Source: a virus
Taxonomy: Duplodnaviria > Caudoviricetes
Length of the DNA stretch: 64,000 nucleotides
Strand: one strand, 5' to 3'
IMG/VR virus record: IMGVR_UViG_3300038461_000042
Location: 1,503 to 65,502 of that record
The position numbers and the translations under genes were made by a program. Every line of letters starts with the position of its first letter. The stretch's first letter is position 1. Below, piece after piece: positions 1 to 64,000 of the stretch. The notes under the pieces are model-generated. The model had not been told where the DNA came from, did not search any database, and worked only from the letters and a program-made list of their open reading frames with translations.

Positions 1-213
1 CTATATATTAAATATAACGGTGGAAACTATATTGGAGCAGATAGTCGATTGGGCATGACCAGTCCTCGCACGTCTAGGGTATCGGTAACAACCATTTATG
101 ATTTGGCGGTCAATGACTATGTTGAATTGTGGGCATACATTGACGTAGCCTCGCCCTATGCAATCCATACAGCAGATTATTCCCCAAACTTTATGATGCA
201 AAGGATAGGATAG
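1..213 (+). CDS. 3' end of a tail-fibre/receptor-binding protein (C1q/TNF-like beta domain), truncated by the window edge
   Basis: Frame 1 is open from base 1 to TAG at 211-213 (…TTIYDLAVNDYVELWAY…FMMQRIG*). LAVNDYVELW is typical of C1q-like phage fibre tips. Not in the ORF track. Confidence 0.6.
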   Translation, partial: LYIKYNGGNYIGADSRLGMTSPRTSRVSVTTIYDLAVNDYVELWAYIDVASPYAIHTADYSPNFMMQRIG

Positions 214-215
214 CC

Positions 216-1175
216 ATGGCACAAACAAAAATGCCCACAAAGCAACTCCCGGTAGTGACAAGCATTGGAACTCCTGGCTTAGACACTAATATACCCTCTG
301 AAAAGGCCGTTAGAACCGCCATTTCAAACATTACTGGCAGTTCTTCTACCGGAACGTCTGGGGCGGGAACGGGATTTATCTATCCCGCCTGTGGGCGACT
401 TACTCTGACATCTGTGACTCCAGTTACTACCTCGGACGTAACCGGAGCGACAACCCTATATTACACACCCTATACCGGAGACCAGATAGCCCTCTACAAT
501 GGCGCAACTTGGGATTTAATTACCTTCCCGGAAATAAGTATAGCCATTCCCTCTGGAACATCGCAGATGTATGATGTATTTATCTATAATAATGGTGGTA
601 CGGCAACGCTTGAATTATTGGCATGGACAAGCGATACCGCTAGAGCAACTGCCCTTGTTTTACAAAATGGGATTTTATGCAAAACTGGAGCATTGACCAG
701 ACGCTACGTTGGTTCTGTAAGAACCACAACGGTAAGTGGTCAAACCGAGGATAGTATAGTAAATAGGTTCTTGTGGAATTACTATAATCGCGTCCCGCGC
801 CTTTTACAAAAAAGCGAAGCCACGAACCATACCTACGCAACGGTTGCATATAGATATTGGAACAACGATACTACGCAGCATGTTAACTACATTTGCGGTG
901 TCGTAGAGGAATTGAGTGTATATAATTTATACGCTTTAGTTAACTCCAGCAATACATCTTATCTTAGTAGGGTCACTGTTGGCGAGGATAAGTCCAATGG
1001 TTCTTCATATTGTCTACTTGCCACTTTTGTAACCCAACTTGGGCCTCAAGGTATGGCTCAAAAGGCATACCCGCTTCTTGGGTATCATTATCTGGCAATG
1101 TTGGAATATGTCAATAATGTCGGAAATACGGGCGTATTCAACCAGTATTTCTTTACTGGAGAAATCAAAGGATAG
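216..1175 (+). CDS. Tail fibre / minor tail protein
   Basis: 319 aa, Thr/Gly/Ser-rich, with CGRLTLTSVTPV and RRYVGSVRT…RFLWNYYNRVPR blocks seen in phage tail proteins; lies just before the lysis genes. Confidence 0.6.
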   Translation: MAQTKMPTKQLPVVTSIGTPGLDTNIPSEKAVRTAISNITGSSSTGTSGAGTGFIYPACGRLTLTSVTPVTTSDVTGATTLYYTPYTGDQIALYNGATWDLITFPEISIAIPSGTSQMYDVFIYNNGGTATLELLAWTSDTARATALVLQNGILCKTGALTRRYVGSVRTTTVSGQTEDSIVNRFLWNYYNRVPRLLQKSEATNHTYATVAYRYWNNDTTQHVNYICGVVEELSVYNLYALVNSSNTSYLSRVTVGEDKSNGSSYCLLATFVTQLGPQGMAQKAYPLLGYHYLAMLEYVNNVGNTGVFNQYFFTGEIKG

Positions 1176-1202
1176 GCAGTATAATCAAGCAAGGAGCATA
1201 AT

Positions 1203-2042
1203 ATGCCACTACCTCAGTTCAAATACGGCTTACTTCCGCCCAAGAGAGCACCTGCTCTACAATTCAAAAGCATTCTAAAAGCAGTCCCCGACCATCCACT
1301 GACCGAGGACTATCTAAAAGAGTTAACGGATTGGAGGATGCTTGGGAACGACCAACACTCCAATTGCGCAGCCGTGTTTTGGGCAAACATGCGCCGGATG
1401 ATGTCTGCTCTTTTGGGTGACAAAGAATATTATCCCACCCAAGAACAAGTCTACGCACTTTACAAGACACAGAATCCCGACTTCCCCGAGCAAGATGATG
1501 GAATGGATTTACAAACGATGTTTGAGTATCTTCATCACAGCGGGGGGCCGGATGGGGTCAAACTTCTGGCATTCGCGGAAGTGGATACCTCCAATCGGAA
1601 TGAGGTGGATGCTGCTTTAGCAATCTTTGGCGGTCTAGGTATGGGAATTCAGGTACAAGGAGCCAACCAGATTGATTTTGCCAATGGAGTTCCTTGGGAT
1701 TACCACCCCGGCCAATCCATCGAAGGCGGACACGCTGTTCTCGGAGGTGGATATTATAACCAACCACAGAATGACATCAGGTTTATCACATGGGCCAAAG
1801 AAACGGGCATGACCGATGCTTATTGGGATAACTTAGTAAATTGCCCACAGGGGCAATGTTGGATTTGCATCTGGCCGGAAAACATTGGAACGAAACAGTT
1901 TATCCAAGGCATTGACATGGATGCTTTGAGGACGGATTATGAGGTTTTGACAAACCGCCCTTTCCCCGCCGTCGCCCCAAGCGATAATCCCGGTTGTTCG
2001 GCTTGGCTGGCGATGTTACTCAAGAATGGAATGAAGGCATGA
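1203..2042 (+). CDS. Papain-like cysteine peptidase, putative lysis protein
   Basis: GNDQHSNC (Cys), GGHAVLGGGY (His) and ITW motifs in C1/CA-clan spacing; AGGAG RBS; located in the lysis module. Confidence 0.6.
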   Translation: MPLPQFKYGLLPPKRAPALQFKSILKAVPDHPLTEDYLKELTDWRMLGNDQHSNCAAVFWANMRRMMSALLGDKEYYPTQEQVYALYKTQNPDFPEQDDGMDLQTMFEYLHHSGGPDGVKLLAFAEVDTSNRNEVDAALAIFGGLGMGIQVQGANQIDFANGVPWDYHPGQSIEGGHAVLGGGYYNQPQNDIRFITWAKETGMTDAYWDNLVNCPQGQCWICIWPENIGTKQFIQGIDMDALRTDYEVLTNRPFPAVAPSDNPGCSAWLAMLLKNGMKA

Positions 2043-3058
2043 GAATCACCGACCCCGTTCTGGTTCCCGATGTTTCCTTTTATTGTGACCACATCCACGC
2101 CAAAGAGTTTGAGGATGGTGGATGCCAGTCTGTCATCGTGGGGCTTTATTCAATCACACAAAACGGGAAACAGGTTCTTAATCCAATCTGCCGGGCGCAA
2201 TGCCAGGAAGTTGCAAAGACTTCAATGGTATTACAGACTTACGCGTGGGATGATATTACCCTCGATCCAGTTGCTCAGGCAAATTGGGTGGCAGACACCA
2301 TTGAAATTGAAGGGCTGCCGATTAAGTGGGTTTGGGCAGACGACGAACAATGGTGGCTATCGTGGACGGCATACTATAATTGGCGCGGCAATCCGGCGAA
2401 ATATCCATTGAGTACCGTACCAAAAGGACTGCCACAGAATATCAGTATGCACATGCTGGCATTTACACAGACCCTACGCGCCCGCTTCCCCGCCTCCGGT
2501 GTGTACACAAACAATGGTTTCGTTGCATCCTGGGCGCAACCGATGAACTCGTGGCTTCCACTTTACAAGCAATGGGTTCCTGAATATGCGCGCGAGCCGA
2601 ATGTTATTACTTCAATGACCTGGGCGCAATTACAGGCGGGGTGGATGCCAAACTATGAGATTGCTCTTGCCGCTGGACAACTTCCTGGACAAGTTTGTGG
2701 ACATCAATTTACGGGGGACGTAATAAAACTTCCGGGCGCGTATGACCAATATTGCAATGAACAAGTACTAGACGTATCGGTCTTTTCAAAAGCGTTTGTA
2801 GATGGACTTCGCGGAGGCGTTCCAGTACCCCCTACACCCGCTCCCACGCCCCCACAGCCGCTTTATCCTGCCTATACTGCCATTTATCCCCTAAATGTGC
2901 GTTCCGGGGCTTCCCAGACCTCCCCATCGCTCGGGGTGATGCCCGCAGGAACAAAGGTTTTCATTGACACAGTTACCAATAATTACTCACATTTTCAACC
3001 GACACAAACATTCCAACAAGGCGGCTGGCTATGGAGTGCTTATCTTAAGAAGGTGTGA
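2039..3058 (+). CDS. Endolysin: GH25-like muramidase, Pro-rich linker, SH3b cell-wall-binding domain
   Basis: N-terminal PDVSFY, WADDE, GVYT and HQFT motifs of the GH25 fold; PPTPAPTPP linker; LNVRSG…GWLWSAYL SH3b domain. ATG at 2039 overlaps the upstream stop (ATGA). Confidence 0.75.
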   Translation: MRITDPVLVPDVSFYCDHIHAKEFEDGGCQSVIVGLYSITQNGKQVLNPICRAQCQEVAKTSMVLQTYAWDDITLDPVAQANWVADTIEIEGLPIKWVWADDEQWWLSWTAYYNWRGNPAKYPLSTVPKGLPQNISMHMLAFTQTLRARFPASGVYTNNGFVASWAQPMNSWLPLYKQWVPEYAREPNVITSMTWAQLQAGWMPNYEIALAAGQLPGQVCGHQFTGDVIKLPGAYDQYCNEQVLDVSVFSKAFVDGLRGGVPVPPTPAPTPPQPLYPAYTAIYPLNVRSGASQTSPSLGVMPAGTKVFIDTVTNNYSHFQPTQTFQQGGWLWSAYLKKV

Positions 3059-3059
3059 A

Positions 3060-3395
3060 ATGGACCCCACCCTACAAACTGTTCTTACAATCTTCACGCC
3101 ACTCTTGACCGTCATTGTCGCCGGGATAAGTTATGTGGTTGGACAGGCTATGTCGCGCTGGCAGGCGCGCGAGCAAGTCAAGACCATGCAGGCAAACAGT
3201 AAGCTGGCGGTTCAGGCGGTCGAGCAACTCGCCGCCGGACAACCCAATGAAGTCAAGGCAAAAATGGCATTGCAGATTGCCCAACAGTTGAACCAACAAG
3301 CCAAGATTGCCATACCGGATACGACCGTCGCGCCGATGAATGAGGCGCATGTATTGACCCTACCACCTGCCGCCGACGGCGAACCCAAAGGATAG
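3060..3395 (+). CDS. Holin-like protein (one N-terminal TM plus VQAVEQ helix)
   Basis: ATG at 3060 after AAGGTG; hydrophobic N-terminus and LL-H-holin-like AVQAVEQL; follows the endolysin. Confidence 0.6.
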   Translation: MDPTLQTVLTIFTPLLTVIVAGISYVVGQAMSRWQAREQVKTMQANSKLAVQAVEQLAAGQPNEVKAKMALQIAQQLNQQAKIAIPDTTVAPMNEAHVLTLPPAADGEPKG

Positions 3396-3398
3396 CCC

Positions 3399-3686
3399 AT
3401 GGACATTGATAACTTTTACCTGATAGTTGGTGCACTCGGTGCGCTGGTTGGTAGTGTTTATCTGGCCTACGCCGCGGTAAAGTTCCCGTGTTTATGGAGG
3501 TCGGCGCGCGGTGTCTATCTTTTGGCTGGATTGCTTGACCTCTACCTGGTTATAATTTACGGCCTGACGTTACTGGGAACATTGGGGATACCCGGATACG
3601 GCGCGTATGTGCGCCCGGTACTGCTACCCATTGTCATGTCCCCGGCAGCCATAGCCTATATCAACAGACGGATGAGGTCCAAATGA
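3399..3686 (+). CDS. Small three-TM membrane protein (lysis module)
   Basis: 95 aa with three hydrophobic segments and a basic C-terminus. Confidence 0.55.
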   Translation: MDIDNFYLIVGALGALVGSVYLAYAAVKFPCLWRSARGVYLLAGLLDLYLVIIYGLTLLGTLGIPGYGAYVRPVLLPIVMSPAAIAYINRRMRSK

Positions 3687-4036
3687 ATGTTGCGCTTCAG
3701 TGGCTTCCAACGATAATTGCCATAGGGGTTTTTGTTTTGTCTGCTCTCAAAACCCCCAAAGAAAATGCCAGCCTGAACGGTGGCACAGTCAAGAGTTACG
3801 CCGAGGCCGCAAAGATGGCAGGAGAAGATGCGCGCGCCGCCCGACAAGAAGCCAATGAAACAAAACAAAAAATGTTTGAAATGGAAAGACGATTAACCGT
3901 TGTTGAGCGCAAAAAGTTTAGATGCGTAATTGACTTTGAGATAGGCGACCCACCTACGGTCGGTGAAGTAAAAGTTGAGCCGATACTTCCTCCAGACATG
4001 AAAAAAACAGCGCCCATAAAGAAAGGCAGAAAATGA
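3683..4036 (+). CDS. Membrane-anchored coiled-coil protein (lysis module)
   Basis: N-terminal TM then coiled coil; ATGA overlap with the previous gene. Confidence 0.55.
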   Translation: MNVALQWLPTIIAIGVFVLSALKTPKENASLNGGTVKSYAEAAKMAGEDARAARQEANETKQKMFEMERRLTVVERKKFRCVIDFEIGDPPTVGEVKVEPILPPDMKKTAPIKKGRK

Positions 4037-4182
4037 AAACAATGATTCGCAATTTATTCTCAGACATATTTGGGGATGGGTATATAGAGGGACTTGTCAG
4101 AATTGTGTGTATAACAGGACTGTTGTGTCTGGAAGTTCTGTTTATTTATGGCATTATTACATTTATTGTCGCAATTCGATAG
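4033..4182 (+). CDS. Small membrane peptide (49 aa)
   Basis: ATGA overlap at 4033; MKTMIRNL…GIITFIVAIR*; below the ORF-track size cutoff. Confidence 0.45.
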   Translation: MKTMIRNLFSDIFGDGYIEGLVRIVCITGLLCLEVLFIYGIITFIVAIR

Positions 4183-4241
4183 TATAATAGAAGTTACTAC
4201 ACAACTCGGATTCTTGTTCACAGAAAGGAAAGGAATATCAA

Positions 4242-4544
4242 ATGAATCTTACGACTTTCTTAACCTGGCTTTTTGCAAGCGGAGGCTGTATTATCGCGGC
4301 TTCCTGGGTGCTTGGGCAATTCAAGGGATATGTCGCCCTCGCAGACAATGTGAAGAATTGGATTTTCTTCGCGGTGGCGGCGGTATTCGGGGGCGGAGGC
4401 TACGCCCTGATAACCTACCTGCCCGCGAGTGTTGTCAACGCCGTGGAACCATACTTTCTAATCGTGGCCGGTGTATTCGCTTATGTGTTCATCAACAAGG
4501 CATACACAAAGTTGGTCAATCTGGTGGAGGAGTTGAAGAAATAG
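4242..4544 (+). CDS. Holin-like three-TM protein
   Basis: GAAAGGAAGG RBS; three TM segments; charged C-terminus. Confidence 0.6.
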   Translation: MNLTTFLTWLFASGGCIIAASWVLGQFKGYVALADNVKNWIFFAVAAVFGGGGYALITYLPASVVNAVEPYFLIVAGVFAYVFINKAYTKLVNLVEELKK

Positions 4545-4623
4545 ACATATCTGGCAGGATAATCGAATAAATTACGCGAGGCCGTGGCGATAAGTCACGG
4601 TCTCTGCTTGAGTAGGAGGAAAC

Positions 4624-5664
4624 ATGCCCGCGACTGGACATTTCTGGAGTACCCGCGAAAAGACCGAATTACTTGCCGCCTTCAAAGAAGTACCACCCCA
4701 TATCACACAGGGCGAGTTTTGCAGACACTACGCCAAAAAATTGTGCATCACTCCCAACGCTGTCAGAATACAACTCCGAACACTTATGTTTGAAATAGGC
4801 GGCATTATTAGGGAAAGTCCCTACCCGAGATATGACGAGCCATTGGTGATGGAGGGCGACGCGATAGTTTTTCCAGATATTGAAATGCCATTCCATCATG
4901 CAGAATTTATCAACCAGTGTTTGAAATTGGCAAAGGCTTGGGGCATAAGACAATGTATCATTGCTGGAGACTTGCTTCATTTCGATAGCCTTTCGGGATG
5001 GGAGCCGAATTGGAAAAATACAGATGAGGGCGAGATTACGCCAAAGACAGAAGAGGCGTTGGTGGAATTTGCCAAAACTTTGGGTAGCAGACAACAAGCC
5101 GCGTTATTCGGGATTATCGGGGAAATGGGGAAAAAAGATGAACAAGACGGAATGTCCACTGAATTAAAAATAGCCAGAGAGGAAATAAAGAAATTTGAGA
5201 AATGCTTTGATAAGATTGATATGGCCTTGGGGAATCATGAAGGGCGATTGCTCCGGGCATTACAAACCACCCTGAATCCCGAAGAAATAACTACGCTTCT
5301 AAAAACCGGGGAACATTGGCGGATTGCCCCGTTCTATTATTCCTACTTGATAAGCAATGGGGAAAAGTGGTGTATTGACCATCCCAAGAGCGCGGCGGCT
5401 TCAACGGCGGCGGTTCTCGCAAGCAAGTACGAATGCCATGTCCTGATGGCCCACAGCCACCACTTTGGAATAACCACCGACATATCGGGGAAATATTATG
5501 CGGCGGAAATTGGCTGTTGTGTGGACGAGGATAGATTACCTTATGCTGCCCAAAGGCACACGCGGTCGGCGGCGCACTCGCTCGGGGCGGCAATAATTCG
5601 GGGCGGGTATCCATGGGTGCTAACAAAATTCACGGATTGGGACAGTCTCTTGAAAATATCGTAG
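4624..5664 (+). CDS. Calcineurin-like metallophosphoesterase with N-terminal HTH
   Basis: Motifs DIE-PFH, GDLLHFD, GNHE, DH and AHSH; AGGAGG RBS. Confidence 0.85.
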   Translation: MPATGHFWSTREKTELLAAFKEVPPHITQGEFCRHYAKKLCITPNAVRIQLRTLMFEIGGIIRESPYPRYDEPLVMEGDAIVFPDIEMPFHHAEFINQCLKLAKAWGIRQCIIAGDLLHFDSLSGWEPNWKNTDEGEITPKTEEALVEFAKTLGSRQQAALFGIIGEMGKKDEQDGMSTELKIAREEIKKFEKCFDKIDMALGNHEGRLLRALQTTLNPEEITTLLKTGEHWRIAPFYYSYLISNGEKWCIDHPKSAAASTAAVLASKYECHVLMAHSHHFGITTDISGKYYAAEIGCCVDEDRLPYAAQRHTRSAAHSLGAAIIRGGYPWVLTKFTDWDSLLKIS

Positions 5665-5929
5665 AGAGAAACTTGTATCTAATCTATGAGCTATAAGTAG
5701 GTTTGTGGCTCACTTTTGATGAAATATGAGCTATAGGCCGTAAAAATTCAGACCTTTAGCAGATAGTATAGAATTAACTGTTAATCTTCACGGGTACAGT
5801 GTATTCTATACACAGATAATTACTCAATAAGAGATTATCGCAGTACGAAATACACAGAATTGCTTAAAAGTACAATTCATTCATCCCAAATTGTCTTTTT
5901 GATGCAAAATGTGCAATTCAGATAACATG

Positions 5930-5958
5930 AGAACCAGGCGGAGGAGTCGCCTGGTTCT
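5930..5958 (-). terminator. GC-rich hairpin ending the leftward ncRNA/operon (possibly bidirectional)
   Basis: AGAACCAGGCG-gaggagt-CGCCTGGTTCT, an 11-bp perfect stem between convergent units; the U-tract is weak. Confidence 0.55.
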
Positions 5959-5960
5959 GC

Positions 5961-6299
5961 ATTTGCCCTCACACTCAGACGCGATATGGGCGAGGGGGGC
6001 GACCGATGGGGACTGGCTGGTTACTCGTGCAATGTTTCGCCAGCATTTCGTGGGACGATTGGCACGTACGCTTTGGCCCGATCTGGCCGCAGTCCCTTGG
6101 GTGGAGTGTTCTGGGTGTACCCAGCCTCAGACACCCACTGGACGGCATCGGCGCAGACGCTTGGCGACTGGCCTTATCCGTCCAAACGCACAACGTGGTA
6201 GGTGGCTCGCCTACGAACACCCTGCGCCGGATGACGCGTCATCCCGGAACGGTGCACTCTCGCAAGAACTGCCCTCGGGCGTTTCCCACGGTGGCAAAT
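5961..6299 (-). ncRNA. Candidate ~340-nt highly structured non-coding RNA with pseudoknots; family not recognised
   Basis: GC-rich island with no credible ORF and about ten complementary stems, two pairs of them crossing. G-U pairs and a GNRA loop work only on the minus strand. Upstream TGnTAAAAT, downstream hairpin. Confidence 0.6.
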
Positions 6300-6301
6300 C
6301 T

Positions 6302-6310
6302 ATTTTACCA
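6302..6310 (-). promoter_or_regulatory. Extended -10 promoter (TGGTAAAAT) for the ncRNA candidate
   Basis: The minus strand reads TG-G-TAAAAT; predicted start near 6295. Confidence 0.45.
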
Positions 6311-6335
6311 CGAATTACCGAGGCGTATCGTACTT

Positions 6336-6524
6336 TCACGCCTTATTGGTGAGGGCTTCTGTCATGGCTTCTGTCAATATTTCCGGTTCGGCGGGACGTT
6401 GCATGATAAGATACTCATCATTCATTGCGGCGATTGTCCAGCCATCCTCTGCCCACGGCTTTAACCAGGCTTCTAGTTCTTCGGGTGACATGAAATAATC
6501 AAGATTCTTTACGCGGTATTCCAT
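6336..6524 (-). CDS. Hypothetical acidic protein
   Basis: 62 aa; AGGTG RBS; last gene of the leftward operon. Confidence 0.55.
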   Translation of the reverse strand: MEYRVKNLDYFMSPEELEAWLKPWAEDGWTIAAMNDEYLIMQRPAEPEILTEAMTEALTNKA

Positions 6525-6525
6525 T

Positions 6526-6765
6526 TCACACCTGTCTTTCTACGCGCTTCATAATGCGCTCGAATTGCTTCTTTGGATACAGTTTCTTACACAGGCATCT
6601 TGAGAAGCCGATAACCGGGTCGAAAGTATCTTCGATGCTGCACGTGGATTTCGTACGCGTCCCGTCATTCCACAGGACAACGGTGGTTTGGCCGCGGGTT
6701 ATGACCTTGCGGGGATAAGGAATTAATCCATCCACTATTACAGTGACTTCTAAATCTGTATCCAT
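6526..6765 (-). CDS. Conserved phage hypothetical protein
   Basis: TVVLWNDGTRT…C…DTFDPVIG…CLCKK pattern common in phages; GAAAGGATAAAA RBS. Confidence 0.65.
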   Translation of the reverse strand: MDTDLEVTVIVDGLIPYPRKVITRGQTTVVLWNDGTRTKSTCSIEDTFDPVIGFSRCLCKKLYPKKQFERIMKRVERQV

Positions 6766-6781
6766 ATTTTTATCCTTTCTG

Positions 6782-7207
6782 CTATAACAGCATTTCCGTT
6801 ACCGGAACATAAAAATGGTTGGAGATAAACCTCACCCTCCCGCTCTTTCTTACCACACTGGCAACCGAGTACCATCCGTGCCTGCTTAATCCCAATTCAT
6901 GCTGGACTTCAACCGGAGTAACCTTCCCGCGCTGTTGGATATATTCAATCGCTTTCAATGCCAGTTCTTTCTTGGTCTCAAATTCAGACTTCTTTCCATG
7001 CCCGGCACGGACGCGATAGGATTCGGCCAGTATCTTTAATCCAGCCTTCTCACACTCTAAGGCAGTTTGCAAGAGGATGGTTTCGTCCGAGGTTGAATTA
7101 GCCTCATCGAGAAGAGGCCTCAGGCGCACAATGGCATCAATGCGCGGGGAGGTCTTACGGTCAAAGCGCGGTAAACCTTCATAGGGTACAAGTACATCAA
7201 TGGTCAT
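6782..7207 (-). CDS. Hypothetical protein with C-terminal winged-HTH
   Basis: Likely start at MTIDV; ALKAIEYIQQRGKVTPVEVQHELGLS looks like a wHTH. Confidence 0.5.
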   Translation of the reverse strand: MTIDVLVPYEGLPRFDRKTSPRIDAIVRLRPLLDEANSTSDETILLQTALECEKAGLKILAESYRVRAGHGKKSEFETKKELALKAIEYIQQRGKVTPVEVQHELGLSRHGWYSVASVVRKSGRVRFISNHFYVPVTEMLL

Positions 7208-7445
7208 AGAACCTCCTCCATCCAGCGCGCAAGCCTGCACAGCCAATTCGGGCAGACTTCATAATCGGCATTATGGGATTTCCTGCCATGCCAATTGAAA
7301 ATGGGAGCGATAATGCGATACCCCCACCAGCGCGGGTCGTGGTATTCTTTCATTCTTCCTCCATTCTTCTCTCTTCCGCATATCGCGCTCAGCACACAGG
7401 CAACCACCAGCGCAACCACTAGGACGGGCCAATCCCAGGTGGGGG

Positions 7446-7829
7446 TCATAATTGGACTTTCTTCGGATAACCGCGTGGTGGGAAACGGTCAATATCCCAC
7501 GCCCGGTCGGGTTGCTCTAATTCATCTTCTAAGTGGAATGATGGTTCATCGTCAAGCGGCGGCGGAGGCCATGACCGATGCACGTTCTTTTCTTGCTTGG
7601 CAATAAGGGCGTTTACCACTTGTGACGGAGTAAATCCCATCCGACAAGCACCATCGAAGGCCAATAAAATAATGTCTATCCATTCAGTGACATCCTTGGG
7701 GTTTTGTCGCACTTCCTCAATTTCTTTTTCGATATGCTTCAAAACTCCAATATGACGCTCAGAAATACCAAAGGTCTTATATGACCATTCCATTTTTGCC
7801 TGCAACCAATCGACCAATTCTTTCATCAT
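7446..7829 (-). CDS. DUF550-family dATP/dGTP pyrophosphohydrolase
   Basis: HIEKEIEEV…EWIDIILLAFDG…AKQEKNVHRSWP MazG-like signature. Confidence 0.8.
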   Translation of the reverse strand: MMKELVDWLQAKMEWSYKTFGISERHIGVLKHIEKEIEEVRQNPKDVTEWIDIILLAFDGACRMGFTPSQVVNALIAKQEKNVHRSWPPPPLDDEPSFHLEDELEQPDRAWDIDRFPPRGYPKKVQL

Positions 7830-8044
7830 TTCGCCTCCAACTTTGCTAAATCAGCATCTATTACTTGCCAGAAATCCGACCTCAATCCATAAGGCCAAGT
7901 TTTAGCTTGTTCTTGTTCATGCGCCACGATAGGCCACAAGGCAAATGTCTGATAAACCGCCAATGTATGACATTTCGGACACAGGCGATAATTCTGTGTT
8001 GCCCCGTCACACTTTAGGCACCACCAAAGGCCAATCATGTTCAT
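7826..8044 (-). CDS. Small Zn-ribbon protein
   Basis: CLKC…CPKC; GGAGG RBS before MNMIG. Confidence 0.5.
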   Translation of the reverse strand: MNMIGLWWCLKCDGATQNYRLCPKCHTLAVYQTFALWPIVAHEQEQAKTWPYGLRSDFWQVIDADLAKLEAK

Positions 8045-8382
8045 TTCGCCTCCAGGAACTTGCGGGCAGCAATAATTTCTTTCATGCCTTCGACATCCCA
8101 CTGTCCGTTGTCACCGCTTTCTTCCAATTCGATAATCCATTTCATCAATTTATTAATGACCTTTTCCGCCTCTGCCAGCTTGGACTTGAGGGCGACAAGT
8201 TCGGAACTGGCGTTGTTTAGAGAATTGTCAATCTTTTCTAAAACTCCATCCACTATCAGTTCATCACCCATCCACATATTTGTTTTATCGGTTCGACAAA
8301 TACTATAATCTCCCTCCTCAGACAGTAAATGTTTTAATTCTTTTATATTCTCAATCAATTCTTCAATCGCTTTTGTATCCAT
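8041..8382 (-). CDS. Hypothetical coiled-coil protein
   Basis: Start at MDTK after GAGGTG; ATGA-type coupling with the next gene. Confidence 0.55.
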   Translation of the reverse strand: MDTKAIEELIENIKELKHLLSEEGDYSICRTDKTNMWMGDELIVDGVLEKIDNSLNNASSELVALKSKLAEAEKVINKLMKWIIELEESGDNGQWDVEGMKEIIAARKFLEAK

Positions 8383-8392
8383 TCTCACCTCT

Positions 8393-8530
8393 CTAACGCA
8401 CAGCATATTTGACTATCTTCCCGCAATCCAAACAGCGGTAGACCTCGAATATCCCATCGTCTTTGATAAATGAATATTCGGTATCGCAATGACAGATTTC
8501 ACAAAATAGCCAGATAATCAGTTTACTCAT
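8393..8530 (-). CDS. Small Zn-ribbon protein (45 aa)
   Basis: MSKLIIWLFCEICHC…RCLDCGK…*; GGAG RBS; below the track cutoff. Confidence 0.5.
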   Translation of the reverse strand: MSKLIIWLFCEICHCDTEYSFIKDDGIFEVYRCLDCGKIVKYAVR

Positions 8531-8540
8531 TTTTTATCTC

Positions 8541-9860
8541 CTAACGAGTATAGTCTGGTAAAACCTCGCGCGTGGTTCCATCTGAGAAGCGCATGGTTTC
8601 CTGATTGAAGTAAGATATAACCGTTCCGGTTGGGCCGTTTCTGTGTTTGGCTATAATTAATTCTCTTGGGTCTATCTCGGATTTTTGATAGATAAAAATT
8701 ACCTGGTCCGCATCTTGCTCAATATTGCCACTCTCTCGCAGGTCTGACAAAACCGGCTTCTTCTCTCCACGCCCCTCCACCGCGCGATTGAGTTGCGCTG
8801 CCGCCAGAATGGGGATGTCCAGTTCCTTCGCAAGTGCCTTTAATCCTCTAGTGACTTCGCCAATGTCCAAGTCTCTCCGATCGTTTTTTTGGTCTGCATT
8901 TGCCAGTTGAATGTAATCCAAAGCAATAAAGTCGGCCTTGTGTTTTCGGGATTCGGAACGTATCTGACCTATTCGAATCGCCGGAAGGTCGCAAATAACA
9001 ATTGGCAGTCCTGATAGCCCATCGGCGGCCTGTTGGTATTTTTCCTGTTCATCCTCGCGTATATTCCCATTCATAATCCGAAAGGCAGAGATACCAGATA
9101 GTTGTGAGATAAATCTTTGGGTAATGGACACTCCGCTCATTTCAACAGAGAATAAAAGCCCGCGTTTTCCATTATCTGCCGCATTCAAGAGTATCGTACA
9201 AAGTAAGGCGGTTTTCCCAAGCCCCGGCCTAGCCGCGACTACAATCAATTCCTGCTTCTGAATGGCGATAATCTTATCGAGATCGTTCAATCCGGTCTTT
9301 AATGCCCGTTCTCCTTTCGAGGCTTTGTCGGTTGCGTCCATGGCTTTGGCAACCGCCTCGTCCATCCCCATGGTATGAGTAAGTATTTTCCCTGAGTGGA
9401 GAACCATTTTGCTAAATTCGTTTTCCACGTCTGCGACAATGGCAGAGGCGGTGCGTCCATTGGTTGCCCAAGTTGCTATCTTATTTGCCACTTCCCGCAG
9501 AGCGCGCTTCTGTGCATAATCTGATACTGTGACCGCGTAACTCTCCCCGCTTCCCTTGACAGTGTAAACGTCCCTGATACAACTCAACGCAGCCCTTCCG
9601 GTAAACTGTTTGTTGTCTGGAATTTGAAAGTCTTGTAGTCTCCCCATTCTTTCCAATTCATCGGCAAGGACAATCATGTCCAACTTCATACCAGAAGTAA
9701 TAATATTTTGCATAGCCTCCCAAGCCCACCCAAAACAAGCCCACGAAAAATCGCACGGTCTGACAATATCGGCCAGAGCAGAATATTCTTCTGGATGTCT
9801 TAGCGCGTGGGCAAGAATGGCGGTTTCCGATTCTCGATTGGCGATAATGGGTTCATTCAT
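8541..9860 (-). CDS. dnaB: Replicative DNA helicase
   Basis: Walker A ARPGLGKT, FSVEMS, DYIQL, AQLNR, DLRESGNIEQDAD and KHRNGPTG. Confidence 0.95.
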   Translation of the reverse strand: MNEPIIANRESETAILAHALRHPEEYSALADIVRPCDFSWACFGWAWEAMQNIITSGMKLDMIVLADELERMGRLQDFQIPDNKQFTGRAALSCIRDVYTVKGSGESYAVTVSDYAQKRALREVANKIATWATNGRTASAIVADVENEFSKMVLHSGKILTHTMGMDEAVAKAMDATDKASKGERALKTGLNDLDKIIAIQKQELIVVAARPGLGKTALLCTILLNAADNGKRGLLFSVEMSGVSITQRFISQLSGISAFRIMNGNIREDEQEKYQQAADGLSGLPIVICDLPAIRIGQIRSESRKHKADFIALDYIQLANADQKNDRRDLDIGEVTRGLKALAKELDIPILAAAQLNRAVEGRGEKKPVLSDLRESGNIEQDADQVIFIYQKSEIDPRELIIAKHRNGPTGTVISYFNQETMRFSDGTTREVLPDYTR

Positions 9861-10053
9861 TAAGCAACACCTCCAAGCAATCTGCCTCGTCTTGTACCCC
9901 CTCCAATAAATGTGCTAGACCGTTTTCGTAATCTTCTTCCATTTCAAAGATGGCGTTCACTTGCTTACAGAGATAGGACGGGACAGGTATATCACAATTT
10001 ACATAACTCCCAAACTTACGAATCGTATCGGAAACTATTGTTTGCAGGCTCAT
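9853..10053 (-). CDS. Hypothetical protein between initiator and helicase
   Basis: 66 aa, overlapping both neighbours. Confidence 0.5.
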   Translation of the reverse strand: MSLQTIVSDTIRKFGSYVNCDIPVPSYLCKQVNAIFEMEEDYENGLAHLLEGVQDEADCLEVLLNE

Positions 10054-10895
10054 AGCATTCCCTTTTCTTCCAGTTCTTGTACCGTAGGATAATGCCTTTC
10101 TTCCGGTTCTTGCTCAAAAGCCAGCGGCCAATCTTCCCATACATTTGACGGTTTCCTGCCATACCATTGAATCCGCTGTGGCCTGTCCTTTTGTCGATTA
10201 ACCCACTTTACGAAGCCCTCAACCGTTCCTGTGCCTTTCTGGACGGCATCTACAATCAGTCGCGCAACCCTGTCCCATTCCCTGTTTTCCCCATATTTCG
10301 GCCAATTCGGATTGAGGTGGGAAAGACCTTCGATGACCGCCTGGGCAGAGCTGTTTTCGGGGAAAAGGTCGTCTGGCGAAACCGCGCGCCCCATAATTAT
10401 CGCAGCCTCGATTCCCCTAATATTCTTGATTGAGGATTGTCGAGTCTTGCCTTTTTCCTTTGAAGTGATACCCTCGTTAATTGGGGCGTTAACTGGGGCG
10501 TTAACGTCAACCCCAGAGGTTGATGGGGTGTCAACTACTGGTGTTGATGGGGGGGTATCATCACAGTTTACGGGGTCTAGTTCATCAGGCAGCTCTTGGT
10601 AATCAAACCTGATACGAATAAGATTAGATCGACGCGCACCAGATTCTTTATCATACCTGGGATGGATTTCCAAGTATCCTTTTGCTTGTAGGATTTGAAT
10701 GTCGCGACTTACTGCTTGTTTACTTTTTCCTAAAATGTCCCCAATTGTTTGTAGTTTCGGAAAACACCATCCATTCTTATCTCCAAAAATTCCGAGCGCA
10801 GCAAGAGTCCTATATGCGCTATCTGACAACTCTTTGTCTGCTACTGCCTTCGCTGGCGCAATTGAAAATCTTTGATTTCCCATAATGTCACTCAT
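10050..10895 (-). CDS. Replication initiator (N-terminal HTH_36-like)
   Basis: GWCFPKLQTIGDILGKSKQAVSRDIQIL wHTH, Pro/Thr linker with DNA repeats, upstream of dnaB. Confidence 0.75.
   Translation of the reverse strand: MSDIMGNQRFSIAPAKAVADKELSDSAYRTLAALGIFGDKNGWCFPKLQTIGDILGKSKQAVSRDIQILQAKGYLEIHPRYDKESGARRSNLIRIRFDYQELPDELDPVNCDDTPPSTPVVDTPSTSGVDVNAPVNAPINEGITSKEKGKTRQSSIKNIRGIEAAIIMGRAVSPDDLFPENSSAQAVIEGLSHLNPNWPKYGENREWDRVARLIVDAVQKGTGTVEGFVKWVNRQKDRPQRIQWYGRKPSNVWEDWPLAFEQEPEERHYPTVQELEEKGML
10475..10562. repeat. Iteron-like repeats inside the initiator gene (candidate origin)
   Basis: TGGGGCGTTAAC twice and GTCAAC-N-GTTGATGGGG twice in the linker region. Confidence 0.45.
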
Positions 10896-10904
10896 AAATC
10901 AAAT

Positions 10905-11003
10905 CTCCTCTTGGGTGAACCTGTGGCCTTGTGGGGGAACAACCAGTTAAGGGGTTCAGACCACAAGCCCACCCAAGAGGAGGCTTGAACCTGATTGTTC
11001 CCA
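10905..11003 (-). promoter_or_regulatory. Structured 5' leader sequestering the initiator RBS
   Basis: CTCCTCTTGGGTG/CACCCAAGAGGAG stem containing the GAGGAG RBS; upstream GGGAACAATCAGGTTCA is complementary to the loop. Confidence 0.55.
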
Positions 11004-11019
11004 TTCCACGTAATTAATT

Positions 11020-11214
11020 TTACTCTTTAGCGCCGTCGGTGTCAAGCACGTATCTGCAATACTCTATTTTCGCCCATTGCGCGGTCAATTTTTCATTCCA
11101 TCCGCAATAATCCTGAATGGGACGAAAATGACCACAATCAATAAAATATCTTCCCACCAGCTTGCATGGGCAATTCTGGCAATTGTAACTGCCGTCGCCA
11201 TCGTTATTCCACAC
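11020..11214 (-). CDS. Cys-rich hypothetical protein
   Basis: 64 aa with CQNCPC…C…C. Confidence 0.4.
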   Translation of the reverse strand: MWNNDGDGSYNCQNCPCKLVGRYFIDCGHFRPIQDYCGWNEKLTAQWAKIEYCRYVLDTDGAKE

Positions 11215-11418
11215 AAATAACCAAGAAAAAATTTATCAAACATCATTTCCTCTCAATCTTTATCCACTTTATATCTTGGTGGCTTGACAGAGTTTTGAAC
11301 ACAACTCCTGCCGCGACGATATATATTACCAATGGGCATAAACTATTCAGCCATTGCAGAACATGCCCCAAGGCGAAGTAGATTGTATTATACAGGGTGA
11401 CGTAGAAAAAGAAGTCGG

Positions 11419-11913
11419 TCATGGCAATGACCCTATAATTGAGTCGTCCAATCCATCGTCAAAGGGGTGTGGTTCTTTGGTTGGCTCAGGGTGGGAGGCT
11501 AGAAAGGTATCTATTTCATTCTCAAAATCACCATTTATATTCCACGCCCCTCCCCCCTCATAGTGTGCCATCTCGTTTTCTCGTTGGGCTTTGGCAATTA
11601 TGCGCCGCGCCTCCGCCAGTTCAGCCTTCGCCGCGGCAAGATCGGCGCGAATATCTTTGGTTTCAACGTGTTCGTTCTCATAATTCTCAAGCCACTTTAT
11701 ACCGGCACCCTGTTCTGGAATTTCATTCCACTCGCCTTCGTGATATTGAGAATAATTGTCTATTACTTCCCATGCTTTTGCCAATTCTGCCTCTTTAGTA
11801 GCGAGATTGGCGCGAAGCTGGGCAAGTTCTCCGCGGGCAAGTCTGCCATTGTTGCTTGCCTGTTTATTTCGGTCATTTTCTAAATTGGCTACAGCTACAT
11901 CAAGTGCGCTCAT
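11419..11913 (-). CDS. Hypothetical coiled-coil protein
   Basis: 164 aa; AGGAG RBS; internally duplicated LRANLATKEAELA / IRADLAAAKAELA. Confidence 0.6.
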   Translation of the reverse strand: MSALDVAVANLENDRNKQASNNGRLARGELAQLRANLATKEAELAKAWEVIDNYSQYHEGEWNEIPEQGAGIKWLENYENEHVETKDIRADLAAAKAELAEARRIIAKAQRENEMAHYEGGGAWNINGDFENEIDTFLASHPEPTKEPHPFDDGLDDSIIGSLP

Positions 11914-12644
11914 TCTCGCTCCTTTGGGAATATCATTTCTACTGCCATGTCCGCCAATTTATCAAAATTAATATTGGCATCGGCGGCATAGGCGGCATGG
12001 GCGGCGACATCGGCGGCATAGGCGGCATGGGCGGCGGCATAGGCGGCATGGGCGGCGGCATCGGCGGCATAGGCGGCATAGGCGGCGGCATCGGCGGCAT
12101 AGGCGGCATAGGCGGCGGCATAGGCGGCATAGGCGGCGGCATAGGCGGCGGCATGGGCGGCGGCATCGGCGGCATAGGCGGCATAGGCGGCATCGGCGGC
12201 ATGGGCGGAAGGATTGCTTAAATACGCTTTGGCGGCTTCGATTGCTTTTCTAGGCACATTGTTTTGTGGATACTTTTTCTCATAAATTCCCAAAACCGCC
12301 TCAGCACACAAAATTGCAAATGCAACTTGGACAAGATTAGCCTTATTGGAATTGACCCAACCCGGAACGTCTAATTGTTTCGTAATTGACAATGAGAAAC
12401 AACCGACCTTCCCCCAATCTGACACGCATGGTTTTCCATTGCATTCCCACACGATAGGATTGTCAATATTGGCATGGCAAGAATTGAGCAGGAACGCGAG
12501 ATTGAGATTGGTGTAAGCATGAAATACACCTTTGGAACACAATTCCGGTTTTTTACATGCTTTCTTTTTATGGGTTTTACCCACGCTCCAATGAGTATTG
12601 TTTTGTGTATTTCCTTCTTGGTCGGTGAGTTTATATAGAATCAT
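11910..12644 (-). CDS. DUF7666-like/Imm5-like phage protein with Ala-rich tandem repeat
   Basis: YKLTD…LCSKGVFHAY N-terminal domain, CAEAVL…PRKAIEAAKAYL helix, then (A/Y/D/H) repeat tract. Confidence 0.6.
   Translation of the reverse strand: MILYKLTDQEGNTQNNTHWSVGKTHKKKACKKPELCSKGVFHAYTNLNLAFLLNSCHANIDNPIVWECNGKPCVSDWGKVGCFSLSITKQLDVPGWVNSNKANLVQVAFAILCAEAVLGIYEKKYPQNNVPRKAIEAAKAYLSNPSAHAADAAYAAYAADAAAHAAAYAAAYAAYAAAYAAYAADAAAYAAYAADAAAHAAYAAAHAAYAADVAAHAAYAADANINFDKLADMAVEMIFPKERE
11976..12208. repeat. Low-complexity tandem repeat (GGC)2-3-AT(A/C/G) units
   Basis: About 230 bp of ggcggcata / ggcggcatc / ggcggcatg units. Confidence 0.95.
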
Positions 12645-12846
12645 TGTCTCCTTCTTTCTTCGGGAATATCCAGGTGGTCAATGTTCCGTTAGATTGCCGA
12701 AACAGATAAACGGTATCTGCCCCGAATTTCGCCGCCCATTCCTTGGCTTCCTGTTCATCCCTACAATTCCAAGTAGAGAGCATATTGCCATGGGGAAGGG
12801 CGGATAGGCGGTCGAGAGTTATGATGGAAATATCAGAGGGGGTCAT
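12631..12846 (-). CDS. Hypothetical protein
   Basis: Probable start at MTPSD after GGGG; overlaps the next gene. Confidence 0.45.
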   Translation of the reverse strand: MTPSDISIITLDRLSALPHGNMLSTWNCRDEQEAKEWAAKFGADTVYLFRQSNGTLTTWIFPKKEGDNDSI

Positions 12847-13005
12847 TTCATCCCCACCCTTCTGATATACAATGGGATAAACCCAAACAGAAACCATCCC
12901 TCGCAACTCCACTGTTTATCATCGCCACCGAACCGCTTCATATTTTTGAACCACTGTTTATAAACTATCATGGTATCTCCTCTCAGATATTCCTCTGCCC
13001 GATCA

Positions 13006-13404
13006 TTAGGGTTTCATGTGGATTAAGGTGTGGTGGTAGCGACATAACCAAATTATCTCTTTTGGTTTTGAATAATCGGGGTGGTGCCTTTGTCCAATAT
13101 TATCACATCCCTCTATTGAACATTTTTGTGGGACGGGATATATTCTTCTTGCCATAGCCTGGGCATTGGTTTTGTTTTTGTTTTTTTCTGCATATCTTTT
13201 GTCTCGGTCTTTTTTAGTACGATCTTCTCCTTTTTTTCGGTGTTGGCGAGATGGATAATTTCTCCGAATAAATCTTGTTTCATTTGTTTTTCTTTTTATG
13301 TTTCTGCATATTCTGCACTCATATTCTAATCCGTCTTTATATCTACTCCTTTTCGTGAAGTTGGATTCATCCAAATATTTTTTGCAAACAGAACATTTTT
13401 TCAT
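13006..13404 (-). CDS. HNH-like endonuclease with N-terminal Zn finger
   Basis: KKCSVCKK…CRIC, then CSIEGC…HHPDYSKP…WLCRYHH; start at MKKC after AGGA. Confidence 0.75.
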   Translation of the reverse strand: MKKCSVCKKYLDESNFTKRSRYKDGLEYECRICRNIKRKTNETRFIRRNYPSRQHRKKGEDRTKKDRDKRYAEKNKNKTNAQAMARRIYPVPQKCSIEGCDNIGQRHHPDYSKPKEIIWLCRYHHTLIHMKP

Positions 13405-13422
13405 GGTCATTCCTAGGCAAAA

Positions 13423-13531
13423 TCCCGCATCCAACCCATTAACTCTGCCAAGAGATACCGACGCGAAGTCGGATGGATTGGATGCGGGAAATTGTAAAGG
13501 AAAATTCGCGCTCATTGGTATCTCTTGGCAA
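13423..13531 (-). promoter_or_regulatory. Structured leader upstream of the HNH gene
   Basis: CCCGCATCCAA…TTGGATGCGGG stem; its loop carries GGTATCTCTTGGCA, complementary to upstream TGCCAAGAGATACC (14 nt). Confidence 0.55.
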
Positions 13532-13570
13532 TCTCTAGTATATCACAAAACACAGAGCAGAGGGATGGGA

Positions 13571-13930
13571 TTATTTGCCACCTATAGACGACAAAACATT
13601 GGTGATTGCGTAATAGTATGGATTGATAAGTGCCATAACAGCCATTACTAACAACCCAAACGCAACCAGTGTAAAAACGGCAGATCCACAGAAACATAGC
13701 GGTATTCCAAGTTCCCAATGTTTGTCAAATTTGCCATTCTTTTCATCCCTGTCGTATTGTGGCTTATTTGCCATTGCCAACCTGTATAGTAAAAATGCTA
13801 CGGCAATCAACATTAGCGCCCACAGAATATCGGCGACGGCGTAGACATAGACCTGCTTTACCAGAACGCCCCAAACGGTCGGGCTGGCAGATTTCACAAA
13901 GTCAATCAATTGTTGCAACGCCTCATTCAT
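13571..13930 (-). CDS. Two-TM membrane protein
   Basis: Start at MNEAL after AAAAGGA; two TM helices; NPYYYAI motif. Confidence 0.6.
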   Translation of the reverse strand: MNEALQQLIDFVKSASPTVWGVLVKQVYVYAVADILWALMLIAVAFLLYRLAMANKPQYDRDEKNGKFDKHWELGIPLCFCGSAVFTLVAFGLLVMAVMALINPYYYAITNVLSSIGGK

Positions 13931-13979
13931 GGTTATATCCTTTTCTGCGGGGGACGTTGTGCGCGTCCCCCGCGATAGA

Positions 13980-15140
13980 CTAGATGCTCTTTTTGTATTC
14001 GAGATACCAAGCATTTGCTTTTTCGGCAGAGGTTGTCGCCGATGGACTTTCCTTGGTTGCCTTCAGGGGACGTGCATTGCGATATTCTTTACCCCACGCC
14101 TTGATGAGTTCAGGGGTGGCGTTGGATGGAAGATTGGATAGTCCCAACATTCCACGCGCTCCAAAGTCGTTGAGGGCAAGACCTGCACCTATTAGGGCGT
14201 TTATTTGTTCTGGCGCCCAGACAATCTTTCCCGGTTCTTGTTTGGGTGCATCTCCAAACCCAAGATCGTGTAGGCTTTGTCCCTCGCTGCGCGGTTCTTG
14301 TGTTTCTGTCGGTACGTCCTGGGCGACCACATCGGTGATTTCATCGTCGTTTGCCCATTCGCGTTCGCCCTCATCGTCTTGCAGGGCTGAGCGCAGGGCG
14401 GCGGTTGCACTATCCTTTCCAGACATATCGCCCCATTTGATGAGTTCCCGGAAGCAGGTCTTGAGTTCCATGGCTTGCCGCATTTTGGGATTGTTCCATG
14501 GGCTTTTGGGATTATGGTATCCGGGCGAATACATTTCGGCGTGTTCGGAAATTTCCGCCATGCTCATGTAAACAGTTTTCTTGAAGCCCTTATTTGTCTC
14601 AAAGTATCCGAGATAGCCGATAATCTTCTTGTCGCCCGGGCCGTCCGTGACATCTTGATAGCCCTGCCCTTGCAGTTTCGAGAGTTTGTCGTTCTCAACC
14701 AAGAGGCCATTTTCTAGCATCAAGTAGTGGATGCCGGTCGTGCTGTGCTGCATGACGCGCTGTCCTTCGCGGACAGGGGTTACGTTGATGGCGTAGTATT
14801 TGCCGGTTCGTACCATCAGGGTATAGAGGCCGCGATAGTGAGGCCAGAACTCCGCCTTGCCGCTGATGGGGACAAGATAAGCCTGCTTCAATGCGGGATC
14901 GCAGGACAGTTCCAGAGAAGCCGCGCGCAATGCTGAGCGCAGGATGCTTTGCGGTTCGCATCTCATCAGGTCGCCGTTAGCAGTACAGGCAATCAGAACG
15001 CTTTGCACATAAGCATTGGCCTCGTTTCCAAGAACGGCCCTGAACTTCTGAATGATGTCTGGGCGGTGGAAATACTCGGCTAGGCTGTCGCCGGGCTGTG
15101 GCGCTTTCTGAATTGCTTTTGTTGGATCGGGTGCTGTCAT
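13980..15140 (-). CDS. recT: RecT/Redbeta-family single-strand annealing protein
   Basis: CEPQSIL…AASLEL, QAYLVP, YRGL…L, EHAEMYS…SPW…MELKT motifs. Confidence 0.85.
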   Translation of the reverse strand: MTAPDPTKAIQKAPQPGDSLAEYFHRPDIIQKFRAVLGNEANAYVQSVLIACTANGDLMRCEPQSILRSALRAASLELSCDPALKQAYLVPISGKAEFWPHYRGLYTLMVRTGKYYAINVTPVREGQRVMQHSTTGIHYLMLENGLLVENDKLSKLQGQGYQDVTDGPGDKKIIGYLGYFETNKGFKKTVYMSMAEISEHAEMYSPGYHNPKSPWNNPKMRQAMELKTCFRELIKWGDMSGKDSATAALRSALQDDEGEREWANDDEITDVVAQDVPTETQEPRSEGQSLHDLGFGDAPKQEPGKIVWAPEQINALIGAGLALNDFGARGMLGLSNLPSNATPELIKAWGKEYRNARPLKATKESPSATTSAEKANAWYLEYKKSI

Positions 15141-15173
15141 ATTTCTCCTCATCTTTCTCCGGTAATCGCCGGA

Positions 15174-15380
15174 CTAAAAGCCCTCGCGGGCAGAACTGAC
15201 TTCAAGGTCATGGTCTTTCTGTAGCTTCTGTTCTTCTGCCAATTCGAGTATCCAGGCGGCAAGTTCGTCTCCGCGCCGGCACGTGTCGCATAATTGCTGC
15301 AAGGGATTGTCGTTCAACCCAAGACAGCGTATACAGTGTTTCACTTCTGGAGCGGTATAGCCGTCATAAATCGGTTCCAT
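15174..15380 (-). CDS. Small Zn-finger protein
   Basis: CIRC…CDTC; GAGG RBS. Confidence 0.55.
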   Translation of the reverse strand: MEPIYDGYTAPEVKHCIRCLGLNDNPLQQLCDTCRRGDELAAWILELAEEQKLQKDHDLEVSSAREGF

Positions 15381-15383
15381 AAT

Positions 15384-16190
15384 TTACCTCGCTTTCCTGA
15401 TTTTGATGCGATTGCCATCTTTATCAACCTCATAGCATTTTCCAGCCACGCGCGGGGCTTTTACTTTATCTGGATAATTAGCGGGACAATGTACTACAAT
15501 CTCGCTCACCAGAACGGGACAGGCAACAAACTTGATTGCAGCGTGATTGTAATCTAAAGCAATTTGAGGGCAAGACGAGAAGTGTAACCCCCCGCCGCAT
15601 TCCGGTTCGGGATTCCAATCGGGGGCTTTGGGTGATTTTCCGGGGGCATAGAATATATTTACTTTGCGGGCATAGGAAGTTGAATAATCAGCGTCAACGG
15701 CCTTGAATAAAATAGCCTTGCCATTTTTTGTTGGTACACCATAGAATGCAAGCCACTTTTCAGCAGTATCAATTATAGGAGCATACACTATGGTTGCGCA
15801 AATTTTGTTGATGATTTTCCCGTCAAATCCAGGCATAACCATCAAAACGGCAGACGAGGAAACGAGGGTAATTTTACCGTGATATGCCCGAATAAAGGAG
15901 TTTTCCCACGCCGTGACTTGGGAGTTATCCCACGCTGCGACTTGGGAGTTTTCCCGCGCCGTGACTTGGGAGTTTCCCCACGCCGTGACTTGGGAGTTTT
16001 CCCGCGCCGTGACTTGGGAGTTATCCCACGCTGCGACTTGGGAGTTTTCCCGCGCCGTGACTTGGGAGTTTCCCCGCGCCGTGACTTGGGAGTTTTCCCA
16101 CGCCGTGACTTGGGAGTTATCCCACGCCGTGACTTGGGAGTTTCCCCGCGCCGTGTATTTATCTGATGCGCCTATTTCTTTGTATTCCAT
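15384..16190 (-). CDS. Octapeptide-repeat (beta-helix-like) protein with DUF7666-like C-terminus
   Basis: About ten A(W/R)(D/E/G)NSQV(T/A) repeats; C-terminal FKAV…ECGGGLHF…KVKAP; GAGGAG RBS. Confidence 0.7.
   Translation of the reverse strand: MEYKEIGASDKYTARGNSQVTAWDNSQVTAWENSQVTARGNSQVTARENSQVAAWDNSQVTARENSQVTAWGNSQVTARENSQVAAWDNSQVTAWENSFIRAYHGKITLVSSSAVLMVMPGFDGKIINKICATIVYAPIIDTAEKWLAFYGVPTKNGKAILFKAVDADYSTSYARKVNIFYAPGKSPKAPDWNPEPECGGGLHFSSCPQIALDYNHAAIKFVACPVLVSEIVVHCPANYPDKVKAPRVAGKCYEVDKDGNRIKIRKAR
15895..16155. repeat. 24-bp tandem repeat, about 10.5 copies (coding)
   Basis: Units like cgccgtgacttgggagttttccca. Confidence 0.95.
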
Positions 16191-16448
16191 ATTCTCCTCA
16201 CTTTCCTTTTATCTTCAAGTGCCAGTGCAACCCGTTCTTTGAACCCTTCGCCGGGTCGGGAGGTCTGTGCAAGAAGTTGGTCATAGGGATCAACTCATCC
16301 CGACTGGGGGTAAGTTTGAGCGTGTTCTTGGTGCCGGATTGCTGAACGGATATTTTCATAGTATTGCCATTGCGGGCCGCTGGTTTGCACAGCGAACTAC
16401 GGGGTATGAACCCATCGTGATACTATTTCACCAGCCCGCGTCGTGTAA

Positions 16449-16709
16449 CTATCCTTCATCCTGAAATGCTTTTCCAAGCTCACTCGATGGCGCGCGTACG
16501 AATTTATGAAGATATTCTTCGAGGGCGGGGTCGTCTGGAATAAGCGTCCAGCGATAGCCGAGTTTTTGAGCGATATTATCAGATACGTTTGACCGCTCAT
16601 TAAGAATGTCGCTGAGATAGGCGCAGGAAATTCCAAATTCTTCTGCAACCGCTTTTTGGCTTCCCGCTTCTTCCACTTTTTTACGAAGTGCCTTTACCGC
16701 ATCGTTCAT
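16449..16709 (-). CDS. Cro/XRE-like HTH regulator
   Basis: SQKAVAEEFGISCAYLSDILNER HTH; AAGGAG RBS; first gene of the leftward operon. Confidence 0.85.
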   Translation of the reverse strand: MNDAVKALRKKVEEAGSQKAVAEEFGISCAYLSDILNERSNVSDNIAQKLGYRWTLIPDDPALEEYLHKFVRAPSSELGKAFQDEG

Positions 16710-16729
16710 AGCTTACTCCTTTTCCATTT

Positions 16730-16780
16730 ATTATAAGCACTTTTGCTAATTTGTCAATAGGCTAATTTTATAGTATAATG
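16730..16780. promoter_or_regulatory. Divergent promoters with operator-like repeats
   Basis: Minus strand TTGACA(16757-52)-16-TATAAT(16735-30); plus strand TATAAT near 16774; GCTAATTT twice. Confidence 0.6.
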
Positions 16781-16804
16781 GGAAGAGTTTCCGATACGTC
16801 TAGT

Positions 16805-16821
16805 GCTTTCAAGAGAGGATG
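16805..16821 (+). repeat. 17-bp direct repeat, left of rtcB
   Basis: GCTTTCAAGAGAGGATG, identical to 17979-17995. Confidence 0.85.
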
Positions 16822-17970
16822 CAAAAAATGAAAGTTATTAATACTGAGAAATTGCCGATTAAGCTGTGGCTTGAAGATGTTGAAGATGGAGCATTGGCGC
16901 AGGCTAAGAATTTAGCTAATCACCCATTTGCTTTTAAGTGGGTTGCAATTATGCCTGATTCGCATCAAGGGTATGGTATGCCCATTGGTGGGGTGTTGGC
17001 AACCAAAGAAGTCATAATTCCGAACGCGGTAGGGGTAGATATTGGGTGTGGAATGTCTGCCGCCAAAACGTCTTTAACGGAAATTGATACTAATACTATT
17101 AAGTCAATCATGGGAGAAATTCGCAAAGTTATTCCGGTGGGATTTAGCCACCACCAAGAAGCGCAAGAATGGGCGCAATTTGCCAACGCGCCGGATTTGC
17201 CTATTATTCAAAAAGAATTGGATTCTGCAAAAACACAACTCGGCACACTGGGAGGGGGAAATCATTTTATAGAAATTCAGCGCGGCGACGATGGGCATAT
17301 TTGGGTAATGCTACATTCCGGTAGTCGCAACTTTGGCCTAAAAACTGCTACAGAATATCACAAAAAAGCACAGGCTCTTTGCGAAAAATGGGTTTCTGGT
17401 ATACCAGATAGAGACCTTGCGTTTCTTCCAATGGACACAATTGAAGGACGGGAATATTTTATTGCAATGAATTATTGTCTGGACTTTGCTTTTCAGAACC
17501 GCGCCTTGATGATGAAGCGCATATTGGATATTTTTTGGGAAAAGACCGGAGCGCATGAAATGGACGAAGTGAATATCCACCACAACTATGCAATTATGGA
17601 GCACCACTTTGGACAAAACGTCCTTGTCCATCGTAAGGGAGCCACCAAAGCCACTCTGGGATTACGCGGAATTATCCCTGGATCAATGGGGACCCACAGC
17701 TATATTGTTGAGGGACTTGGCAATCCAGACAGTTTTGAATCTTGTTCTCACGGAGCTGGGCGCAGAATGGGGCGCAAGGAAGCCTCTCGCGTTCTTAGTC
17801 TTGCAGAGGAACAAGAAAAAATGTCGGGAATTGTTAATGGCCTTCGGACAGTACAAGACCTTGACGAAGCGCCGGGCGCATATAAAGATATTGATATTGT
17901 CATGGACAATCAAAAAGACCTTGTGAAAAAGATAGTTGAGCTTACTCCCTTGGCAAGTATCAAGGGATAG
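16819..17970 (+). CDS. rtcB: RtcB RNA ligase
   Basis: MPDSHQGYGMPIG, VGVDIGCG, LGGGNHFIE, HSGSR, HHN, HRKGA, PGSMG, SHGAGR and DEAPGAYK. Confidence 0.95.
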   Translation: MQKMKVINTEKLPIKLWLEDVEDGALAQAKNLANHPFAFKWVAIMPDSHQGYGMPIGGVLATKEVIIPNAVGVDIGCGMSAAKTSLTEIDTNTIKSIMGEIRKVIPVGFSHHQEAQEWAQFANAPDLPIIQKELDSAKTQLGTLGGGNHFIEIQRGDDGHIWVMLHSGSRNFGLKTATEYHKKAQALCEKWVSGIPDRDLAFLPMDTIEGREYFIAMNYCLDFAFQNRALMMKRILDIFWEKTGAHEMDEVNIHHNYAIMEHHFGQNVLVHRKGATKATLGLRGIIPGSMGTHSYIVEGLGNPDSFESCSHGAGRRMGRKEASRVLSLAEEQEKMSGIVNGLRTVQDLDEAPGAYKDIDIVMDNQKDLVKKIVELTPLASIKG

Positions 17971-17978
17971 GCAACAAG

Positions 17979-17995
17979 GCTTTCAAGAGAGGATG
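17979..17995 (+). repeat. 17-bp direct repeat, right of rtcB
   Basis: GCTTTCAAGAGAGGATG, identical to 16805-16821. Confidence 0.85.
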
Positions 17996-18196
17996 GAGAG
18001 AATGAATAGAAAATCTCCCGGAAGAATGTATTTATGGAGCAATCCAGATTTACCACATTGGCAAAGATTATTATTAGGTTTGCCATATCTTACAATTTTG
18101 TTCTGGTGGTGGTTGGTTGGAAATCCAATATGTCTTTATAGGGGCAGTAAGCAACCAGAAGAATTTCATCCAGAAGATATTTATGTGAGAGAATGA
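17993..18196 (+). CDS. Small membrane protein
   Basis: Starts within the right repeat; one TM; ATGA coupling to ninG. Confidence 0.5.
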   Translation: MERMNRKSPGRMYLWSNPDLPHWQRLLLGLPYLTILFWWWLVGNPICLYRGSKQPEEFHPEDIYVRE

Positions 18197-18645
18197 AACC
18201 GATTTGTCCTAAGCCCAAGCCCATCAAAGCCAAAAAGAAGAAGCGCGGGAAGTATGTCTCTCCCCGGAAGTCTTTGGAAATCCAGCTTGACAAAGTTTTC
18301 TCCGAGTATATCAAGCTCCGGGACGATTACCGTTGTTGCATCTGTGGCACAGACCAGCGTCCCCAATGCGGCCACCTGATAACCAGATCGTGTACGCGCT
18401 TGCGTTGGGAAGAAAAAAATGCGGCATGTCAATGCAGTGGGCACAATCTCCAGCATGAATACAGGCCAGAGATATTCACGAACTGGTACATAAAAACGCA
18501 TGGATTAGCAGAGTATAATAAGCTGTATCGCCTGAGCCAGATCCAAAATTTCAAATGGTCGGTGGAAGAATTACAAGAGATTCTTACCGACTTACAAGCC
18601 AAACTGGATAGTCTAAAGAATAGGAGCGTCTATGTCGAAAAATGA
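18193..18645 (+). CDS. ninG: NinG/Rap-like recombination endonuclease
   Basis: DKVFSEYIKLRD…CCICG…QCGH…RWEEKNAACQC…N. Confidence 0.8.
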   Translation: MKPICPKPKPIKAKKKKRGKYVSPRKSLEIQLDKVFSEYIKLRDDYRCCICGTDQRPQCGHLITRSCTRLRWEEKNAACQCSGHNLQHEYRPEIFTNWYIKTHGLAEYNKLYRLSQIQNFKWSVEELQEILTDLQAKLDSLKNRSVYVEK

Positions 18646-18808
18646 GAGCGATATACAAGCGTTCATTGACCAGTGGAACAAGCGCGGGCGGGATGTTAGA
18701 ATCCTGGACTTCTCGCCGGATATTATCTTGGCGGAAATAAACGGCGCATTTTCTGCTGCCGAATTGGAGCAGATAGCTGAATTCATCAGGGAATGCGAGG
18801 ATAAATGA
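18632..18808 (+). CDS. Hypothetical protein (58 aa)
   Basis: AGGAG RBS; MSKNESDIQAF…CEDK*; below the track cutoff. Confidence 0.45.
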   Translation: MSKNESDIQAFIDQWNKRGRDVRILDFSPDIILAEINGAFSAAELEQIAEFIRECEDK

Positions 18809-18970
18809 AACTGACCTTACAACAAGCCCATCATGTTTTGCAGGCAGAAATTGAGTGGTGTCTTAAGCATCCCAATAAGGATTTAACTGCCGACCATCAA
18901 CTAGGATTTAGAAATGGACTAAAACAGGCCCAATATCTTTTGGAAAAAGCAGAAGAAAAGATAAAAAAAG

Positions 18971-19519
18971 ATGGATGACCTTCAATCCATTGTAGAAGAA
19001 ATAGGTGCGCTGGCCGATGCTATGGAAAAAGACAGGTGGAAGCTATGCGCCGCCATCGCTGCCGCCTTCGAGGAACTTCCAGCATATTCCAGAGGCTTGA
19101 CAATCGGGTTGTCTGCTAGGTTGAAGAAGTCCGGCGACCAGATTTATAGCCTCAGAGATTCGGAAATTTTACGCTCGCGGTTACGATACGATACGGAAAT
19201 TCCGCCCAGTCATTTTTCTACCCTGTCGAGATTGCGGGACCGTTTCAACCTGACCGATGAAATTTGTATTGAGTGGTTAGACTGGGTGAAAGAAACGGGT
19301 GCGAGCGTGAGGGAAATGAGTTGCGAGATAACGATAAAATACACGGAAGATGGTAAGAAGGCTTTCTTTCGACGCGTAATCAGGGTTCAGAAAGACGTAC
19401 AGCGATTGCTTGAAGAAGCCGAGGCAATTAGACTGCCAGAACAGTTGCGCGCCCTTACAAAGAGCGCGCTGGCTGTTCTAAGAGAATGGATTGAGAAACT
19501 TGTGGAGTGGCGGGGGTGA
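18971..19519 (+). CDS. Hypothetical helical protein
   Basis: 182-aa ORF ending the rightward block. Confidence 0.6.
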   Translation: MDDLQSIVEEIGALADAMEKDRWKLCAAIAAAFEELPAYSRGLTIGLSARLKKSGDQIYSLRDSEILRSRLRYDTEIPPSHFSTLSRLRDRFNLTDEICIEWLDWVKETGASVREMSCEITIKYTEDGKKAFFRRVIRVQKDVQRLLEEAEAIRLPEQLRALTKSALAVLREWIEKLVEWRG

Positions 19520-19602
19520 TTACTTTGTCGTTAGCCAATTTTTCTTTTCCCACATACGGCGCGCCCTGGCGATGCGTTCTTCGTGCGCTACTCTAAAAGC
19601 AT

Positions 19603-19809
19603 CTAAAGTGGGAATAGTCTCTGCATTGCTTCCGGGCTGTCGCTTGCAATCCAGATCGGAGATTCGCATTTGCAACGCGCGTAATGCTTGCCGCACACTT
19701 TGCACATGCGATAGGTGATAAACGGCGATCCCGCAAGGTCTTTCATGCGCTCGTCAATATCTGGGCAAGTGCAATTTTCCAAATCATTATGGCATTTCAC
19801 GCAGAACAT
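19603..19809 (-). CDS. Cys-rich Zn-binding protein
   Basis: MFCVKC…CTC…CKVCGKHYARCKC; GGAGG RBS. Confidence 0.5.
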   Translation of the reverse strand: MFCVKCHNDLENCTCPDIDERMKDLAGSPFITYRMCKVCGKHYARCKCESPIWIASDSPEAMQRLFPL

Positions 19810-19811
19810 TT

Positions 19812-20264
19812 TCATCCTCCTTTGCGGAACATTGACCCGAGACGATAGGCTTGATCTATTGAAATTGGGGGCATTTTTGCGGCTCTTTGCGCCCCCTCTC
19901 TGGCAATAGCCGTCTTTCGCTCTGCGTTTGGGCTGTGGCGCACCATCAAGTATCCCATAGGCTGCCCGGTTAATAGGTTTCTGCAAGTCCAGGCCAATCC
20001 ATCGTCTTGTTCCCATTGTAGGCGATAATCAAAACTAATTCCGCCCTCTGCGCCCAAAAACAACGGCGTAACGGTTGCTCGATCTGGGGCTGTAAATTCA
20101 ACCCTAGCATGTATGGGAATTGGATTCAAGTCTTTGTCTAGCAGTCCTTTTTCGTTTATTAAATCCATGCGGAAGTGTTTATTTAGAAAATCGTGAGCAA
20201 GTTGAACGTCAGCTTTTATTTTTTCAAACTCTGGCCCCTCGGTTACATTAATGATGTTTGACAT
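19812..20264 (-). CDS. Early hypothetical protein
   Basis: 150 aa; GAAAGGAGGATAAA RBS. Confidence 0.6.
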   Translation of the reverse strand: MSNIINVTEGPEFEKIKADVQLAHDFLNKHFRMDLINEKGLLDKDLNPIPIHARVEFTAPDRATVTPLFLGAEGGISFDYRLQWEQDDGLAWTCRNLLTGQPMGYLMVRHSPNAERKTAIAREGAQRAAKMPPISIDQAYRLGSMFRKGG

Positions 20265-20368
20265 TTTATCCTCCTTTCATGGAACTGGCGCGCATAGCCA
20301 GATTATATAAGCTGTAATAGCTATGACAACGATCAGAATGGTTAGAGCGATTTCTTTCCAAGAAGGTT

Positions 20369-20683
20369 TCATTTTGCCATCCTCAAAAGAGCGGGCAGAA
20401 TACAGCATACTATTATCAGCCCATAGCCAATTATAATCCACGTCCAGAGATGCCGCGATTTTCTCTTGAGCTTGACAACCTTCTGAGGCTTCTGGATGGA
20501 TTTACTCTGCCAGTAGTCAAGGGCTTCGTTGCCTTTAGGCTGCGTACATCTTGCGACGACTTCCGGGGGCGCGCCTTTCAAGATTTCCTTCTGCGTCTGC
20601 GCGTCTCTGGACGCGAACCAGCGGTAGAAGTCTGCATCCGGGCGCGGGTTGACCTTCCAGTAAGATTCCCATGACATTTCCAT
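20369..20683 (-). CDS. Early membrane-anchored protein
   Basis: C-terminal TM helix. Confidence 0.55.
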   Translation of the reverse strand: MEMSWESYWKVNPRPDADFYRWFASRDAQTQKEILKGAPPEVVARCTQPKGNEALDYWQSKSIQKPQKVVKLKRKSRHLWTWIIIGYGLIIVCCILPALLRMAK

Positions 20684-20685
20684 GG

Positions 20686-20871
20686 CTAAATCTTCTGCGC
20701 CAGGATTTCGCGGGCGCGTTGGTAAATCTCGGATTTATGTGCATCCGCGCCGGCAATATCGTCAACCAGGTTGAGCAGGTCCGAAAGTGTATCTTCCAGG
20801 TCTACGGTCCGCTGTGCGATTTCCTTGAGCGTGTAATAGCCGCGCTGTTTGATGTCTGATTGGATGGTCAT
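20686..20871 (-). CDS. Early hypothetical protein
   Basis: Start at MTIQS after GGAGG. Confidence 0.5.
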   Translation of the reverse strand: MTIQSDIKQRGYYTLKEIAQRTVDLEDTLSDLLNLVDDIAGADAHKSEIYQRAREILAQKI

Positions 20872-21113
20872 TTCTGCGCCTCCGGGTTCCACATAAAATC
20901 AATGCTGAGATAGTCCTTCTTTGGATATACGTCAATACTAGCGTTTGGCGGAGGCAATAAACGGCGGAGGCGGTTTAGGGTTGCTTCTGTGCGAACATAA
21001 ATACTATGACGCGTTGCCGTTTTCGGATGTTTCAAATCATGCCGCCAAAAAACAACCTCTGTATCGCTGTTGGCGTGTTTTTGTACGTCAATTCCGAACA
21101 ATGGGTTTTTCAT
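20868..21113 (-). CDS. Early hypothetical protein
   Basis: Coupled to both neighbours by ATGA overlaps. Confidence 0.55.
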   Translation of the reverse strand: MKNPLFGIDVQKHANSDTEVVFWRHDLKHPKTATRHSIYVRTEATLNRLRRLLPPPNASIDVYPKKDYLSIDFMWNPEAQK

Positions 21114-21403
21114 TTTGCCTCGCTTTCTGCAAGTACTTTCCTAGCCGTGTCAATCAGATGGGCCGGAGGAGAATAGGGCAATTCATGCATCATATATTCT
21201 GCGTTCTCGGTAAGCGCGCGCAGGGCCTTGATTAGGGCTGTGTTCTGCATCCTGAGCCGTTTATTTTCTGCGAATGACAATAGGCGGAGATATTCGCCTT
21301 CGGGGATAAGTCGCCAGCCCTGCGCTTCCAGGCTGCGCTTATCGTATGAGTTCCCAACGCGGCGGAGTTCGCCGGTCTTTGAGATTAAAAAGGCTTCGTA
21401 CAT
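21110..21403 (-). CDS. Early hypothetical protein
   Basis: GAAAGGATAAAA RBS. Confidence 0.55.
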   Translation of the reverse strand: MYEAFLISKTGELRRVGNSYDKRSLEAQGWRLIPEGEYLRLLSFAENKRLRMQNTALIKALRALTENAEYMMHELPYSPPAHLIDTARKVLAESEAK

Positions 21404-21407
21404 GGTT

Positions 21408-21593
21408 TTATCCTTTCTTGATTAGATACACAGATGTAAACGGCGGAGTTTCTTTGATCTTGCCGTTTTCATCTTCCAGGGCGGCGCGGAAGGCGTTTTT
21501 ACTGCTCAATACCACGCGATAGATTTTCCCGGAGGGGGTAAGTTTGACAAGCGAGTCAAGCGTACAGGTCTTTAGAATGACGCGGGTCATCAC
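21408..21593 (-). CDS. Early hypothetical protein (SH3-like beta content)
   Basis: GAAAGGATAAA RBS. Confidence 0.5.
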   Translation of the reverse strand: MMTRVILKTCTLDSLVKLTPSGKIYRVVLSSKNAFRAALEDENGKIKETPPFTSVYLIKKG

Positions 21594-21785
21594 AGATTTA
21601 TCCTTTCCTCATGGCGTGTATAATCTGATGCTTGCGACAGAGTTTCAAATACCATCCAATGAAAGAGCCCTTGCCCTTTGTCCATCGCGGCTTACATCTT
21701 TTATCACACATGATATTTATCCCTTTCCTCCCCGGCAGGGAATGAGCCTGCTGGGAATGTACGAGTCGTATCGGGAGTTTAGGGT

Positions 21786-22163
21786 TTATATTTCTAATCC
21801 GGCGCGGTCGGCCAGTTTGCGGGCGGTTTCCTCGAACCCGAACCAGGCTAAAGTATTGCGGTTCTGCGTATCGCGGGCCAGCGGATCGGTTTCATCCCAG
21901 GGGTTCAGTCGGAAGTCTGGGCCGTATTCCTGAACCGCTTCCGCGTACATCGCGTCAATCTCTTTGTGATGTTTGCGGTAGAATGCTAGAGTATCGTGAT
22001 AGTAAATCAGATGCCCAACCATCCCGGAAGAGCAGCCGCCATAAAACAGGTCTTTAAGCAGGTCTTCCGGGGCTGAATAACCGCGATCTTGATAGCGGTC
22101 AATCCAGCGTGCTACGTGCCTTTCAAGTGCTGATTCTGCGAGCGTGTAAAATTTGGTAGTCAT
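21786..22163 (-). CDS. Conserved phage early protein (GCxSGxxxxLIYY family)
   Basis: GGCSSGMVGHLIYYHDTLAFY…LAWFGFEETA; AAGGAG RBS. Confidence 0.7.
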   Translation of the reverse strand: MTTKFYTLAESALERHVARWIDRYQDRGYSAPEDLLKDLFYGGCSSGMVGHLIYYHDTLAFYRKHHKEIDAMYAEAVQEYGPDFRLNPWDETDPLARDTQNRNTLAWFGFEETARKLADRAGLEI

Positions 22164-22290
22164 TGCATTTTCTCCTTTTTTAGTTTTGCGGGTGACTAGC
22201 GCCGCTTCCGGTCAATCGGGCCGGAACGATTTATTATCATTCCATTCTCTGTGTGCGTGATGTGACATTTAGCATGGTTGCAATATGACA

Positions 22291-22611
22291 TTATTCCTCT
22301 CTGCCGGATAGCCTCCGGCGGGGCGTGAAAGCACGATACGTCACGGAAGTTATTCTAAATACAAGGGCATAATCGCTCCTCTCTCTGACAGTATTGCCAG
22401 GGTATTGACGGGCTGTAATCATCTTACAGCCCGCGCATACCCGGACAATCATGCCTAAAAAATGCACACAGTGTACATTCGATGGAATATAACGATGTTG
22501 GTCAAGTGTGCTGTATGGGTAGCATAAAATACATGCCCGCTGTGTCCACCATAGGATAAAATCACTCTGTGTCCATAAATAAACCAGCTTTGTGTTGCTA
22601 TCATTTTTCAT
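22291..22611 (-). CDS. Early hypothetical protein
   Basis: 106-aa ORF in the leftward early block; RBS placement uncertain. Confidence 0.4.
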   Translation of the reverse strand: MKNDSNTKLVYLWTQSDFILWWTQRACILCYPYSTLDQHRYIPSNVHCVHFLGMIVRVCAGCKMITARQYPGNTVRERSDYALVFRITSVTYRAFTPRRRLSGREE

Positions 22612-22674
22612 CCTTTGCGCGGGATTGACCGCCCCGCGCCGCGGCTATACCTTATTCAACCAGGTAGATATGTT

Positions 22675-22905
22675 TCACCAGTTTATATCTGTAATCCGCT
22701 CTACCTGTTTACTGTCAAGTATAAAATTGACTGGCCACGCATTCCCATGTTCCTGTTCAATTCGTCGGTTTACCAGTTCTGCAAAGTCGCGGGCTATTTC
22801 TGGATTGTAAAATAGCCGCGTGACATATTGCCAACTAGTAAAACGGTCTCTGATTAGTCTATGCGGATGCGATACCGTTACTGCATGTTTCCTCGGGTTT
22901 TTCAT
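22675..22905 (-). CDS. Early hypothetical protein
   Basis: GAGGATAAA RBS. Confidence 0.55.
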   Translation of the reverse strand: MKNPRKHAVTVSHPHRLIRDRFTSWQYVTRLFYNPEIARDFAELVNRRIEQEHGNAWPVNFILDSKQVERITDINW

Positions 22906-23150
22906 TTTATCCTCACTTTCAGAATTCAGAATATGAACACTTGCTTTTTAGTCATGCCTATTCGGCCATCCTCCGCTTGAGTTCTCGCTCAAGGCGGATG
23001 TAGGCGGCCTTTGCTTTATCCGCATTGACGGTATCACCAGCTAGACGATACTCGCGCTCAAGCTTGTGATACTCTTTGGCTGTATGTATGATCTGGGTGG
23101 TTGTCATGATGTCCTCTTGTGTGCGTGTACCATGCGCAGCCCGGCTAAAC

Positions 23151-23357
23151 TTATAGCCGCAATGCTTTTACCAAACTAGTGGCGCTCTCAAGAGCCTCGG
23201 TAAAGGTTGAGTATCCCTCAAGGTGGTGTAGAGTGTGCCACGCGTTGGTCTTAATCATGTAGTCCACGGCGAAGCCGTTATTAATGTGAGATTCTTTCAC
23301 TACCACCTTCCGGTCATACTGCTCACCGAGCGATCTAAACTTGATTTGTGCTTCCAT
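23151..23357 (-). CDS. Early hypothetical protein
   Basis: GAGGAG RBS. Confidence 0.55.
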   Translation of the reverse strand: MEAQIKFRSLGEQYDRKVVVKESHINNGFAVDYMIKTNAWHTLHHLEGYSTFTEALESATSLVKALRL

Positions 23358-23469
23358 AGTCTCTACTCCTCTTGTCTACTTGCCACACTACCACGTAGTG
23401 TGGTCTGATGGGCCGGCCAACCATAAGCTGACCGGCCCATCAGAGAGGCTATACAGCCTCCCCTACAAT

Positions 23470-23658
23470 CTAATCTGGCGACAGCGCTGTATCGGTGGGT
23501 AGGGTCCCGGTATCACCCTCACACTCATACACCTTGTATATCCGCCAACCGATCTTCCGATTGTCTTCAATATTCTCTGGGCTATTGTCCTCGGTGATGA
23601 CAATATACTCCCCGGTTCCGTCCTCGCGTTCGTAGTGCAATATATAAAATGTTGTCAT
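23470..23658 (-). CDS. Acidic early protein, first gene of the leftward early unit
   Basis: AAGGAG RBS; 62 aa, acidic. Confidence 0.55.
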   Translation of the reverse strand: MTTFYILHYEREDGTGEYIVITEDNSPENIEDNRKIGWRIYKVYECEGDTGTLPTDTALSPD

Positions 23659-23723
23659 GGCTTATTTACTCCTTATGCTTATTATCGCACGCGCCCAGCT
23701 TGATTACACCTACCATATATCAC

Positions 23724-23751
23724 ATTGTAATATGACGAATGTCATATTCAA
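23724..23751 (-). promoter_or_regulatory. Early promoter with palindromic operator in the spacer
   Basis: TTGAAT-16-TACAAT on the minus strand; AATATGAC-gaat-GTCATATT inverted repeat at 23729-23748. Confidence 0.5.
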
Positions 23752-23947
23752 TATTCAGAATGTGAACGATGGAAACCTGGCGATACATGGACGCGATACC
23801 GGGGCACGCAGCGTATGCCATGGCGGACAGCGCCGGCCAGCCCGCAGAATTGGGGAACGGGTGGACACGCCAGACTACAGCACCAATCAAGAAATTTACA
23901 GTTCTCGTTTTCCAATAAATTGCTAGGTTATGCGATATAATAGAAAC

Positions 23948-24133
23948 ATGAAATGTCCAATTCATGATTATGAACTTGAATATAAAAGAAGCACAACCAA
24001 GACAACAATTCTATGGTGCGCGTGCGGACACCCCGTTATCATTGCAGATGATAAAATGATTAAGTTACTATGGGAACACTATAACGAATCTAAAAGAGAA
24101 ACTGTTTTACGGTTCTCGAATTCCACAGAATAG
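23948..24133 (+). CDS. Small Zn-ribbon protein (probably leaderless)
   Basis: MKCPIH…CACGH; TATAAT 6 nt upstream of the ATG. Confidence 0.5.
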   Translation: MKCPIHDYELEYKRSTTKTTILWCACGHPVIIADDKMIKLLWEHYNESKRETVLRFSNSTE

Positions 24134-24256
24134 GCAGGCTACACGAACAAAACGAGGTATAATAGGCTATCCAGCCATCGTGTGCGCGCCAATCGGCAAA
24201 CTGTGAAAACAGCACTATGGGCCGAGCGGTGGCTGGAAACCGAAAGGATAAAGGAA

Positions 24257-24448
24257 ATGGATGACCTGAGAATATTAAAGATTATTGAGTATCCAACTGT
24301 CATAAATGCAAAGCACGAGAGTCTATATCGCTCTTACCACATACTAGACTTAGTTGAAATATTGCTTCAAGAGGGAACGCCGCCGAGAATAGCACTGGCA
24401 ATATTAAGAGAATTGCGCCTGGCGCGTGGAAAAACGGAGGAAGAATAA
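24257..24448 (+). CDS. Hypothetical protein
   Basis: Start at MDDLR after GAAAGGATAAAGG; HESLYRSYHIL motif. Confidence 0.5.
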   Translation: MDDLRILKIIEYPTVINAKHESLYRSYHILDLVEILLQEGTPPRIALAILRELRLARGKTEEE

Positions 24449-24738
24449 TGCCAGCACAACAGCAGAAGCAAGTAAAAGGTGGAAAATGTCTTACGACTTC
24501 GGAGACGAAGAAGCAGCACTATGTCACATACAGGTCGTTACATGGAGGAGTGGGTAATAAGATAGTTGGGAGCAAAGAGCATAGAGGCTGTGGGCCACTG
24601 GCGAGGTATAATCGTCGTAAGCAGGTTGAGGTAAATGCAATTGAGAACGGTAAACGCGGTTTACATCCCACTCTTGGAGAGTTGCCCTATTCTGATAAGA
24701 CATTCAGGCTGTTGGCAGATAAGAGGAGAATGAAATGA
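24448..24738 (+). CDS. Basic hypothetical protein
   Basis: 96 aa; GGAGG RBS; coupled to neighbours. Confidence 0.5.
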   Translation: MPAQQQKQVKGGKCLTTSETKKQHYVTYRSLHGGVGNKIVGSKEHRGCGPLARYNRRKQVEVNAIENGKRGLHPTLGELPYSDKTFRLLADKRRMK

Positions 24739-25091
24739 GAAGATATAGAAGCAACCAGAGTGTGTTTTCTGCAATTATCGCTCTCTTAATAACGGATTGG
24801 ATATTTAGGTCAAGAGAAGGCAATCATAGTGAATATCAAGGCTATTTACAATCTGACCACTGGAAGAGGGTAAGGAACGCAGTTGGGCAAGATGCCAATT
24901 GGCTATGTGAAGTAAAAGGGTGTGGTAGATACGGGAAAAACCTGAACGCCCATCATTTGCATTATCAAAGTCTTGGAGAGGAAAGAGAGGGAGATGTAGT
25001 GTATCTTTGTCCATATCACCACAAGATGATCCACAAAAATCACGCGTTTAATAAACGGGATGGGGGAGTAATTCCAGCCTTTAACTATTGA
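24735..25091 (+). CDS. HNH endonuclease (possibly packaging-associated)
   Basis: YLQSDHWKRVR…CEVKGC…NAHHLHY…LCPYHHKMIH; near the terminase genes. Confidence 0.8.
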   Translation: MRRYRSNQSVFSAIIALLITDWIFRSREGNHSEYQGYLQSDHWKRVRNAVGQDANWLCEVKGCGRYGKNLNAHHLHYQSLGEEREGDVVYLCPYHHKMIHKNHAFNKRDGGVIPAFNY

Positions 25092-25115
25092 TGGGGAAGA
25101 GGTTATAATTTTGGT

Positions 25116-25556
25116 ATGGACTTACACATGGTATATAGAAAGTTTACTCCTCCGCAGTTGGCAGAGAATCCAAATAACGCCAATGCGAAATGGTTGACAA
25201 ACCACAGACTGTCTGTTTACATGATTGGAGCAGACCCCGTGGGGAATACCATAATTGCCTATACCGTAGACGTGGAATTAATGCAGGATAATGTCTGGCA
25301 GGATTTTGAGGACGGGATGAACCATTCCAGAGCCGAATGGGTTCCTAAAAATAATTATTGGTTGGCGAACAATTTAAGTCCAAGACAGAAGATGGTAACT
25401 CTGGTACATGAAACCAAAGAAGATAGAGTGTTGGGTGGCTCAAGTACACAAAAGACCTATGATGACGCACATACCTACGAGGCGAATCCACTGGAGTTTG
25501 AAGCCAGGCATGGAGATACCCTAAAAGTTTTGAGAGATTTAGGATGGAGGTGTTGA
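25116..25556 (+). CDS. HExxE…H putative metalloprotein
   Basis: TLVHETKE…YDDAH motif; leaderless-type start. Confidence 0.5.
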   Translation: MDLHMVYRKFTPPQLAENPNNANAKWLTNHRLSVYMIGADPVGNTIIAYTVDVELMQDNVWQDFEDGMNHSRAEWVPKNNYWLANNLSPRQKMVTLVHETKEDRVLGGSSTQKTYDDAHTYEANPLEFEARHGDTLKVLRDLGWRC

Positions 25557-25557
25557 T

Positions 25558-26025
25558 ATGTTTCCATTGGTACAAACGCTAGTACAGCAAGAAGTTACTT
25601 TAGAGAGAACCAACCGGGACTTTTACCGACTTGGTTCGTTTGTACTGGACAATGAAGGCTGGGGAGGGTTTGCAAAATTCTTCAAGAAGTCCAGTGACGA
25701 AGAGCAGGAACACGCAGACAAGTTCTCCAATCTTCTGGTGGATAGGAATATCAACCCAATGTACGATACGATTCGGAACATTGAGGCGTTGGAAGGAAAT
25801 CCGCTGGTTTGGTGTAAAGCTGCCTACGAAGCAGAGCAAAAGACGACCGCCGCAATCCAGGAAATCTACAAGCAGGCCATGGATGAGGGCGAATATCTTG
25901 TCTTGGAATTTCTACACTGGTTCCTTGAGGAACAGAGAAAGTCTGAACGAGAGGTTTGGGACATCATTCAAATGCTAGAAGCCACGGATGAGTGGAGACT
26001 GATAGACGAAAAATTGGGAGAGTAA
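25558..26025 (+). CDS. ftnA: Ferritin
   Basis: E..A..Y-type helix A, GFAKFF…EEQEHA, E.K.T, FLHWFLEEQ..SE ferroxidase ligands. Confidence 0.85.
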   Translation: MFPLVQTLVQQEVTLERTNRDFYRLGSFVLDNEGWGGFAKFFKKSSDEEQEHADKFSNLLVDRNINPMYDTIRNIEALEGNPLVWCKAAYEAEQKTTAAIQEIYKQAMDEGEYLVLEFLHWFLEEQRKSEREVWDIIQMLEATDEWRLIDEKLGE

Positions 26026-26158
26026 ATATGAAGAAATTAATTAGGGTCGTTTCAATCACCCTCTTGCTTGGAGGGTTTGTTATTATTGGATTGACGGTGA
26101 ACTGGTGGGCGGTATTGGGACTTGCCATGGTTATATTTGGCGCGTCAATGGGTATTCG

Positions 26159-26329
26159 ATGATTTACATCTTTAGCGTAGTATTTTTCATCATTGGCGTT
26201 GCCGTTGGGTTAATGTTTTCGCTATGGGTGTTTAGCAAGATGGCGGTAATGGGAAGGTTGTTATTCAAAGCAGATGGAGAGTGGGTTGGGGAAAAAGGAG
26301 CCATAGCAGAAGTTAAGGGGTTAAAATGA
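26159..26329 (+). CDS. Small membrane protein
   Basis: MIYIFSVVFFIIG… TM helix; ATGA overlap with terS. Confidence 0.45.
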   Translation: MIYIFSVVFFIIGVAVGLMFSLWVFSKMAVMGRLLFKADGEWVGEKGAIAEVKGLK

Positions 26330-26877
26330 CCGACCAAAGAAGGACGTTGATGAAGGCGGCGGCCTTTCCAGGGGAGTTGCACCAAGAAGCCTTTGCAATC
26401 TGGTACAAATTAGAAAAACCAACTCTTAAGCAGGTTGCAAGTCTATTACAAGAACAACGCGGAGAGAAAACTTCTCCGACCGTAAGAACACTCCGGCTTT
26501 GGCAACATGACGATTCCTGGGACGATCACGCCGATGCCCTGGATGCACAATCTGAGCAAGCGGGGGATATGGAGATTATAAGACAACGGCAGGGCATCAT
26601 ACAAAAGATGGCTACCGTAGGTGCAGAACTGGTAGACATGGGGATGGGCTACTTGAAAGAACATGGCATCGAAAACTCTGCCGATGCAATCAGGGCTATT
26701 GGAAAAGGTGCTGAGTTACAAGACAAGTTGCTCGGTTGGGCTGCCTACTTTGCAGAATTAAGTACCGCAACCAATGAGGAATTGGAAAAGAAACTGAAAC
26801 ACTTCATGGGCGAAGAACCAATTGAGGCCACGGTTGTAGATGCAACAGAACAAGACGATTCGGAAAGACCTGAGTGA
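26326..26877 (+). CDS. terS: Terminase small subunit
   Basis: N-terminal HTH ending TLRLWQHDDSW, helical C-terminus; directly upstream of terL. Confidence 0.7.
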   Translation: MTDQRRTLMKAAAFPGELHQEAFAIWYKLEKPTLKQVASLLQEQRGEKTSPTVRTLRLWQHDDSWDDHADALDAQSEQAGDMEIIRQRQGIIQKMATVGAELVDMGMGYLKEHGIENSADAIRAIGKGAELQDKLLGWAAYFAELSTATNEELEKKLKHFMGEEPIEATVVDATEQDDSERPE

Positions 26878-28411
26878 TAAGGATAAGAGAGAATTGCTTG
26901 CCTTGCTTACTGAGATGAGGGCAAGGAACCTTGACATACCCAAAATAGACAAAGCCAATATTGCCTGGTCTGATAAATGGAATGTTGATGAGAACGGCTT
27001 CTTTCGCAGGAATGGGGCGGGAAAGCCTTATGACCCAGCCGGGGAACAATTAAGTTTCATAAATGCGCCGGGAGTTTTTGTCGCAATGCAAGGGGGGCGA
27101 GGTTCTGGAAAGACGAGCGCAGGGGCGCAAAAAGCACTTCGCAAGATTCGTGAAGGACGGACGGGGATAGTCGTTAATCCAGACCTGGAAAACTTTAAGA
27201 CCTCGACTTGGCCGGAACTTAGAAGCTGGATACCCTGGCAGATGGTCATCCCTAAACACAGAGTAAGAAGGTCGGAGGCATGGGACGTAACGCGTCCATT
27301 TTCCATCGTGTTTATAAATGGGGCGGTTTTATATTGTCGTGGACTTCGCGACCCAGAGTCGGGGCGTGGGCATAATGTAAACTGGCTCTGGTATGATGAG
27401 GCGCGGCGCGATAAGACCGGACTGGCCTGGAAGAATGCTATCGCCGGAGTCCGCGTTGGAACCATGACACAGAGATTTTTGACTACCACTCCAGCAGGGA
27501 GAGACTCATGGATAGCCGCCCTATTCGACCGGAAAGAAATACCACAGGAAGTCTACGACCTTTTGAAAGACATTCCCGACATGCAGGGGCGCGAGTTGGT
27601 TGAGTCATTCCATGTTTCTCTGGAGGAGAACCGCAAGAACCTTGACCCCATATTTTATGCAACCCTTGTTTCGTCCTTTCCATCTGGTTATTTGAGGCAA
27701 CGTGAAATTGAAGGTATTGCCGCCAACGAGGAAGGTTCTCTGGGGGATAGGACATGGTTTACCCATAATCCAACTACTGGGGTATCGCACATCTTAGAAA
27801 AGGCTCCCGAATGGAGAGGGCGGATTCGATATTATGACCTCGCCGCCTCCGAGAAGAAAGTTGGTACTGACCCGGACGAAACAATAGGCGGTTTGGTTTC
27901 TTATGATGATAAAAAGGAAAACTTCTGCATCGAAGATCAAACCGGAGGACATTGGTTGTGGGATCAAATTCTTGAAAACATCAGAAATATCGCTATGATA
28001 GATGGACAACAAGTACCCATCTATATCGAGCAGGAACCCGCCTCGGGTGGTAAGAACCAAGTGGCCGCTATTGCCAATTTCTTAAAGCCGTTTGGGTTTA
28101 CCGTGAGAGCGCACGACCCCAAGAAGGATGGAGATAGAGTAGAAGCGGCTAATCACTGGTTCGCGGAGGCAGCGCAGGGACATTGGTGGGTGGTTCGTGG
28201 AAAATGGAATGACCCATTTTTTGGGCAACTTGATGTCTTTCCAGAAAAGTCGGCGCACGACGATAGGATTACTGATACAACTGGCGCTCGCCTATCTATC
28301 GCCCCTATTAGGAAATGGAGTTCCATAAAGTTCATGCACATTGGGCAGAAGATGGAACCAAATAAGGAAGAAGAAACTAAGATTGGAAGTTGGGGAAAGA
28401 GTCCGAGTTGA
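26840..28411 (+). CDS. terL: Terminase large subunit
   Basis: Walker A GGRGSGKT, Walker B LWYDEA, TTTP, and nuclease domain YDLA…EQEP…HDDRITD. Confidence 0.93.
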   Translation: MQQNKTIRKDLSDKDKRELLALLTEMRARNLDIPKIDKANIAWSDKWNVDENGFFRRNGAGKPYDPAGEQLSFINAPGVFVAMQGGRGSGKTSAGAQKALRKIREGRTGIVVNPDLENFKTSTWPELRSWIPWQMVIPKHRVRRSEAWDVTRPFSIVFINGAVLYCRGLRDPESGRGHNVNWLWYDEARRDKTGLAWKNAIAGVRVGTMTQRFLTTTPAGRDSWIAALFDRKEIPQEVYDLLKDIPDMQGRELVESFHVSLEENRKNLDPIFYATLVSSFPSGYLRQREIEGIAANEEGSLGDRTWFTHNPTTGVSHILEKAPEWRGRIRYYDLAASEKKVGTDPDETIGGLVSYDDKKENFCIEDQTGGHWLWDQILENIRNIAMIDGQQVPIYIEQEPASGGKNQVAAIANFLKPFGFTVRAHDPKKDGDRVEAANHWFAEAAQGHWWVVRGKWNDPFFGQLDVFPEKSAHDDRITDTTGARLSIAPIRKWSSIKFMHIGQKMEPNKEEETKIGSWGKSPS

Positions 28412-28577
28412 ATCGGAAACTCCCCTGGATTCATGGTGTAGAATTCACATGCCAAGGGAGTTTAGGTTGGGTGGTCTACCACCATCGAAAGGAGGGAAGA
28501 GAAACCGACTTCTACGAATATTATATCATAAACTCACACTTACGCAATTCCATCTTGACATCTTATAATTGATAGCA

Positions 28578-30578
28578 ATGGCTACTAAAACCCGCGTAAA
28601 TACAAAACAACTTCAACCGACTGACTTAATTGCTCAAACCGTATTGCCCGGACAGCGTTCTTCTCCGGGGGGAAATTTACTTAATTTCCTTTTTCGTGCA
28701 GTTCCTGCATGGGGGTCTCCGAATTGGATGGAGGCAACCGTCTGGCGAAACTTCGTTATGTCTGTTCCTATTGCGGTTGTGTGTAGAAATACCGCCATTT
28801 CACAACTCACTGCTCTGGATTGGAAGGTTGTAGCAAGAGACTCCAATAAAACCGATGAATTGAAATCCAAAATAAAATACTCAACGAAATTACTGGATAA
28901 CGAGGGGATGTATGATGGTCTTGATTTCATCGGACGACTAGAATGGTTGGGAAAAGATTTACTCGATCTTCCATTCGGCATGGCCGCCGAACTCGGGCGC
29001 GAAAATGATGACCCGAATGGTAAGGTGGTCTGGATTCGCTGCTTGGATGCGGGAACCCTGATGCCTTCACTAAATGCAGACTTCCCGGTCATCCAACGCG
29101 TACCCAATATGCCAATCAGCCCAATTGCCTTCCCTGCCTATACAGTAACGCGCCAGTACATGAGTCCGCGTTCAGATATATGGCGTGAAGGCTGGGGAAT
29201 GGCTCCGCCCGAACAAATTTACCTTTCCTTTGAGTTGATGAAACGTGGCGATAAGTATTATGCTGAACTATTATCAAATACTCCCCAAGTTGGTATCTTA
29301 GACCTTGGAGATACCACCAAGGAAACCGCCCAGGAGTGGATGAAAGAGGCACAAGACTTATTTGCGGGAACCGACCCGATGAAGATTCCGGTTCTCTATG
29401 AACACACAACAAAGGTTGAATGGATTCCGTTCCAGATGAACCCCAATGAATTGATGTTTGACCGGGTGACATCAAGATATATCAATCTTATCTGTGCAGG
29501 ATATGGAATGAGTCCATCCGACATTGGGATGGGCGGTTCTTCCAATGGCGGAGAAACCCTTTCGGGGACAATTCGGGATGAGCGTAAAACCAAGAAAACC
29601 ATCCAGGCGGTTCTAAAGAAGAAATTCAAATCCTTCTATGACCATATTCTTCCAGAAGAGCTTGAGTTTGCTTGGATTGATTTCGACTCTGACCAGAATG
29701 TCGCGCAGGGACGCGCAAGACTCGCTAATTCACAGGCCAATGAAATTTTCATCCGCAATCATGTTTTCAGCCCCCAAGAACTACGCGCACAGGCTCTCGT
29801 GGATGGACTTGTTACGGTATCTGTTCCCGAGACATTGGACGAAAAGAACATCGAATGGCCGCAGTCTGGAAATACTACCAAACCCGGTTTGATTGGGGAA
29901 AAAGTATCAGCAGATAATGGCGGGCGCGGGGAAGTTTCATCTGTGCAAGCCTCTCAAGCAGAGGGAATTATTGAACTCAAGAAGCAGGCCGATAAGACCG
30001 TCAAGCAGGTCTTTAATCCTCTTAAGAATTTCATTACTTCCATCAAGGATATGAGTCCCGAACAAGTCGAGGCATGGAAGAAGCATATCGCAGACGCGTT
30101 GTGGTGGAGAGACCCGGAAGCGCACATGCTTGAGGACGTGGAAAAGAGACGCAGGACTATCACGGGCGCGATTAAGACACAAGGTCTTGGAGAAGTCCGA
30201 TTCAACTCGGAAGATGCGCCCAAAGTCCTAGACGTTCTCAGAGAAAAAGCCTATCTTGCCAATCCAGATATTGATTATGTCGCCGCCGAAGAGAAAATCC
30301 GTTCAATAGACTTACTGAATTGCATGGAAAAAGCCTCTAATGAGGCCACCGAAATAGCGCGTTCCATTATGGCGACCACAATTTTCTCAGATTTACTTGA
30401 TGAACTCACACTTGACCCTACGGTTGAAAAAAGTGATAATAAAGCAGTAATTGTTGATTCTGTGGCGAATAAATTTGTCGAAGCTTACCCACAGTTGATG
30501 GAAGCCGCTGAAACCGCAGGTCAACAAATCCTAGAAAAGATACTCGATAAGGAGATTGAAAATGTCAAAGATTCATAA
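28578..30578 (+). CDS. Portal protein with C-terminal extension
   Basis: Follows terL; GWGMAPPE, PQVGILDL and ICAGYGMSPSDIG are HK97-portal-like motifs. Confidence 0.8.
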   Translation: MATKTRVNTKQLQPTDLIAQTVLPGQRSSPGGNLLNFLFRAVPAWGSPNWMEATVWRNFVMSVPIAVVCRNTAISQLTALDWKVVARDSNKTDELKSKIKYSTKLLDNEGMYDGLDFIGRLEWLGKDLLDLPFGMAAELGRENDDPNGKVVWIRCLDAGTLMPSLNADFPVIQRVPNMPISPIAFPAYTVTRQYMSPRSDIWREGWGMAPPEQIYLSFELMKRGDKYYAELLSNTPQVGILDLGDTTKETAQEWMKEAQDLFAGTDPMKIPVLYEHTTKVEWIPFQMNPNELMFDRVTSRYINLICAGYGMSPSDIGMGGSSNGGETLSGTIRDERKTKKTIQAVLKKKFKSFYDHILPEELEFAWIDFDSDQNVAQGRARLANSQANEIFIRNHVFSPQELRAQALVDGLVTVSVPETLDEKNIEWPQSGNTTKPGLIGEKVSADNGGRGEVSSVQASQAEGIIELKKQADKTVKQVFNPLKNFITSIKDMSPEQVEAWKKHIADALWWRDPEAHMLEDVEKRRRTITGAIKTQGLGEVRFNSEDAPKVLDVLREKAYLANPDIDYVAAEEKIRSIDLLNCMEKASNEATEIARSIMATTIFSDLLDELTLDPTVEKSDNKAVIVDSVANKFVEAYPQLMEAAETAGQQILEKILDKEIENVKDS

Positions 30579-30759
30579 TATGGTTAGGAACGTTGTCCCC
30601 GGAATGGAAGATGTTGATATTCCAGAAGGATGGAAGTTACACCAAACTATCTTTCTTGGATTGGTAAAAGGACAAGGCGCGCCAGACATTCCACAGGTTT
30701 TGTATGTTCTGGTTCCCGAAGAAGTGAAAGTGAGTCGCCCACGCAAGCCTAAGGCATGA
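30562..30759 (+). CDS. Hypothetical protein
   Basis: AAGGAG RBS; between portal and protease. Confidence 0.5.
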   Translation: MSKIHNMVRNVVPGMEDVDIPEGWKLHQTIFLGLVKGQGAPDIPQVLYVLVPEEVKVSRPRKPKA

Positions 30760-31064
30760 GCGATATACAACTAGTTTTATTGATGCTGATCGGCAAGGTC
30801 TGCATCTACACAATCCAGAAGTTCCCGCTGGTTCAGAAGATTAAGATGCCCTTTATGAACCAGCTTTTTTTATGTAACTTCTGCTTAGGAGTTTGGGTTT
30901 ACTTCTTTCTTGCCGCAGTTTTTCATGTTGCCCTGTTCAAATCGGTGTTTTACTTCCCGGTTATCAGTGAACTGGCAACGGGAGCGATAATCTCGCTCGT
31001 GGTCTATCTGTTTTCGATAGGTTTTCAGGAAGTCTTTGGAACATTGGTTGTCGGAGATAAGTAA
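30756..31064 (+). CDS. DUF1360-like membrane protein (CxxC)
   Basis: LFLCNFCLGVWV motif; three TM segments. Confidence 0.6.
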   Translation: MSDIQLVLLMLIGKVCIYTIQKFPLVQKIKMPFMNQLFLCNFCLGVWVYFFLAAVFHVALFKSVFYFPVISELATGAIISLVVYLFSIGFQEVFGTLVVGDK

Positions 31065-33031
31065 TGCCCTTTAGTGCCATGCCAGAATCCTCGCCCGCGT
31101 TCAAGTTGTGGGAAAAAATCCATGACGCTTCCAAGAAAACGGGTGACAGTGACGAGGTGGCCGCCAAGAAAGCCTGGTCTGGCATTCAATCGGCTGGATT
31201 CAAAAAGGTGAATGACAAGTGGATCAAGGAAAATGCCCTTGTCGAGTTCTCCATGGCAATCACTTCTGGCGCGCCGATGCGCTGGAAGATGACCGCCTCT
31301 GACACCAAAAAGGATTTATACGATGAGAGGATGACCTTACCTCTCTACAAGTCCTTCATCTCGAACATTGAAAATAAAATACCCGTTCCCGAAGCCTTCA
31401 AAGGTCTGGTTGAATCAGACTATTGGAAGGGTGGGATGCCCTATGTCTCCATTTCACACTATCCAGACCTGAATGGAGAGGCGGTTCCGGGACTTCCTGA
31501 GGCAGTTTATACCGATGGCGATGCCCTAAAGTCAAAAGGCAAGTTTTTTGACACAAAACTGGGCAGAAGTTGCTATAAAGCCCTCTCAGAGGATGAAAAT
31601 ACTCCCGAAGATAAGAAAATTCGGGTTTCGATAGCATTTTTAGACCTTGCCCACCAACATGGGGATGGTCCGGTGTTCAAAAGACAGTCTTTAACCGATT
31701 CTTGCCCTCAATGTGAGGATGGAGTTGGAGATAAGAAGTATTTGGACGGATATTTGGTTCATTTTGCCCTCACCAGAGTACCAATCAATCAAAGGGCAAG
31801 TGTGGAGGTAGATAAATCTATGGCTAAAATCACACGCAAGCAGGATGCCGCCACTATCATTGACCCCGAACTGGCCGATGAACTGGAACGAAAGGCTATG
31901 CTGGTGGGGAAGTCGGAGGCATTGGTAGAGTTTTCAGACACGGAAGATGAAGAAGTACGAGACGTATCGGAATCTCCCGAACAGCCAGAAGGATTTATTG
32001 AGGCAACCGAAATTCAGGATTACCCCGAAGTTCCCCTAGAAGAGAAGGCTGACCAAGAAAAGAATAAGTCCGCACAAAAGACCCGTGCATCCAAGTATGG
32101 TATTGCCATTCTCGGACAGGGGCACGTTACTAAGCCCGGAAAATGGTCGAGTGTCCCTGATAGTAAATGGGGCGACCCGGTAAACTATCGCTATCCGATG
32201 CCAGATAAAGCCCACGCCGCCAATGCCGCTTCCCGCTTTGGGCAGGAGAAGGGTTCTTATCGCGGTAAAGGCGTTGTTGGAAAACGTATTGAACGCGGAG
32301 AAAAGTCCGCAGGCGTTGAAGCCAAACAGAAAGAAGGTAAAGAAGTGGAAAAATCAAGCGTACTCGAAGTTGCTCCGCAGGTTCGCGACGACGACCCATC
32401 TCACACTCAGGACATGCCTCCGCTGGAATTGAATCCGAAACTATGGCAGCGCGGAACCGCCCAAGAGACTTTGGATGCCATGTTCGCGGAACTAAACGGC
32501 CTCTTGGATACCATCTACAACCGTCCAGAACTGGCAAGCGCCGCGAAGAGTGAGGCCGCACATAAGGCTACCGACCTGTTGAAGTCGTATGTGACGGTCA
32601 AGTCGCAGGCCCTCGCCGACCCAATTTCAAACCTCGTCAATGCAATGCTTTCAGCAAAATCCATGACTGGCACGGATGAAGAAAAATTAACTTCCATCCA
32701 GCCCGCCCTGAATGCACTTGGTGAGGTCATCAAGGCCGAGGTCGCTCCGGTAAAACCCGTTGACCCGAACGATGCCATTGCACAACTATCGCAGAAACTT
32801 GATACAGCCATGGCGAAGATTGACCAGTATCAAAACGATATGGCAATCCTACGGTCACAGGTTGCGCAGCCTCGCACGAACAATCCGGTTACTACCGTTC
32901 CGAAACCACGTTCCCTCAATCCTCTCGAGGTAAGGAACCTGGTTCAAAAGGCGCAGGTTCAGCCCCAGGCAAAGAAATCCAGCCTGGCTAATATTGTCTT
33001 TACGAGGGCAGGACTTCAACCCCCTCAGTAA
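31064..33031 (+). CDS. Prohead protease/scaffold fusion (ChaB-like N-terminus, DUF6582-like domain)
   Basis: N-terminal AAKKAWSGIQ…FKKVNDKW; ASDTKKDLYDERMT, SISH, VSIAF and HFALTRVPIN protease-like core; DPVNYRYPMPDKAHAANA; coiled-coil C-terminus; upstream of the capsid gene. Confidence 0.7.
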   Translation: MPFSAMPESSPAFKLWEKIHDASKKTGDSDEVAAKKAWSGIQSAGFKKVNDKWIKENALVEFSMAITSGAPMRWKMTASDTKKDLYDERMTLPLYKSFISNIENKIPVPEAFKGLVESDYWKGGMPYVSISHYPDLNGEAVPGLPEAVYTDGDALKSKGKFFDTKLGRSCYKALSEDENTPEDKKIRVSIAFLDLAHQHGDGPVFKRQSLTDSCPQCEDGVGDKKYLDGYLVHFALTRVPINQRASVEVDKSMAKITRKQDAATIIDPELADELERKAMLVGKSEALVEFSDTEDEEVRDVSESPEQPEGFIEATEIQDYPEVPLEEKADQEKNKSAQKTRASKYGIAILGQGHVTKPGKWSSVPDSKWGDPVNYRYPMPDKAHAANAASRFGQEKGSYRGKGVVGKRIERGEKSAGVEAKQKEGKEVEKSSVLEVAPQVRDDDPSHTQDMPPLELNPKLWQRGTAQETLDAMFAELNGLLDTIYNRPELASAAKSEAAHKATDLLKSYVTVKSQALADPISNLVNAMLSAKSMTGTDEEKLTSIQPALNALGEVIKAEVAPVKPVDPNDAIAQLSQKLDTAMAKIDQYQNDMAILRSQVAQPRTNNPVTTVPKPRSLNPLEVRNLVQKAQVQPQAKKSSLANIVFTRAGLQPPQ

Positions 33032-33036
33032 ATCCC

Positions 33037-33095
33037 CCGGTAAAGCGAGCGTCGGGCGGTAAAGCGAAAGCGTCGTCCGGTCAAGCAAGCGTCGG
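33037..33095 (+). repeat. Three tandem ~19-21-nt units in the capsid leader
   Basis: CCGGTAAAGCGAGCGTCGG / GCGGTAAAGCGAAAGCGTCGT / CCGGTCAAGCAAGCGTCGG. Confidence 0.8.
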
Positions 33096-33123
33096 CATAA
33101 CCTATTCATAAGGAGATTTTGCC

Positions 33124-34305
33124 ATGCCTGAAATTGGCTTAGATGTAGCCACCGGACAACCGACCCCGGTGTCCGATGCAGTTGTACAGCGCGCTACCGA
33201 CCCAATCTGGGGTACCGTTGCTACCCCAGGTGATTTCGCCGCGCAGTTCCCTACCCCCCTCGATCATACCGAAATTCTCGATATGTGCGAGGATATTTCC
33301 CTTTTCCAGAACATTCCCGAAATCCGCACCTCTCTGAAACAAGAGAACTGGCGTGAAATGACCACCCTGGCATTCGTGTCCGGGTCGAACTATATCGCCT
33401 TTGCTGATGGAGGTTGCCCGGAAGAGTATTCTCACGATGGTTCAAACCGCACCGTTGACCTCAAGAACATCGGCGCGAAGAAAAGCCTAACCATCTCGGA
33501 CATCCTGCACTCTCTGGCTTCACAAGCGGCTGGATGGGGTATCACCGCTCTGATGGGCGGATATGCGGCTGGCGAAGGACTTCCTGGTGCCTCTGACGCA
33601 ACAACCTTCACCCGCGCCGAAATCGCCGGATTGAAGGTCAAGGAAATCCGCCTGAGCATGGTGCTCGTGATGAACGCCTATGATAGGCTTTTAGCCGAAG
33701 GTAACGCCACCTCACGTCCGTTGGAGTTCGATGGTATCGAAGCCCTGGTAGTTCCCGCCAATGGCGCGCATACCAACACCGGTTCAAGTGTTTCCGGCAT
33801 GACGGTATCCGGTTCCTTCTCTGCCATCGGCTTCGACCGCTTCTGCTCCGAGACTTGCGCGAAGCCTACCCACGTTTTCGGTCATCCTCAAGCTATTCAA
33901 GAGATGCTGGCCGCTTACTTCCAGTTGGGCTTCCAAGGTTCACAGGTCATCTTTCAGAACGATGGGAATCGTCTCATCCCTGGCTTCAACTTCGCCGGGT
34001 TCGTGAATACCTCCATCGGTCGCCTGACCGTGGTTTCTGATGTGAACTTCGCTCGTACCGATATGGGCAACGGGGCTTTCGCCTCTACGCTGTACGCTCT
34101 CCGTATGCAGCATAACGGCCTACCGTTGGTATACCGGGCGACACAGATACCTCTCAGTCTCGTTGACCTGGTTCCGGGTTGCAGCTCGATTTCCTTCGAG
34201 GTATGGGAAAAGACCGCTTTGGTTGTAAAGCAGTATTGTGCCCAAAGTGCATACCGCTCTGTATTCGCGGGTCGCCAATTTAATGGTTGTACCCAGTTGG
34301 GCTAG
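33124..34305 (+). CDS. Major capsid protein
   Basis: 393 aa after the protease; TAAGGAG RBS; strong C-ending codon bias; EFDGI motif. Confidence 0.8.
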   Translation: MPEIGLDVATGQPTPVSDAVVQRATDPIWGTVATPGDFAAQFPTPLDHTEILDMCEDISLFQNIPEIRTSLKQENWREMTTLAFVSGSNYIAFADGGCPEEYSHDGSNRTVDLKNIGAKKSLTISDILHSLASQAAGWGITALMGGYAAGEGLPGASDATTFTRAEIAGLKVKEIRLSMVLVMNAYDRLLAEGNATSRPLEFDGIEALVVPANGAHTNTGSSVSGMTVSGSFSAIGFDRFCSETCAKPTHVFGHPQAIQEMLAAYFQLGFQGSQVIFQNDGNRLIPGFNFAGFVNTSIGRLTVVSDVNFARTDMGNGAFASTLYALRMQHNGLPLVYRATQIPLSLVDLVPGCSSISFEVWEKTALVVKQYCAQSAYRSVFAGRQFNGCTQLG

Positions 34306-34308
34306 ACC

Positions 34309-34361
34309 TTGACGCCCAGTAAAAACCGATATATACTAGCCTCTGTCACAGGAGGCTAGTA
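34309..34361 (+). promoter_or_regulatory. Sigma70 promoter overlapped by an RBS-sequestering hairpin
   Basis: TTGACG-17-TATACT; TACTAGCCTCT-gtcacag-GAGGCTAGTA hairpin covering AGGAGG. Confidence 0.65.
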
Positions 34362-34366
34362 TTATT

Positions 34367-35347
34367 ATGGGCAATGATAGACATGTTTTAGTAAGTGCAA
34401 TTTGCCAGTATTGCCATAAACAGTTTATGGCTAGGAAAGAAAGAGTGGATAAGGGGCTGGGGAAATTTTGTAGTAAGGATTGTTATTACGCTTTTGAAAA
34501 AAAAGAGGGGAAAAACGTTCATGGAATAGAACATGCTCGGCCCCATTTTAGTAAATCAGAACATGCTTGGAAAATGTACTGGATTTCAGATGATGGCAAA
34601 CAACATTCCAAGCCCTATGCGCGTTGGTTTTGGGAAACGCATTATGGGGAAATTCCAAAGGGATACAGGGCTTCTTATAAAGATCAGAATCGCCTAAACC
34701 TATCGCCCGATAATATTATCTTGCTGTCCCCGGTGGAATTTGGGGAACGCCTGAGCAAAATAGAAAAAGGACATGTTTTCTCAGACGAAACACGTAAAAA
34801 AATGTCTTCCTCTGCCAAGATAAAACATTTCTCAGAAGAACATCGGAAACACATTGGCGAAGGAACAAAGCGTAGATGGGAAATGGGTGATTTTGATAAA
34901 CCAGAGATTCGGGCTATCTATTCTGCTCAGGGAAAATCAACCAAAGGAAGTAAAAGAACAGAAGAACAAAAAACTGCTTTATCTAAAAAACTAAAAGGAA
35001 GAGTTTTTTCACAAGAGCATATTGACAATATGGTTAAATCTGCTAGGCGCGGAGATAAATGTAACTTTTGGAGCGGAGGACATCACGATTCTTACAATAA
35101 TCAATTCACTTATACCCTGAAACGAAAAATTCGTAGTAGGGACAATCATATTTGTCAGAGTTGCGGGGAGAATGTATATAGAAGTAAGCGCGGAAATGTA
35201 CATCATATTAGTGGTAGTAAACAGGATTGTTCAGATGAAAATTTGATTTTATTATGTGCATCTTGCCACAGTGCGGTTCATGGAAGAAATAAACTTACCT
35301 CACCAAAGATAGAAGAGTTAAAAGCAAGATTGCAAAAAATAAAGTAA
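34367..35347 (+). CDS. Free-standing homing endonuclease (HNH plus NUMOD3 repeats)
   Basis: KFCSKDC, degenerate HNH_3, FSDETRKKMS-type NUMOD3 repeats, C-terminal RDNHICQSCG…VHHI…NLILLCASCH; AT-rich. Confidence 0.85.
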   Translation: MGNDRHVLVSAICQYCHKQFMARKERVDKGLGKFCSKDCYYAFEKKEGKNVHGIEHARPHFSKSEHAWKMYWISDDGKQHSKPYARWFWETHYGEIPKGYRASYKDQNRLNLSPDNIILLSPVEFGERLSKIEKGHVFSDETRKKMSSSAKIKHFSEEHRKHIGEGTKRRWEMGDFDKPEIRAIYSAQGKSTKGSKRTEEQKTALSKKLKGRVFSQEHIDNMVKSARRGDKCNFWSGGHHDSYNNQFTYTLKRKIRSRDNHICQSCGENVYRSKRGNVHHISGSKQDCSDENLILLCASCHSAVHGRNKLTSPKIEELKARLQKIK

Positions 35348-35406
35348 CTTCCCCCTTCCAATTATGTTCTCCTATCTTGTACAATTATGTACAGGAGAAC
35401 ATAAAT

Positions 35407-35649
35407 ATGAACGACAACGATACGCGTAATTTCTACCTCGCCGCCGCCTACATGACTTTAGGGGCTAAATATATTGAGATGACAATAGATGATGTGAATA
35501 GTCCGGGGAGAAAGACGTTTCACTTCTCGGGGGAGATAGACTTCACACAAGTCAAGAAAGACTTCGCCAATTGTACGTTAATGATAAACGCATCTCGTTA
35601 CGCGGACTGTATTCGTAATCTAAAGTCTATTTTACATGGAAGTGAATGA
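35407..35649 (+). CDS. DUF5659-like protein
   Basis: TRNFYLAAAY…KTFHF…IRNLKSIL; AGGAG RBS. Confidence 0.6.
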   Translation: MNDNDTRNFYLAAAYMTLGAKYIEMTIDDVNSPGRKTFHFSGEIDFTQVKKDFANCTLMINASRYADCIRNLKSILHGSE

Positions 35650-35661
35650 AAGGAAAATATA

Positions 35662-36108
35662 ATGAATAAATATGATTGTACGAATGATGTGAATATGCAT
35701 AAGCGTTTTGTGAAACGTTATATGGATAAAGTTTCTTTGAAACTTGTCTATCGTTCTATGGAACATGATGCAAGTAAATTGGAAGAACCAGAAAAATCCA
35801 TGTTTGATGTTTATACTCCAAAACTCAAAGAATTAGAATTTGGAAGCGATGAATATAAGATAGCGTTGTCTGAAATGGGGGTGGCACTTAAGCATCATTA
35901 TGATAATAACCGTCACCATCCCGAACATTTTGAAAACTGCATAGATGGTATGGATTTAATTGACCTAGTGGAAATGGTAAGCGATTGGAATGCCGCTGCT
36001 TTTTTGAGGCAAGAATCGCCCAACTTGGAATATTTAGCCGAAAGATTTCATCTTTCTGGTCAATTAAAAAATATTATTGCCAACACCTTAAAAATACTAG
36101 ATGAATAG
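35662..36108 (+). CDS. DUF5662-like HD-fold protein
   Basis: HDASKL, HHYDNNRHHPEHF and EMVSDW.AA motifs. Confidence 0.75.
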   Translation: MNKYDCTNDVNMHKRFVKRYMDKVSLKLVYRSMEHDASKLEEPEKSMFDVYTPKLKELEFGSDEYKIALSEMGVALKHHYDNNRHHPEHFENCIDGMDLIDLVEMVSDWNAAAFLRQESPNLEYLAERFHLSGQLKNIIANTLKILDE

Positions 36109-36331
36109 GGTCGCGCTGGTCTACTATCAGCCCATTCAAAAGCTGATAGAAGGCGTTAATGGACATTCTTATTACGTCGATCCGAAATGGGGCGTCCCTT
36201 TGGTATGGGTGGAACCAGAGGATGTAAATGTGATGCTGTCCCTGATTGGAGGGTGTTGTGGAGGACACAGACAGTTATTCCATAGGGCGGGAGAAATGGA
36301 GATAAAAGTGTTTGAAACAGGACATTACTGA
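36101..36331 (+). CDS. Small Cys-tail protein (GGCCGG)
   Basis: 76 aa; resembles 54610-54915. Confidence 0.55.
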   Translation: MNRVALVYYQPIQKLIEGVNGHSYYVDPKWGVPLVWVEPEDVNVMLSLIGGCCGGHRQLFHRAGEMEIKVFETGHY

Positions 36332-36364
36332 TTTTTGTGATAAAATAGAGGGGAAAGGATAAAA

Positions 36365-36997
36365 ATGATAAGCATAATCATTCCCCATTACGAAAAATCA
36401 GAACTTACGAATCAACTCGTACTTTCGCTACGAAGATACTGCCACGATTTAGAGATACTTGTTTTTGATGATGGCTCAAAAGTGCCTTATCAAAATCCAG
36501 ACATTGTTGTTTGCCGTGTTGATGAGAACATTGGCTTTTTATACGCTTCCAGGGCAGGATTGGTCGTCGCGAAGGGCGACATCAAAATTCTGATGAATAA
36601 TGATGTATTGGTAACGGGAGACTTCATTCCTATGGTTGAGAAGCAGATAAAGTCCTCCCCACTTTCGCTGGTCGGGAACACACTTCTAAAGCATGATACC
36701 GGATGGAATACCTTCAATGGTAAGGTCTTTCCCTACCTTGAGGGTTATTTCCTGGCCGCCTCCAAAGAGATATGGAATGATATTTCATTTGATACTAGAT
36801 TTGCCCCGAATGACTTCGAGGACATTGATTTATCGACTCAGGCATACGCGCTGGGTTATCCAGTTATTGCGCTCAACTCCCCATTTATAAAGCACATGGG
36901 GGCAGGAACGCTCGGATACAATCCAGCGCGCGAGAAGATAACGCGCAGGAACCAGAAACTATTTGAGGCCAAATGGATAAAATCAAAATCTGCCTGA
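36365..36997 (+). CDS. Glycosyltransferase family 2
   Basis: ISIIIPHY, FDDGS, LMNND and FEDIDL. Confidence 0.9.
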   Translation: MISIIIPHYEKSELTNQLVLSLRRYCHDLEILVFDDGSKVPYQNPDIVVCRVDENIGFLYASRAGLVVAKGDIKILMNNDVLVTGDFIPMVEKQIKSSPLSLVGNTLLKHDTGWNTFNGKVFPYLEGYFLAASKEIWNDISFDTRFAPNDFEDIDLSTQAYALGYPVIALNSPFIKHMGAGTLGYNPAREKITRRNQKLFEAKWIKSKSA

Positions 36998-37881
36998 GTT
37001 ACCTGATTTATCCAATGAGTATGGCGACATATATTCGTCGCGCACTGGAAAGGCGCGATGATATAGAATTGTTTACAGCTGGACCCTATTTTGGAGATTG
37101 GTTGCCGTGGAATTCGGGTATGCGCCTGCCCGCAAAATACGTCCAACCCGTAGACTTTGCCCTTCCAACCCAATATAGTTATCCTCCGTGGTCAATCATC
37201 AAAGCACAACTTCCATGGAAGCCAGACCTGGTTTTACAAGTGGATGCTGGATTTCATTATGCCGATAAACCAGATTGTTTGACCGCAACGGTAGGGACAG
37301 ACCCACACGTCCTGAATTATGATGCTCCCCGGAAATACTCTGACCGATTTTTTTGTATGCAGGCGACCTACATGAAAACGGGGGACATGTTTCTTCCTTA
37401 CGCATTTGACCCGACTGTTCACTTCCCCGACCCCATTATTACGGAGGATAATGATGCTTGCCTTATCGGACTTCACTATGATAATCGAAATATCTTGGTA
37501 AGACGATTGAGAGAATTGGGGCATTCAGTTATCTATGAACTCGGCCCCATCTTCGATGAATACAGGCAGTTGAATTGTCGGGCAACAATAGGATTGAACT
37601 GGTCAAGCCTGAACGATGTTTGTGCCAGGGTATTTGAAATAATGGGGATGCAGAGAGTACCCATAATCAATCGTGTCCCCGACCTTGAAAGCCTCGGACT
37701 TATCGAGAATGTTCACTACTATGGCTTTTCTTCGATGGATGAGGCGATACAGAAGGTTGAGATTGCCTTGAAGAACCCGGAAGAAGCCTCACAGATAGCA
37801 CAAAATGCCCACGAGAAGGTTGTCAAAGAGGATACATGGGATTTTAGAGTTGAACAAATTCTAAAGGAGTGTGGACTATGA
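36973..37881 (+). CDS. CgeB-like GT-B glycosyltransferase
   Basis: FLPYAFDPTVH, IGLN…DVCARVFEIMG, and H…W..RVEQIL. Confidence 0.85.
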   Translation: MDKIKICLSYLIYPMSMATYIRRALERRDDIELFTAGPYFGDWLPWNSGMRLPAKYVQPVDFALPTQYSYPPWSIIKAQLPWKPDLVLQVDAGFHYADKPDCLTATVGTDPHVLNYDAPRKYSDRFFCMQATYMKTGDMFLPYAFDPTVHFPDPIITEDNDACLIGLHYDNRNILVRRLRELGHSVIYELGPIFDEYRQLNCRATIGLNWSSLNDVCARVFEIMGMQRVPIINRVPDLESLGLIENVHYYGFSSMDEAIQKVEIALKNPEEASQIAQNAHEKVVKEDTWDFRVEQILKECGL

Positions 37882-38692
37882 TAATGTTTTTAATCATTTT
37901 TACCATGGCAGTTTTCTTAACTGGATTTTTATGTGGATGGTTGCTCGGGCGACAATGAAAGTATCCATTATCATGTCTTGTACCGACAGATTGACCAACC
38001 TCAAGAGAACCTTGACTTCGTGGTCAAAAATTACCTATCCAGATTATGAGTTCTTATTGATAGACAACGGCAGTAAAAATTATGATGGAGTCCGCGAATT
38101 GTCACGGGGCCTATTGGGAGTTATTCCTATTCCCTATCCTCACATGGGAGTGAATAAGATTTGGAACGAATACGGCAGGTTCTCCGATGGAGAATATGTC
38201 ATCTTTGCCATGGCGGATGAGATTCTTTCTGATTACGACATTGTTCAGAAGATGGTTGCCTATGGAGAGCAACGCTGCACCCTGAACGCCTATTTCCTTG
38301 GCGCAGCCCTCACGGACGCGCTTGATACAATAGATTGGGAGAATAACCCAAGACTGATTGAATCTCTTCCGGGCTTTGGAGAATTCGAGTATCAGAACAA
38401 ACCCAACAGAGAGAGAACAGACGCCAGCCTTTTATCCCACATAATTGGGTGGACGCGCGAGAGGTGGGATTGGTTCGGCTGGTTCAGGAATAATGATAGA
38501 GGGCATTTATGGCTCGATCAGGATGTTGTGATTAGGAGCAATGTTCTGGGTATAAAGTCTCAAACTCTGAATTCATGTTATCATCAGTGGCACGAGCAGA
38601 TTGTTTATCCCGAATGGTTGGCTCCTGGATACCATCCGGTCAATGAAAGACAGGCGAGACTCTTGGAAGAGTCGGAAAGAGATAAATCGTGA
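37871..38692 (+). CDS. Glycosyltransferase family 2 (galactosyltransferase-like C-terminus)
   Basis: VSIIMS, IDNGS, AD, DQD and YHQWH; real start probably MKVS near 37955. Confidence 0.8.
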   Translation: MDYDNVFNHFYHGSFLNWIFMWMVARATMKVSIIMSCTDRLTNLKRTLTSWSKITYPDYEFLLIDNGSKNYDGVRELSRGLLGVIPIPYPHMGVNKIWNEYGRFSDGEYVIFAMADEILSDYDIVQKMVAYGEQRCTLNAYFLGAALTDALDTIDWENNPRLIESLPGFGEFEYQNKPNRERTDASLLSHIIGWTRERWDWFGWFRNNDRGHLWLDQDVVIRSNVLGIKSQTLNSCYHQWHEQIVYPEWLAPGYHPVNERQARLLEESERDKS

Positions 38693-39087
38693 CATTACCA
38701 AAACTTAACCCAATAAAAGTAATCAAGTTCTCCGGTGATAGAAAATCGGCCATGACGCTTACAGGAAAGATGGTTTATCGCAAAGACAAACTTTACATGG
38801 GGAAAGAGTACGGAATGGTCGCGGTAGCTGGTTATGGCCCCCATTTTATCTACACAGACCCGGATATGGACGAAAAAACAGGCAACTGGCCTCCGGGAGA
38901 ACAATACGTTGGTCGTTTTAGCCCAATGTGTACGTGCAATTCGCCGGCCGGAATTGTAGGCGCGAACGTGTATGCCGGAAGCGCGTCTCCAACGGGAAAG
39001 AAAGATAGTACCACTCCCGGACAAATGATAGTATGTTTATTCGCCGCCCAAAATGGCGGGACGCACATGGATGGTTCTCACGATTAA
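38689..39087 (+). CDS. Hypothetical protein, Cys/His-containing
   Basis: CTCNS…VC…H; coupled within the cluster. Confidence 0.55.
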   Translation: MTLPKLNPIKVIKFSGDRKSAMTLTGKMVYRKDKLYMGKEYGMVAVAGYGPHFIYTDPDMDEKTGNWPPGEQYVGRFSPMCTCNSPAGIVGANVYAGSASPTGKKDSTTPGQMIVCLFAAQNGGTHMDGSHD

Positions 39088-39089
39088 AT

Positions 39090-40001
39090 ATGAATGATAA
39101 AGAAGGGTTCGAGAAAGATATAGCCATAAAGTCAAACCGCAGATACGCGATAGCGTGTTCGCATCCCAACTACATGGCCCTTTTATCAACGATGTCAGAT
39201 AAGAACAAGAGGCGGTTGAAAGCCGGGCAAGAAGTTATCCTTTCCACTGTTGGTACAACATTACCGGACATTTTACAACTTGGACTGACTCCGGTTTTCG
39301 TGGACGTAGATATACCGACCTTCAACGCCAATCCCTGCCTTGTCGAAGAAGCGGTGAACGAAAACACGGGCGCGATTCATCTCCAACACACACTTGGTAA
39401 TCCGATAGCAATTCAGTATATTTCGGATAGAGTCTTGGAAGGAAGTTATATTTGGGGAGTGTTCGATTGTGGTTCTGCCATTGGAGGAACGTGTACGGGA
39501 ACTTACGAGGGACAACCGATTGGGAACTTTGGACACCTTTCGACATTTTCGTTCAAACACGCCGGGATTATATTAACCGACTCTGTTCATCTGGAAGAAC
39601 TTCTAAGAACTTACTGCCACTGTCATTATTCGATAGAACCTATTCCAAACAGTATAAAGACCCATCGCGATAACTGGAAATACTATCACGAAGCCTTCAA
39701 GAGCGAACTGAGCGAGTATTTTATCTTACCAGAGCCTCATCACATGGCCGACCCGAACTGGTTAGGATTTTGTGTTGTTTATCAAGGTGACAGAGAAAAG
39801 CTGTTACAATATCTGAAAAAGAAAGGCATCTTGACTCACCAATTACCCATTCAAAATTATCATGGCTATAAACTGATTGGAACTTCCAAGAACACAGAAA
39901 TCATGCAGAATAAGTCGTTCTGGATTGACGTGGGAAAGACTGTAACGCCCGAGATAAGAGAGTACGTTGTAGATACGATGAAGAAAGGATGTAGGCAATG
40001 A
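39090..40001 (+). CDS. Degenerate DegT/DnrJ family protein (RfbH/DdhC-like)
   Basis: RLKAGQEVI, GLTPVFVDVDIPTFN, HTLGNP, FGHLSTFSF, DPNWLGF and SFWIDV; the catalytic loop is shortened. Confidence 0.75.
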   Translation: MNDKEGFEKDIAIKSNRRYAIACSHPNYMALLSTMSDKNKRRLKAGQEVILSTVGTTLPDILQLGLTPVFVDVDIPTFNANPCLVEEAVNENTGAIHLQHTLGNPIAIQYISDRVLEGSYIWGVFDCGSAIGGTCTGTYEGQPIGNFGHLSTFSFKHAGIILTDSVHLEELLRTYCHCHYSIEPIPNSIKTHRDNWKYYHEAFKSELSEYFILPEPHHMADPNWLGFCVVYQGDREKLLQYLKKKGILTHQLPIQNYHGYKLIGTSKNTEIMQNKSFWIDVGKTVTPEIREYVVDTMKKGCRQ

Positions 40002-40759
40002 CTATCCAGTTATGTCTCGGTGATTGCCTGAAATACATGAAGTCCATGCCAGATAAGAGCGTGGACGCGGTGATTACTGACCCGCCGTATAATGTGAGCG
40101 TTGAGGGCGCAAAGATAGCGCGTGGAGCGGGAACGGTTTTTGAGGGCGGCGACATAAGCCTAGACTTTGGCGCATGGGACAGGAACGTAATCAAATGGGA
40201 AGATTATATTGATTTGTTTGTAAATTTACTTACGCCCAACGGTGTCCTGGTTATGTTCTATGACAAACTCTATCTAGGCTCAATTGGAATTTACCTGCAG
40301 TCGAAATATAATTTTCAGGTTCGGCATATTGGCGCAATGGTAAAAACTAATCCGGCCCCACAAGCATGGCGCGTAAAGTGGCAAAATGGATTAGAGCAAT
40401 TTATAGTCGCCACGAAAAATAAAGGCGAGGGACACCATTTTAATTATCACCAAGGGCAATCTCCAGATTACATAATTACCAATAATGGATACGAGCATTT
40501 CCATCCAACCCAAAAGCCACTACTCGCAATGGATTGGATTACACGGTTTTGGAGTTTTGAAGGTGACACTATCTTTGACCCCTTCATGGGTTCTGGTACG
40601 ACCGGAGTAGCCTGTGTGCAACTTGGAAGAAACTTCATCGGCTGTGAGATTGAACCAAAATACTTTGAGATTGCAAAAAATAGAATTGCACAAGCGGAAC
40701 TTCAACCACAATTATTTACAGAGAAAAAGCAGGAAGAAAAACAAGAGGATTTATTATGA
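39998..40759 (+). CDS. DNA N4/N6 methyltransferase (beta class)
   Basis: TDPPY, HPTQKP and DPFMGSGTTG. Confidence 0.93.
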   Translation: MTIQLCLGDCLKYMKSMPDKSVDAVITDPPYNVSVEGAKIARGAGTVFEGGDISLDFGAWDRNVIKWEDYIDLFVNLLTPNGVLVMFYDKLYLGSIGIYLQSKYNFQVRHIGAMVKTNPAPQAWRVKWQNGLEQFIVATKNKGEGHHFNYHQGQSPDYIITNNGYEHFHPTQKPLLAMDWITRFWSFEGDTIFDPFMGSGTTGVACVQLGRNFIGCEIEPKYFEIAKNRIAQAELQPQLFTEKKQEEKQEDLL

Positions 40760-41496
40760 GAACCGCTTTTTTGCTCACTGGGAATTCACAAACCTATGAA
40801 TATTGCTTTCCATCAACCAAGAAGCATATCCTGGATGTCTACCATCCAGACGTGTTTTTATGTACCAACGAGGGGCATGATAAGATACTAAGTTTGTATC
40901 AACCCCAAGACTATTGTATTCTTCCAGGTGAGTTCATTCTTTCCATGGCAATGAAGTTGAGGGTTCAAAAGCATGGTGTTCCCAAGTATGACCTCCTGAA
41001 AGCCAAAGACCTTGAGGCAAACTGGAAGGTTCGTTGGTGTAATCTGGCAAAACAACAAGTCGAATGGTCTAACGACTTCCGATATGACGCGGTTCTAGTC
41101 GGTAGATTCGATGTCAAATATTGTTACGTCCAGCCCATTGAAGAGGTGGAAGAAAGTGTCATTTATATCCCCATGAAAGATGCTCACCAGTAACTTCCCG
41201 GAGAGGATGGCCTTACTTATCGGGGCTACTCTAATCAACTATGCTGGATGAATTCACAGACCGCAGACTCATTGATAGGAGAAACGCTCTTTGGAGACGT
41301 GGACTATGTGAGAGAGTCGGGTTTCAAGGTCAATGATGAGCCGGAAAAGCTCCTGAAGTATGTCTGTGATGCCAAAGGCATAAAGAGGGAATTTGTGAAT
41401 ATTGGGATGCAAATTATAAAAGGAGACTCAATCAACCCCCTTGCCCACGACTTTGGTTCTCTCGAAAGATACCCGGAATATCTAGGAAAGGATTAG
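40756..41496 (+). pseudogene. Putative glycosyltransferase interrupted by an in-frame TAA (41191-41193)
   Basis: ORFs 40756-41193 and 41248-41496 share a frame; the read-through aligns by eye with intact paralog 44403-45233. Confidence 0.65.
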
Positions 41497-41498
41497 CA

Positions 41499-42500
41499 AT
41501 GAAGATTGATTTACTATGTTCGGACGGGAGTCCTTTGGGGGTAACCACCGCCACCCTTCGCGGAGACGACTCGCGCCAAATAGGGATCGGCGGAGCTGAA
41601 CTAGCACTCTTGACCATGTGTGAGCTTTGGGCGGCGGCAGGGCATGATGTCAATCTCTACAACAACCCCAGGAGTTATGAGCAATCCCAATTTCATCAAT
41701 CCAACATTCAAGACTTCAACGGAGCCGAAGATAGGGACGTACTCATTGTTTTTCGGTCGCCTACATTGAAGGTAGATGGAGCCAAAGGCAAGAAAATATG
41801 GTGGAGTACAGACCAGTTCACCATCGGTTCCTTCAAAGAATTTGCTCCTCATGTAGACAAAATTGTTACCATTAGCCCATTTCACGCCGAATACTTCAAA
41901 AGCGAGTATGGGATTGAGAACACCATAACGATTGACCTCCCAGTGAGGACTTGGGAATACGAACAGAACATTCCCAAGGTTCCCCATCGTTGCATCTTTA
42001 CATCGGTTCCAGACCGAGGACTTGGAGAACTGCTTTCGATGTGGCCGAAGATTTTAGCGGAAGTTCCGGGCGCGAGTCTTGTAGTCACCTCGGATTACAG
42101 ACTTTGGGGAGTACCCTTCGCCGGAACAGAGAGATATATCACACAGGCCATGAGAATACCCGGAGTAACTATGTTGGGGGCGGTAAAGAGGCCTCGATTG
42201 GTGGAAGAACAGTTGAGGGCGGAAGTGTTCTCATATCCGTGCTGCTACATGGAGCTGGCTTGTTACGCGGTTATGGAGGCGCAGGTCGCCGGCGCGTTCC
42301 CAATCACCTACGACATTGGAGCGTTGAATACTTCCAATATGGGATGGTTCGCCTCCAAGGGCGATTTTGTGGAAAAGGTTGTCCATGCCTTGACTTCCCC
42401 AATGGATGAATACCGAAGCAATGTTAGAAGTTTATCCAGAGCGCGCTTTTCCCCCGAAAGGATACTGAAAGAATGGGACAAAGTTTTCGCATCGCAATGA
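41499..42500 (+). CDS. Glycosyltransferase family 4
   Basis: IGGAE, FTSVPDRGL, YP…E..CYAVMEAQ.AG. Confidence 0.9.
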   Translation: MKIDLLCSDGSPLGVTTATLRGDDSRQIGIGGAELALLTMCELWAAAGHDVNLYNNPRSYEQSQFHQSNIQDFNGAEDRDVLIVFRSPTLKVDGAKGKKIWWSTDQFTIGSFKEFAPHVDKIVTISPFHAEYFKSEYGIENTITIDLPVRTWEYEQNIPKVPHRCIFTSVPDRGLGELLSMWPKILAEVPGASLVVTSDYRLWGVPFAGTERYITQAMRIPGVTMLGAVKRPRLVEEQLRAEVFSYPCCYMELACYAVMEAQVAGAFPITYDIGALNTSNMGWFASKGDFVEKVVHALTSPMDEYRSNVRSLSRARFSPERILKEWDKVFASQ

Positions 42501-43615
42501 TTTCTGACATGGATGCCACGGGGTCTGGTTACGCGTCCATTACAACCGCCCTCGGAAGCAGGCTTGCCAATCTTGGACACGAGGTCAAGATAATCGGTCT
42601 ATCCTATCAAGGACAAGAGCATAATTTCAAATTCTCGCTCTTTCCCTGCACAGGGTTGAATGATGCCTATAATATGCTCTACCAGATGAAAACGCTTTTC
42701 AATCCAGACGTAGTAATAGGACTGGCCGACATTCCCAACCAGGAACCTTTATGCAAGATGGCAAAGGAATTCGACATTCCTTATATCTGTATTACTCCGA
42801 TGGAAAACGGCCCTCTCTGTGCAACCTGGGCGATGATTCTATTGCAAGTCAGTAAGTGTTACGTCATGTCTGAATTCGCAGTAAAAGAGTGTGAAAAGAT
42901 GGGGGTCAATGCTGAACACTTGATTATTGGGATAGACACAGAGGCTTGGAGGCCGCCCACTCAAGAGGAACGCGAGAAGCTGAGGGAATCTCTTGGGGTG
43001 ACGAATGAGTTTGTCATCCTGACCGTGGCAGACAATCAAGAGAGAAAGAATCTATGGGGAGCCTTCGCCTCACTTGAAATATTCAAAGATAAGTGTAAGA
43101 AGCCCTTTAAGTATTGGTTGGTTACAAGAGAGAACCAATTTGTCGGATATAGACTCCGTGATTTAGCACAAATTCATGGAGTGTCGCAGGAGACAATGAT
43201 ATTCGAGCGCGGGATGCCGTTTAAGCAACTATGGGGCCTGTTCGCCGCCGCAGACATGTTCCTCTTGGTAAGTAAGGCCGAAGGTTTGGGAATGCCGGTG
43301 CTTGAAGCAATGTCCTGTGGACTTCCGGTAATGGCAATTCAGACCGGCGCGCTGATAGAACACCTCGCGGACAAGCGCGGCATCTTGGTTCCTCCCGAAT
43401 ATTCGTTTACAGATACCTGGGGCAACTCGCGCAGAGACATGATAAACCGAGCGCATTGTGCCCTGTCTTTGATTGATTTTGTTGAGAAAATAACGGTTCC
43501 TAATGTTGAGGAAGCCCGAAAGTACGTGACGAATCGGAATTGGGATAAGTCGGTAGAGCAATTGCTCAAAGGAATTGAAGATGTCTCGAAAAAAGTCCAA
43601 GAACCTGTCCAATAA
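42473..43615 (+). CDS. Glycosyltransferase family 4
   Basis: VADNQERKN and SKAEGLGMPVLEAMSCGLPV. Confidence 0.92.
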   Translation: MGQSFRIAMISDMDATGSGYASITTALGSRLANLGHEVKIIGLSYQGQEHNFKFSLFPCTGLNDAYNMLYQMKTLFNPDVVIGLADIPNQEPLCKMAKEFDIPYICITPMENGPLCATWAMILLQVSKCYVMSEFAVKECEKMGVNAEHLIIGIDTEAWRPPTQEEREKLRESLGVTNEFVILTVADNQERKNLWGAFASLEIFKDKCKKPFKYWLVTRENQFVGYRLRDLAQIHGVSQETMIFERGMPFKQLWGLFAAADMFLLVSKAEGLGMPVLEAMSCGLPVMAIQTGALIEHLADKRGILVPPEYSFTDTWGNSRRDMINRAHCALSLIDFVEKITVPNVEEARKYVTNRNWDKSVEQLLKGIEDVSKKVQEPVQ

Positions 43616-44402
43616 GTTGTCCGAAAACTTAGTGGATGTCTGCCTCCTGACCTGCTCTATGGTCAAACCAGAGATATTCAGGAAGTGCATCGACGCGATA
43701 AAAAGCGAGATGGAATCTATTCCCTCGCGTCTTATCATTTTCCAGAACGGCCCCATTGTCAATAAATATGATTATCCAGAACTCCCTCTATTGACCAGAC
43801 TGACTTCTTCCCCGCAAAGACTCGGCTTTCCCGCCGGCGCGAATAGAGTCATTCGCTCTGGACATGCGCCACTCGTTTTATTTATCACGGACGATATTAT
43901 CTTGAAGCCGAAGTGCTTGAACGCTTTGGTAAGACGGATGGATGACCCATCTATCGGGATATGTGGGTTGAAACTCTTATTCCCGCCCGACTCGGACGAA
44001 TCGGGGCCCCGGGGAACGGTTCAGCATGTCGGGCATGGGATAAGTATTAAGGGTTCAATTACCCACCCATTCCTAGGTTGGTCGGCAGATAATCCAAAGT
44101 GTTGTGTTTCAAGGGAGGTTGCCTCAGTAACGGGGGGCTGCTTCATGGTTCGGAGGGGAGTCTTTGAAAAAGCTGGAGGCTTTTTCGAGGGTTATGGTAC
44201 TGGCTACTTTGAGGACGTAGATTTATGCTTTACCATTGCAAAGATGGGGCATAAAGTTTTCATTGACACTGATGCCCAGGCTTGGCATTATGTGGGCATG
44301 TCAATGCGCCAAGTCGAAAGACCGCCCATGCAATTTAACGAAATGATCCTGCACGTAAGACATCCGGGGGAATTCAGATGGTCGGAATTTGAAATATATT
44401 GA
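43581..44402 (+). CDS. Glycosyltransferase family 2 (WbbL-like)
   Basis: GFPAGAN, TDD, VTGGCFMVRR.VFEKAGGF and YFEDVDLC. Confidence 0.9.
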   Translation: MSRKKSKNLSNKLSENLVDVCLLTCSMVKPEIFRKCIDAIKSEMESIPSRLIIFQNGPIVNKYDYPELPLLTRLTSSPQRLGFPAGANRVIRSGHAPLVLFITDDIILKPKCLNALVRRMDDPSIGICGLKLLFPPDSDESGPRGTVQHVGHGISIKGSITHPFLGWSADNPKCCVSREVASVTGGCFMVRRGVFEKAGGFFEGYGTGYFEDVDLCFTIAKMGHKVFIDTDAQAWHYVGMSMRQVERPPMQFNEMILHVRHPGEFRWSEFEIY

Positions 44403-45233
44403 TTACCAGTAAAATCCCTCGGCATGAGGCGGTTCTTTGGGAGCCGCTTTTTGTTTTGTCTTTTTTGTTTCCCATTCTTGGGGAAGATATTCTGGGTGTA
44501 CCTTCGTGGATAATGGCAACCATGGCGGAAGTCCTTCCAACGGATTCTCGCTCGACCCACGAATAAGCATAAATTTAACATCCGTGTATTCCACATTGAT
44601 TTTCATCTTGTCACAGATATGTTTTGTCATAGCCTCCCCGCACCAATTGCCGGTCTCTTTATAGTAATCATCCGACCAGTTATAAGAGTTAAGCATGAAA
44701 CAGGCCGTAATAGAGTCTGCCCACCAGATATGAGTACATAGTCCCATGCCCCAATGAATTCCATGTCTATCGGCCTTTTTTCCAAACGCATCTATTCGAG
44801 GAATATAGAATGTGTTTTTCTTTGGTTTCTTGATTGGTTGTATGTTTAAGAACTTTGCGTCTGGGCGCGTGGAAACCACAATGTCATAATTGCCATGTTT
44901 CGCTTCATGGTCTCTTAACATTTCCCGACACCGCCATGATTTATACAAGAACGACAAGTCCCTGAATGGAATAATGGGGTAATCTTTATAGGGTCCTGGG
45001 TTGGGAACAGATTCGCCGTATCTGTACCATCTCTGTCCAATAATCTTCTTTTCCTCTTCCCATGATGTTATTTCTATAGCCAAAGGATGGTACGTTTCAC
45101 GTACCAAATCCCCTTGAGTATCAGTTGCAATAAAAATATCGGGGTGATACTTTTCGATTAAATGTTTGCGAAGAGAGGGGGCGCAGAACAAAAATGTTCT
45201 TGGCTGACCATAAATGCACAATGCCATTTTCAT
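44403..45233 (-). CDS. Putative glycosyltransferase (ALCIYGQPR…YDIVVSTRPD family)
   Basis: MKMALCIYGQPRT and YDIVVSTRPD motifs; abuts the convergent gene with no gap. Confidence 0.65.
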   Translation of the reverse strand: MKMALCIYGQPRTFLFCAPSLRKHLIEKYHPDIFIATDTQGDLVRETYHPLAIEITSWEEEKKIIGQRWYRYGESVPNPGPYKDYPIIPFRDLSFLYKSWRCREMLRDHEAKHGNYDIVVSTRPDAKFLNIQPIKKPKKNTFYIPRIDAFGKKADRHGIHWGMGLCTHIWWADSITACFMLNSYNWSDDYYKETGNWCGEAMTKHICDKMKINVEYTDVKFMLIRGSSENPLEGLPPWLPLSTKVHPEYLPQEWETKKTKQKAAPKEPPHAEGFYW

Positions 45234-46240
45234 ATAGTGATTACTCGGTTCTTGAGACCTTCTTTCCCGATTCTCTCAATAACCTGTTCCCGTTGCATCT
45301 GAGCGATAACAACGATTGGAAAATCGCCTTCAACATGATTTAAGACTGGAATTCCACCAATGGTCTGACCCTCGAATGCAGTGTCATTATCAACATAATG
45401 AATCACGTTCAGGGGAACTTGCTTGAGAAGTAAAAGACAAATATCCCCAATTCCCCATACAATAACGGGGCCGGAAATTTTCTTCATCTTTTCTATTTTT
45501 GCCTCAATATTTCCCTCGCACCATTCTTTGGCTTGGTAATACACTTCTTTCTCGTTTGGTTTTTCGTATAGAACGCGGAAGGCAGGATAATGATGACTTT
45601 CTACGATATAGTTATGAATAGCAACCGGATAATAACCATATCTTTCCAATAGTGCATTGAGGGTACGCGTAGTAAAGTGATTGATATGTTTCTGGCTGTA
45701 ATCCATAATTGGTAAAATGTTGATCCTGACCATTTTGGTTGCATCGGGAACATCCACAATGATTTTCCCGGTAGTATGAGAGGTCAATCTATCCATAACG
45801 GACTTCATATCATAAACATGCTCTAGGACATGAGAGGCGATTAGCAAATCTATACTTTGCGGCAATTCATCCCCAACATTCACAGTGGTTACATCGAGAT
45901 AGCCAAATTTTCTAAGTCGCATTTCTACATATCCCTCAGTTCCGCCAAAATCAACAATACGCGCATCCTTATGCGGTTCGGTGTCCATAACAAAATCAAT
46001 CAATCCATCAAGCCTGTCATGACTTTCCTTGCCCAAAAGAGCAGGTTCCGAGTCGTATCGGACTTTGTAATAGGCATCATAATCTTCTTGTGTTTTGTCG
46101 TTGGAATAAAATATCATTCCGCATTCACACAGGCAGATGTCATTGTGGTTCGGAAGTTCCCATCCATCCGGTACGACGAAATCCATTCCCCACGCAACGG
46201 TTTTATTCTTGCTTCCACAGGCCGGGCAATTACGACTCAT
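45230..46240 (-). CDS. SAM-dependent sugar methyltransferase-like protein
   Basis: CPACG…CECG Zn site, VDFGG, SHVLEH, HINHF and C-terminal VWGIG domain. Confidence 0.8.
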   Translation of the reverse strand: MSRNCPACGSKNKTVAWGMDFVVPDGWELPNHNDICLCECGMIFYSNDKTQEDYDAYYKVRYDSEPALLGKESHDRLDGLIDFVMDTEPHKDARIVDFGGTEGYVEMRLRKFGYLDVTTVNVGDELPQSIDLLIASHVLEHVYDMKSVMDRLTSHTTGKIIVDVPDATKMVRINILPIMDYSQKHINHFTTRTLNALLERYGYYPVAIHNYIVESHHYPAFRVLYEKPNEKEVYYQAKEWCEGNIEAKIEKMKKISGPVIVWGIGDICLLLLKQVPLNVIHYVDNDTAFEGQTIGGIPVLNHVEGDFPIVVIAQMQREQVIERIGKEGLKNRVITI

Positions 46241-46955
46241 TATTGACCATCCTTTTTATGGCAGTTCGTAAATCAACGGTTTCTTTGCAAACCAATTGAT
46301 ACGCTCTGTCCAAATACTCCGAATCGGGCACGTAACGGGCGGGGGTTGGCATTTCTTCGTGTTCGATAAATTCTATTTTGGCGCTGGTAATGTTGGCAAC
46401 CATACACGCAACCTCGTACATGGTAATCGGATTTATCGCTCCAACATCATAAATCCCATCGCCATCTAATAAAATGCGCCAGAACCAGTCCCCCACATCT
46501 TTTCCATACAGGTAGGTTCTTACTGTACTTCCATCTCCCCACACTTCAATAGGCTTTCCAGCCAACGCGCTTTGAATGAATATCGAAAGAGCCTTGTTCT
46601 TTTGGAATGGTAATCCAGAGGTCGCGTAGAGTCGCGCAATAACCACGTCCACATTGCTGTGAATACACTCGGCCTCCCACAATCTCTTGTGATAGGCGTA
46701 TTCGCTTTTTCCTTCATAGACCGCCCCGGAAGAAGCAAAGAGGACTTTGGTTTTATGCTTTTGGGCATATTTCAGGACGCGCGAGGGGGAGATGGGGGCT
46801 AGGTGGACAATCATATCCCAATTTAAGTGTTCCCACGCCTCGTGATATGTTTCATGGTTGAGCATCGCCAGATTAACATTATCGGGTTTAGTTCTTGCCA
46901 TCCATGTCCCACAATATCCCGACGCTCCTGTACACAGTATGTTTAATGTACCCAT
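46230..46955 (-). CDS. NAD-dependent epimerase/dehydratase
   Basis: TGASGYCG, ASSGAVY, YxxxK and GDGSTVRTYLY. Confidence 0.9.
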   Translation of the reverse strand: MGTLNILCTGASGYCGTWMARTKPDNVNLAMLNHETYHEAWEHLNWDMIVHLAPISPSRVLKYAQKHKTKVLFASSGAVYEGKSEYAYHKRLWEAECIHSNVDVVIARLYATSGLPFQKNKALSIFIQSALAGKPIEVWGDGSTVRTYLYGKDVGDWFWRILLDGDGIYDVGAINPITMYEVACMVANITSAKIEFIEHEEMPTPARYVPDSEYLDRAYQLVCKETVDLRTAIKRMVNNES

Positions 46956-46964
46956 CGTAAATCC

Positions 46965-47153
46965 CTATCCAATCTTCTTTTTCCAAAATTGCCACCATGC
47001 TGGTTTCAAGATTTGTTGCTGATATTGTTGATTTTTTTCATATCTTTCTTTAATTTCCCGTTCTGTCTTTGGTATACATTCTTGTGCGGCGTTCTCTATA
47101 TATTCCGCACAACCATGGCAGAAACCCGTTTCGTCAAATTTGTGTTTTCTCAT
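46965..47153 (-). CDS. Small hypothetical protein
   Basis: GAAAGGA RBS; CHGC; KPAWWQFWK tail. Confidence 0.5.
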   Translation of the reverse strand: MRKHKFDETGFCHGCAEYIENAAQECIPKTEREIKERYEKNQQYQQQILKPAWWQFWKKKIG

Positions 47154-47157
47154 ATTA

Positions 47158-48135
47158 TCATCCTTTCATTGTCCATCTAAGGTCTTTATCTATTTTACCA
47201 CTCTCCATCAAGGATTTTAGTCTGGCAAGTCTGACATAGCCAGAAAAGTCTTTCATAAGCAGATAGTCAAACTTAAATTTCATTTCTTCTATCCCGTCCC
47301 ATATACCCCAAGTCGGGGTAAATCCTAACACTCTTTTCGCTTTCAAGAAGTCCACCTGATAACTTCGCGGGTCAATATCTTTGTTCTCAGAATTAGTTAC
47401 GATACAATTCGGAAACGACTCTGCCACAGCCGAAGCAATCGCCCTTACTTGATAATTTCGCGCCCCGATATTGAATATCTGGTTGTGTACTTTCTCTCGC
47501 GGTGCTTCGAGAGCAAGTAAAAAGGCTTGGCAAATATCCTTGACGTGAACCAATGGCCTCCATTGTGTCCCATCGCCAACAATGTTTACTCGGTTTTGAG
47601 AATAAGCAGAGCAAGTCATTGTGTTAAGAACGAGGTCGGAACGGAAGTTCGGAGACCAACCAAAGGCGGTAGCATTACGGAGAATGATGGGGCTGAAATC
47701 TTCCGAGGCCAACTGCATTAAACTCTTTTCGGCTCTTGCCTTGGAAACAGCATAGGTGGTCAAGGGATAAAGCTCCGATTCTTCGTTGGCAATTCCATCT
47801 GAACAACCATATACACTACAAGATGAAGAAAATAGGAAGCGTCTTATACCAGCTTTTCTTGCCAACACCGCCAAACGAAAAGTAGAGAAATCATTAATTT
47901 CATCTGTCAATATTTTGTTCAATTCTCCCATCGGATCGTTTGATAAGGCAGCTAAATGGATTATTATGTCAAAGCCGTTATTAGCCAGTGAATATATTTC
48001 TCTAATGTCAACTCCCTGCTTATCTTCAATAAAATAATCCATGTCAAGACCAATAATTTCATGTCCCGCCTCCTCCAGCATCGGTTTCATCACAGAACCA
48101 ATATATCCATCATGTCCGGTCATCAGAATCTTCAT
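47158..48135 (-). CDS. NAD-dependent epimerase/dehydratase (extended SDR)
   Basis: TGHDGYIG, HLAALSNDP, SSCSVYG, YAVSK and LRNATAFG. Confidence 0.92.
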   Translation of the reverse strand: MKILMTGHDGYIGSVMKPMLEEAGHEIIGLDMDYFIEDKQGVDIREIYSLANNGFDIIIHLAALSNDPMGELNKILTDEINDFSTFRLAVLARKAGIRRFLFSSSCSVYGCSDGIANEESELYPLTTYAVSKARAEKSLMQLASEDFSPIILRNATAFGWSPNFRSDLVLNTMTCSAYSQNRVNIVGDGTQWRPLVHVKDICQAFLLALEAPREKVHNQIFNIGARNYQVRAIASAVAESFPNCIVTNSENKDIDPRSYQVDFLKAKRVLGFTPTWGIWDGIEEMKFKFDYLLMKDFSGYVRLARLKSLMESGKIDKDLRWTMKG

Positions 48136-49226
48136 TTTTCCTCCAAGTACGGATACATATTATCAAGACGACCTTTACCATCGAAAAGAACTCTGGGCAA
48201 TGCAAGTTCTTCATGGGGGGCAGAAACAATAATGGCGAACGGCCCCACTATTTCATCTACAGGAGTATTGCCGCCCAATTCAAATAAAAAGTCATAATCA
48301 TAAACGCCAATATCGAAAGCAGAAACGATGCTGGCGATATTTGGAAACGTTCTTCCCTCACTTACCCTTCCGAATGCTCTCATCTCCGAACTTCGCGTAG
48401 AGGCATAGCCCCCATTTTCGACAATGAACATGACGATATTCAAATTCAACCGTTTGACAACTTCCAATTCCTGCATACACTGGCAGAATGAACCATCCCC
48501 CTCGACAAGCACGACTCTCTTTCCGCTTGCTAAAACAACGCCAATCGCTACGGGAATTCCTCCGCCCATCGAGCCAAGCCCGCAGGAGGATAAAACCACC
48601 CGCAATCCCTTTTTATTCTTAAAGAAGGCCGGGAAGATAGTTCCCCCCGCGCCTCCGGCAGTATCCAAGACAAGTACATCGTCAGACGTTAATACTTTTC
48701 CCAACTCATCACAAAGTTGATAGGTAGCGGTATTCCCCTCCAGCCCATAGGTCTGTTTCCATTCCTGGCATCGTTTCAACCAATCCGAATACTGTGTAAA
48801 TTCATGTTTTGCAAGTTCTTGGATAAATTGCAAAGAGTCCATGTGAATAAATAAGTCGAGGTTTGGTATCTTCAATGCCTCGCTCAAGTCTACATCCACC
48901 AATACCTTTTTCGCCCTCGGAGCCAAGTTCTCATACTTGAAAGCAATCGTGCCGGGGTCTAATCTTGCACCTATGGACAAGAGCAGGTCACAGCCCTGTA
49001 TAGCAAAATTAGATCCTCGGGTTGCCACAATCCCCGGCCTGCCGATAAAGAGAGAATTGTCCCATTCAATCAAATCAATCGCGTTCCATGTCGTCAAAAT
49101 TGGAATTCGCCATTTTTCCGCGAAGGCAATGATTTCGGGAGAGGCTTTACGCGCCCCCGCCCCCAAGAGAATTATAGGTCGTTGTGACCCCAACCACATA
49201 TCAAGCAGTTCTGGTACACCGCTCAT
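48132..49226 (-). CDS. TPP-dependent enzyme, middle and C-terminal domains (acetolactate synthase/YerE-like)
   Basis: PIILLGAG, GARLD, GSMGGG and TPP motif GDGS…ENGGY. Confidence 0.88.
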   Translation of the reverse strand: MSGVPELLDMWLGSQRPIILLGAGARKASPEIIAFAEKWRIPILTTWNAIDLIEWDNSLFIGRPGIVATRGSNFAIQGCDLLLSIGARLDPGTIAFKYENLAPRAKKVLVDVDLSEALKIPNLDLFIHMDSLQFIQELAKHEFTQYSDWLKRCQEWKQTYGLEGNTATYQLCDELGKVLTSDDVLVLDTAGGAGGTIFPAFFKNKKGLRVVLSSCGLGSMGGGIPVAIGVVLASGKRVVLVEGDGSFCQCMQELEVVKRLNLNIVMFIVENGGYASTRSSEMRAFGRVSEGRTFPNIASIVSAFDIGVYDYDFLFELGGNTPVDEIVGPFAIIVSAPHEELALPRVLFDGKGRLDNMYPYLEEK

Positions 49227-49762
49227 TCAATCACCATCACCTGTACGTTGAGGGGTAGTACGCACACAGTCGGACCCCTCCTATCTTCCAAGGCAAACTT
49301 TACCGTCTGCTCAAATATCCACTTCGCGCCAATGGCATTTTCGGCGCACTCAACATATTTTGTAATCGGTCTTGCCACCCTTGTCATATCCACGTCTTGC
49401 GCGCTTCCTTCCCGGAGATTGTATTTGTTCTTGATTTCCAATTCGGGAGTATTTATCTCGCCACAAATGACCAAGAGAGGAATACTATCGCACCACGCCG
49501 ATGCAATGGCAGTCAAGGTGTTGGTACTTCCCGGCCCCGCGGTTACTACACAAACTCCGAGCTGATTCGTAACTTGCGAATCCCCAATTGCCGCAAACGC
49601 CGCCGCAGACTCATGTAAGCACCAAACTACTTGTAAATCCGAATGAGAGAGAGGGTCAAGCAGATTTTGCAAAAATCCCCCCGGCAAGGCGTAAACTCTT
49701 TGCACGCCCAGCCGTAGTAATTCTTTCGTTATCCATTCAGAAACCAGCATTCCATTCTCCAT
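49223..49762 (-). CDS. TPP-dependent enzyme, N-terminal (Pyr) domain
   Basis: LPGG, HESAAAFAA, TAGPGSTN, DSIPLLVICG and RRGP. Confidence 0.88.
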   Translation of the reverse strand: MENGMLVSEWITKELLRLGVQRVYALPGGFLQNLLDPLSHSDLQVVWCLHESAAAFAAIGDSQVTNQLGVCVVTAGPGSTNTLTAIASAWCDSIPLLVICGEINTPELEIKNKYNLREGSAQDVDMTRVARPITKYVECAENAIGAKWIFEQTVKFALEDRRGPTVCVLPLNVQVMVIE

Positions 49763-49763
49763 C

Positions 49764-49798
49764 TTGCCTTGAAGTAACCTAAACTCTTATAATTATAA
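49764..49798. promoter_or_regulatory. Divergent promoter with palindromic double -10 (TTATAATTATAA)
   Basis: Perfect 12-bp palindrome at 49787-49798 gives TATAAT on both strands in a 57-bp divergent gap. Confidence 0.5.
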
Positions 49799-49819
49799 CA
49801 CGCTTACAAACGAGGCTGA

Positions 49820-51091
49820 ATGCCAACACCTATAATCAAACCTGCCCCCATCGCCCCGACCCCAATTATTAAGCCCATCGTTCCGGGTGGCTGTGTAATC
49901 AACGCGGGCAAGATCGCGCCGATGATTGCTTCCAAGTATGAGTTGGATAACAATACGTTCATCCTAGCTGCCAACGACGACCCGGTGAACTTGATTTCGG
50001 CGGAAGTGGGCGACAGCAAGCAGGAATTATTTTTTCCGCAGATGAAATTTTGCCGGTGGGATAACGAGGTCAATTTCTCGGCGCGGCTGGTACATGATGA
50101 GGCGGCTCCGCAGGTCATCACGAAGGGCAATCAAATTCAATGGATAGGGGAGCGGGTATCGGCCAATTTCTACGACCTGGACATCACGGACGAGGACGAG
50201 GGCGGGTACGAGTTTGAGGTGGTGTTGAACGAGGAACCGGATAGCAATGTTATCCAGTTTACCATCCAGACGAAGGGGCTAGATTTCTTCTACCAACCCG
50301 AATTATCTCAGGAAGAAATTGACGAGGGCGCGAGCAGACCTGACAATGTAGTTGGCTCGTATGCGGTCTACTGCTCCGCGTTGAAAACAAACATCGAGGG
50401 CGGGAACCTATATAAGTGCGGCAAGGTCGGACATATTTACAGGCCGTGGGTGGTGGACGCGGAAGGCAACGGGGTGTGGGGCGAACTAAATATCGACGTG
50501 GAAGCGGGTATCCTGTCTGTGACGATTGACCAGGATTTTCTGGACAAGGCGGTATATCCGGTTAGGCACGCAGCCGGGTTGACGTTTGGATACACAACCG
50601 CTGGAGGCACAGTAGGGTCAAATCCGTATAACTCCGCAAACGTTTTTGATGTACATACCGCCGGAGTGGGCGAGACCATTACAAAATATAGCATGTATGG
50701 ATTCTTTAATCCATCAATAACCTGGCAATTCGATGCATATACTGTTGTCAGTGGAGGAGCCGTTAGCAGATTGGGAACCGCGACAACAATAACTATGACA
50801 ACTACTCCGGGGTGGTTTGATAGTGCCGCAGTATCTCAGGCACTCACGAATGGCGCTGTTTACTGTGTTGCGTTTGGTAATAATGTTAATTCCGGAAATA
50901 TTTATTATGATTCAGCTACCAATGCCAGAGACAGGGATATTACCAATACTACACTTCCAACTACTTGGGCACATAACAGCTATTCAACCCCTCGTTATTC
51001 CATTTATGCCACGTACACGGCGGAGGGCGGCGCGAGGTGGAGTCGTCTTTTGGCAAATGAAGTTAATCGACTTGTAGTAGGAGAGGCATAA
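49820..51091 (+). CDS. Putative virion/accessory structural protein
   Basis: Pro-rich N-terminus; WDNEVNFS…RPDNVVGSYAVY…GKVGHIYRP domain; beta-rich C-terminus ending YSIYATY. Confidence 0.55.
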   Translation: MPTPIIKPAPIAPTPIIKPIVPGGCVINAGKIAPMIASKYELDNNTFILAANDDPVNLISAEVGDSKQELFFPQMKFCRWDNEVNFSARLVHDEAAPQVITKGNQIQWIGERVSANFYDLDITDEDEGGYEFEVVLNEEPDSNVIQFTIQTKGLDFFYQPELSQEEIDEGASRPDNVVGSYAVYCSALKTNIEGGNLYKCGKVGHIYRPWVVDAEGNGVWGELNIDVEAGILSVTIDQDFLDKAVYPVRHAAGLTFGYTTAGGTVGSNPYNSANVFDVHTAGVGETITKYSMYGFFNPSITWQFDAYTVVSGGAVSRLGTATTITMTTTPGWFDSAAVSQALTNGAVYCVAFGNNVNSGNIYYDSATNARDRDITNTTLPTTWAHNSYSTPRYSIYATYTAEGGARWSRLLANEVNRLVVGEA

Positions 51092-51092
51092 A

Positions 51093-52625
51093 ATGCCCTA
51101 TTTTGGCGACTATAACGCTGGAATGGCCCTATATAAGACCTTCACAACAGTAGACAGTACCGGCGCGCCCGCTTCTTTGGCGTCGGGAACAATGTCGGTT
51201 TTCAAGAACAATACAACTACTCCATCTACCTCTGGAACGAGTCTGTCTGCTAACTTTGGAAGCCTGGTCGGACTAAATCTTGTTACGGTAGACCTTAGTA
51301 CCGACCCTACCTTTTATGCCAACGGAAATGATTATGCCATTGTCATAAAAGAGGGGTTTATTGGCTCTATTCATGTGTTGGGGTACGAAGTGGGGCACTT
51401 CTCCATTGGAAATAGAAGTCCATTGCGCCCAAACGTTGCCGGACGTACCGTTTCGGTGGAAAGCAACGGTTTGATAGATGCCAATATGGTGCAAAATGGC
51501 CCGTCGGGAACCGGAACCAACCAGACCGCCAGAGACTTGGGGGCCAATATTGATGTAGCCATATCCTCTCGTTCTACCCTAGGCGGCGTTGCACAAACTG
51601 GAGACGCCTTCGCAAGAATTGGTGCGCCCTCTGGTTCGTCCATATCCGCAGACCTTCAATCAAATAGAGTGGCGATTGGCAATATTCCAACCGCCCCATT
51701 GCTCTCCGCAGACGCAAGAATACCGGCAACCATATTGGCCTCTCAATCCGATATTCTGATTAATCGAAGTGGTACAAACCTGATTCCCACAAATCCATTA
51801 CTGACAAGCGACTCGCGCGTTCCGAGTACATTAATTGCCTCTCAATCCGATGTACTTATCAATCGGAGTGGAACAAATGCCATTCCAACCAACCCACTTT
51901 TGACCAATGATGGTCGGCTTCCATCCACAAAGATTGCTTCGCAGAATGATGTTTTGTCTAATATAAGCGGGACAAATGCCCTGCAAGCATCCGTGGCTTT
52001 AATTCCAATTACCACGTTCCTGACAGGTGATACCAGGCTTCCCACAACCAAGATAGCATCTCAAGCAGATGTTCTGATAGGGATAAGTGGAACCAATACA
52101 ATTCCTGTTTTGGTGGATACGTTGTTATCCGCCAACCATACCACAGGAACTTGGGCCGGAGCAACGTCTCAACAGATAGATTCACAACTATCATCTTCAC
52201 ACGGAACAGGAACGTGGGGAGGCGGTAATGCGCCAAGCGTTGCACAAATCGACGCACAATTGTCAACCTCGCACGGAACAGGAACTTGGGGTGGAGGAAA
52301 CGCACCCTCGGTTGGACAGATTGATACCCAACTTTCCAGCACACACGGGGGCGGAGCGTGGGGTGCTATAGGAACGGGTGGAACGCTTAGTATTGTCACC
52401 GCCTCGCTGGTAGACACAACAACCGGAAATCCCGTACCAAATGCCCCGGCAGATTTATATGCTACAACGGGAACGCCGCCCAATAAGTTTGGCCCATTAA
52501 TACAAACTGTATTGACGGACGTTTTTGGGGTGGCAACATTCTCCAATCTAACCGCCGGGACATACTGGATTACCTTTAGGCCGGATGGATATACCCCCGT
52601 TCATATCACACAGGCAGCAGCATGA
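51093..52625 (+). CDS. Ser/Thr/Gly-rich repeat virion protein with C-terminal Ig/prealbumin-like domain
   Basis: About four 32-aa repeats (IPTNPLL.SD.R.P.T.IASQSDVL.N.SGTN) and three to four QID.QLS.SHGTGTWGG repeats; TD.FG.ATFSNL.AGTY. Confidence 0.6.
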   Translation: MPYFGDYNAGMALYKTFTTVDSTGAPASLASGTMSVFKNNTTTPSTSGTSLSANFGSLVGLNLVTVDLSTDPTFYANGNDYAIVIKEGFIGSIHVLGYEVGHFSIGNRSPLRPNVAGRTVSVESNGLIDANMVQNGPSGTGTNQTARDLGANIDVAISSRSTLGGVAQTGDAFARIGAPSGSSISADLQSNRVAIGNIPTAPLLSADARIPATILASQSDILINRSGTNLIPTNPLLTSDSRVPSTLIASQSDVLINRSGTNAIPTNPLLTNDGRLPSTKIASQNDVLSNISGTNALQASVALIPITTFLTGDTRLPTTKIASQADVLIGISGTNTIPVLVDTLLSANHTTGTWAGATSQQIDSQLSSSHGTGTWGGGNAPSVAQIDAQLSTSHGTGTWGGGNAPSVGQIDTQLSSTHGGGAWGAIGTGGTLSIVTASLVDTTTGNPVPNAPADLYATTGTPPNKFGPLIQTVLTDVFGVATFSNLTAGTYWITFRPDGYTPVHITQAAA

Positions 52626-53341
52626 CCATACCAATTACTCCCATTGTCCAAGTTCAGGGAACTCCGATTGTTTTGAGCGATACCATCTTTATAAACTATG
52701 GCGGACAGACCGGAACCTCTACCGCCTTCGCTAGAAACGCGGCCTATTTGATTGCAGAGAGAGAAGTCTGCTCCCACCTGCATACCCCCCTCGTTCCAAC
52801 CAATATCAGCGGGTCTTACAACTGGAACGCTGGAAATCCCTTTGAGATGGATTGGGGAAACATCAATACCATTTATGGAGTGACGGTTCAATCCAATCTG
52901 AATACCCTTTATGTTTACAGCGCGAATGATATGTTGAGGGCTGTATTCATTCGCAACGCGAAGTACGGCATTGTGGATATTCAATCGTGGCCGATGATGT
53001 ACCAGATTACATCTACTGCCTATCCAGTCGCCTCTCTACAACCCTACAGCGTCTTAGTTACTTACAATGCTGGCATGGCGGTTGGGGTGGCGACACAACC
53101 AGATATTTTATGGTGCTTGACCATGGCGGCGCAACTGGTCATAAACGAGATGTCTGTGGATGGGTCAATGGCGAATGAAGCACCGGGAGGAATTGGGATA
53201 ACGCAGTTCTCGAATGAATTGTACTCGGAACACAGAACCGCCCTTGGAGCCTCGATTTTCGGGGCAAGCCCTGTGAGTCAACAGATTACAAGACTCTTAG
53301 CAAGTTACAGAACTCGCTCCATTGGAAGGATGAGGAGATAA
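52622..53341 (+). CDS. Head-tail adaptor
   Basis: AERE…L.TPL and VTYNAG motifs; position in the structural module. Confidence 0.6.
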   Translation: MTIPITPIVQVQGTPIVLSDTIFINYGGQTGTSTAFARNAAYLIAEREVCSHLHTPLVPTNISGSYNWNAGNPFEMDWGNINTIYGVTVQSNLNTLYVYSANDMLRAVFIRNAKYGIVDIQSWPMMYQITSTAYPVASLQPYSVLVTYNAGMAVGVATQPDILWCLTMAAQLVINEMSVDGSMANEAPGGIGITQFSNELYSEHRTALGASIFGASPVSQQITRLLASYRTRSIGRMRR

Positions 53342-53342
53342 C

Positions 53343-53735
53343 GTGGTAGCCGGGCTAAACCTTTCGGTTTCGGTAACTAGATATTTTTACCAAGACGACG
53401 ATGTTGGGGGCAGCGTTCCGTCTGGTACTACAGTCTATCAGAACGTCCAAGGCCGTCGGATAGACCACATGATTCATATCCGCAGAATTCCAATCCTCGC
53501 CTCAGACCAACAAGGCTTAGAGTCTGACCGATACAACCTCTTTGAACTCTATCCCGCCACCATAGACGTGAAAGAAAATGACGAACTTCAAATCACCAAC
53601 CCTCCGAATAATTGGGATTATCACAAATACTTCCGTGTCATTTCTATCATGCGCGAAGGTTATCATCCCGCAGACAAGCGAGGCATTCTTTTAGTATCTT
53701 GCAGACGGAGTGTGATTGCCCATGGCATCCAGTGA
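53343..53735 (+). CDS. Head closure (stopper) protein
   Basis: DDVGG…DVKEND…FRVISI SPP1 gp16-like pattern. Confidence 0.6.
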   Translation: MVAGLNLSVSVTRYFYQDDDVGGSVPSGTTVYQNVQGRRIDHMIHIRRIPILASDQQGLESDRYNLFELYPATIDVKENDELQITNPPNNWDYHKYFRVISIMREGYHPADKRGILLVSCRRSVIAHGIQ

Positions 53736-54210
53736 CATAGACCTGAGGGCAGAAGAAAGGGCGGTAATTATTCAGTCGGCTAATATATATGCAGAGAGGG
53801 CAAGGAGCCTCGCCGCCGATGTTTCCTCGCGCGTCGCCAACGCAATTACGGTTAGCGAGGTTAGAGAATGGGCGGCGGGACTGGGTATTTATATAAGAGT
53901 CGGAAAGGTGATGGTAGAAGCAAAAAGAGGCGTGGAGGTTGAAGCCCCCCTTGGACTATATCTTGAGTATGGGGTGAAACCACATTCAATCGACGCCAGA
54001 ACAGAGCCGTATCTGATGTTCATGGGAACAAATGAATTTGAGGGAAAATTGATTAAGACTCGACACGTTGACCATCCCGGAGTGGAGGGAAAACATTTTA
54101 TGAAAAAGGCGCGCGAGGAGGTCAGGCCAATTATTTCCTCAACGCTAAAAGAGGCCGTTCATCGTTGTGTAAGTAGTGTAATTAGAACGGCATGGAGCGG
54201 AAGATACTAG
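53722..54210 (+). CDS. HK97 gp10-like tail completion protein
   Basis: YLEYGVKPH…VDHPG…HFMKKA. Confidence 0.75.
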   Translation: MASSDIDLRAEERAVIIQSANIYAERARSLAADVSSRVANAITVSEVREWAAGLGIYIRVGKVMVEAKRGVEVEAPLGLYLEYGVKPHSIDARTEPYLMFMGTNEFEGKLIKTRHVDHPGVEGKHFMKKAREEVRPIISSTLKEAVHRCVSSVIRTAWSGRY

Positions 54211-54211
54211 A

Positions 54212-54652
54212 ATGGCAAATATAGTTCCCATAGAAACGGCGCAAGCCGCAATCATTACTTATCTCAAGTCAATCTCTGCCCTCAATACGGCTCTGACCAC
54301 ATCCTCCTCGCCCTCTGGAAGTTCTTCACAGGTCAAGGAATATTTCTGGCAAGGCGAGGCCTTTACCTATCCTTCGGTCAGACTTCAAATGGGAATAGCA
54401 AGAGCGGTTGGGGAACCTGAATGTGGCAAGTGGCTTTTGCCGTTTTATATTTTATGTTTCTCGGAGCAGAAGTCCAGCAAACAGTGTTCCCAATTAGCAA
54501 GTATTGTAGCCACAATTCACGGTAAGCAACCCGGTATATTGAATGGGGTGGACTTTGTGAGATTTTATGTAGACCAGATTGTCCCCCCAATCAGACAGGA
54601 TGAGTTAACATGGCGAAGCGAAGTAATCGTTCACTCGACAATCAATATGTAG
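54212..54652 (+). CDS. Tail terminator
   Basis: Position and size; YP.V motif; beta-rich. Confidence 0.55.
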   Translation: MANIVPIETAQAAIITYLKSISALNTALTTSSSPSGSSSQVKEYFWQGEAFTYPSVRLQMGIARAVGEPECGKWLLPFYILCFSEQKSSKQCSQLASIVATIHGKQPGILNGVDFVRFYVDQIVPPIRQDELTWRSEVIVHSTINM

Positions 54653-54915
54653 AATCAATCTTGGAACCCGTTAAATCCGATATTGACCCCGAACCTCAAG
54701 TAACATACAATTATGTCACCAATCGTTTACCTTCTCGTGTGATTCGATACGGAGCGGTCACGGGAATAAGGTACGAGTGGAAACCGGGGGAATGTGTTGC
54801 AGTTCGATCCGAAGATGCAGATGCGTTACGAAACCTGAAATTAGGTGGTCGCCCCTGTGCTGGATGCTCAGGAGGTCCAACCGCCAATCTGATTTTTGAT
54901 GTATCGGAGGACTAA
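54610..54915 (+). CDS. Small Cys-tail protein (PCAGCSGG)
   Basis: G.VTG..YEW…V..ED..AL…C..C; resembles 36101-36331. Confidence 0.55.
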   Translation: MAKRSNRSLDNQYVESILEPVKSDIDPEPQVTYNYVTNRLPSRVIRYGAVTGIRYEWKPGECVAVRSEDADALRNLKLGGRPCAGCSGGPTANLIFDVSED

Positions 54916-55541
54916 TGACACTCACTACAGGAACGCCACTAGGAAATATCGTCACCCAGGAAGATCGTTTCCTGGAAGGGTCGCCCTATCTCTATATCCA
55001 GGACTACCGCGCCGGCTCATTGAATCATCCCGACGCGAACGGGTATTACTGGAACCTTTCAGGGACTTCGACCTATCCGGTCTACTCGCTTGGCTGTATC
55101 CAAGATGTCAAGATGACCGATAACGTCACCCTGAACATGATTCGTTGCGATACCGTCGGTAACAAGGCTGCCATCCAACGCCGTAACGAGGTTGATGTTG
55201 ATTTCCAACTGAACAGCCTCCTGCCCCTTGCCGTCACAAAAATCTTGATGAATATGTTCGACTCCCTTGAAGTCTCCGGGCGCGAGTATGTCGGTATCGG
55301 GAAGATCAACAACAACCAATACTGGCAGGTCTACGCCCCCAAGATTTATGACGACGTGGCCGGATACTGGATTATGGCGCACTTCGCCCGTTGCCAGGTG
55401 GTCGGAAACTTTGTCTGGGACATGAACATCAACGGGCACAAGCTGACCGGAATCAAGATCGCGGCTCTCGTGGATGAAACCAAGCCCGCGAATCAACTTT
55501 TCGGCTGCCTTGCGCGTTTCGACGCCAGCGCGTTGCCTTAG
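54915..55541 (+). CDS. Major tail tube protein
   Basis: GGAGG RBS; capsid-like codon bias; position before chaperones and tape measure. Confidence 0.7.
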   Translation: MTLTTGTPLGNIVTQEDRFLEGSPYLYIQDYRAGSLNHPDANGYYWNLSGTSTYPVYSLGCIQDVKMTDNVTLNMIRCDTVGNKAAIQRRNEVDVDFQLNSLLPLAVTKILMNMFDSLEVSGREYVGIGKINNNQYWQVYAPKIYDDVAGYWIMAHFARCQVVGNFVWDMNINGHKLTGIKIAALVDETKPANQLFGCLARFDASALP

Positions 55542-55547
55542 GGATAA

Positions 55548-56162
55548 GTGAGTGTAACATTTGAAAGAAAACTCCTCAAGGACTGGTTAGCCCTTGAGGA
55601 GATACGGGCTAAAATCTTAGAAGCGGCAGAAAGTAGGAAGGACTACGCGGAAATTTCCGCCGCCGTCCGAGGCTATATTTCCGCCGCTTCTTCTGTTGAA
55701 TACAAAGAGACTGTCTGGTTCGAGACGGTCAATGATTTTGAAAATGCTCTGAACGCGAACTTTCCCCAACATTCTTTTCCTCTCTTGAAGTCGAAAGAGA
55801 AGAACACGAAGATGCCGTGGGAGTATGAAGGAAGAACCTGGTACTACTGGTTACATATCTTTTCGACCGCCTATGGATGGTCGGAGGAACAGATTGCTCG
55901 TCTCGATATTGATACGGCTTTAGGACTTTTACAGGAAATACTTATCCATGAGCAGTTGAATAGAGAATGGGAATGGTCGTTGACTGAAATAGCCTATCCA
56001 TACAATTCGGGTACGAAGAAGTCCGAGTTCCACGAACTTCCTAGACCGGATTGGATGAAAAAGATAGTGCCAAAACCGGAGAAAATAAAGATAAGGCGCG
56101 ACCTATTACCTGTCGGAAATATTGTCGGTGAAGGGTATGAAAGCGAAACTCCTCAATCTTGA
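55548..56162 (+). CDS. Tail assembly chaperone-like protein
   Basis: AYGWSEEQIARLD motif; position. Confidence 0.55.
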   Translation: MSVTFERKLLKDWLALEEIRAKILEAAESRKDYAEISAAVRGYISAASSVEYKETVWFETVNDFENALNANFPQHSFPLLKSKEKNTKMPWEYEGRTWYYWLHIFSTAYGWSEEQIARLDIDTALGLLQEILIHEQLNREWEWSLTEIAYPYNSGTKKSEFHELPRPDWMKKIVPKPEKIKIRRDLLPVGNIVGEGYESETPQS

Positions 56163-56421
56163 AGAAGCCCTCCAAATGTACGAGTTGATTCGGAAATTCC
56201 TGCCGACCAAACCCGTTACACAGATAGAGGCAATTCATTCCATGGTGGTCAAAATGGGAGCGGAAATATATTTTGAGTGTCTAACCTTGTTAACTGGAGA
56301 GAATCGGGACGCCTTAATCAATGCCAATAAAAACGAAAGGCTTGCAACTTTTCTGAGCGGGTTTCAAGAAAACCATTTATTTGATCTCCCCCGCTTGAAA
56401 GTGGACGGATTGTATGGCTGA
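56137..56421 (+). CDS. Tail assembly chaperone-like protein
   Basis: Lies between the chaperone and tape measure genes. Confidence 0.45.
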   Translation: MKAKLLNLEEALQMYELIRKFLPTKPVTQIEAIHSMVVKMGAEIYFECLTLLTGENRDALINANKNERLATFLSGFQENHLFDLPRLKVDGLYG

Positions 56422-59308
56422 TGAAATTGATACCCTAACCACGCAAATACTTCTCAATGATAGCCAGGCTATAAAAAACTTGGCGGAATTCGCCACGTCT
56501 TTGACTACTGCCCAAGATAAAATTGCTGGATTACAGAAAGTAGTTGATGCTCTTGCCGAAAAAATGGGGGGTGATTTTGACGCGGCGAAACAAAAGGTAA
56601 AAGACTTTAATGATGTAATTGCCGCCATGCCGGGCATTTCTAGTGGATTAAAGGGATTTGATGCTTCTACATTTAATCAAATAACCGCCTCTGCACAAAA
56701 AATGGGGGAAGCGTTTCAACAAGACGCGGTTTCCATCGGGGCATTTACTACTGATATTGAAAAAACAAAGAGTTTTTTAGCAGACTTAGACCAATTTGAC
56801 AAAGACCTTGCTGCCGATAGTCCATATCAAAAAATGTCGGCGGACATAAAAGCGTGGTTGGGCACACTTGACGAAGCGGACTCAAAGGAAAAAGAGGTAA
56901 ATAATACTACCCAACAAGTTGTTCAGGCACAAAATAACGTTGGAAGTGTTGGGGTATCGGTTTGGCAAAGAATAAAAGATGCCATGTCGCAGTTGTCCGG
57001 CGAAGGAATAAATTTCACAAAAGTACTTGGGCAAATTTCTCAAGCATTTTCGGTCGCGTTCGGTATAGGAATTTACCAGCTTGTCAGCAATATTGTTAAT
57101 CAATTCAAGGAGGCTGTAAGTCTTGGATTTCAGTTGTCCCAATCTCTCTACCAGTTAAATGCTGGTATTAATATGATGAGGGAATCTGGAATAGATATAA
57201 CGATGAAAGACGTTCAGGCCTCCATTGCACAAATGGCAAAAGACATGCCATTCATTTCTGTTCCAGACTGGACAAAACTAGCTGCCCAAGTTACATATAT
57301 CGCCGGACAACTTGGATTAACCAAAGACCAAGTTGAGGGATTGATGCGGGCAACGGCTATAGTTGCACAAGATATGGGGACAGATACGCTCTCGGCGCTC
57401 CAGAAAATTATGGGTGCGTTGGACAGCGATACGGCGGCCTATCAAAGACAGTTATTACTCGGAACAAGTTATGCTATTTCCGCCCAACAGATTTATGCGG
57501 AGGCGGTAAAAGAGGGAACCGCTGGACTTGCTACATCTTATCAGCAACTTGACCAAAACGTCAAAACACAGGCGTTTATGGTTTTATTGCAGGATGAATA
57601 CAACAAACGGGTGCTGGCTGGTGGAGATTATACCAAAACACAGGCCGGACAAGTAAAAAACCTTGGGGCTGAATGGACAAACGTAAAAACCACTTTGGGA
57701 GAAGAAATAGACCCATATTTGGGAAAGATGGCGGATGAATTAAAAATAATCCTCCCGTTGGTAATAGATTTGGGGAAAGCATTTTTAGCGGTTTTTGAAC
57801 TAGCTCTTACTCCCGCCGCGGCATTATTTGGATATGTTGAAGCCAGCATCGCGTATATTATGAACGCGATAAAAAGCAAAGATTTCAATATTGGAGAGGG
57901 CATTAAGGCTGGATTGGCCGGCGCGCAAGAGGCTGTTCAGGAATTAATGAACACCATAAACCAAACTCTTGCCGGGCCTCAGACAAATACGGGAAATGAA
58001 CTTTCTCTTGGCACTCCCGCCTCCCCGAGCAAAGTTACCGACCTTACCGGAGTGGCTGGGGCGTCTGGTATGATTTCCACCCCTCAACAAGAATCTTCCG
58101 TTACCCTTGCAGAACAGGCCGAGAAAGAAATTGTCTCCATTCAGGATGAGGAGGCGGCAAAACTTGCCCAGATTCAAACCAATCTTTCCAATAAACTGAT
58201 AGACATTCAGACAAAATACAACGAAGCCTCGGAAGCATTGGCGTTAGATAAGGCTAATAAATTACAGGACATCGAAACCAAGTATGCCCGTGATTTAGCC
58301 GCGCTTTATGTGGATGAGGCGAATAAGGAACAATCAATTCAGGCGAATACTGCCGAAAGTATCGCAACCGCCAATTCAAAATATCAATTATCCAACCTGG
58401 AAGCGGAGCAGAAATATCAGGAAGATTTACAGAACCTACGCGACCAATTCAGCCTTAACTTGGAAGAGGCCCTACGCGAGCGCGATGCAAAAACCATTAT
58501 CCGCCTGATAGAACAGTACGACGAACAAAAGACCGAGAAAGCAAAACAGTACGCCGATGAGAGCATCACCAGACAGGAGAATTACCAACAAGAGATAGTT
58601 GACCTGAAAGCGCAAGAAGCCTATCAGCTACAAGAATTGCAGATAGAGACGCAACAACGCGCCCAAGCTCTCGCGGTTCAGCGCGACCAAGAAATTCAAG
58701 ACCTGAATACCGACATAGCCCGCAGACAACAGGCTCTTGCCGTTGAAAGAGACAATGAAATTGCCGCCGCCAACCAGCAAGCCCAGAGAGAAGCCGATGC
58801 CGAAAGAACCGACATAAACAATCGCTTGAAGGCATGGGCGGATGGATTAATGACCCAATACAACCTGACCAATGAACAGGTGCAGAATATCTACGCGTTA
58901 CTGAAAACCTACTTTGGCCCCAATGGATATGTAGACCAGATTTACGGTTATCTTATCGCAAGAATGGGACAGGTCGCGGCAGAAGCAATGGCAGTTGCAC
59001 AAGCCTATGGAAATATCGGATTTGGGGTTCCGGCAAACAATGTCGCTGTGACCGGAATGGCTTCTGGTGGCTCGCTCTTCGCCAACAAACCAACTTCGGT
59101 TACTTTCGGAGAAGCGGGGCCGGAATTGGCAATGTTCATTCCTTTGGGTTCTAGATTCGGGGGCGCGCCCTCCGTTGGGGCAGGAGGCATAAATGGTGGC
59201 TCAATCCAATTGCAAGTTACTTTAGACCAAAACCTTCAAGCCCAGATAGTGCAGACCTCCTTGGACAACGTGGCTCTTTCTATAGATAGAATTAACAGGC
59301 AGTCATAA
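56414..59308 (+). CDS. Tape measure protein
   Basis: 964 aa, Ala/Gln-rich helical and coiled-coil; C-terminal MASGG…FGEAGPE. Confidence 0.9.
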   Translation: MADEIDTLTTQILLNDSQAIKNLAEFATSLTTAQDKIAGLQKVVDALAEKMGGDFDAAKQKVKDFNDVIAAMPGISSGLKGFDASTFNQITASAQKMGEAFQQDAVSIGAFTTDIEKTKSFLADLDQFDKDLAADSPYQKMSADIKAWLGTLDEADSKEKEVNNTTQQVVQAQNNVGSVGVSVWQRIKDAMSQLSGEGINFTKVLGQISQAFSVAFGIGIYQLVSNIVNQFKEAVSLGFQLSQSLYQLNAGINMMRESGIDITMKDVQASIAQMAKDMPFISVPDWTKLAAQVTYIAGQLGLTKDQVEGLMRATAIVAQDMGTDTLSALQKIMGALDSDTAAYQRQLLLGTSYAISAQQIYAEAVKEGTAGLATSYQQLDQNVKTQAFMVLLQDEYNKRVLAGGDYTKTQAGQVKNLGAEWTNVKTTLGEEIDPYLGKMADELKIILPLVIDLGKAFLAVFELALTPAAALFGYVEASIAYIMNAIKSKDFNIGEGIKAGLAGAQEAVQELMNTINQTLAGPQTNTGNELSLGTPASPSKVTDLTGVAGASGMISTPQQESSVTLAEQAEKEIVSIQDEEAAKLAQIQTNLSNKLIDIQTKYNEASEALALDKANKLQDIETKYARDLAALYVDEANKEQSIQANTAESIATANSKYQLSNLEAEQKYQEDLQNLRDQFSLNLEEALRERDAKTIIRLIEQYDEQKTEKAKQYADESITRQENYQQEIVDLKAQEAYQLQELQIETQQRAQALAVQRDQEIQDLNTDIARRQQALAVERDNEIAAANQQAQREADAERTDINNRLKAWADGLMTQYNLTNEQVQNIYALLKTYFGPNGYVDQIYGYLIARMGQVAAEAMAVAQAYGNIGFGVPANNVAVTGMASGGSLFANKPTSVTFGEAGPELAMFIPLGSRFGGAPSVGAGGINGGSIQLQVTLDQNLQAQIVQTSLDNVALSIDRINRQS

Positions 59309-59646
59309 TGACATTCGCAATAAATAACACAAACTTGATTACCCAACCATCCGACCATTATTGGATGGAGCGCACCAATTTGGGCTATGATGGGAATGGA
59401 CATCCAATATACCCGACTCCAAGGCAGTACGAAATGGATTGGGATTGGCTTGAGGTAGATGCCTTTGCCCAACTCGAAGGATTTTATCTCTCGTGTACAG
59501 GGACGTGTCAAATCAGTTTACCTTGTTGGGGTAGTGCAACCGGAGGTTTTGCTACCTATTCGGCCACTTTGAGAGAGCCGACCTATTCTAAGTCCTTTGA
59601 GGGATTTTACGGGTCGGTTAAGTTCATCGCGCTAAACGTCAAATGA
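59308..59646 (+). CDS. Distal tail protein-like
   Basis: 112 aa directly after the tape measure. Confidence 0.55.
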   Translation: MTFAINNTNLITQPSDHYWMERTNLGYDGNGHPIYPTPRQYEMDWDWLEVDAFAQLEGFYLSCTGTCQISLPCWGSATGGFATYSATLREPTYSKSFEGFYGSVKFIALNVK

Positions 59647-61943
59647 CCAGTGATGCCAATATCCAACTCCTGAGAAGCCCCAACCATTACGAGGAGCTTT
59701 TTCTAAGCATTTACAACCCCACGACCATCTTCTCGGCGCAGGTGAGTGGGGCTGTTGTACAGGGCGCGCGAACAATTCCCTACAACAATTCGTCTGGTTC
59801 ATATTCAGACGTTTTCTATAATTCGGTTATGTTAGTTGGAACGGCTCCGGGATTAAGCGACCTCGGAAGAGTCAGGGTTCGCTCTGCCAATGGGTCAAGT
59901 TTTTTGGTGGCAGAGAATTGGGATATTCCATGGCAAAACGGACTATATCTAACAATCTTAAACTACATTGACCTCAACCCGATTTATCCTAGAATAATCT
60001 CGGGGACGAGTTCAAATGGCGATCCGGTCATTTTCTACAAAGATTATGACATTGCCTATACCAACCAAAACTCCATCATGGGCGCACTTCCATGTATGGG
60101 TTCTCATCAAGCAGTCTTTTTAACCAGCGGAACGGCGCAAGTCTACTGGTCTGCCACGGGGACAAATCATGTCGGCGGGGATTCAATGACCCACGCGTGG
60201 ACATTCGAGGGCGGAACACCGTCTACTTATTCAGGGATAACGCCGGGGAATGTGACCTATTCAACGCCCGGACACTATAAGACTAAATTAGTAATCACCG
60301 GAAGTAGTGGGTCAGTGGACACGAGTTTCCGATTCGTATCGGTATATCCACGCGCAAGCAATGGAGATGCCATTTCACCCATTCAAAGGTGGTCTACTGT
60401 ACAGATACAGGGAAGCAGGTCGGAGGCGGGTTACTCGGTTAACCTGAAAATCTATGACGCGATTAACATTTACGATGGCGCGCTGGTTATTATCTTTGCA
60501 GACAAAACGAGTTACGGCAATACTCAAACGACTATCGGCTCACCTATAAAATTCGTGGGATATATTCAAAAAGGAACCATCGTCTACGATTACCAGAGCA
60601 GTAACGTAGAATTTACCGCCGTCAGTGTAACGTCCATGATGAAAGACATCGAAGCGTTCTCCATTTCTTGTAACAGCGTCGCCTCTCCAACAACCTGGTA
60701 CGAGATCAAGAACATGAACGTTTCCAAGGTCTTATACCATTATCTGAAATGGCACACAACCATTCTGGATTGTACCGATGTTCAATATACCGGAGATGCA
60801 AGGATAGTCCAGTACTTCGACAGCAACAGGGAAAGCATCTATGATGCCGTTTACGATTTTATTTCCAAGGGAATACTTGGAGAGATGGTCGCAGACAGAC
60901 AGGGCAAGATATGGGTGGAAATCTCCGCTGGCGCGGTTCACAACGCGCCTTCGGTAATTCCAGTTAACATGCCTATCATAAAGAACGACTGGATGGGGGA
61001 ACCAAGCATTGAAGAAAATATCACCAAAAGGTACTCTGCCCTTGAATTGGGAGGAGTGGTGTTTAATGGAGTTGACTCAAGTATCGCAATTCTAGCCATT
61101 GCCCCCGGAATAGCCCCAGGAGTGAGAGGAAATATCAACCGGATAGAAGGCTTTATCGCCACCTCCCAAAGCCAGATGAATGATGTGGTCGGGGATTATT
61201 ACGCCTATCTGACCGCAAGATACGCAGTCTCTATGAAACTAGCGGGAAATTATAACAACATTGACATTGCCCCGATTCAACAATGCCCATTGAATATTTC
61301 CTCGTCAGATACGGTCAGAGGGATAACCTTTGCAAACAAGTCGTTCCATCCCATTCAAATGGATTGGGTATATGACGCACAAAATGGATCTATTTATCCA
61401 AGTGTAAAGTTTGCTTTAATTACAAATGGACTCGTCGGAGGAACAGAAGCGGTTGCCTCTACGCCCACCGGAACTTCTTATTCAGTTCCTACGGGGACAT
61501 CGGGGCAGTCCATTACCATTCCAGACATTCCACCGATTGACATACCGACCATTCCGCCAATGACAGTACCTCCGTTGGGGCTTCCATCCATGCCACCCAT
61601 ACCGTTACCAAGTCTTAACATGGGTACAATCCCTCCGACATGGGTGATTGCCAATCCAGTCGCAGGAACGGTTTTGGGGCCTTATATTCCATATACCAAG
61701 ACACTTGCATTAATAGTCGCCTCTACGGATACCGGGACGGTGACATTTGACCTGGAGGTCAGAGTTTTACCTAACGTAACCGGAGGGCGTGTGAACGAGC
61801 CGGATATTACCGCCACCAGTAGCGGAGTTAAGGTCGTTCCCGATACCAATACCATTGCTTTATCGGGAGAATGGTTGGTTTTGACCATTACAAGCACATC
61901 TGGAAGCCCGACAGAGTTCGCGGTTAGCGTGGTGACACAATGA
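59643..61943 (+). CDS. Baseplate hub/central tail protein with PKD domain
   Basis: WTFEGGTPST…VTYSTPGHY..KL PKD motif; ADRQG hub motif; Pro-rich linker. Confidence 0.7.
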   Translation: MTSDANIQLLRSPNHYEELFLSIYNPTTIFSAQVSGAVVQGARTIPYNNSSGSYSDVFYNSVMLVGTAPGLSDLGRVRVRSANGSSFLVAENWDIPWQNGLYLTILNYIDLNPIYPRIISGTSSNGDPVIFYKDYDIAYTNQNSIMGALPCMGSHQAVFLTSGTAQVYWSATGTNHVGGDSMTHAWTFEGGTPSTYSGITPGNVTYSTPGHYKTKLVITGSSGSVDTSFRFVSVYPRASNGDAISPIQRWSTVQIQGSRSEAGYSVNLKIYDAINIYDGALVIIFADKTSYGNTQTTIGSPIKFVGYIQKGTIVYDYQSSNVEFTAVSVTSMMKDIEAFSISCNSVASPTTWYEIKNMNVSKVLYHYLKWHTTILDCTDVQYTGDARIVQYFDSNRESIYDAVYDFISKGILGEMVADRQGKIWVEISAGAVHNAPSVIPVNMPIIKNDWMGEPSIEENITKRYSALELGGVVFNGVDSSIAILAIAPGIAPGVRGNINRIEGFIATSQSQMNDVVGDYYAYLTARYAVSMKLAGNYNNIDIAPIQQCPLNISSSDTVRGITFANKSFHPIQMDWVYDAQNGSIYPSVKFALITNGLVGGTEAVASTPTGTSYSVPTGTSGQSITIPDIPPIDIPTIPPMTVPPLGLPSMPPIPLPSLNMGTIPPTWVIANPVAGTVLGPYIPYTKTLALIVASTDTGTVTFDLEVRVLPNVTGGRVNEPDITATSSGVKVVPDTNTIALSGEWLVLTITSTSGSPTEFAVSVVTQ

Positions 61944-62479
61944 CGATAAACCAAGTTCCCGAAGATGGTCAGTTGGAAATAACCACTATTTATCATAATA
62001 CTCATTATGGATTTTTTCCCGCCACCAATTGGTCTTATACGATAACCCTAACGTCCTTGGGGGCGGCGGGGTTTTATAAAGATGTAGAGGCGCAGATACC
62101 GGCCAATTTAGTATATTCTTGGACGTGGACAGGTAGTGGCAACGCCCTTGTTTCCGGACCTGGTCCAAATGCTTGGTATTGGAACCGGGCAAAGTTTTGG
62201 ACACCAGAAAATTACAGCGAGATTGCTTACCAGTATTATAAAGTAGATTTTGTCATTCATTCTGACGATTTCATAGATATTGGTTATATTCCATTACACA
62301 TAAAACCCGATATTGAGATGACAGGCATTGGGCGCGTTACCGAAGATAACACATGGGAAACGGCCTATGATGTTACCCAAAGCGGACTCAATGATTTTTC
62401 CGGTTCCTTTACGGTAAGAACCCACCCATATGGAATGAATGCCGTCAATGTGGTTCAAATGCTGATAGGATTATCCTGA
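61940..62479 (+). CDS. Minor tail protein
   Basis: Aromatic, beta-rich; ATGA coupling. Confidence 0.5.
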   Translation: MTINQVPEDGQLEITTIYHNTHYGFFPATNWSYTITLTSLGAAGFYKDVEAQIPANLVYSWTWTGSGNALVSGPGPNAWYWNRAKFWTPENYSEIAYQYYKVDFVIHSDDFIDIGYIPLHIKPDIEMTGIGRVTEDNTWETAYDVTQSGLNDFSGSFTVRTHPYGMNAVNVVQMLIGLS

Positions 62480-62499
62480 AAGTCCGAATTGACTCGTAA

Positions 62500-64000
62500 A
62501 TGGCAAATCTAAGTAAATCTCTCGCCAACCTGAAAAGTACCATCGAGCCGAGAAAGCAGCAAATCTCCGGTTCTTTAGGTATTATCACAGGAGGGCAGTA
62601 TGTTGTGAACGTCCCCGGCAGACCGGGCTTCGTTTATGTGAGAATACTTGGAAACACCAGCGAATTAATTCAAGCCTACAACGACCAAGTTTCCAATGTT
62701 TACGACCTCCCGGTTACATTAATACGCGATGCCACAAAATACATTGTGGTTGGTAGGGATGTAGCCAGATACGCCTCATGGGGATATTCGTCTTACATTC
62801 CTGCCCATGGAGCCAACCATTCATTCGGAGGAACCGACCCGGTTTGGATATATTCAGAACAGTTCGTTCCGTTCAGTGTTTCACCGTCTGGAACGAGTCT
62901 GACTATCGCCCCGTATGTGTATAACTGGAATGGACAATGGAAACAAGGTGGGAATACGGGTACTTCAACAATCACTCTTCCGTCCGACCCAACCAAACAA
63001 AGTGTCATGCTTTTATACATTGACGGAGCGACAAGTAATCCAACCTGGCTTCCCGGAACAGAAGCGCCGATAGGATTAGCGACAAAACAACAACTCTATC
63101 CCTATTTACCAGACTTCTCATCTTCTCTTGGTATTCCCATAGCGATGTACGCCGTTCCATCGGGAACGACTTCCTTCAATTGGAATTATCTATATGACAT
63201 AAGACAATATTTTATGGGTTCTATGTCGGGTTCATCGGGAGGAGGAATATCAGAAGCCCCGGTGGATGGAAATATTTACGGACGAAAGAACGCGGGGTGG
63301 GCTATTGTTTCTGGTTCATCCACTACTGGTTCTAGTTACTCTTTACCAACGGGTTCATCGAGCATTCTTGGGGGATATAGAGTTGGTTTGGGATTGGGGG
63401 TTTATCCAGATGGAACATTGAACGTCACCGGAAGTAACGGAAATATTCAATCCATTGCTAACGTTTCTAATCCTCCCACTTCCGCCGAATTAATCGCAGT
63501 TCTTGGCACTCCCGACGAAAATTCCCAAAATTCTTATATATTGAATGACAATGGGGCGGGAAATAATACCTATTTGATAGTTTCTGATGGAGGACATTAT
63601 CTTGTTCTTCCACTGGCGCGTACACAAGAAGTCCTTCCCGTTCTTGGAAGCATCACAACAGCGACCATTTGTACCGGCGGAACGAACTCATGGTATGGCA
63701 GGGCTTCCATAAAAGAGTTATCAAACCATACCCTCGTTCTTGTTTATTATCATTCTTCGGGGCATTCAACCAATGATGGTGCGCTCCATATTCGTTTTTC
63801 AACGGATTACGGAGCAACTTGGACAGCAGAGGATAAATATACGGATGGTTCAAGTGTAAGCGGTTTCCCAATGAATCCAACTGAGGCGAGTGCGGGCGAG
63901 GATGCTGGTGAACCTTGGTTAATGATTGCTCCTAATGGGGACTTATTATTACATATGTGGAGAGTACATTATGCCGTAACCGCCAACGGAACTTATCAAA
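62500..64000 (+). CDS. Tail fibre/spike with foldon-like motif and BNR/Asp-box domain (truncated by the window edge)
   Basis: ATG at 62500 open to the end (my translation; missing from the track); EAPVDGNIYGRKNAGW at 63253-63300; Asp-box STDYGATW near 63800. Confidence 0.75.
   Translation, partial: MANLSKSLANLKSTIEPRKQQISGSLGIITGGQYVVNVPGRPGFVYVRILGNTSELIQAYNDQVSNVYDLPVTLIRDATKYIVVGRDVARYASWGYSSYIPAHGANHSFGGTDPVWIYSEQFVPFSVSPSGTSLTIAPYVYNWNGQWKQGGNTGTSTITLPSDPTKQSVMLLYIDGATSNPTWLPGTEAPIGLATKQQLYPYLPDFSSSLGIPIAMYAVPSGTTSFNWNYLYDIRQYFMGSMSGSSGGGISEAPVDGNIYGRKNAGWAIVSGSSTTGSSYSLPTGSSSILGGYRVGLGLGVYPDGTLNVTGSNGNIQSIANVSNPPTSAELIAVLGTPDENSQNSYILNDNGAGNNTYLIVSDGGHYLVLPLARTQEVLPVLGSITTATICTGGTNSWYGRASIKELSNHTLVLVYYHSSGHSTNDGALHIRFSTDYGATWTAEDKYTDGSSVSGFPMNPTEASAGEDAGEPWLMIAPNGDLLLHMWRVHYAVTANGTYQ

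Follow-up and report, generated by a model that had tools for sequence, protein, structure and literature searches.

We identified a GC-rich non-coding island (5960–6300, minus strand; approximately 62% GC in a 46.5% GC phage) as the body of a proposed phage RNA within the window, by which we mean the entire 64,000-nt stretch of DNA analysed, itself part of a 65.5-kb record. We give about even chances to the reading that this island is a horizontally acquired, moron-like non-coding unit, from whose minus strand a stable RNA, 295 nt or longer, would be made upstream of a terminator at 5958–5930. The original prediction of a standalone RNA with its own promoter and terminator stands in part: the island appears non-coding, a terminator-like hairpin is present and RNA contigs are confined to the island, but the promoter motif occurs at chance frequency.

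Position and composition of the island

The island lies inside a 671-nt gap, the longest non-coding gap between ORFs in a crude gene call, where the late (plus strand) and early (minus strand) operons converge with their 3′ ends facing. Its GC content is 0.59–0.64, as against 0.465 across the 64-kb window, and the best 340-nt stretch on it (62.6% GC) ranks second among all 340-nt windows in the 64 kb. The top-ranked peak (11906–12245) was considered as possible kin and rejected, being an unrelated coding tandem repeat. Directly upstream of the island lies the last ORF of the early operon (62 aa, 6336–6524, minus strand), whose codon-position GC of 0.54/0.38/0.51 is gene-like. Adjoining the island is an AT-rich segment that contains both direct and inverted repeats. 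Long GC-rich intergenic regions of lower-GC genomes are enriched in structured RNAs, according to Stav et al. 2019 (PMC6429828).

Coding potential

The prediction that the island is non-coding was borne out by codon-position GC, Pfam and protein-relative searches, which gave no sign of coding in the frames tested. Three-base GC periodicity was not detected in the island, and second-codon-position GC was 0.50–0.67 in six candidate island frames, versus 0.38–0.47 in nine real genes. Three island ORFs, including one of 81 aa, had no Pfam match; a protein search with a 147-aa frame returned only the query itself, a 152-aa frame had 0 matches among 1.84 billion representatives, and the search for protein relatives of the 81-aa minus-strand frame gave no candidate.

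These values bear on whether the unit could instead be a protein-coding moron made of a 42-aa ORF (6339–6211, minus strand) and the 81-aa ORF (6220–5975, minus strand), perhaps one gene from a GC-rich donor split by a frameshift, which we regard as highly improbable. The two ORFs do tile the island, the GTG start of the first overlaps the upstream TGA stop as GTGA (an arrangement known from coupling), the second stops 17 nt short of the terminator, and orphan small proteins are frequent at such phage positions. Their second-position GC (0.605 and 0.622), however, exceeds that of the real genes, third-position GC is not elevated, and Cys, Pro, Arg and Ser are abundant in the translations; in addition, reading the sequence revealed no Shine-Dalgarno motif ahead of the 81-aa ORF. 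Because the island is 62% GC, several other frames are equally open on both strands.

RNA-library coverage

Six RNA runs, perhaps representing only two campaigns, contain 0.33–0.44 of an 801-nt query, five of the six at near-equal shares of 0.33–0.38. Contig positions are known for two of them (X12, 5989–6271; X15, 6003–6283), while the shares of X17–X20 fit the length of the island. The X12 and X15 island contigs are each 283 nt long with 0 differences, at depths of 6.8 and 9.96, and together define an RNA-covered interval at 5989–6283. On the question of a discrete transcript, on which the original prediction hinged, the contigs of two RNA runs are thus confined to the island, but contigs do not give strand, ends or abundance, and RNA libraries may contain DNA. 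In X15, the island contig stands alone over 5200–6900 (1701 nt); in X12, the only other contig on this 1.7 kb (5450–5713) ends exactly at the terminator-like hairpin of the late operon (5687–5712, plus strand), with the proviso that stretches bare of contigs prove nothing on their own. The island contigs end at 5989 and 6003, 30–45 nt ahead of the terminator stem; the X12 late mRNA contig does reach its own terminator, unlike the island contig of that run. DNA contigs (placed runs X11 and X13) cross the left border of the island into the phage flank with no loose ends, and therefore the RNA need not derive from another genome. A circular RNA was considered in view of the equal 283-nt lengths and set aside, as the contigs map collinearly and jointly span 295 nt, and no joints were reported; this argument is weak, since contigs drop rare forms.

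The presence of the island in environmental RNA libraries probably reflects a stand-alone non-coding RNA. It is very unlikely, in our estimation, that the island is a chance GC-rich spacer and that contamination by phage DNA accounts for its contigs in the RNA libraries. Carried-over DNA should cover the 1.7 kb evenly, whereas X15 holds the island only and X12 nothing beyond the island and the late mRNA 3′ end up to its terminator; five of the six runs agree in their shares; and a 340-nt stretch lying 16 GC points above the genome and devoid of coding signal is not expected from drift. What speaks for a chance spacer is the low contig depth (5–10), the possibility of DNA in RNA libraries, and the stems, promoter motif and minimum free energy (MFE), all of which lie near chance, as described below.

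Transcription signals

The 11-bp downstream hairpin of the original prediction was confirmed at 5958–5930 by a consensus scan, and resembles an intrinsic terminator on the minus strand (7-nt loop, tail CATGTTATCT, poor U-tract, pair probability 0.96–1.0). At the opposite end, an extended −10-like motif, TGGTAAAAT, is present on the minus strand at 6310–6302 as had been claimed, with a predicted start near 6295; as a promoter it fares less well, being a motif match with no good −35. Matches to TGNTAWAAT number 9 in the window, versus 6.6 expected, and because this frequency is close to chance TGGTAAAAT is weak by itself. The case for it is its place just outside the RNA-covered interval, the predicted start falling 12–24 nt upstream of the contig edges (6283 and 6271), which is compatible with a promoter there. 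In the MFE structure, an 8-bp hairpin with one G-U pair (6291–6311, minus strand) overlaps the −10-like motif, 25 nt past the stop codon of the final early gene.

On the plus strand, no promoter-like site was found near 5989; the only one found (5747–5774) has no RNA contig cover. The MFE z-score is also slightly better for the minus than for the plus strand, and from these signals we infer that the island is transcribed from the minus strand.

Stems and predicted fold

All eight two-sided stems listed in the original prediction exist as perfect Watson-Crick matches, as do the hairpins at 6111–24, 6229–44 and 6271–80. Perfect 7-bp stems drawn by hand in a 62% GC sequence are nevertheless expected by chance, and for that reason cannot be counted as evidence of structure. 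In 5960–6300 there are 6 inverted repeats of 7 bp or more, compared with 3.45 ± 1.78 in 300 dinucleotide shuffles (38/300 reach 6); those of 6 bp number 19 versus 12.6 ± 3.6 (17/300), and of 8 bp 1 versus 0.89. The two proposed pseudoknots (6049/6284 crossing 6009/6090, and 6149/6222 crossing 6139/6178) were not sustained, as they are built on 7–8-bp matches that the shuffles place at chance level. With the two flanking hairpins left out, MFE z-scores of the core were −0.86 to −2.42 on the minus strand and +0.08 to −0.54 on the plus strand; the stretch 5925–6312, which includes the terminator, scored −2.84 and −1.76. In these models, the stability of the core fold does not clearly exceed that expected by chance, and the intricate proposed fold as a whole is unproven. 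As no homologue turned up in any collection searched, neither the fold nor the strand-specific G-U argument of the original prediction gained support from covariation.

Pair probabilities were calculated for the minus-strand ensemble in a nested model, which cannot score pseudoknots. Four stems (5961–67/6293–99, 6016–20/6040–44, 6049–55/6284–90 and 6149–56/6222–29) had P ≤ 0.03 in this ensemble and 6009–15/6090–96 had P 0.2, whereas 6139–45/6178–84, 6198–6202/6210–14, 6229–44, 6098–6103/6132–37 with 6111–24, and the terminator were likely (P 0.7–1.0). A single variant, C6090A, was seen in the contigs at depth 3.5, and falls on the last pair of the doubtful stem 6009–15/6090–96.

The likely elements comprise an irregular 17-bp hairpin at 6139–6184 (closing stem P 0.88–0.99), a 16-nt perfect palindrome, GGATGACGCGTCATCC, forming a hairpin at 6229–6244 (0.73–0.93), a 5-bp hairpin at 6198–6214 (0.85–0.86) and, at 6098–6137, a hairpin combining the stem 6098–6103/6132–37 with the inner stem 6111–24 (approximately 0.7), all given for the minus strand. 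According to the folding model, the 6139–6184 hairpin is the sole local structure clearly beyond chance (6137–6186: −27.3 kcal/mol, z −5.08, 0/200 shuffles equally stable); it gives no strand information, because all of its pairs but one are Watson-Crick. This hairpin and the GC content of the island are the features that stand out most, and neither was emphasised in the original prediction. The central part (6098–6244) would accordingly fold as a row of stable hairpins. An internal direct repeat (6173–6140 versus 6088–6053) was marginal (score 24 versus 18.3 ± 2.5, 4/100 shuffles), and a repeated hairpin module was rejected, as the second copy folds differently (z −0.83).

Palindromes may also act at the level of DNA, and the perfect 16-bp palindrome at 6229–6244, with other short palindromes close by and the AT-rich repeat stretch adjoining, could mark a cluster of protein-binding sites, an origin, a partition or packaging site, or an att site with host sequence, lambda-like phages having their att at a matching position. 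We hold such an element to be extremely improbable: by simple arithmetic, 64 kb of sequence should contain roughly one 16-bp palindrome by chance alone, the terminase genes lie approximately 20 kb off, the replication initiator is at 10050–10895, and the island-confined RNA-library contigs would be left unexplained. As to an attP with an embedded piece of a host tRNA or tmRNA gene in particular, the record has no match to Phage_integrase or Resolvase (tyrosine and serine recombinases), ARAGORN found no tRNA or tmRNA at the island, and a pattern scan of one genome each from 185,579 species did not find the open frame of the island. A REP/BIME-like palindrome cluster was likewise rejected, since the hairpins differ in sequence and no further copy of the island occurs in the window or in the whole record.

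Known RNA families

In agreement with the original prediction, no known RNA family was recognised: none of 4227 Rfam 15 covariance models, which include tmRNA, RNase P, SRP, 6S, group I/II introns, HEARO, GOLLD, ROOL, small ribozymes and riboswitches, reached its gathering score anywhere in the window, and 0 matched 5955–6305 at E ≤ 10. Over 5700–6500 there were five weak matches (11–21 bits against gathering cut-offs of 45–120), four of them on or beyond the terminator hairpin or the AT-rich flank and the fifth at 6278–6319. A retron msr-msd or other reverse transcriptase-associated RNA was rejected, as the 65.5-kb record contains no RVT_1 match.

Relatives and homologue searches

The closest relative found (L015, DnaB 86% identical in amino acids), the one relative this close, shares the junction but lacks the island; its junction is approximately 200 nt, AT-rich, and conserves only the 5670–5720 terminator stretch. 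Copies of the island were sought by blastn in phage, plasmid and E. coli collections (nothing), by blastn and nhmmer in 23 related loci (no copy), and in IMG/VR through a back-translated pattern scan of the open frame and two exact 22-mers (no copy); a megablast of window positions 1–20000 against phages also gave nothing. Approaching through the neighbours, IMG/VR queries with proteins of 154, 79 and 62 aa reached no island homologue, the 154-aa protein matched itself only in a set of 5.8 billion proteins, and a metallophosphoesterase query in genome contigs led to no homologue of the island. When 1841 stop-to-stop ORFs from the 23 loci were compared by tblastn with 5600–6400, the best island hit had E 2.3e-4 over 18 residues; the three hits with E < 1e-3 are noise, because approximately 1.8 are expected from 1841 queries. 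An antisense regulator of another phage gene was rejected, as no match of at least 14 nt to the island was found elsewhere in the window. The literature searched yielded no publication on the island RNA.

A comparable arrangement was found at two related loci (L009/L010), where a homologous metallophosphoesterase gene is followed by an AT-rich stretch with TGATATAAT (L009 4150–4158), approximately 300 nt of GC-rich sequence, a terminator-like hairpin (4428–4449) and converging genes. Judged by eye, this element holds no convincing gene (ORFs of 50–86 aa overlap); its MFE z-score is −2.64 on the plus strand, and it has no Rfam match at E ≤ 1. It resembles the island in being GC-rich, in lying at the same junction, and in having a terminator-like hairpin and an AT-rich neighbour, but differs in lying the other way round relative to its flanking genes. 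The two do not share sequence similarity (local alignment score 20 versus 19.0 ± 2.2 in shuffles).

The mosaic character of the distal early region among relatives, together with the singleton status of the island in all collections searched, would also suit a passive 3′ tail, that is, foreign GC-rich DNA brought in by illegitimate recombination, now serving as 3′ UTR of the early operon and persisting as a decay-resistant fragment, either functionless or stabilising or insulating converging transcription. We consider this rather unlikely, although several observations suit it: the island is directly downstream of and co-directional with the last early gene, ahead of the only terminator-like hairpin of that operon, stem counts and core fold are no better than chance, and 3′UTR-derived RNAs of phage PAK_P3, which lack a start site of their own according to PMC10914365, provide a precedent. 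On the other hand, X15 has a depth of approximately 10 on the island and none on the upstream gene (6336–6524), and therefore any precursor must be much less stable; furthermore, the −10-like motif is well placed for an independent start, and L015 manages without such a tail. It may be added that a single lineage-specific insert may be functionless.

Discussion

Under the reading that we put at even chances, the island would be a lineage-specific ‘RNA moron’, inserted where the early (minus strand) and late (plus strand) operons converge and transcribed the same way as the early operon. The RNA would either start at its own extended −10-type promoter (6310–6302, start at approximately 6295) or arise from the early transcript through read-through and processing, and the hairpin at 5958–5930 would set the downstream boundary. 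This GC-rich RNA would measure at least 295 nt and persist longer than the mRNAs around it. The lack of coding signal and of protein relatives in the tested frames, the GC anomaly, the missing island in the nearest relative, the occurrence in RNA libraries and the terminator-like hairpin are shown by the data, whereas strand, promoter, precise ends, any tertiary fold and function are inferred. Within the infected cell the RNA might work in trans by binding proteins, as a scaffold or decoy, and not as a ribozyme or antisense regulator; the originally proposed role as ‘ribozyme, scaffold or decoy’ is speculation.

To our knowledge, the list of phage non-coding RNAs is still short, and most of those known fall short of 200 nt. 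An accessory unit of approximately 300 nt with RNA as its sole cargo, belonging to no family, seen at the RNA level in several environmental transcriptomes and missing from the nearest relative, would be a useful lead into phage RNA biology, whereas a decay-resistant 3′ tail would be ordinary; the present data fit both and cannot separate them. A far more ambitious proposal, which we find quite unlikely, is that with the island a new class of large (300–365 nt) structured phage RNAs has been seen for the first time, having a defined tertiary fold and being either a ribozyme or the RNA core of a ribonucleoprotein, carried as an RNA-only moron and abundant in infection, its ends perhaps handled by the phage RtcB, with the L009/L010 element then pointing to a recurring ‘RNA cargo slot’. 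The phage does encode an RtcB ligase (16819–17970).

Among known systems, the island resembles GOLLD and ROOL (PMC12286853) in being a large RNA borne on phage DNA with no function assigned. It differs from these RNAs in that it fails the Rfam models, is not beside tRNA genes, has no covariation-supported fold and shows no sign of multimers. Presumably it is also about half their size or smaller.

The phi29 pRNA (approximately 174 nt, in Rfam), not known outside phi29-like phages with protein-primed genomes, is akin to the proposed RNA as a structured, phage-encoded RNA whose early promoter lies at the border of the early region and which serves as a scaffold, not as a regulator. Unlike phi29, the phage carrying the island has a standard large terminase region, and the island has no Rfam match.

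A closer parallel in position comes from Pseudomonas phage PAK_P3, for which PMC10914365 describes abundant 3′UTR-derived non-coding RNAs without their own start site (ncRNA1, approximately 210 nt; ncRNA2, approximately 120 nt). If transcribed from the minus strand, the island likewise follows the final gene of its unit in the same orientation and precedes the terminator, and like those RNAs its putative product would be stable, non-coding and more abundant than mRNA. The island is longer (at least 295 nt), strongly GC-shifted and possibly equipped with its own promoter, a distinction drawn from the published descriptions rather than from the sequences.

Phage morons are accessory units that are autonomous in having a promoter and a terminator of their own (Juhala et al. 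2000, cited in PMC10914365). The island is moron-like in that it is carried by one phage and missing at the L015 junction, deviates in GC, and is flanked by a terminator-like hairpin at one end and a promoter-like motif at the other. By definition a moron is built on a protein gene, whereas the frames of the island do not look coding. Because no island frame looks coding, the cargo of such a moron would be RNA, and, if this reading is true, morons can carry RNA cargo.

Composition and genomic setting of the GC-rich island

The GC content of the island (~5960–6300), the body of the proposed minus-strand RNA, was 0.59–0.64, compared with 0.465 for the window and 0.31–0.35 in the adjoining 260 nt, and its 340-nt value of 0.626 ranked second in the window. 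The highest-scoring 340 nt, at 11906, fall in a tandem repeat inside ORF 11910–12644 and are unrelated to the island. Composition is the really unusual part of the finding. This repeat (11980–12215, minus strand), a long GC-rich tandem array and the window's highest-GC stretch, reads by eye as repeated units rich in alanine that also include Tyr, Asp and His, within a 244-aa protein weakly matching phrog_38757.

The phage record (65.5 kb, IMG/VR, 94% complete, classed 'linear'; the window is its bases 1503–65502) carries plus-strand late genes from ~25.5 kb to the window end, and further plus-strand ORFs at 216–5664 that would belong to the same late operon, running on over the ends of the record; the last of these genes is a metallophosphoesterase (4624–5664, plus strand; phrog_221, E 2e-19). 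The minus-strand early operon encodes a RecT-like protein, a replication initiator and a DnaB-like helicase, followed by a dATP/dGTP pyrophosphohydrolase (Pfam) and several small ORFs, and ends with a 62-aa ORF (6336–6524). Given this gene order, the island sits between two converging operons, within a 671-nt gap that is the longest in the window by a crude greedy gene call. The record had no match to a reverse transcriptase, a tyrosine integrase or a serine recombinase, which eliminated a retron and an attP site as readings of the island. The AT-rich half of the junction (5685–5735, 5766–5811) contains an exact 11-nt direct repeat, TATGAGCTATA, with copies 40 nt apart; the first copy supplies one arm of the terminator hairpin of the late operon. 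The sole promoter-like site on the plus strand lies within an inverted repeat of 16 nt (88% complementary) in the same AT-rich half. Elsewhere, ARAGORN found a single tRNA, a tRNA-Met (CAT) beside the rtcB region (16370–16440, minus strand).

Related loci

Relatives of the metallophosphoesterase numbered 2 in IMG/VR and 10 in metagenome contigs, and those of DnaB 10 in IMG/VR; blastn, nhmmer and translated searches of the 23 retrieved loci detected nothing similar to the island. In the closest relative, L015 (DnaB 86% identical in amino acids and 78% in nucleotides), the sole DNA shared past DnaB was 51 nt at window 5720–5670, the late-operon terminator. Its early operon ends at 2649, and ~200 nt of AT-rich junction then lead to converging genes, with no GC-rich non-coding stretch between them. 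Because L015 has the shared terminator stretch and lacks the island, sequence comparison identifies the island as an insertion in the lineage of the window phage, in a region where relatives have other small genes. L015 is itself GC-rich (58–66%) at 1447–2311, within early-operon ORFs with no detected similarity to the island: a 138-aa ORF comes first, and its TGA stop is overlapped by the GTG start of a 148-aa ORF; the stretch at 1600–2050 lies inside ORFs judged coding by eye.

At 7 of the 12 metallophosphoesterase loci (L002, L005, L006, L007, L008, L011 and L012) the contig ends in the gene or within ~180 nt after it, including contigs of 30.8 kb and 39.7 kb, which suggests that assemblies break at a variable junction after this gene. 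The end of L002 resembles sequencing-adapter sequence, and a single contig underlies both L003 and L014.

Coding potential and known RNA families

Two minus-strand ORFs (6339–6211 and 6220–5975) tile the island, the terminator following 17 nt after them, and the GTG of the first overlaps an upstream TGA, an arrangement compatible with small protein(s) encoded here. We consider this reading highly improbable, however: GC by phase within the island was flat (0.667/0.614/0.584), second-position GC was 0.50–0.67 in six candidate frames against 0.38–0.47 in nine real genes of the phage, and the 147-, 152- and 81-aa ORFs had no Pfam match at E ≤ 0.1. Protein searches returned only self for the 147-aa frame among 5.8 billion proteins, no match for the 152-aa frame among 1.84 billion representatives (phmmer), and no candidate relative for the 81-aa minus-strand frame.

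The original prediction had described an unrecognised RNA, and comparison with Rfam bore this out: 0 of 4227 families matched the whole window at gathering score, and the island alone matched none at E ≤ 10, ribozyme families included. Five sub-threshold matches at E ≤ 10 within 5700–6500 fell mostly on the terminator hairpin. An ARAGORN scan found no tmRNA.

Presence in RNA libraries

Sequencing runs were examined for an 801-nt query (5600–6400). It occurs at full length in several DNA runs from peat and permafrost, possibly the origin of this DNA, and in part (shares 0.33–0.44) in six metatranscriptome runs. These carry six study codes, four 'bioreactor' (2025) and two 'peat' (2024–25), and the campaigns behind them may be fewer. 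Contigs of four runs (RNA X12 and X15; DNA X11 and X13) were placed on 5200–6900. The only X15 contig anywhere on these 1701 nt was 6003–6283 (depth 9.96, no differences); X12 gave two, 5989–6271 (depth 6.8) and 5450–5713 (depth 5.5), the latter ending exactly at the late-operon terminator-like hairpin (5687–5712). The DNA runs gave scattered short pieces across the whole of 5200–6900, and two of these (5820–6129 and 5902–6052) run from the island across its left border into flanking phage DNA; they left no loose ends at the island. Placed contigs of the four runs showed no joints, and the sole variant was C6090A in X11 (depth 3.5). Judged by share values alone, the four other RNA runs fit the island's length.

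Strand, ends and level cannot be read from such contigs, and RNA libraries may contain DNA; the patterns seen, island only or island plus an mRNA 3' end stopping at its terminator, are not what DNA carry-over would give. The island is a real feature, a non-coding, compositionally foreign, lineage-specific insert present in RNA libraries, and probably a transcribed orphan non-coding RNA.

Strand and ends

The minus strand is favoured, because the covered interval begins 12–24 nt downstream of the start predicted by TGGTAAAAT (near 6295), the sole plus-strand promoter-like site (5747–5774) lies in uncovered AT-rich DNA, and the terminator-like hairpin adjoining the island is on the minus strand. 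Of the promoter and terminator originally proposed for this RNA, TGGTAAAAT is present at 6310–6302 on the minus strand and the 11-bp hairpin at 5930–5958 scored as terminator-like on that strand. The promoter is unproven; the window has 9 occurrences of this type of -10 motif, and 6.6 are expected. Both island RNA contigs stop 30–45 nt before the terminator stem; the X12 late mRNA contig reaches its own terminator. The RNA made from the minus strand of the island would be stable and 295 nt or more in length, reaching ~365 nt if it ran from 6295 to the terminator. It would arise either from a host-type promoter of its own or through processing of read-through from the early operon.

Predicted folding

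All eight two-sided stems of the original prediction are perfect Watson-Crick complements at the positions given, and its three hairpins are also present; their abundance, which made the finding look striking, is yet the chance yield of a 62% GC sequence. Inverted repeats of at least 7 bp in 5960–6300 numbered 6 against 3.45 ± 1.78 in dinucleotide shuffles (38/300 reached 6), with similar results at 6 bp (19 vs 12.6 ± 3.6; 17/300 shuffles) and 8 bp (1 vs 0.89). Folding energy with both flanking hairpins was -163 kcal/mol for the minus strand (z -2.84) and -160.9 kcal/mol for the plus strand (z -1.76); without them, z was -0.86 to -2.42 and +0.08 to -0.54, respectively.

Only local elements were likely in the minus-strand ensemble: stem 6139–45/6178–84 (P 0.88–0.99), stem 6198–6202/6210–14 (P 0.86), hairpin 6229–44 (P 0.73–0.93), stem 6098–6103/6132–37 with 6111–24 (P about 0.7) and the terminator hairpin. 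The pseudoknotted fold is unproven; the long-range stems making both pseudoknots had P ≤ 0.03 in a nested model that cannot score pseudoknots. Hairpin 6137–6186 stood out (-27.3 kcal/mol, z -5.08; 0/200 shuffles as stable). A marginal direct repeat of ~35 nt (6173–6140 vs 6088–6053, minus strand; score 24 vs 18.3 ± 2.5, 4/100 shuffles) has copies that fold unlike each other.

Possible roles and comparison with known systems

Any function is unproven; our working guess is that the RNA might act in trans as a protein-binding scaffold or decoy through the central hairpin row (6098–6244). No stretch of 14 nt or more in the island matches another part of the phage, which speaks against antisense action.

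At the same converging junction, two loci whose phosphoesterase is 47% identical to that of the window phage, L009 (4048–4525) and L010 (1745–2180), carry a different GC-rich, apparently non-coding element of ~300 nt. Beyond the phosphoesterase gene of these loci lie an AT-rich stretch containing TGATATAAT (L009 4150–4158), then the ~300 nt of GC-rich sequence, which ends in a strong hairpin (4428–4449), and then converging genes; motif and hairpin are on the plus strand. No ORF in the element was judged a convincing gene by eye, although ORFs of 50–86 aa overlap it; its folding z-scores were -2.64 (plus strand) and -1.75 (minus strand), and it had neither an Rfam match at E ≤ 1 nor similarity to the island. 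Its first ~180 nt are common to both loci with one difference (G-C to G-U in a predicted plus-strand hairpin), followed by block-wise divergence. This hints at the junction as a possible slot for RNA cargo, but only hints, since this element has the opposite orientation and a sequence unrelated to the island.

The main rival reading, a functionless decay-resistant 3' tail, is rather unlikely by our estimate; such a tail would resemble the processed 3'UTR RNAs of Pseudomonas phage PAK_P3 (PMC10914365). The same paper gives the definition of a moron, a phage accessory unit with its own promoter and terminator. As a lineage-specific insertion of deviating GC with a promoter-like motif and a terminator-like hairpin at its two ends, the island would fit this definition, except that its cargo is not a protein gene.

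Follow-up and report, generated by a model that had tools for sequence, protein, structure and literature searches.

The tripeptide [ST]-G-[ST] is about threefold over-represented in the exposed virion proteins encoded in a 64,000-nucleotide stretch of an uncultured phage genome (the window hereafter). This excess is genuine; it depends on the order of the residues and is conserved among the relatives of the phage. We favor the reading that it is a building block of loops or turns, conserved in beta-rich exposed virion proteins, a reading to which we give a probability of roughly 45%, and which appears slightly more likely than the acceptor signal for glycosylation put forward in the original prediction. 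The large cluster of glycosyltransferase (GT) and sugar-precursor genes found among the structural genes is a separate, lineage-defining trait that most probably puts a glycan on the particle.

The genome and its lineage

The window spans bases 1503 to 65,502 of a virus record of 65,502 bases. The two ends of the record overlap by 133 bases (with 7 mismatches), so that the tail fiber gene starting at 62500 continues into the first 843 bases of the record and codes for 737 aa in total. A DNA-level similarity search against GenBank phages gave no match, no cultured relative of the lineage was found and no integrase genes were found in the window. The lineage is large and composed of uncultured siphophages of roughly 55-110 kb with no sign of lysogeny. 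The search for a host through capsid relatives in species genomes retrieved three short contigs, from differently labelled bins, and two weak partial matches.

The genes and proteins considered are collected in Table 1. The model of the capsid protein matched the capsids of HK97, SPO1, SU10 and T5 and encapsulins (Foldseek probability 1.0, E 1e-10 to 1e-8), and its sequence had no match in PDB, Pfam or PHROGs. The name of the tail tube was given from gene order and not from a family match, and the 510-aa repeat protein is probably a virion protein, judging from the position of its gene. The protein encoded at 49820-51091 is missing from the relatives G001 and G002. The thiamine-diphosphate enzyme is split over two genes (48132-49226 and 49223-49762), and the same split is found in G001.

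Table 1. Genes and gene blocks discussed in the text, in window coordinates (motif stands for [ST]G[ST])
Feature	Position	Strand	Remarks
319-aa Ser/Thr-rich protein 3' of fiber genes	216..1175	+	3 motifs vs 1.3 expected
DnaB	8541-9860		1 motif
RtcB	16819-17970		1 motif
Major capsid protein, 393 aa, HK97 fold	33124..34305	+	3 motifs, at residues 86, 219, 229
Glycosyltransferase block	36365..44402	+	Pfam, PHROGs, NCBIfam
GT2 (GT2a)	36365-36997	+	GT block
GT1-like	36973-37881	+	GT block
GT2	37871-38692	+	GT block
Conserved 132-aa protein	38689-39087	+	GT block
RfbH/DegT-like PLP enzyme	39033-40001	+	GT block
DNA methylase inserted in GT block	39998-40759	+	missing from relative G001
GT4 (GT4a)	41499-42500	+	GT block
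GT4 (GT4b)	42473-43615	+	GT block
GT2 (GT2c)	43575-44402	+	GT block
Sugar-precursor genes: DUF7796-like protein, methyltransferase, two epimerase/dehydratase-family proteins, thiamine-diphosphate enzyme	44403..49762	-	Pfam, NCBIfam
423-aa protein, no family assigned, variable slot 5' of adaptor	49820..51091	+	0 motifs
510-aa repeat protein, C-terminal prealbumin-like domain	51093..52625	+	13 motifs
Head-tail adaptor-position protein, 239 aa	52622..53341	+	2 motifs
130-aa neck protein (stopper)	53343..53735	+	1 motif, kept in 9/9 genomes
Terminator	54212		1 motif
Tail tube protein, 208 aa	54915..55541	+	2 motifs, at residues 5 (8/9 genomes) and 49 (9/9 genomes)
Tape measure protein, 964 aa	56414..59308	+	0 motifs
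Distal-tail-position protein, 112 aa	59308..59646	+	1 motif, kept in 9/9 genomes
766-aa tail-tip protein, PKD-like stretch	59643..61943	+	10 motifs
179-aa tail protein	61940..62479	+	2 motifs
Tail fiber, runs past window end	62500..63999	+	10 motifs in full (9 within window), 9 in first 312 residues

Excess of the tripeptide in exposed proteins

The motif counts of the original prediction were all reproduced exactly (Table 1), as were the repeat units that carry the motif in the 510-aa protein, four of the type NRSGTN/ISGTN and three of the type HGTGTW. Hence, seven of its 13 motifs are repeat copies, belonging to two repeat families. The enrichment held beyond the Ser, Thr and Gly content, against controls for composition, local composition and dipeptide rates. 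In whole-protein shuffles (3000 per protein) the repeat protein was expected to have 3.3 motifs, and none of the 3000 reached the 13 observed; the tail-tip protein was expected to have 2.4 (p=3e-4) and the full-length fiber 3.6 (p=0.003), with p=0.013 for the tube and p=0.053 for the capsid. Structural and non-structural proteins differed as predicted, with 50 motifs against 15.5 expected in the 15 exposed virion proteins and 10 against 11.2 in the other 64 proteins. Shuffling inside blocks of 20, 30 or 50 residues gave an expectation of only 17-18 for the same 50 motifs, and the dipeptide rates one of 23.0. Along these lines, Ser/Thr on the two sides of a Gly co-occur in these proteins with an odds ratio of 5.7 (4.8 without the repeat protein), and Gly is the top center residue among [ST]x[ST] triplets (3.2x, followed by Lys with 1.7x).

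The absence of the motif from the tape measure had also been pointed out. The count is indeed zero, but it has no weight as evidence, with 0.97 motifs expected in this protein and 7 observed against 6.8 lineage-wide; the zero of the 49820-51091 protein, for which 0.74 are expected, is not significant either. Inner proteins and enzymes are not depleted, be it in the window (see above) or in the lineage (20 against 20.7 in inner proteins).

Conservation in the lineage and location of the sites

The exposed proteins of eight relatives contain 225 motifs against 68.1 expected (odds ratio 3.6, and 2.0-5.6 in each relative alone), a total in which homologous sites are counted up to nine times. When each site was counted once, conserved [ST]G[ST] sites were 10 of 90 in the exposed proteins, distributed over six unrelated virion families; inner proteins and enzymes had none among their 118 conserved-Gly sites (Fisher p=1.7e-4). 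It is the commonest conserved class-triplet of the exposed proteins (10 sites, the second one having 5). The context of the conserved sites is hydrophobic-x-hydrophobic-[ST]-G-[ST]-x-hydrophobic, as in TLAFVSGSNYIAF, YYWNLSGTSTYPVY or PTNISGSYNW, and where a flank has changed it has become Val.

Within single families, capsid sites 86 and 229 are retained by every one of 120 homologues with 61% identity or more, and the adaptor has three sites conserved in the lineage (22 motifs against 3.7 expected over the eight relatives). In 150 representatives of the tail-tip family there are 975 motifs against 355.5 expected, the excess being 3.4x in the conserved N-terminal part and 1.7x in the variable C-terminal part. 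The conserved part of the fiber reaches 5.8x and the variable distal part of the relatives still 2.9x. The fiber has SxDxGxTW-type repeats in its C-terminal part as well as SGSSGGG-type linkers, and fiber-like repeat proteins carry one motif per repeat. The 510-aa repeat protein had 18 protein matches (itself included); a close homologue, richer in repeats, has 16 motifs against 3.9 expected, and the remaining 16 have 38 against 38.5.

Burial of the motif is not indicated by the predicted structures, which are poor models of single proteins (mean pLDDT 65 for the capsid and 59 for the tube) and allow only a rough mapping of the surface. Four of the five capsid and tube sites, both tube sites among them, fall within stretches of pLDDT below 50 that form loops or arms; the remaining one, at capsid residue 229, is a borderline case. 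Capsid site 86 is modelled in a low-confidence tip flanked by strands 73-82 and 104-122. The modelled sites were not placed in tight hairpins.

The glycosyltransferase cluster

Six GT-family proteins are encoded between the capsid and adaptor genes, five of which (GT2a, GT1-like, GT4a, GT4b and GT2c) form the core kept in the relatives. Among the 39 related loci in which 5 kb or more follow the capsid, 33 have this core between capsid and adaptor; one of the other six is too short, and five had no BLAST match and carry PF00535 (GT2-family) genes further downstream. All 33 loci with the GT1-like enzyme belong to contigs of the same lineage; no independent lineage with this enzyme was found, nor any tblastn match in 50,697 GenBank phage records. 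GT4b matched six other phages, none of them mycobacterial. Our search for GT-less relatives within the lineage found none (contigs with tail-tip relatives either have the GT1-like gene or are fragments of 21-46%). Since every relative has the cluster, the lineage offers no GT-less member for comparison.

No membrane-like segment was found in the cluster proteins, the Pfam assignments of the whole window included no lipid-carrier, flippase or polymerase family, and no hydroxymethylase, base-hydroxymethylation or TET/JBP-type family was found in the window. DNA glycosylation was judged unlikely as the role of the cluster, given that hydroxymethylase and TET/JBP enzymes are lacking and its sole DNA enzyme is the methylase missing in G001. 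The particle is the most probable destination of the glycan, although the attachment target is something that we infer.

Comparison with other phages

Nine phages that lack a GT cluster have 87 motifs in their exposed proteins against 65.4 expected (1.33x), a number that matches their dipeptide rates (83.7 expected, pooled odds ratio 1.06). The odds ratio of the window is above those of all ten GT-less phages tested, T7 having 2.34. Rctr41k, a distant phage from an enrichment culture with homologous tail-tip proteins, had no PF00535 or PF00534 genes found in its record; its tail-tip proteins have 6 motifs against 2.5 expected and 7 against 2.7 (odds ratio 2.0), and those of a 10-kb sister contig 7 against 2.6 and 6 against 2.8 (odds ratio 2.9). 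Thus, this phage type, in which no GT2 or GT1-family gene was found, shows a weaker but real effect, of about two thirds. Other phages with GTs in the virion module gave odds ratios of 2.0-2.7 (Che8, phiPsal1 and Mae-JY09) and 1.24 (Corndog), and GT-bearing phages exceeded the ten GT-less ones (one-sided Mann-Whitney p 0.014, or 0.038 without this lineage) in an exploratory comparison whose sample, five against ten, is small and was chosen ad hoc.

A structural block or a signal for glycosylation

As a structural block, the tripeptide would have the end of a strand at the first Ser/Thr (sometimes Val), a turn made by the Gly and the second Ser/Thr next. It may have been passed on with each protein family, internal repeats having raised its number in fiber-like proteins. 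We infer this structural role from several features: the hydrophobic alternation around the conserved sites and the swaps of a flank to Val, as happens at strand ends; the excess that is highest in the conserved parts of tail tip and fiber and lower in their variable distal parts; the single motif per repeat in fiber-like proteins; the partial effect in Rctr41k-type tail-tip proteins; the lack of depletion in inner proteins and enzymes; and the reported C-terminal position of mycobacteriophage glycans (PMC12619734), capsid and tube ending here in ..CTQLG and ..SALP. On the other hand, a generic preference for turns would be expected in any phage, and the nine GT-less phages did not have it beyond their dipeptide rates. 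Nor would it easily account for conserved sites in six unrelated families and none in inner proteins and enzymes, for the first rank of [ST]G[ST] among conserved class-triplets, for modelled sites that lie in low-confidence segments instead of tight hairpins (in poor models) or for the excess that persists in the variable fiber ends of the relatives.

The original prediction was that [ST]-G-[ST], exposed in flexible loops, is the acceptor signal of a soluble phage GT, which we consider possible but less so than the structural block. GT2a and the GT1-like enzyme, universally kept, would be the candidate readers of the signal, and the other GTs would lengthen the glycan in the cytoplasm, giving capsid, neck, tube, tail tip and fibers alike a coat of sugar. 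Of this prediction, the excess and its confinement to exposed proteins held, in a lineage that conserves the motif and carries the GT cluster throughout; the acceptor role is what we hold as doubtful. Tentatively, then, the whole particle of this lineage might be coated with a self-made, variable oligosaccharide attached in the cytoplasm at this candidate O-glycosylation signal. The fixed location of the cluster, the restriction of the GT1-like enzyme to this lineage, the soluble character of the cluster proteins with no lipid-carrier, flippase, polymerase or hydroxymethyl-base pathway named in the window, the cooperative and conserved excess in six unrelated families, the odds ratio above every GT-less phage tested, the low-pLDDT location of most modelled sites and (exploratory) three of the four other phages with virion-module GTs argue for it. 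Against it, a single lineage makes the link between cluster and motif one evolutionary co-occurrence, and the Rctr41k type shows part of the effect with no detectable GT genes. Besides, Corndog, reported to be glycosylated, does not show the effect (odds ratio 1.24) and the GT-less T7 has 2.34, the known acceptors are C-terminal tails, the 10 motifs of non-exposed proteins show no sign of avoidance, and the cross-phage sample is small and ad hoc. It is unlikely that the motif is read by something else (another modification, a chaperone, a host surface or enzyme) or is a habit of exposed beta proteins in a host taxon, with the cluster serving a non-virion target such as host envelope precursors or DNA. 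In its favor, the contigs with capsid relatives in genome bins are short and their binning is inconsistent, the partial effect in Rctr41k could reflect a common host or habitat, and phage GTs also modify DNA and host serotype (PMC12619734). However, the window yielded no integrase or base-hydroxymethylation genes, the lineage, which shows no sign of lysogeny, has the cluster at a fixed place within its structural module, and the GTs are the only candidate reader encoded beside the structural genes. Finally, it is very improbable that the excess arises artificially from repeats, low-complexity stretches and the repeated counting of homologous sites. The repeat copies in the 510-aa protein, the fiber linkers and the lineage totals could suggest it, but the odds ratio without that protein, the block shuffles and the once-per-site count led us to reject composition, local composition and repeats as explanations, and each of the eight relatives shows the excess individually.

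Relation to known systems

Two-residue beta-hairpin turns of type II' have Gly followed by Ser, Thr or Asn. The tripeptide resembles them in the succession of strand-end residue, Gly and small polar residue, and in the alternating hydrophobic residues that flank the sites. It differs in that such turns should be universal, whereas the ten GT-less phages lack the cooperative excess, and in that the models show no hairpins at the sites. In bacteria, HMW1C-type enzymes carry out sequon-directed glycosylation in the cytoplasm at N-X-S/T, and in collagen-like exosporium proteins Thr is glycosylated in Gly-x-Thr. These systems share with the proposed acceptor signal a soluble enzyme, a very short signal, read in the cytoplasm at many sites of proteins that are folded or still folding, and, in Gly-x-Thr, a Gly near the acceptor, but they involve other residues and other enzyme families. 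We know of no [ST]-G-[ST] sequon, and a literature search, which was not aimed at that string, found no description of such an acceptor.

To our knowledge, phage virion glycosylation has been experimentally established only for mycobacteriophages. Were [ST]-G-[ST] an acceptor, it would give phage glycan coats their first sequon-like rule, and comparable Gly-centered Ser/Thr signals may point to glycosylated virions in other, unrelated groups of phages. With a short rule of this kind, glycosylated particles would be predictable across metagenomes from nothing but sequence, mutation or transplantation of the sites would be feasible, and one could test what the glycan coat does in host adhesion, protection or immune evasion. 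Even without a link to sugars, it stands that six unrelated virion proteins share a conserved, ordered tripeptide and that a cluster of ~13 kb, equal to a fifth of the genome, keeps its place between capsid and neck genes throughout the lineage; neither is explained by any annotation library.

Among cultured phages, a comparable gene order is that of Pontimonas phage phiPsal1 (MG835450) and Microcystis phage Mae-JY09 (PP395641), in which capsid, GT cassette and neck genes follow each other. Both have a GT4-like enzyme with weak similarity to GT4b (24-27% identity) directly after the capsid and before the neck genes. Unlike the phage described here, they have only one to three enzymes and a modest excess (5 motifs against 3.3, odds ratio 2.7, and 20 against 9.7, odds ratio 2.0, respectively). 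Virion O-glycosylation has been described in the mycobacteriophages Che8, Corndog and Myrna (PMC11256854, PMC12582341, PMC12619734), where it alters antibody recognition (PMC11256854) and the C-terminal tails of capsid and tail tube reportedly carry the glycans (PMC12619734). Che8 and Corndog resemble our phage in having soluble phage-encoded GTs with or near the structural genes and the particle as proposed target; in Corndog a methyltransferase and three GTs are directly upstream of the capsid gene. With six GTs and a sugar-precursor pathway, the cluster of our phage is much larger, and it lies between capsid and adaptor. The capsids of Che8 and Corndog end in ..TGS and ..VGS, whereas C-terminal Ser/Thr acceptor tails are absent here (capsid ..GCTQLG, ..C..IG in the lineage; tube ..SALP), and the candidate acceptor would be an internal tripeptide instead of the C-terminal tail reported for those phages.

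Genome organization and gene order

The IMG/VR record has 65,502 bases, is rated 94% complete and is covered by the window from base 1503 to 65502. Its ends overlap over 133 bases (7 mismatches), which makes the genome circularly permuted or terminally redundant. These ends are spanned by the fibre gene, which leaves the window at 63999 and resumes outside it, in the opening 843 bases of the record. At its full length (737 aa) the fibre has a C-terminal part with four SxDxGxTW-like repeats, which look like a sialidase-type propeller.

Neither Pfam nor PHROG gives support to the capsid assignment. The AlphaFold model of the protein (38 sequences, mean pLDDT 65) matches HK97-type capsids with a Foldseek probability of 1.0, and one of its 1394 homologues in the protein collection (E<=1e-5) is named 'Capsid protein' by UniRef. 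Six cysteines (55, 98, 245, 353, 372, 389) are invariant in the 38 sequences, down to 51% identity, as is a C-P-E-E motif located in a low-confidence tip adjoining the SGS site. Other genes of the window encode a dATP/dGTP pyrophosphohydrolase family protein (7446-7829, minus strand; PF04447, E 8e-22), for which the window showed no PurZ-like partner, an RtcB RNA ligase (16819-17970) and a ferritin-like protein (25558-26025).

Head and tail genes in window order, with observed vs expected [ST]G[ST] motifs in their homologues from eight relatives
Feature	Coordinates or start	Remarks	Eight relatives
Terminase	26840		4 vs 3.5
Portal	28569		5 vs 5.0
Head protein	31064	655 aa	
Capsid	33124-34305		17 vs 6.3
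HNH endonuclease	34367-35347	between capsid and next block	
GT and sugar-precursor block	36365-49762	~13 kb	
Two variable genes	49820, 51093	after the block	
Adaptor		after 51093; following genes in this order	22 vs 3.7
Neck		130-aa protein	8 vs 1.0
Tube			16 vs 2.9
Chaperones			
Tape measure			7 vs 6.8
Distal tail			12 vs 2.1
Tail tip	59643	766 aa	49 vs 18.1
Fibres	62500		91 vs 24.1

Excess of the motif in exposed virion proteins

The counts that the original prediction gave for the tripeptide [ST]G[ST] (Ser/Thr-Gly-Ser/Thr) were all reproduced exactly, and the repeat units of the protein starting at 51093 do carry it. The enrichment also held when sequences were shuffled. Whole-protein shuffles expected 3.3 motifs for the 13 of the repeat protein (0 of 3000 reached 13), 2.4 for the 10 of the tail tip (p=3e-4) and 3.6 for the 10 of the full-length fibre (p=0.003). 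The tape measure and the protein of gene 49820 indeed have none, although these zeros (0.97 and 0.74 expected) are uninformative.

As exposed we have classed 15 proteins: the capsid, those from 49820 through the fibres minus the chaperones and the tape measure, and two encoded after the fibre; for 49820, 51093, a 288-aa protein and 216-1175 this label follows from gene position alone. Pooled, they hold 50 motifs vs 15.5 expected, the inner or assembly proteins (n=6) 3 vs 2.7 and the remaining window proteins (n=58) 7 vs 8.5. SGT, TGT and SGS rank among the most over-represented tripeptides of the exposed proteins, and among the centre residues of [ST]x[ST] glycine stands alone on top at 3.2x, with lysine second at 1.7x. 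Local stretches rich in Ser, Thr and Gly do not account for the excess, since shuffling in blocks of 20, 30 or 50 residues raises the expectation only to 17-18. Ser/Thr is found 1.22x before and 1.32x after Gly, hardly above the control phages (1.18x and 1.12x), and these two dipeptide rates predict 23.0 of the 50 motifs (odds ratio 5.7, p=7.5e-12; 4.8 without the repeat protein). In all non-exposed window proteins the odds ratio is 0.85. The excess is thus one of an ordered triplet and not the sum of two dipeptides.

As controls we have used the annotated virion proteins, split into exposed and inner, of nine phages lacking a glycosyltransferase (GT) cluster: lambda, SPP1, HK97, T7, T4 (long fibres), T5, TP901-1, phi29 and the distant metagenomic phage Rctr41k. 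The GT families PF00535 and PF00534 are absent from the whole records of Rctr41k, lambda, SPP1, T5 and TP901-1; the others are treated as GT-less according to their annotation. Exposed control proteins have 87 motifs vs 65.4 (1.33x; 0.65 to 2.17 by phage) and inner ones 18 vs 22.4. Their triplets match the dipeptide prediction (87 vs 83.7, odds ratio 1.06; 0.57 to 2.34 by phage), and Bxb1, added later as a tenth control, gave 1.19. At the control rate, the 50 motifs of the window correspond to a Poisson tail of 3e-8, a figure that ignores overdispersion and repeats. The excess is stronger than in any of the ten GT-less phages.

The motif and the GT cluster across the lineage

Scanning IMG/VR with the capsid alignment retrieved 55 loci (50-89% identity). 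The GT core, comprising GT2a and a GT1-like enzyme, mostly with a 132-aa protein, GT4a, GT4b and GT2c and with the adaptor next, was found by tblastn in 33 of the 39 loci that extend 5 kb or more beyond the capsid. Of the remaining six, one is too short, and the records of the other five contain PF00535 genes at a greater distance downstream. No contigs other than those of this lineage yielded the GT1-like enzyme (33 loci), and it has no match in GenBank phages. Gene cluster and capsid lineage therefore travel together, which also makes the link between cluster and motif one evolutionary co-occurrence.

Eight relatives with 56-88% identity in the capsid, G001 and seven genomes rated complete, were rebuilt and their genes labelled by BLAST to the window. 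Exposed proteins have 225 motifs vs 68.1 (3.3x; 1.7 to 4.1 by genome), inner ones 20 vs 20.7 and everything else 142 vs 103.2, with odds ratios of 3.6 for the labelled exposed proteins (p=2e-30; 2.0-5.6 by genome) and 1.11 for the rest. When every aligned site is counted a single time, both flanks are conserved Ser/Thr in 10 of the 90 conserved-Gly columns of exposed families (capsid 2, adaptor 3, neck 1, tube 2, distal tail 1, tail tip 1), against none of 56 in inner proteins and none of 62 in GT proteins (Fisher p=1.7e-4). An unbiased tally of conserved class-triplets has [ST]G[ST] as the commonest in exposed proteins (10; runner-up 5) and absent from the rest. Ser and Thr swap freely at the flanks, the rare other substitution being Val. 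This confirms the predicted excess and extends it to an ordered feature, found across the lineage and conserved at single sites in unrelated proteins.

Some relatives carry additional genes. Between the portal and the homologue of the 655-aa head protein, G008 (loci L102-L105) has a 494-aa repeat-protein ORF with units of ~100 aa, 15 motifs vs 2.4 (..GNISGTL.., ..GNVTGSV.., ..PTGTV..) and no match among window proteins. Directly after the capsid gene and before the GT gene, L047 encodes an ADP-ribosyltransferase-family protein (12524-13354; PF03496, E 8e-32) and a ParB-like 1022-aa protein. L061 has a solute-binding protein and two ABC-transporter permease components (18074-21129) after capsid-side GT and cytidylyltransferase genes. 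In L065 a second terminase, SPP1-type portal, MuF-like and capsid set (14286-21154), 3-10 kb past the lineage capsid gene, may reflect a chimeric assembly or two head modules.

Within the GT block of the window, the small Gly-rich 132-aa protein (38689-39087) belongs to no known family and is kept in most relatives (27-69% identity). An N6/N4 DNA methylase inside this block (39998-40759) and the HNH endonuclease are both absent from the otherwise collinear relatives G001 and G002 and are likely mobile insertions. The block also encodes an RfbH-like PLP enzyme (39033-40001; NCBIfam E 5e-42, below cut-off) and, within 44403-49762, a thiamine-diphosphate enzyme split into two genes (in G001 too), two epimerase/reductase-family genes and one methyltransferase. 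Taken together, these genes point to a branched or methylated dideoxy sugar as the product, with yersiniose/YerE as a possible analogue.

Possible meaning of the motif

The reading that we slightly favor, with a probability of roughly 0.45, is that the motif is a structural loop or turn signature and that the GT cluster, though probably virion-directed, is unrelated to it. The contexts of the conserved sites look like strand, turn, strand, and the excess is concentrated in conserved parts of the tail tip and fibre. Across the tail-tip family (150 representatives, 975 vs 355.5) it is 3.4x in the conserved N-part (2.1x minus three hot columns) and 1.7x in the variable C-part. Fibres of the relatives have 5.8x in the N-part and 2.9x in the variable rest, and the first 312 residues of the window fibre hold 9 of its 10 sites. 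Repeat proteins raise the number of motifs; the distant homologues of 51093 (n=16) have 38 vs 38.5. The most important point for the structural reading is Rctr41k. Its only homologues of window proteins are those of the tail tip and the fibre N-terminus (25-33% identity), its whole record lacks genes of the GT2 and GT1 families (PF00535/PF00534), and its tail proteins have 6 vs 2.5 and 7 vs 2.7 motifs; a 10-kb sister contig has 7 vs 2.6 and 6 vs 2.8 (odds ratio 2.9). Only one of the eight N-terminal sites of the window tail tip aligns with a motif in Rctr41k, and the most conserved site of the family (column 172, 128/150) has no such counterpart.

Glycosylation directed by the motif, as originally proposed, is a tentative and slightly less probable alternative. 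No membrane-like segments and no recognisable lipid-carrier, flippase or polymerase families were found in the cluster, nor base-hydroxymethylation genes or an integrase in the genome, so that a cytoplasmic protein target is the simplest reading for these soluble enzymes, and the accessory cluster genes differ among relatives as in surface-glycan loci. In the low-confidence capsid and tube models, four of five sites (capsid 86, 219; tube 5, 49) lie in segments with pLDDT <50, capsid site 229 being borderline. For four further phages, whose GT genes lie within or next to the virion module, the odds ratios were 2.09 (Che8, p=0.007), 2.68 (phiPsal1, not significant), 2.00 (Mae-JY09, p=0.04) and 1.24 (Corndog). 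Ranking GT phages against the ten GT-less ones yields p=0.014 (one-sided), or 0.038 if the present lineage is left out, in a comparison that is exploratory, the sample being small and not chosen blind. Other readers of the motif, or an artefact, are unlikely and take up the rest.

Comparison with known glycosylated phages

To our knowledge, mycobacteriophages are the sole established case of virion glycosylation in phages. A paper citing the primary work describes capsid glycans of Che8-type phages as a shield altering antibody binding (PMC11256854), and another such paper places the glycans at the C-termini of capsid and tail tube subunits (PMC12619734). The capsids of Che8 (L122) and Corndog (L158), both reported to be glycosylated, have Gly-Ser as their last two residues (..KTGS, ..LVGS), and the tube proteins of these phages terminate in ..DGS and ..GDS, whereas such a tail is missing from the capsid and tube of the present phage; those of Bxb1 have no Gly-Ser-type ending. 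The present phage would thus share with that system a self-made glycan on the particle, but not the C-terminal acceptor tail. The same order of capsid, GT cassette and neck is found in the cultured phages phiPsal1 (L156, 5764-9981) and Mae-JY09 (L157, 8408-13421), which are candidate model systems for experiments on capsid-linked GT cassettes.
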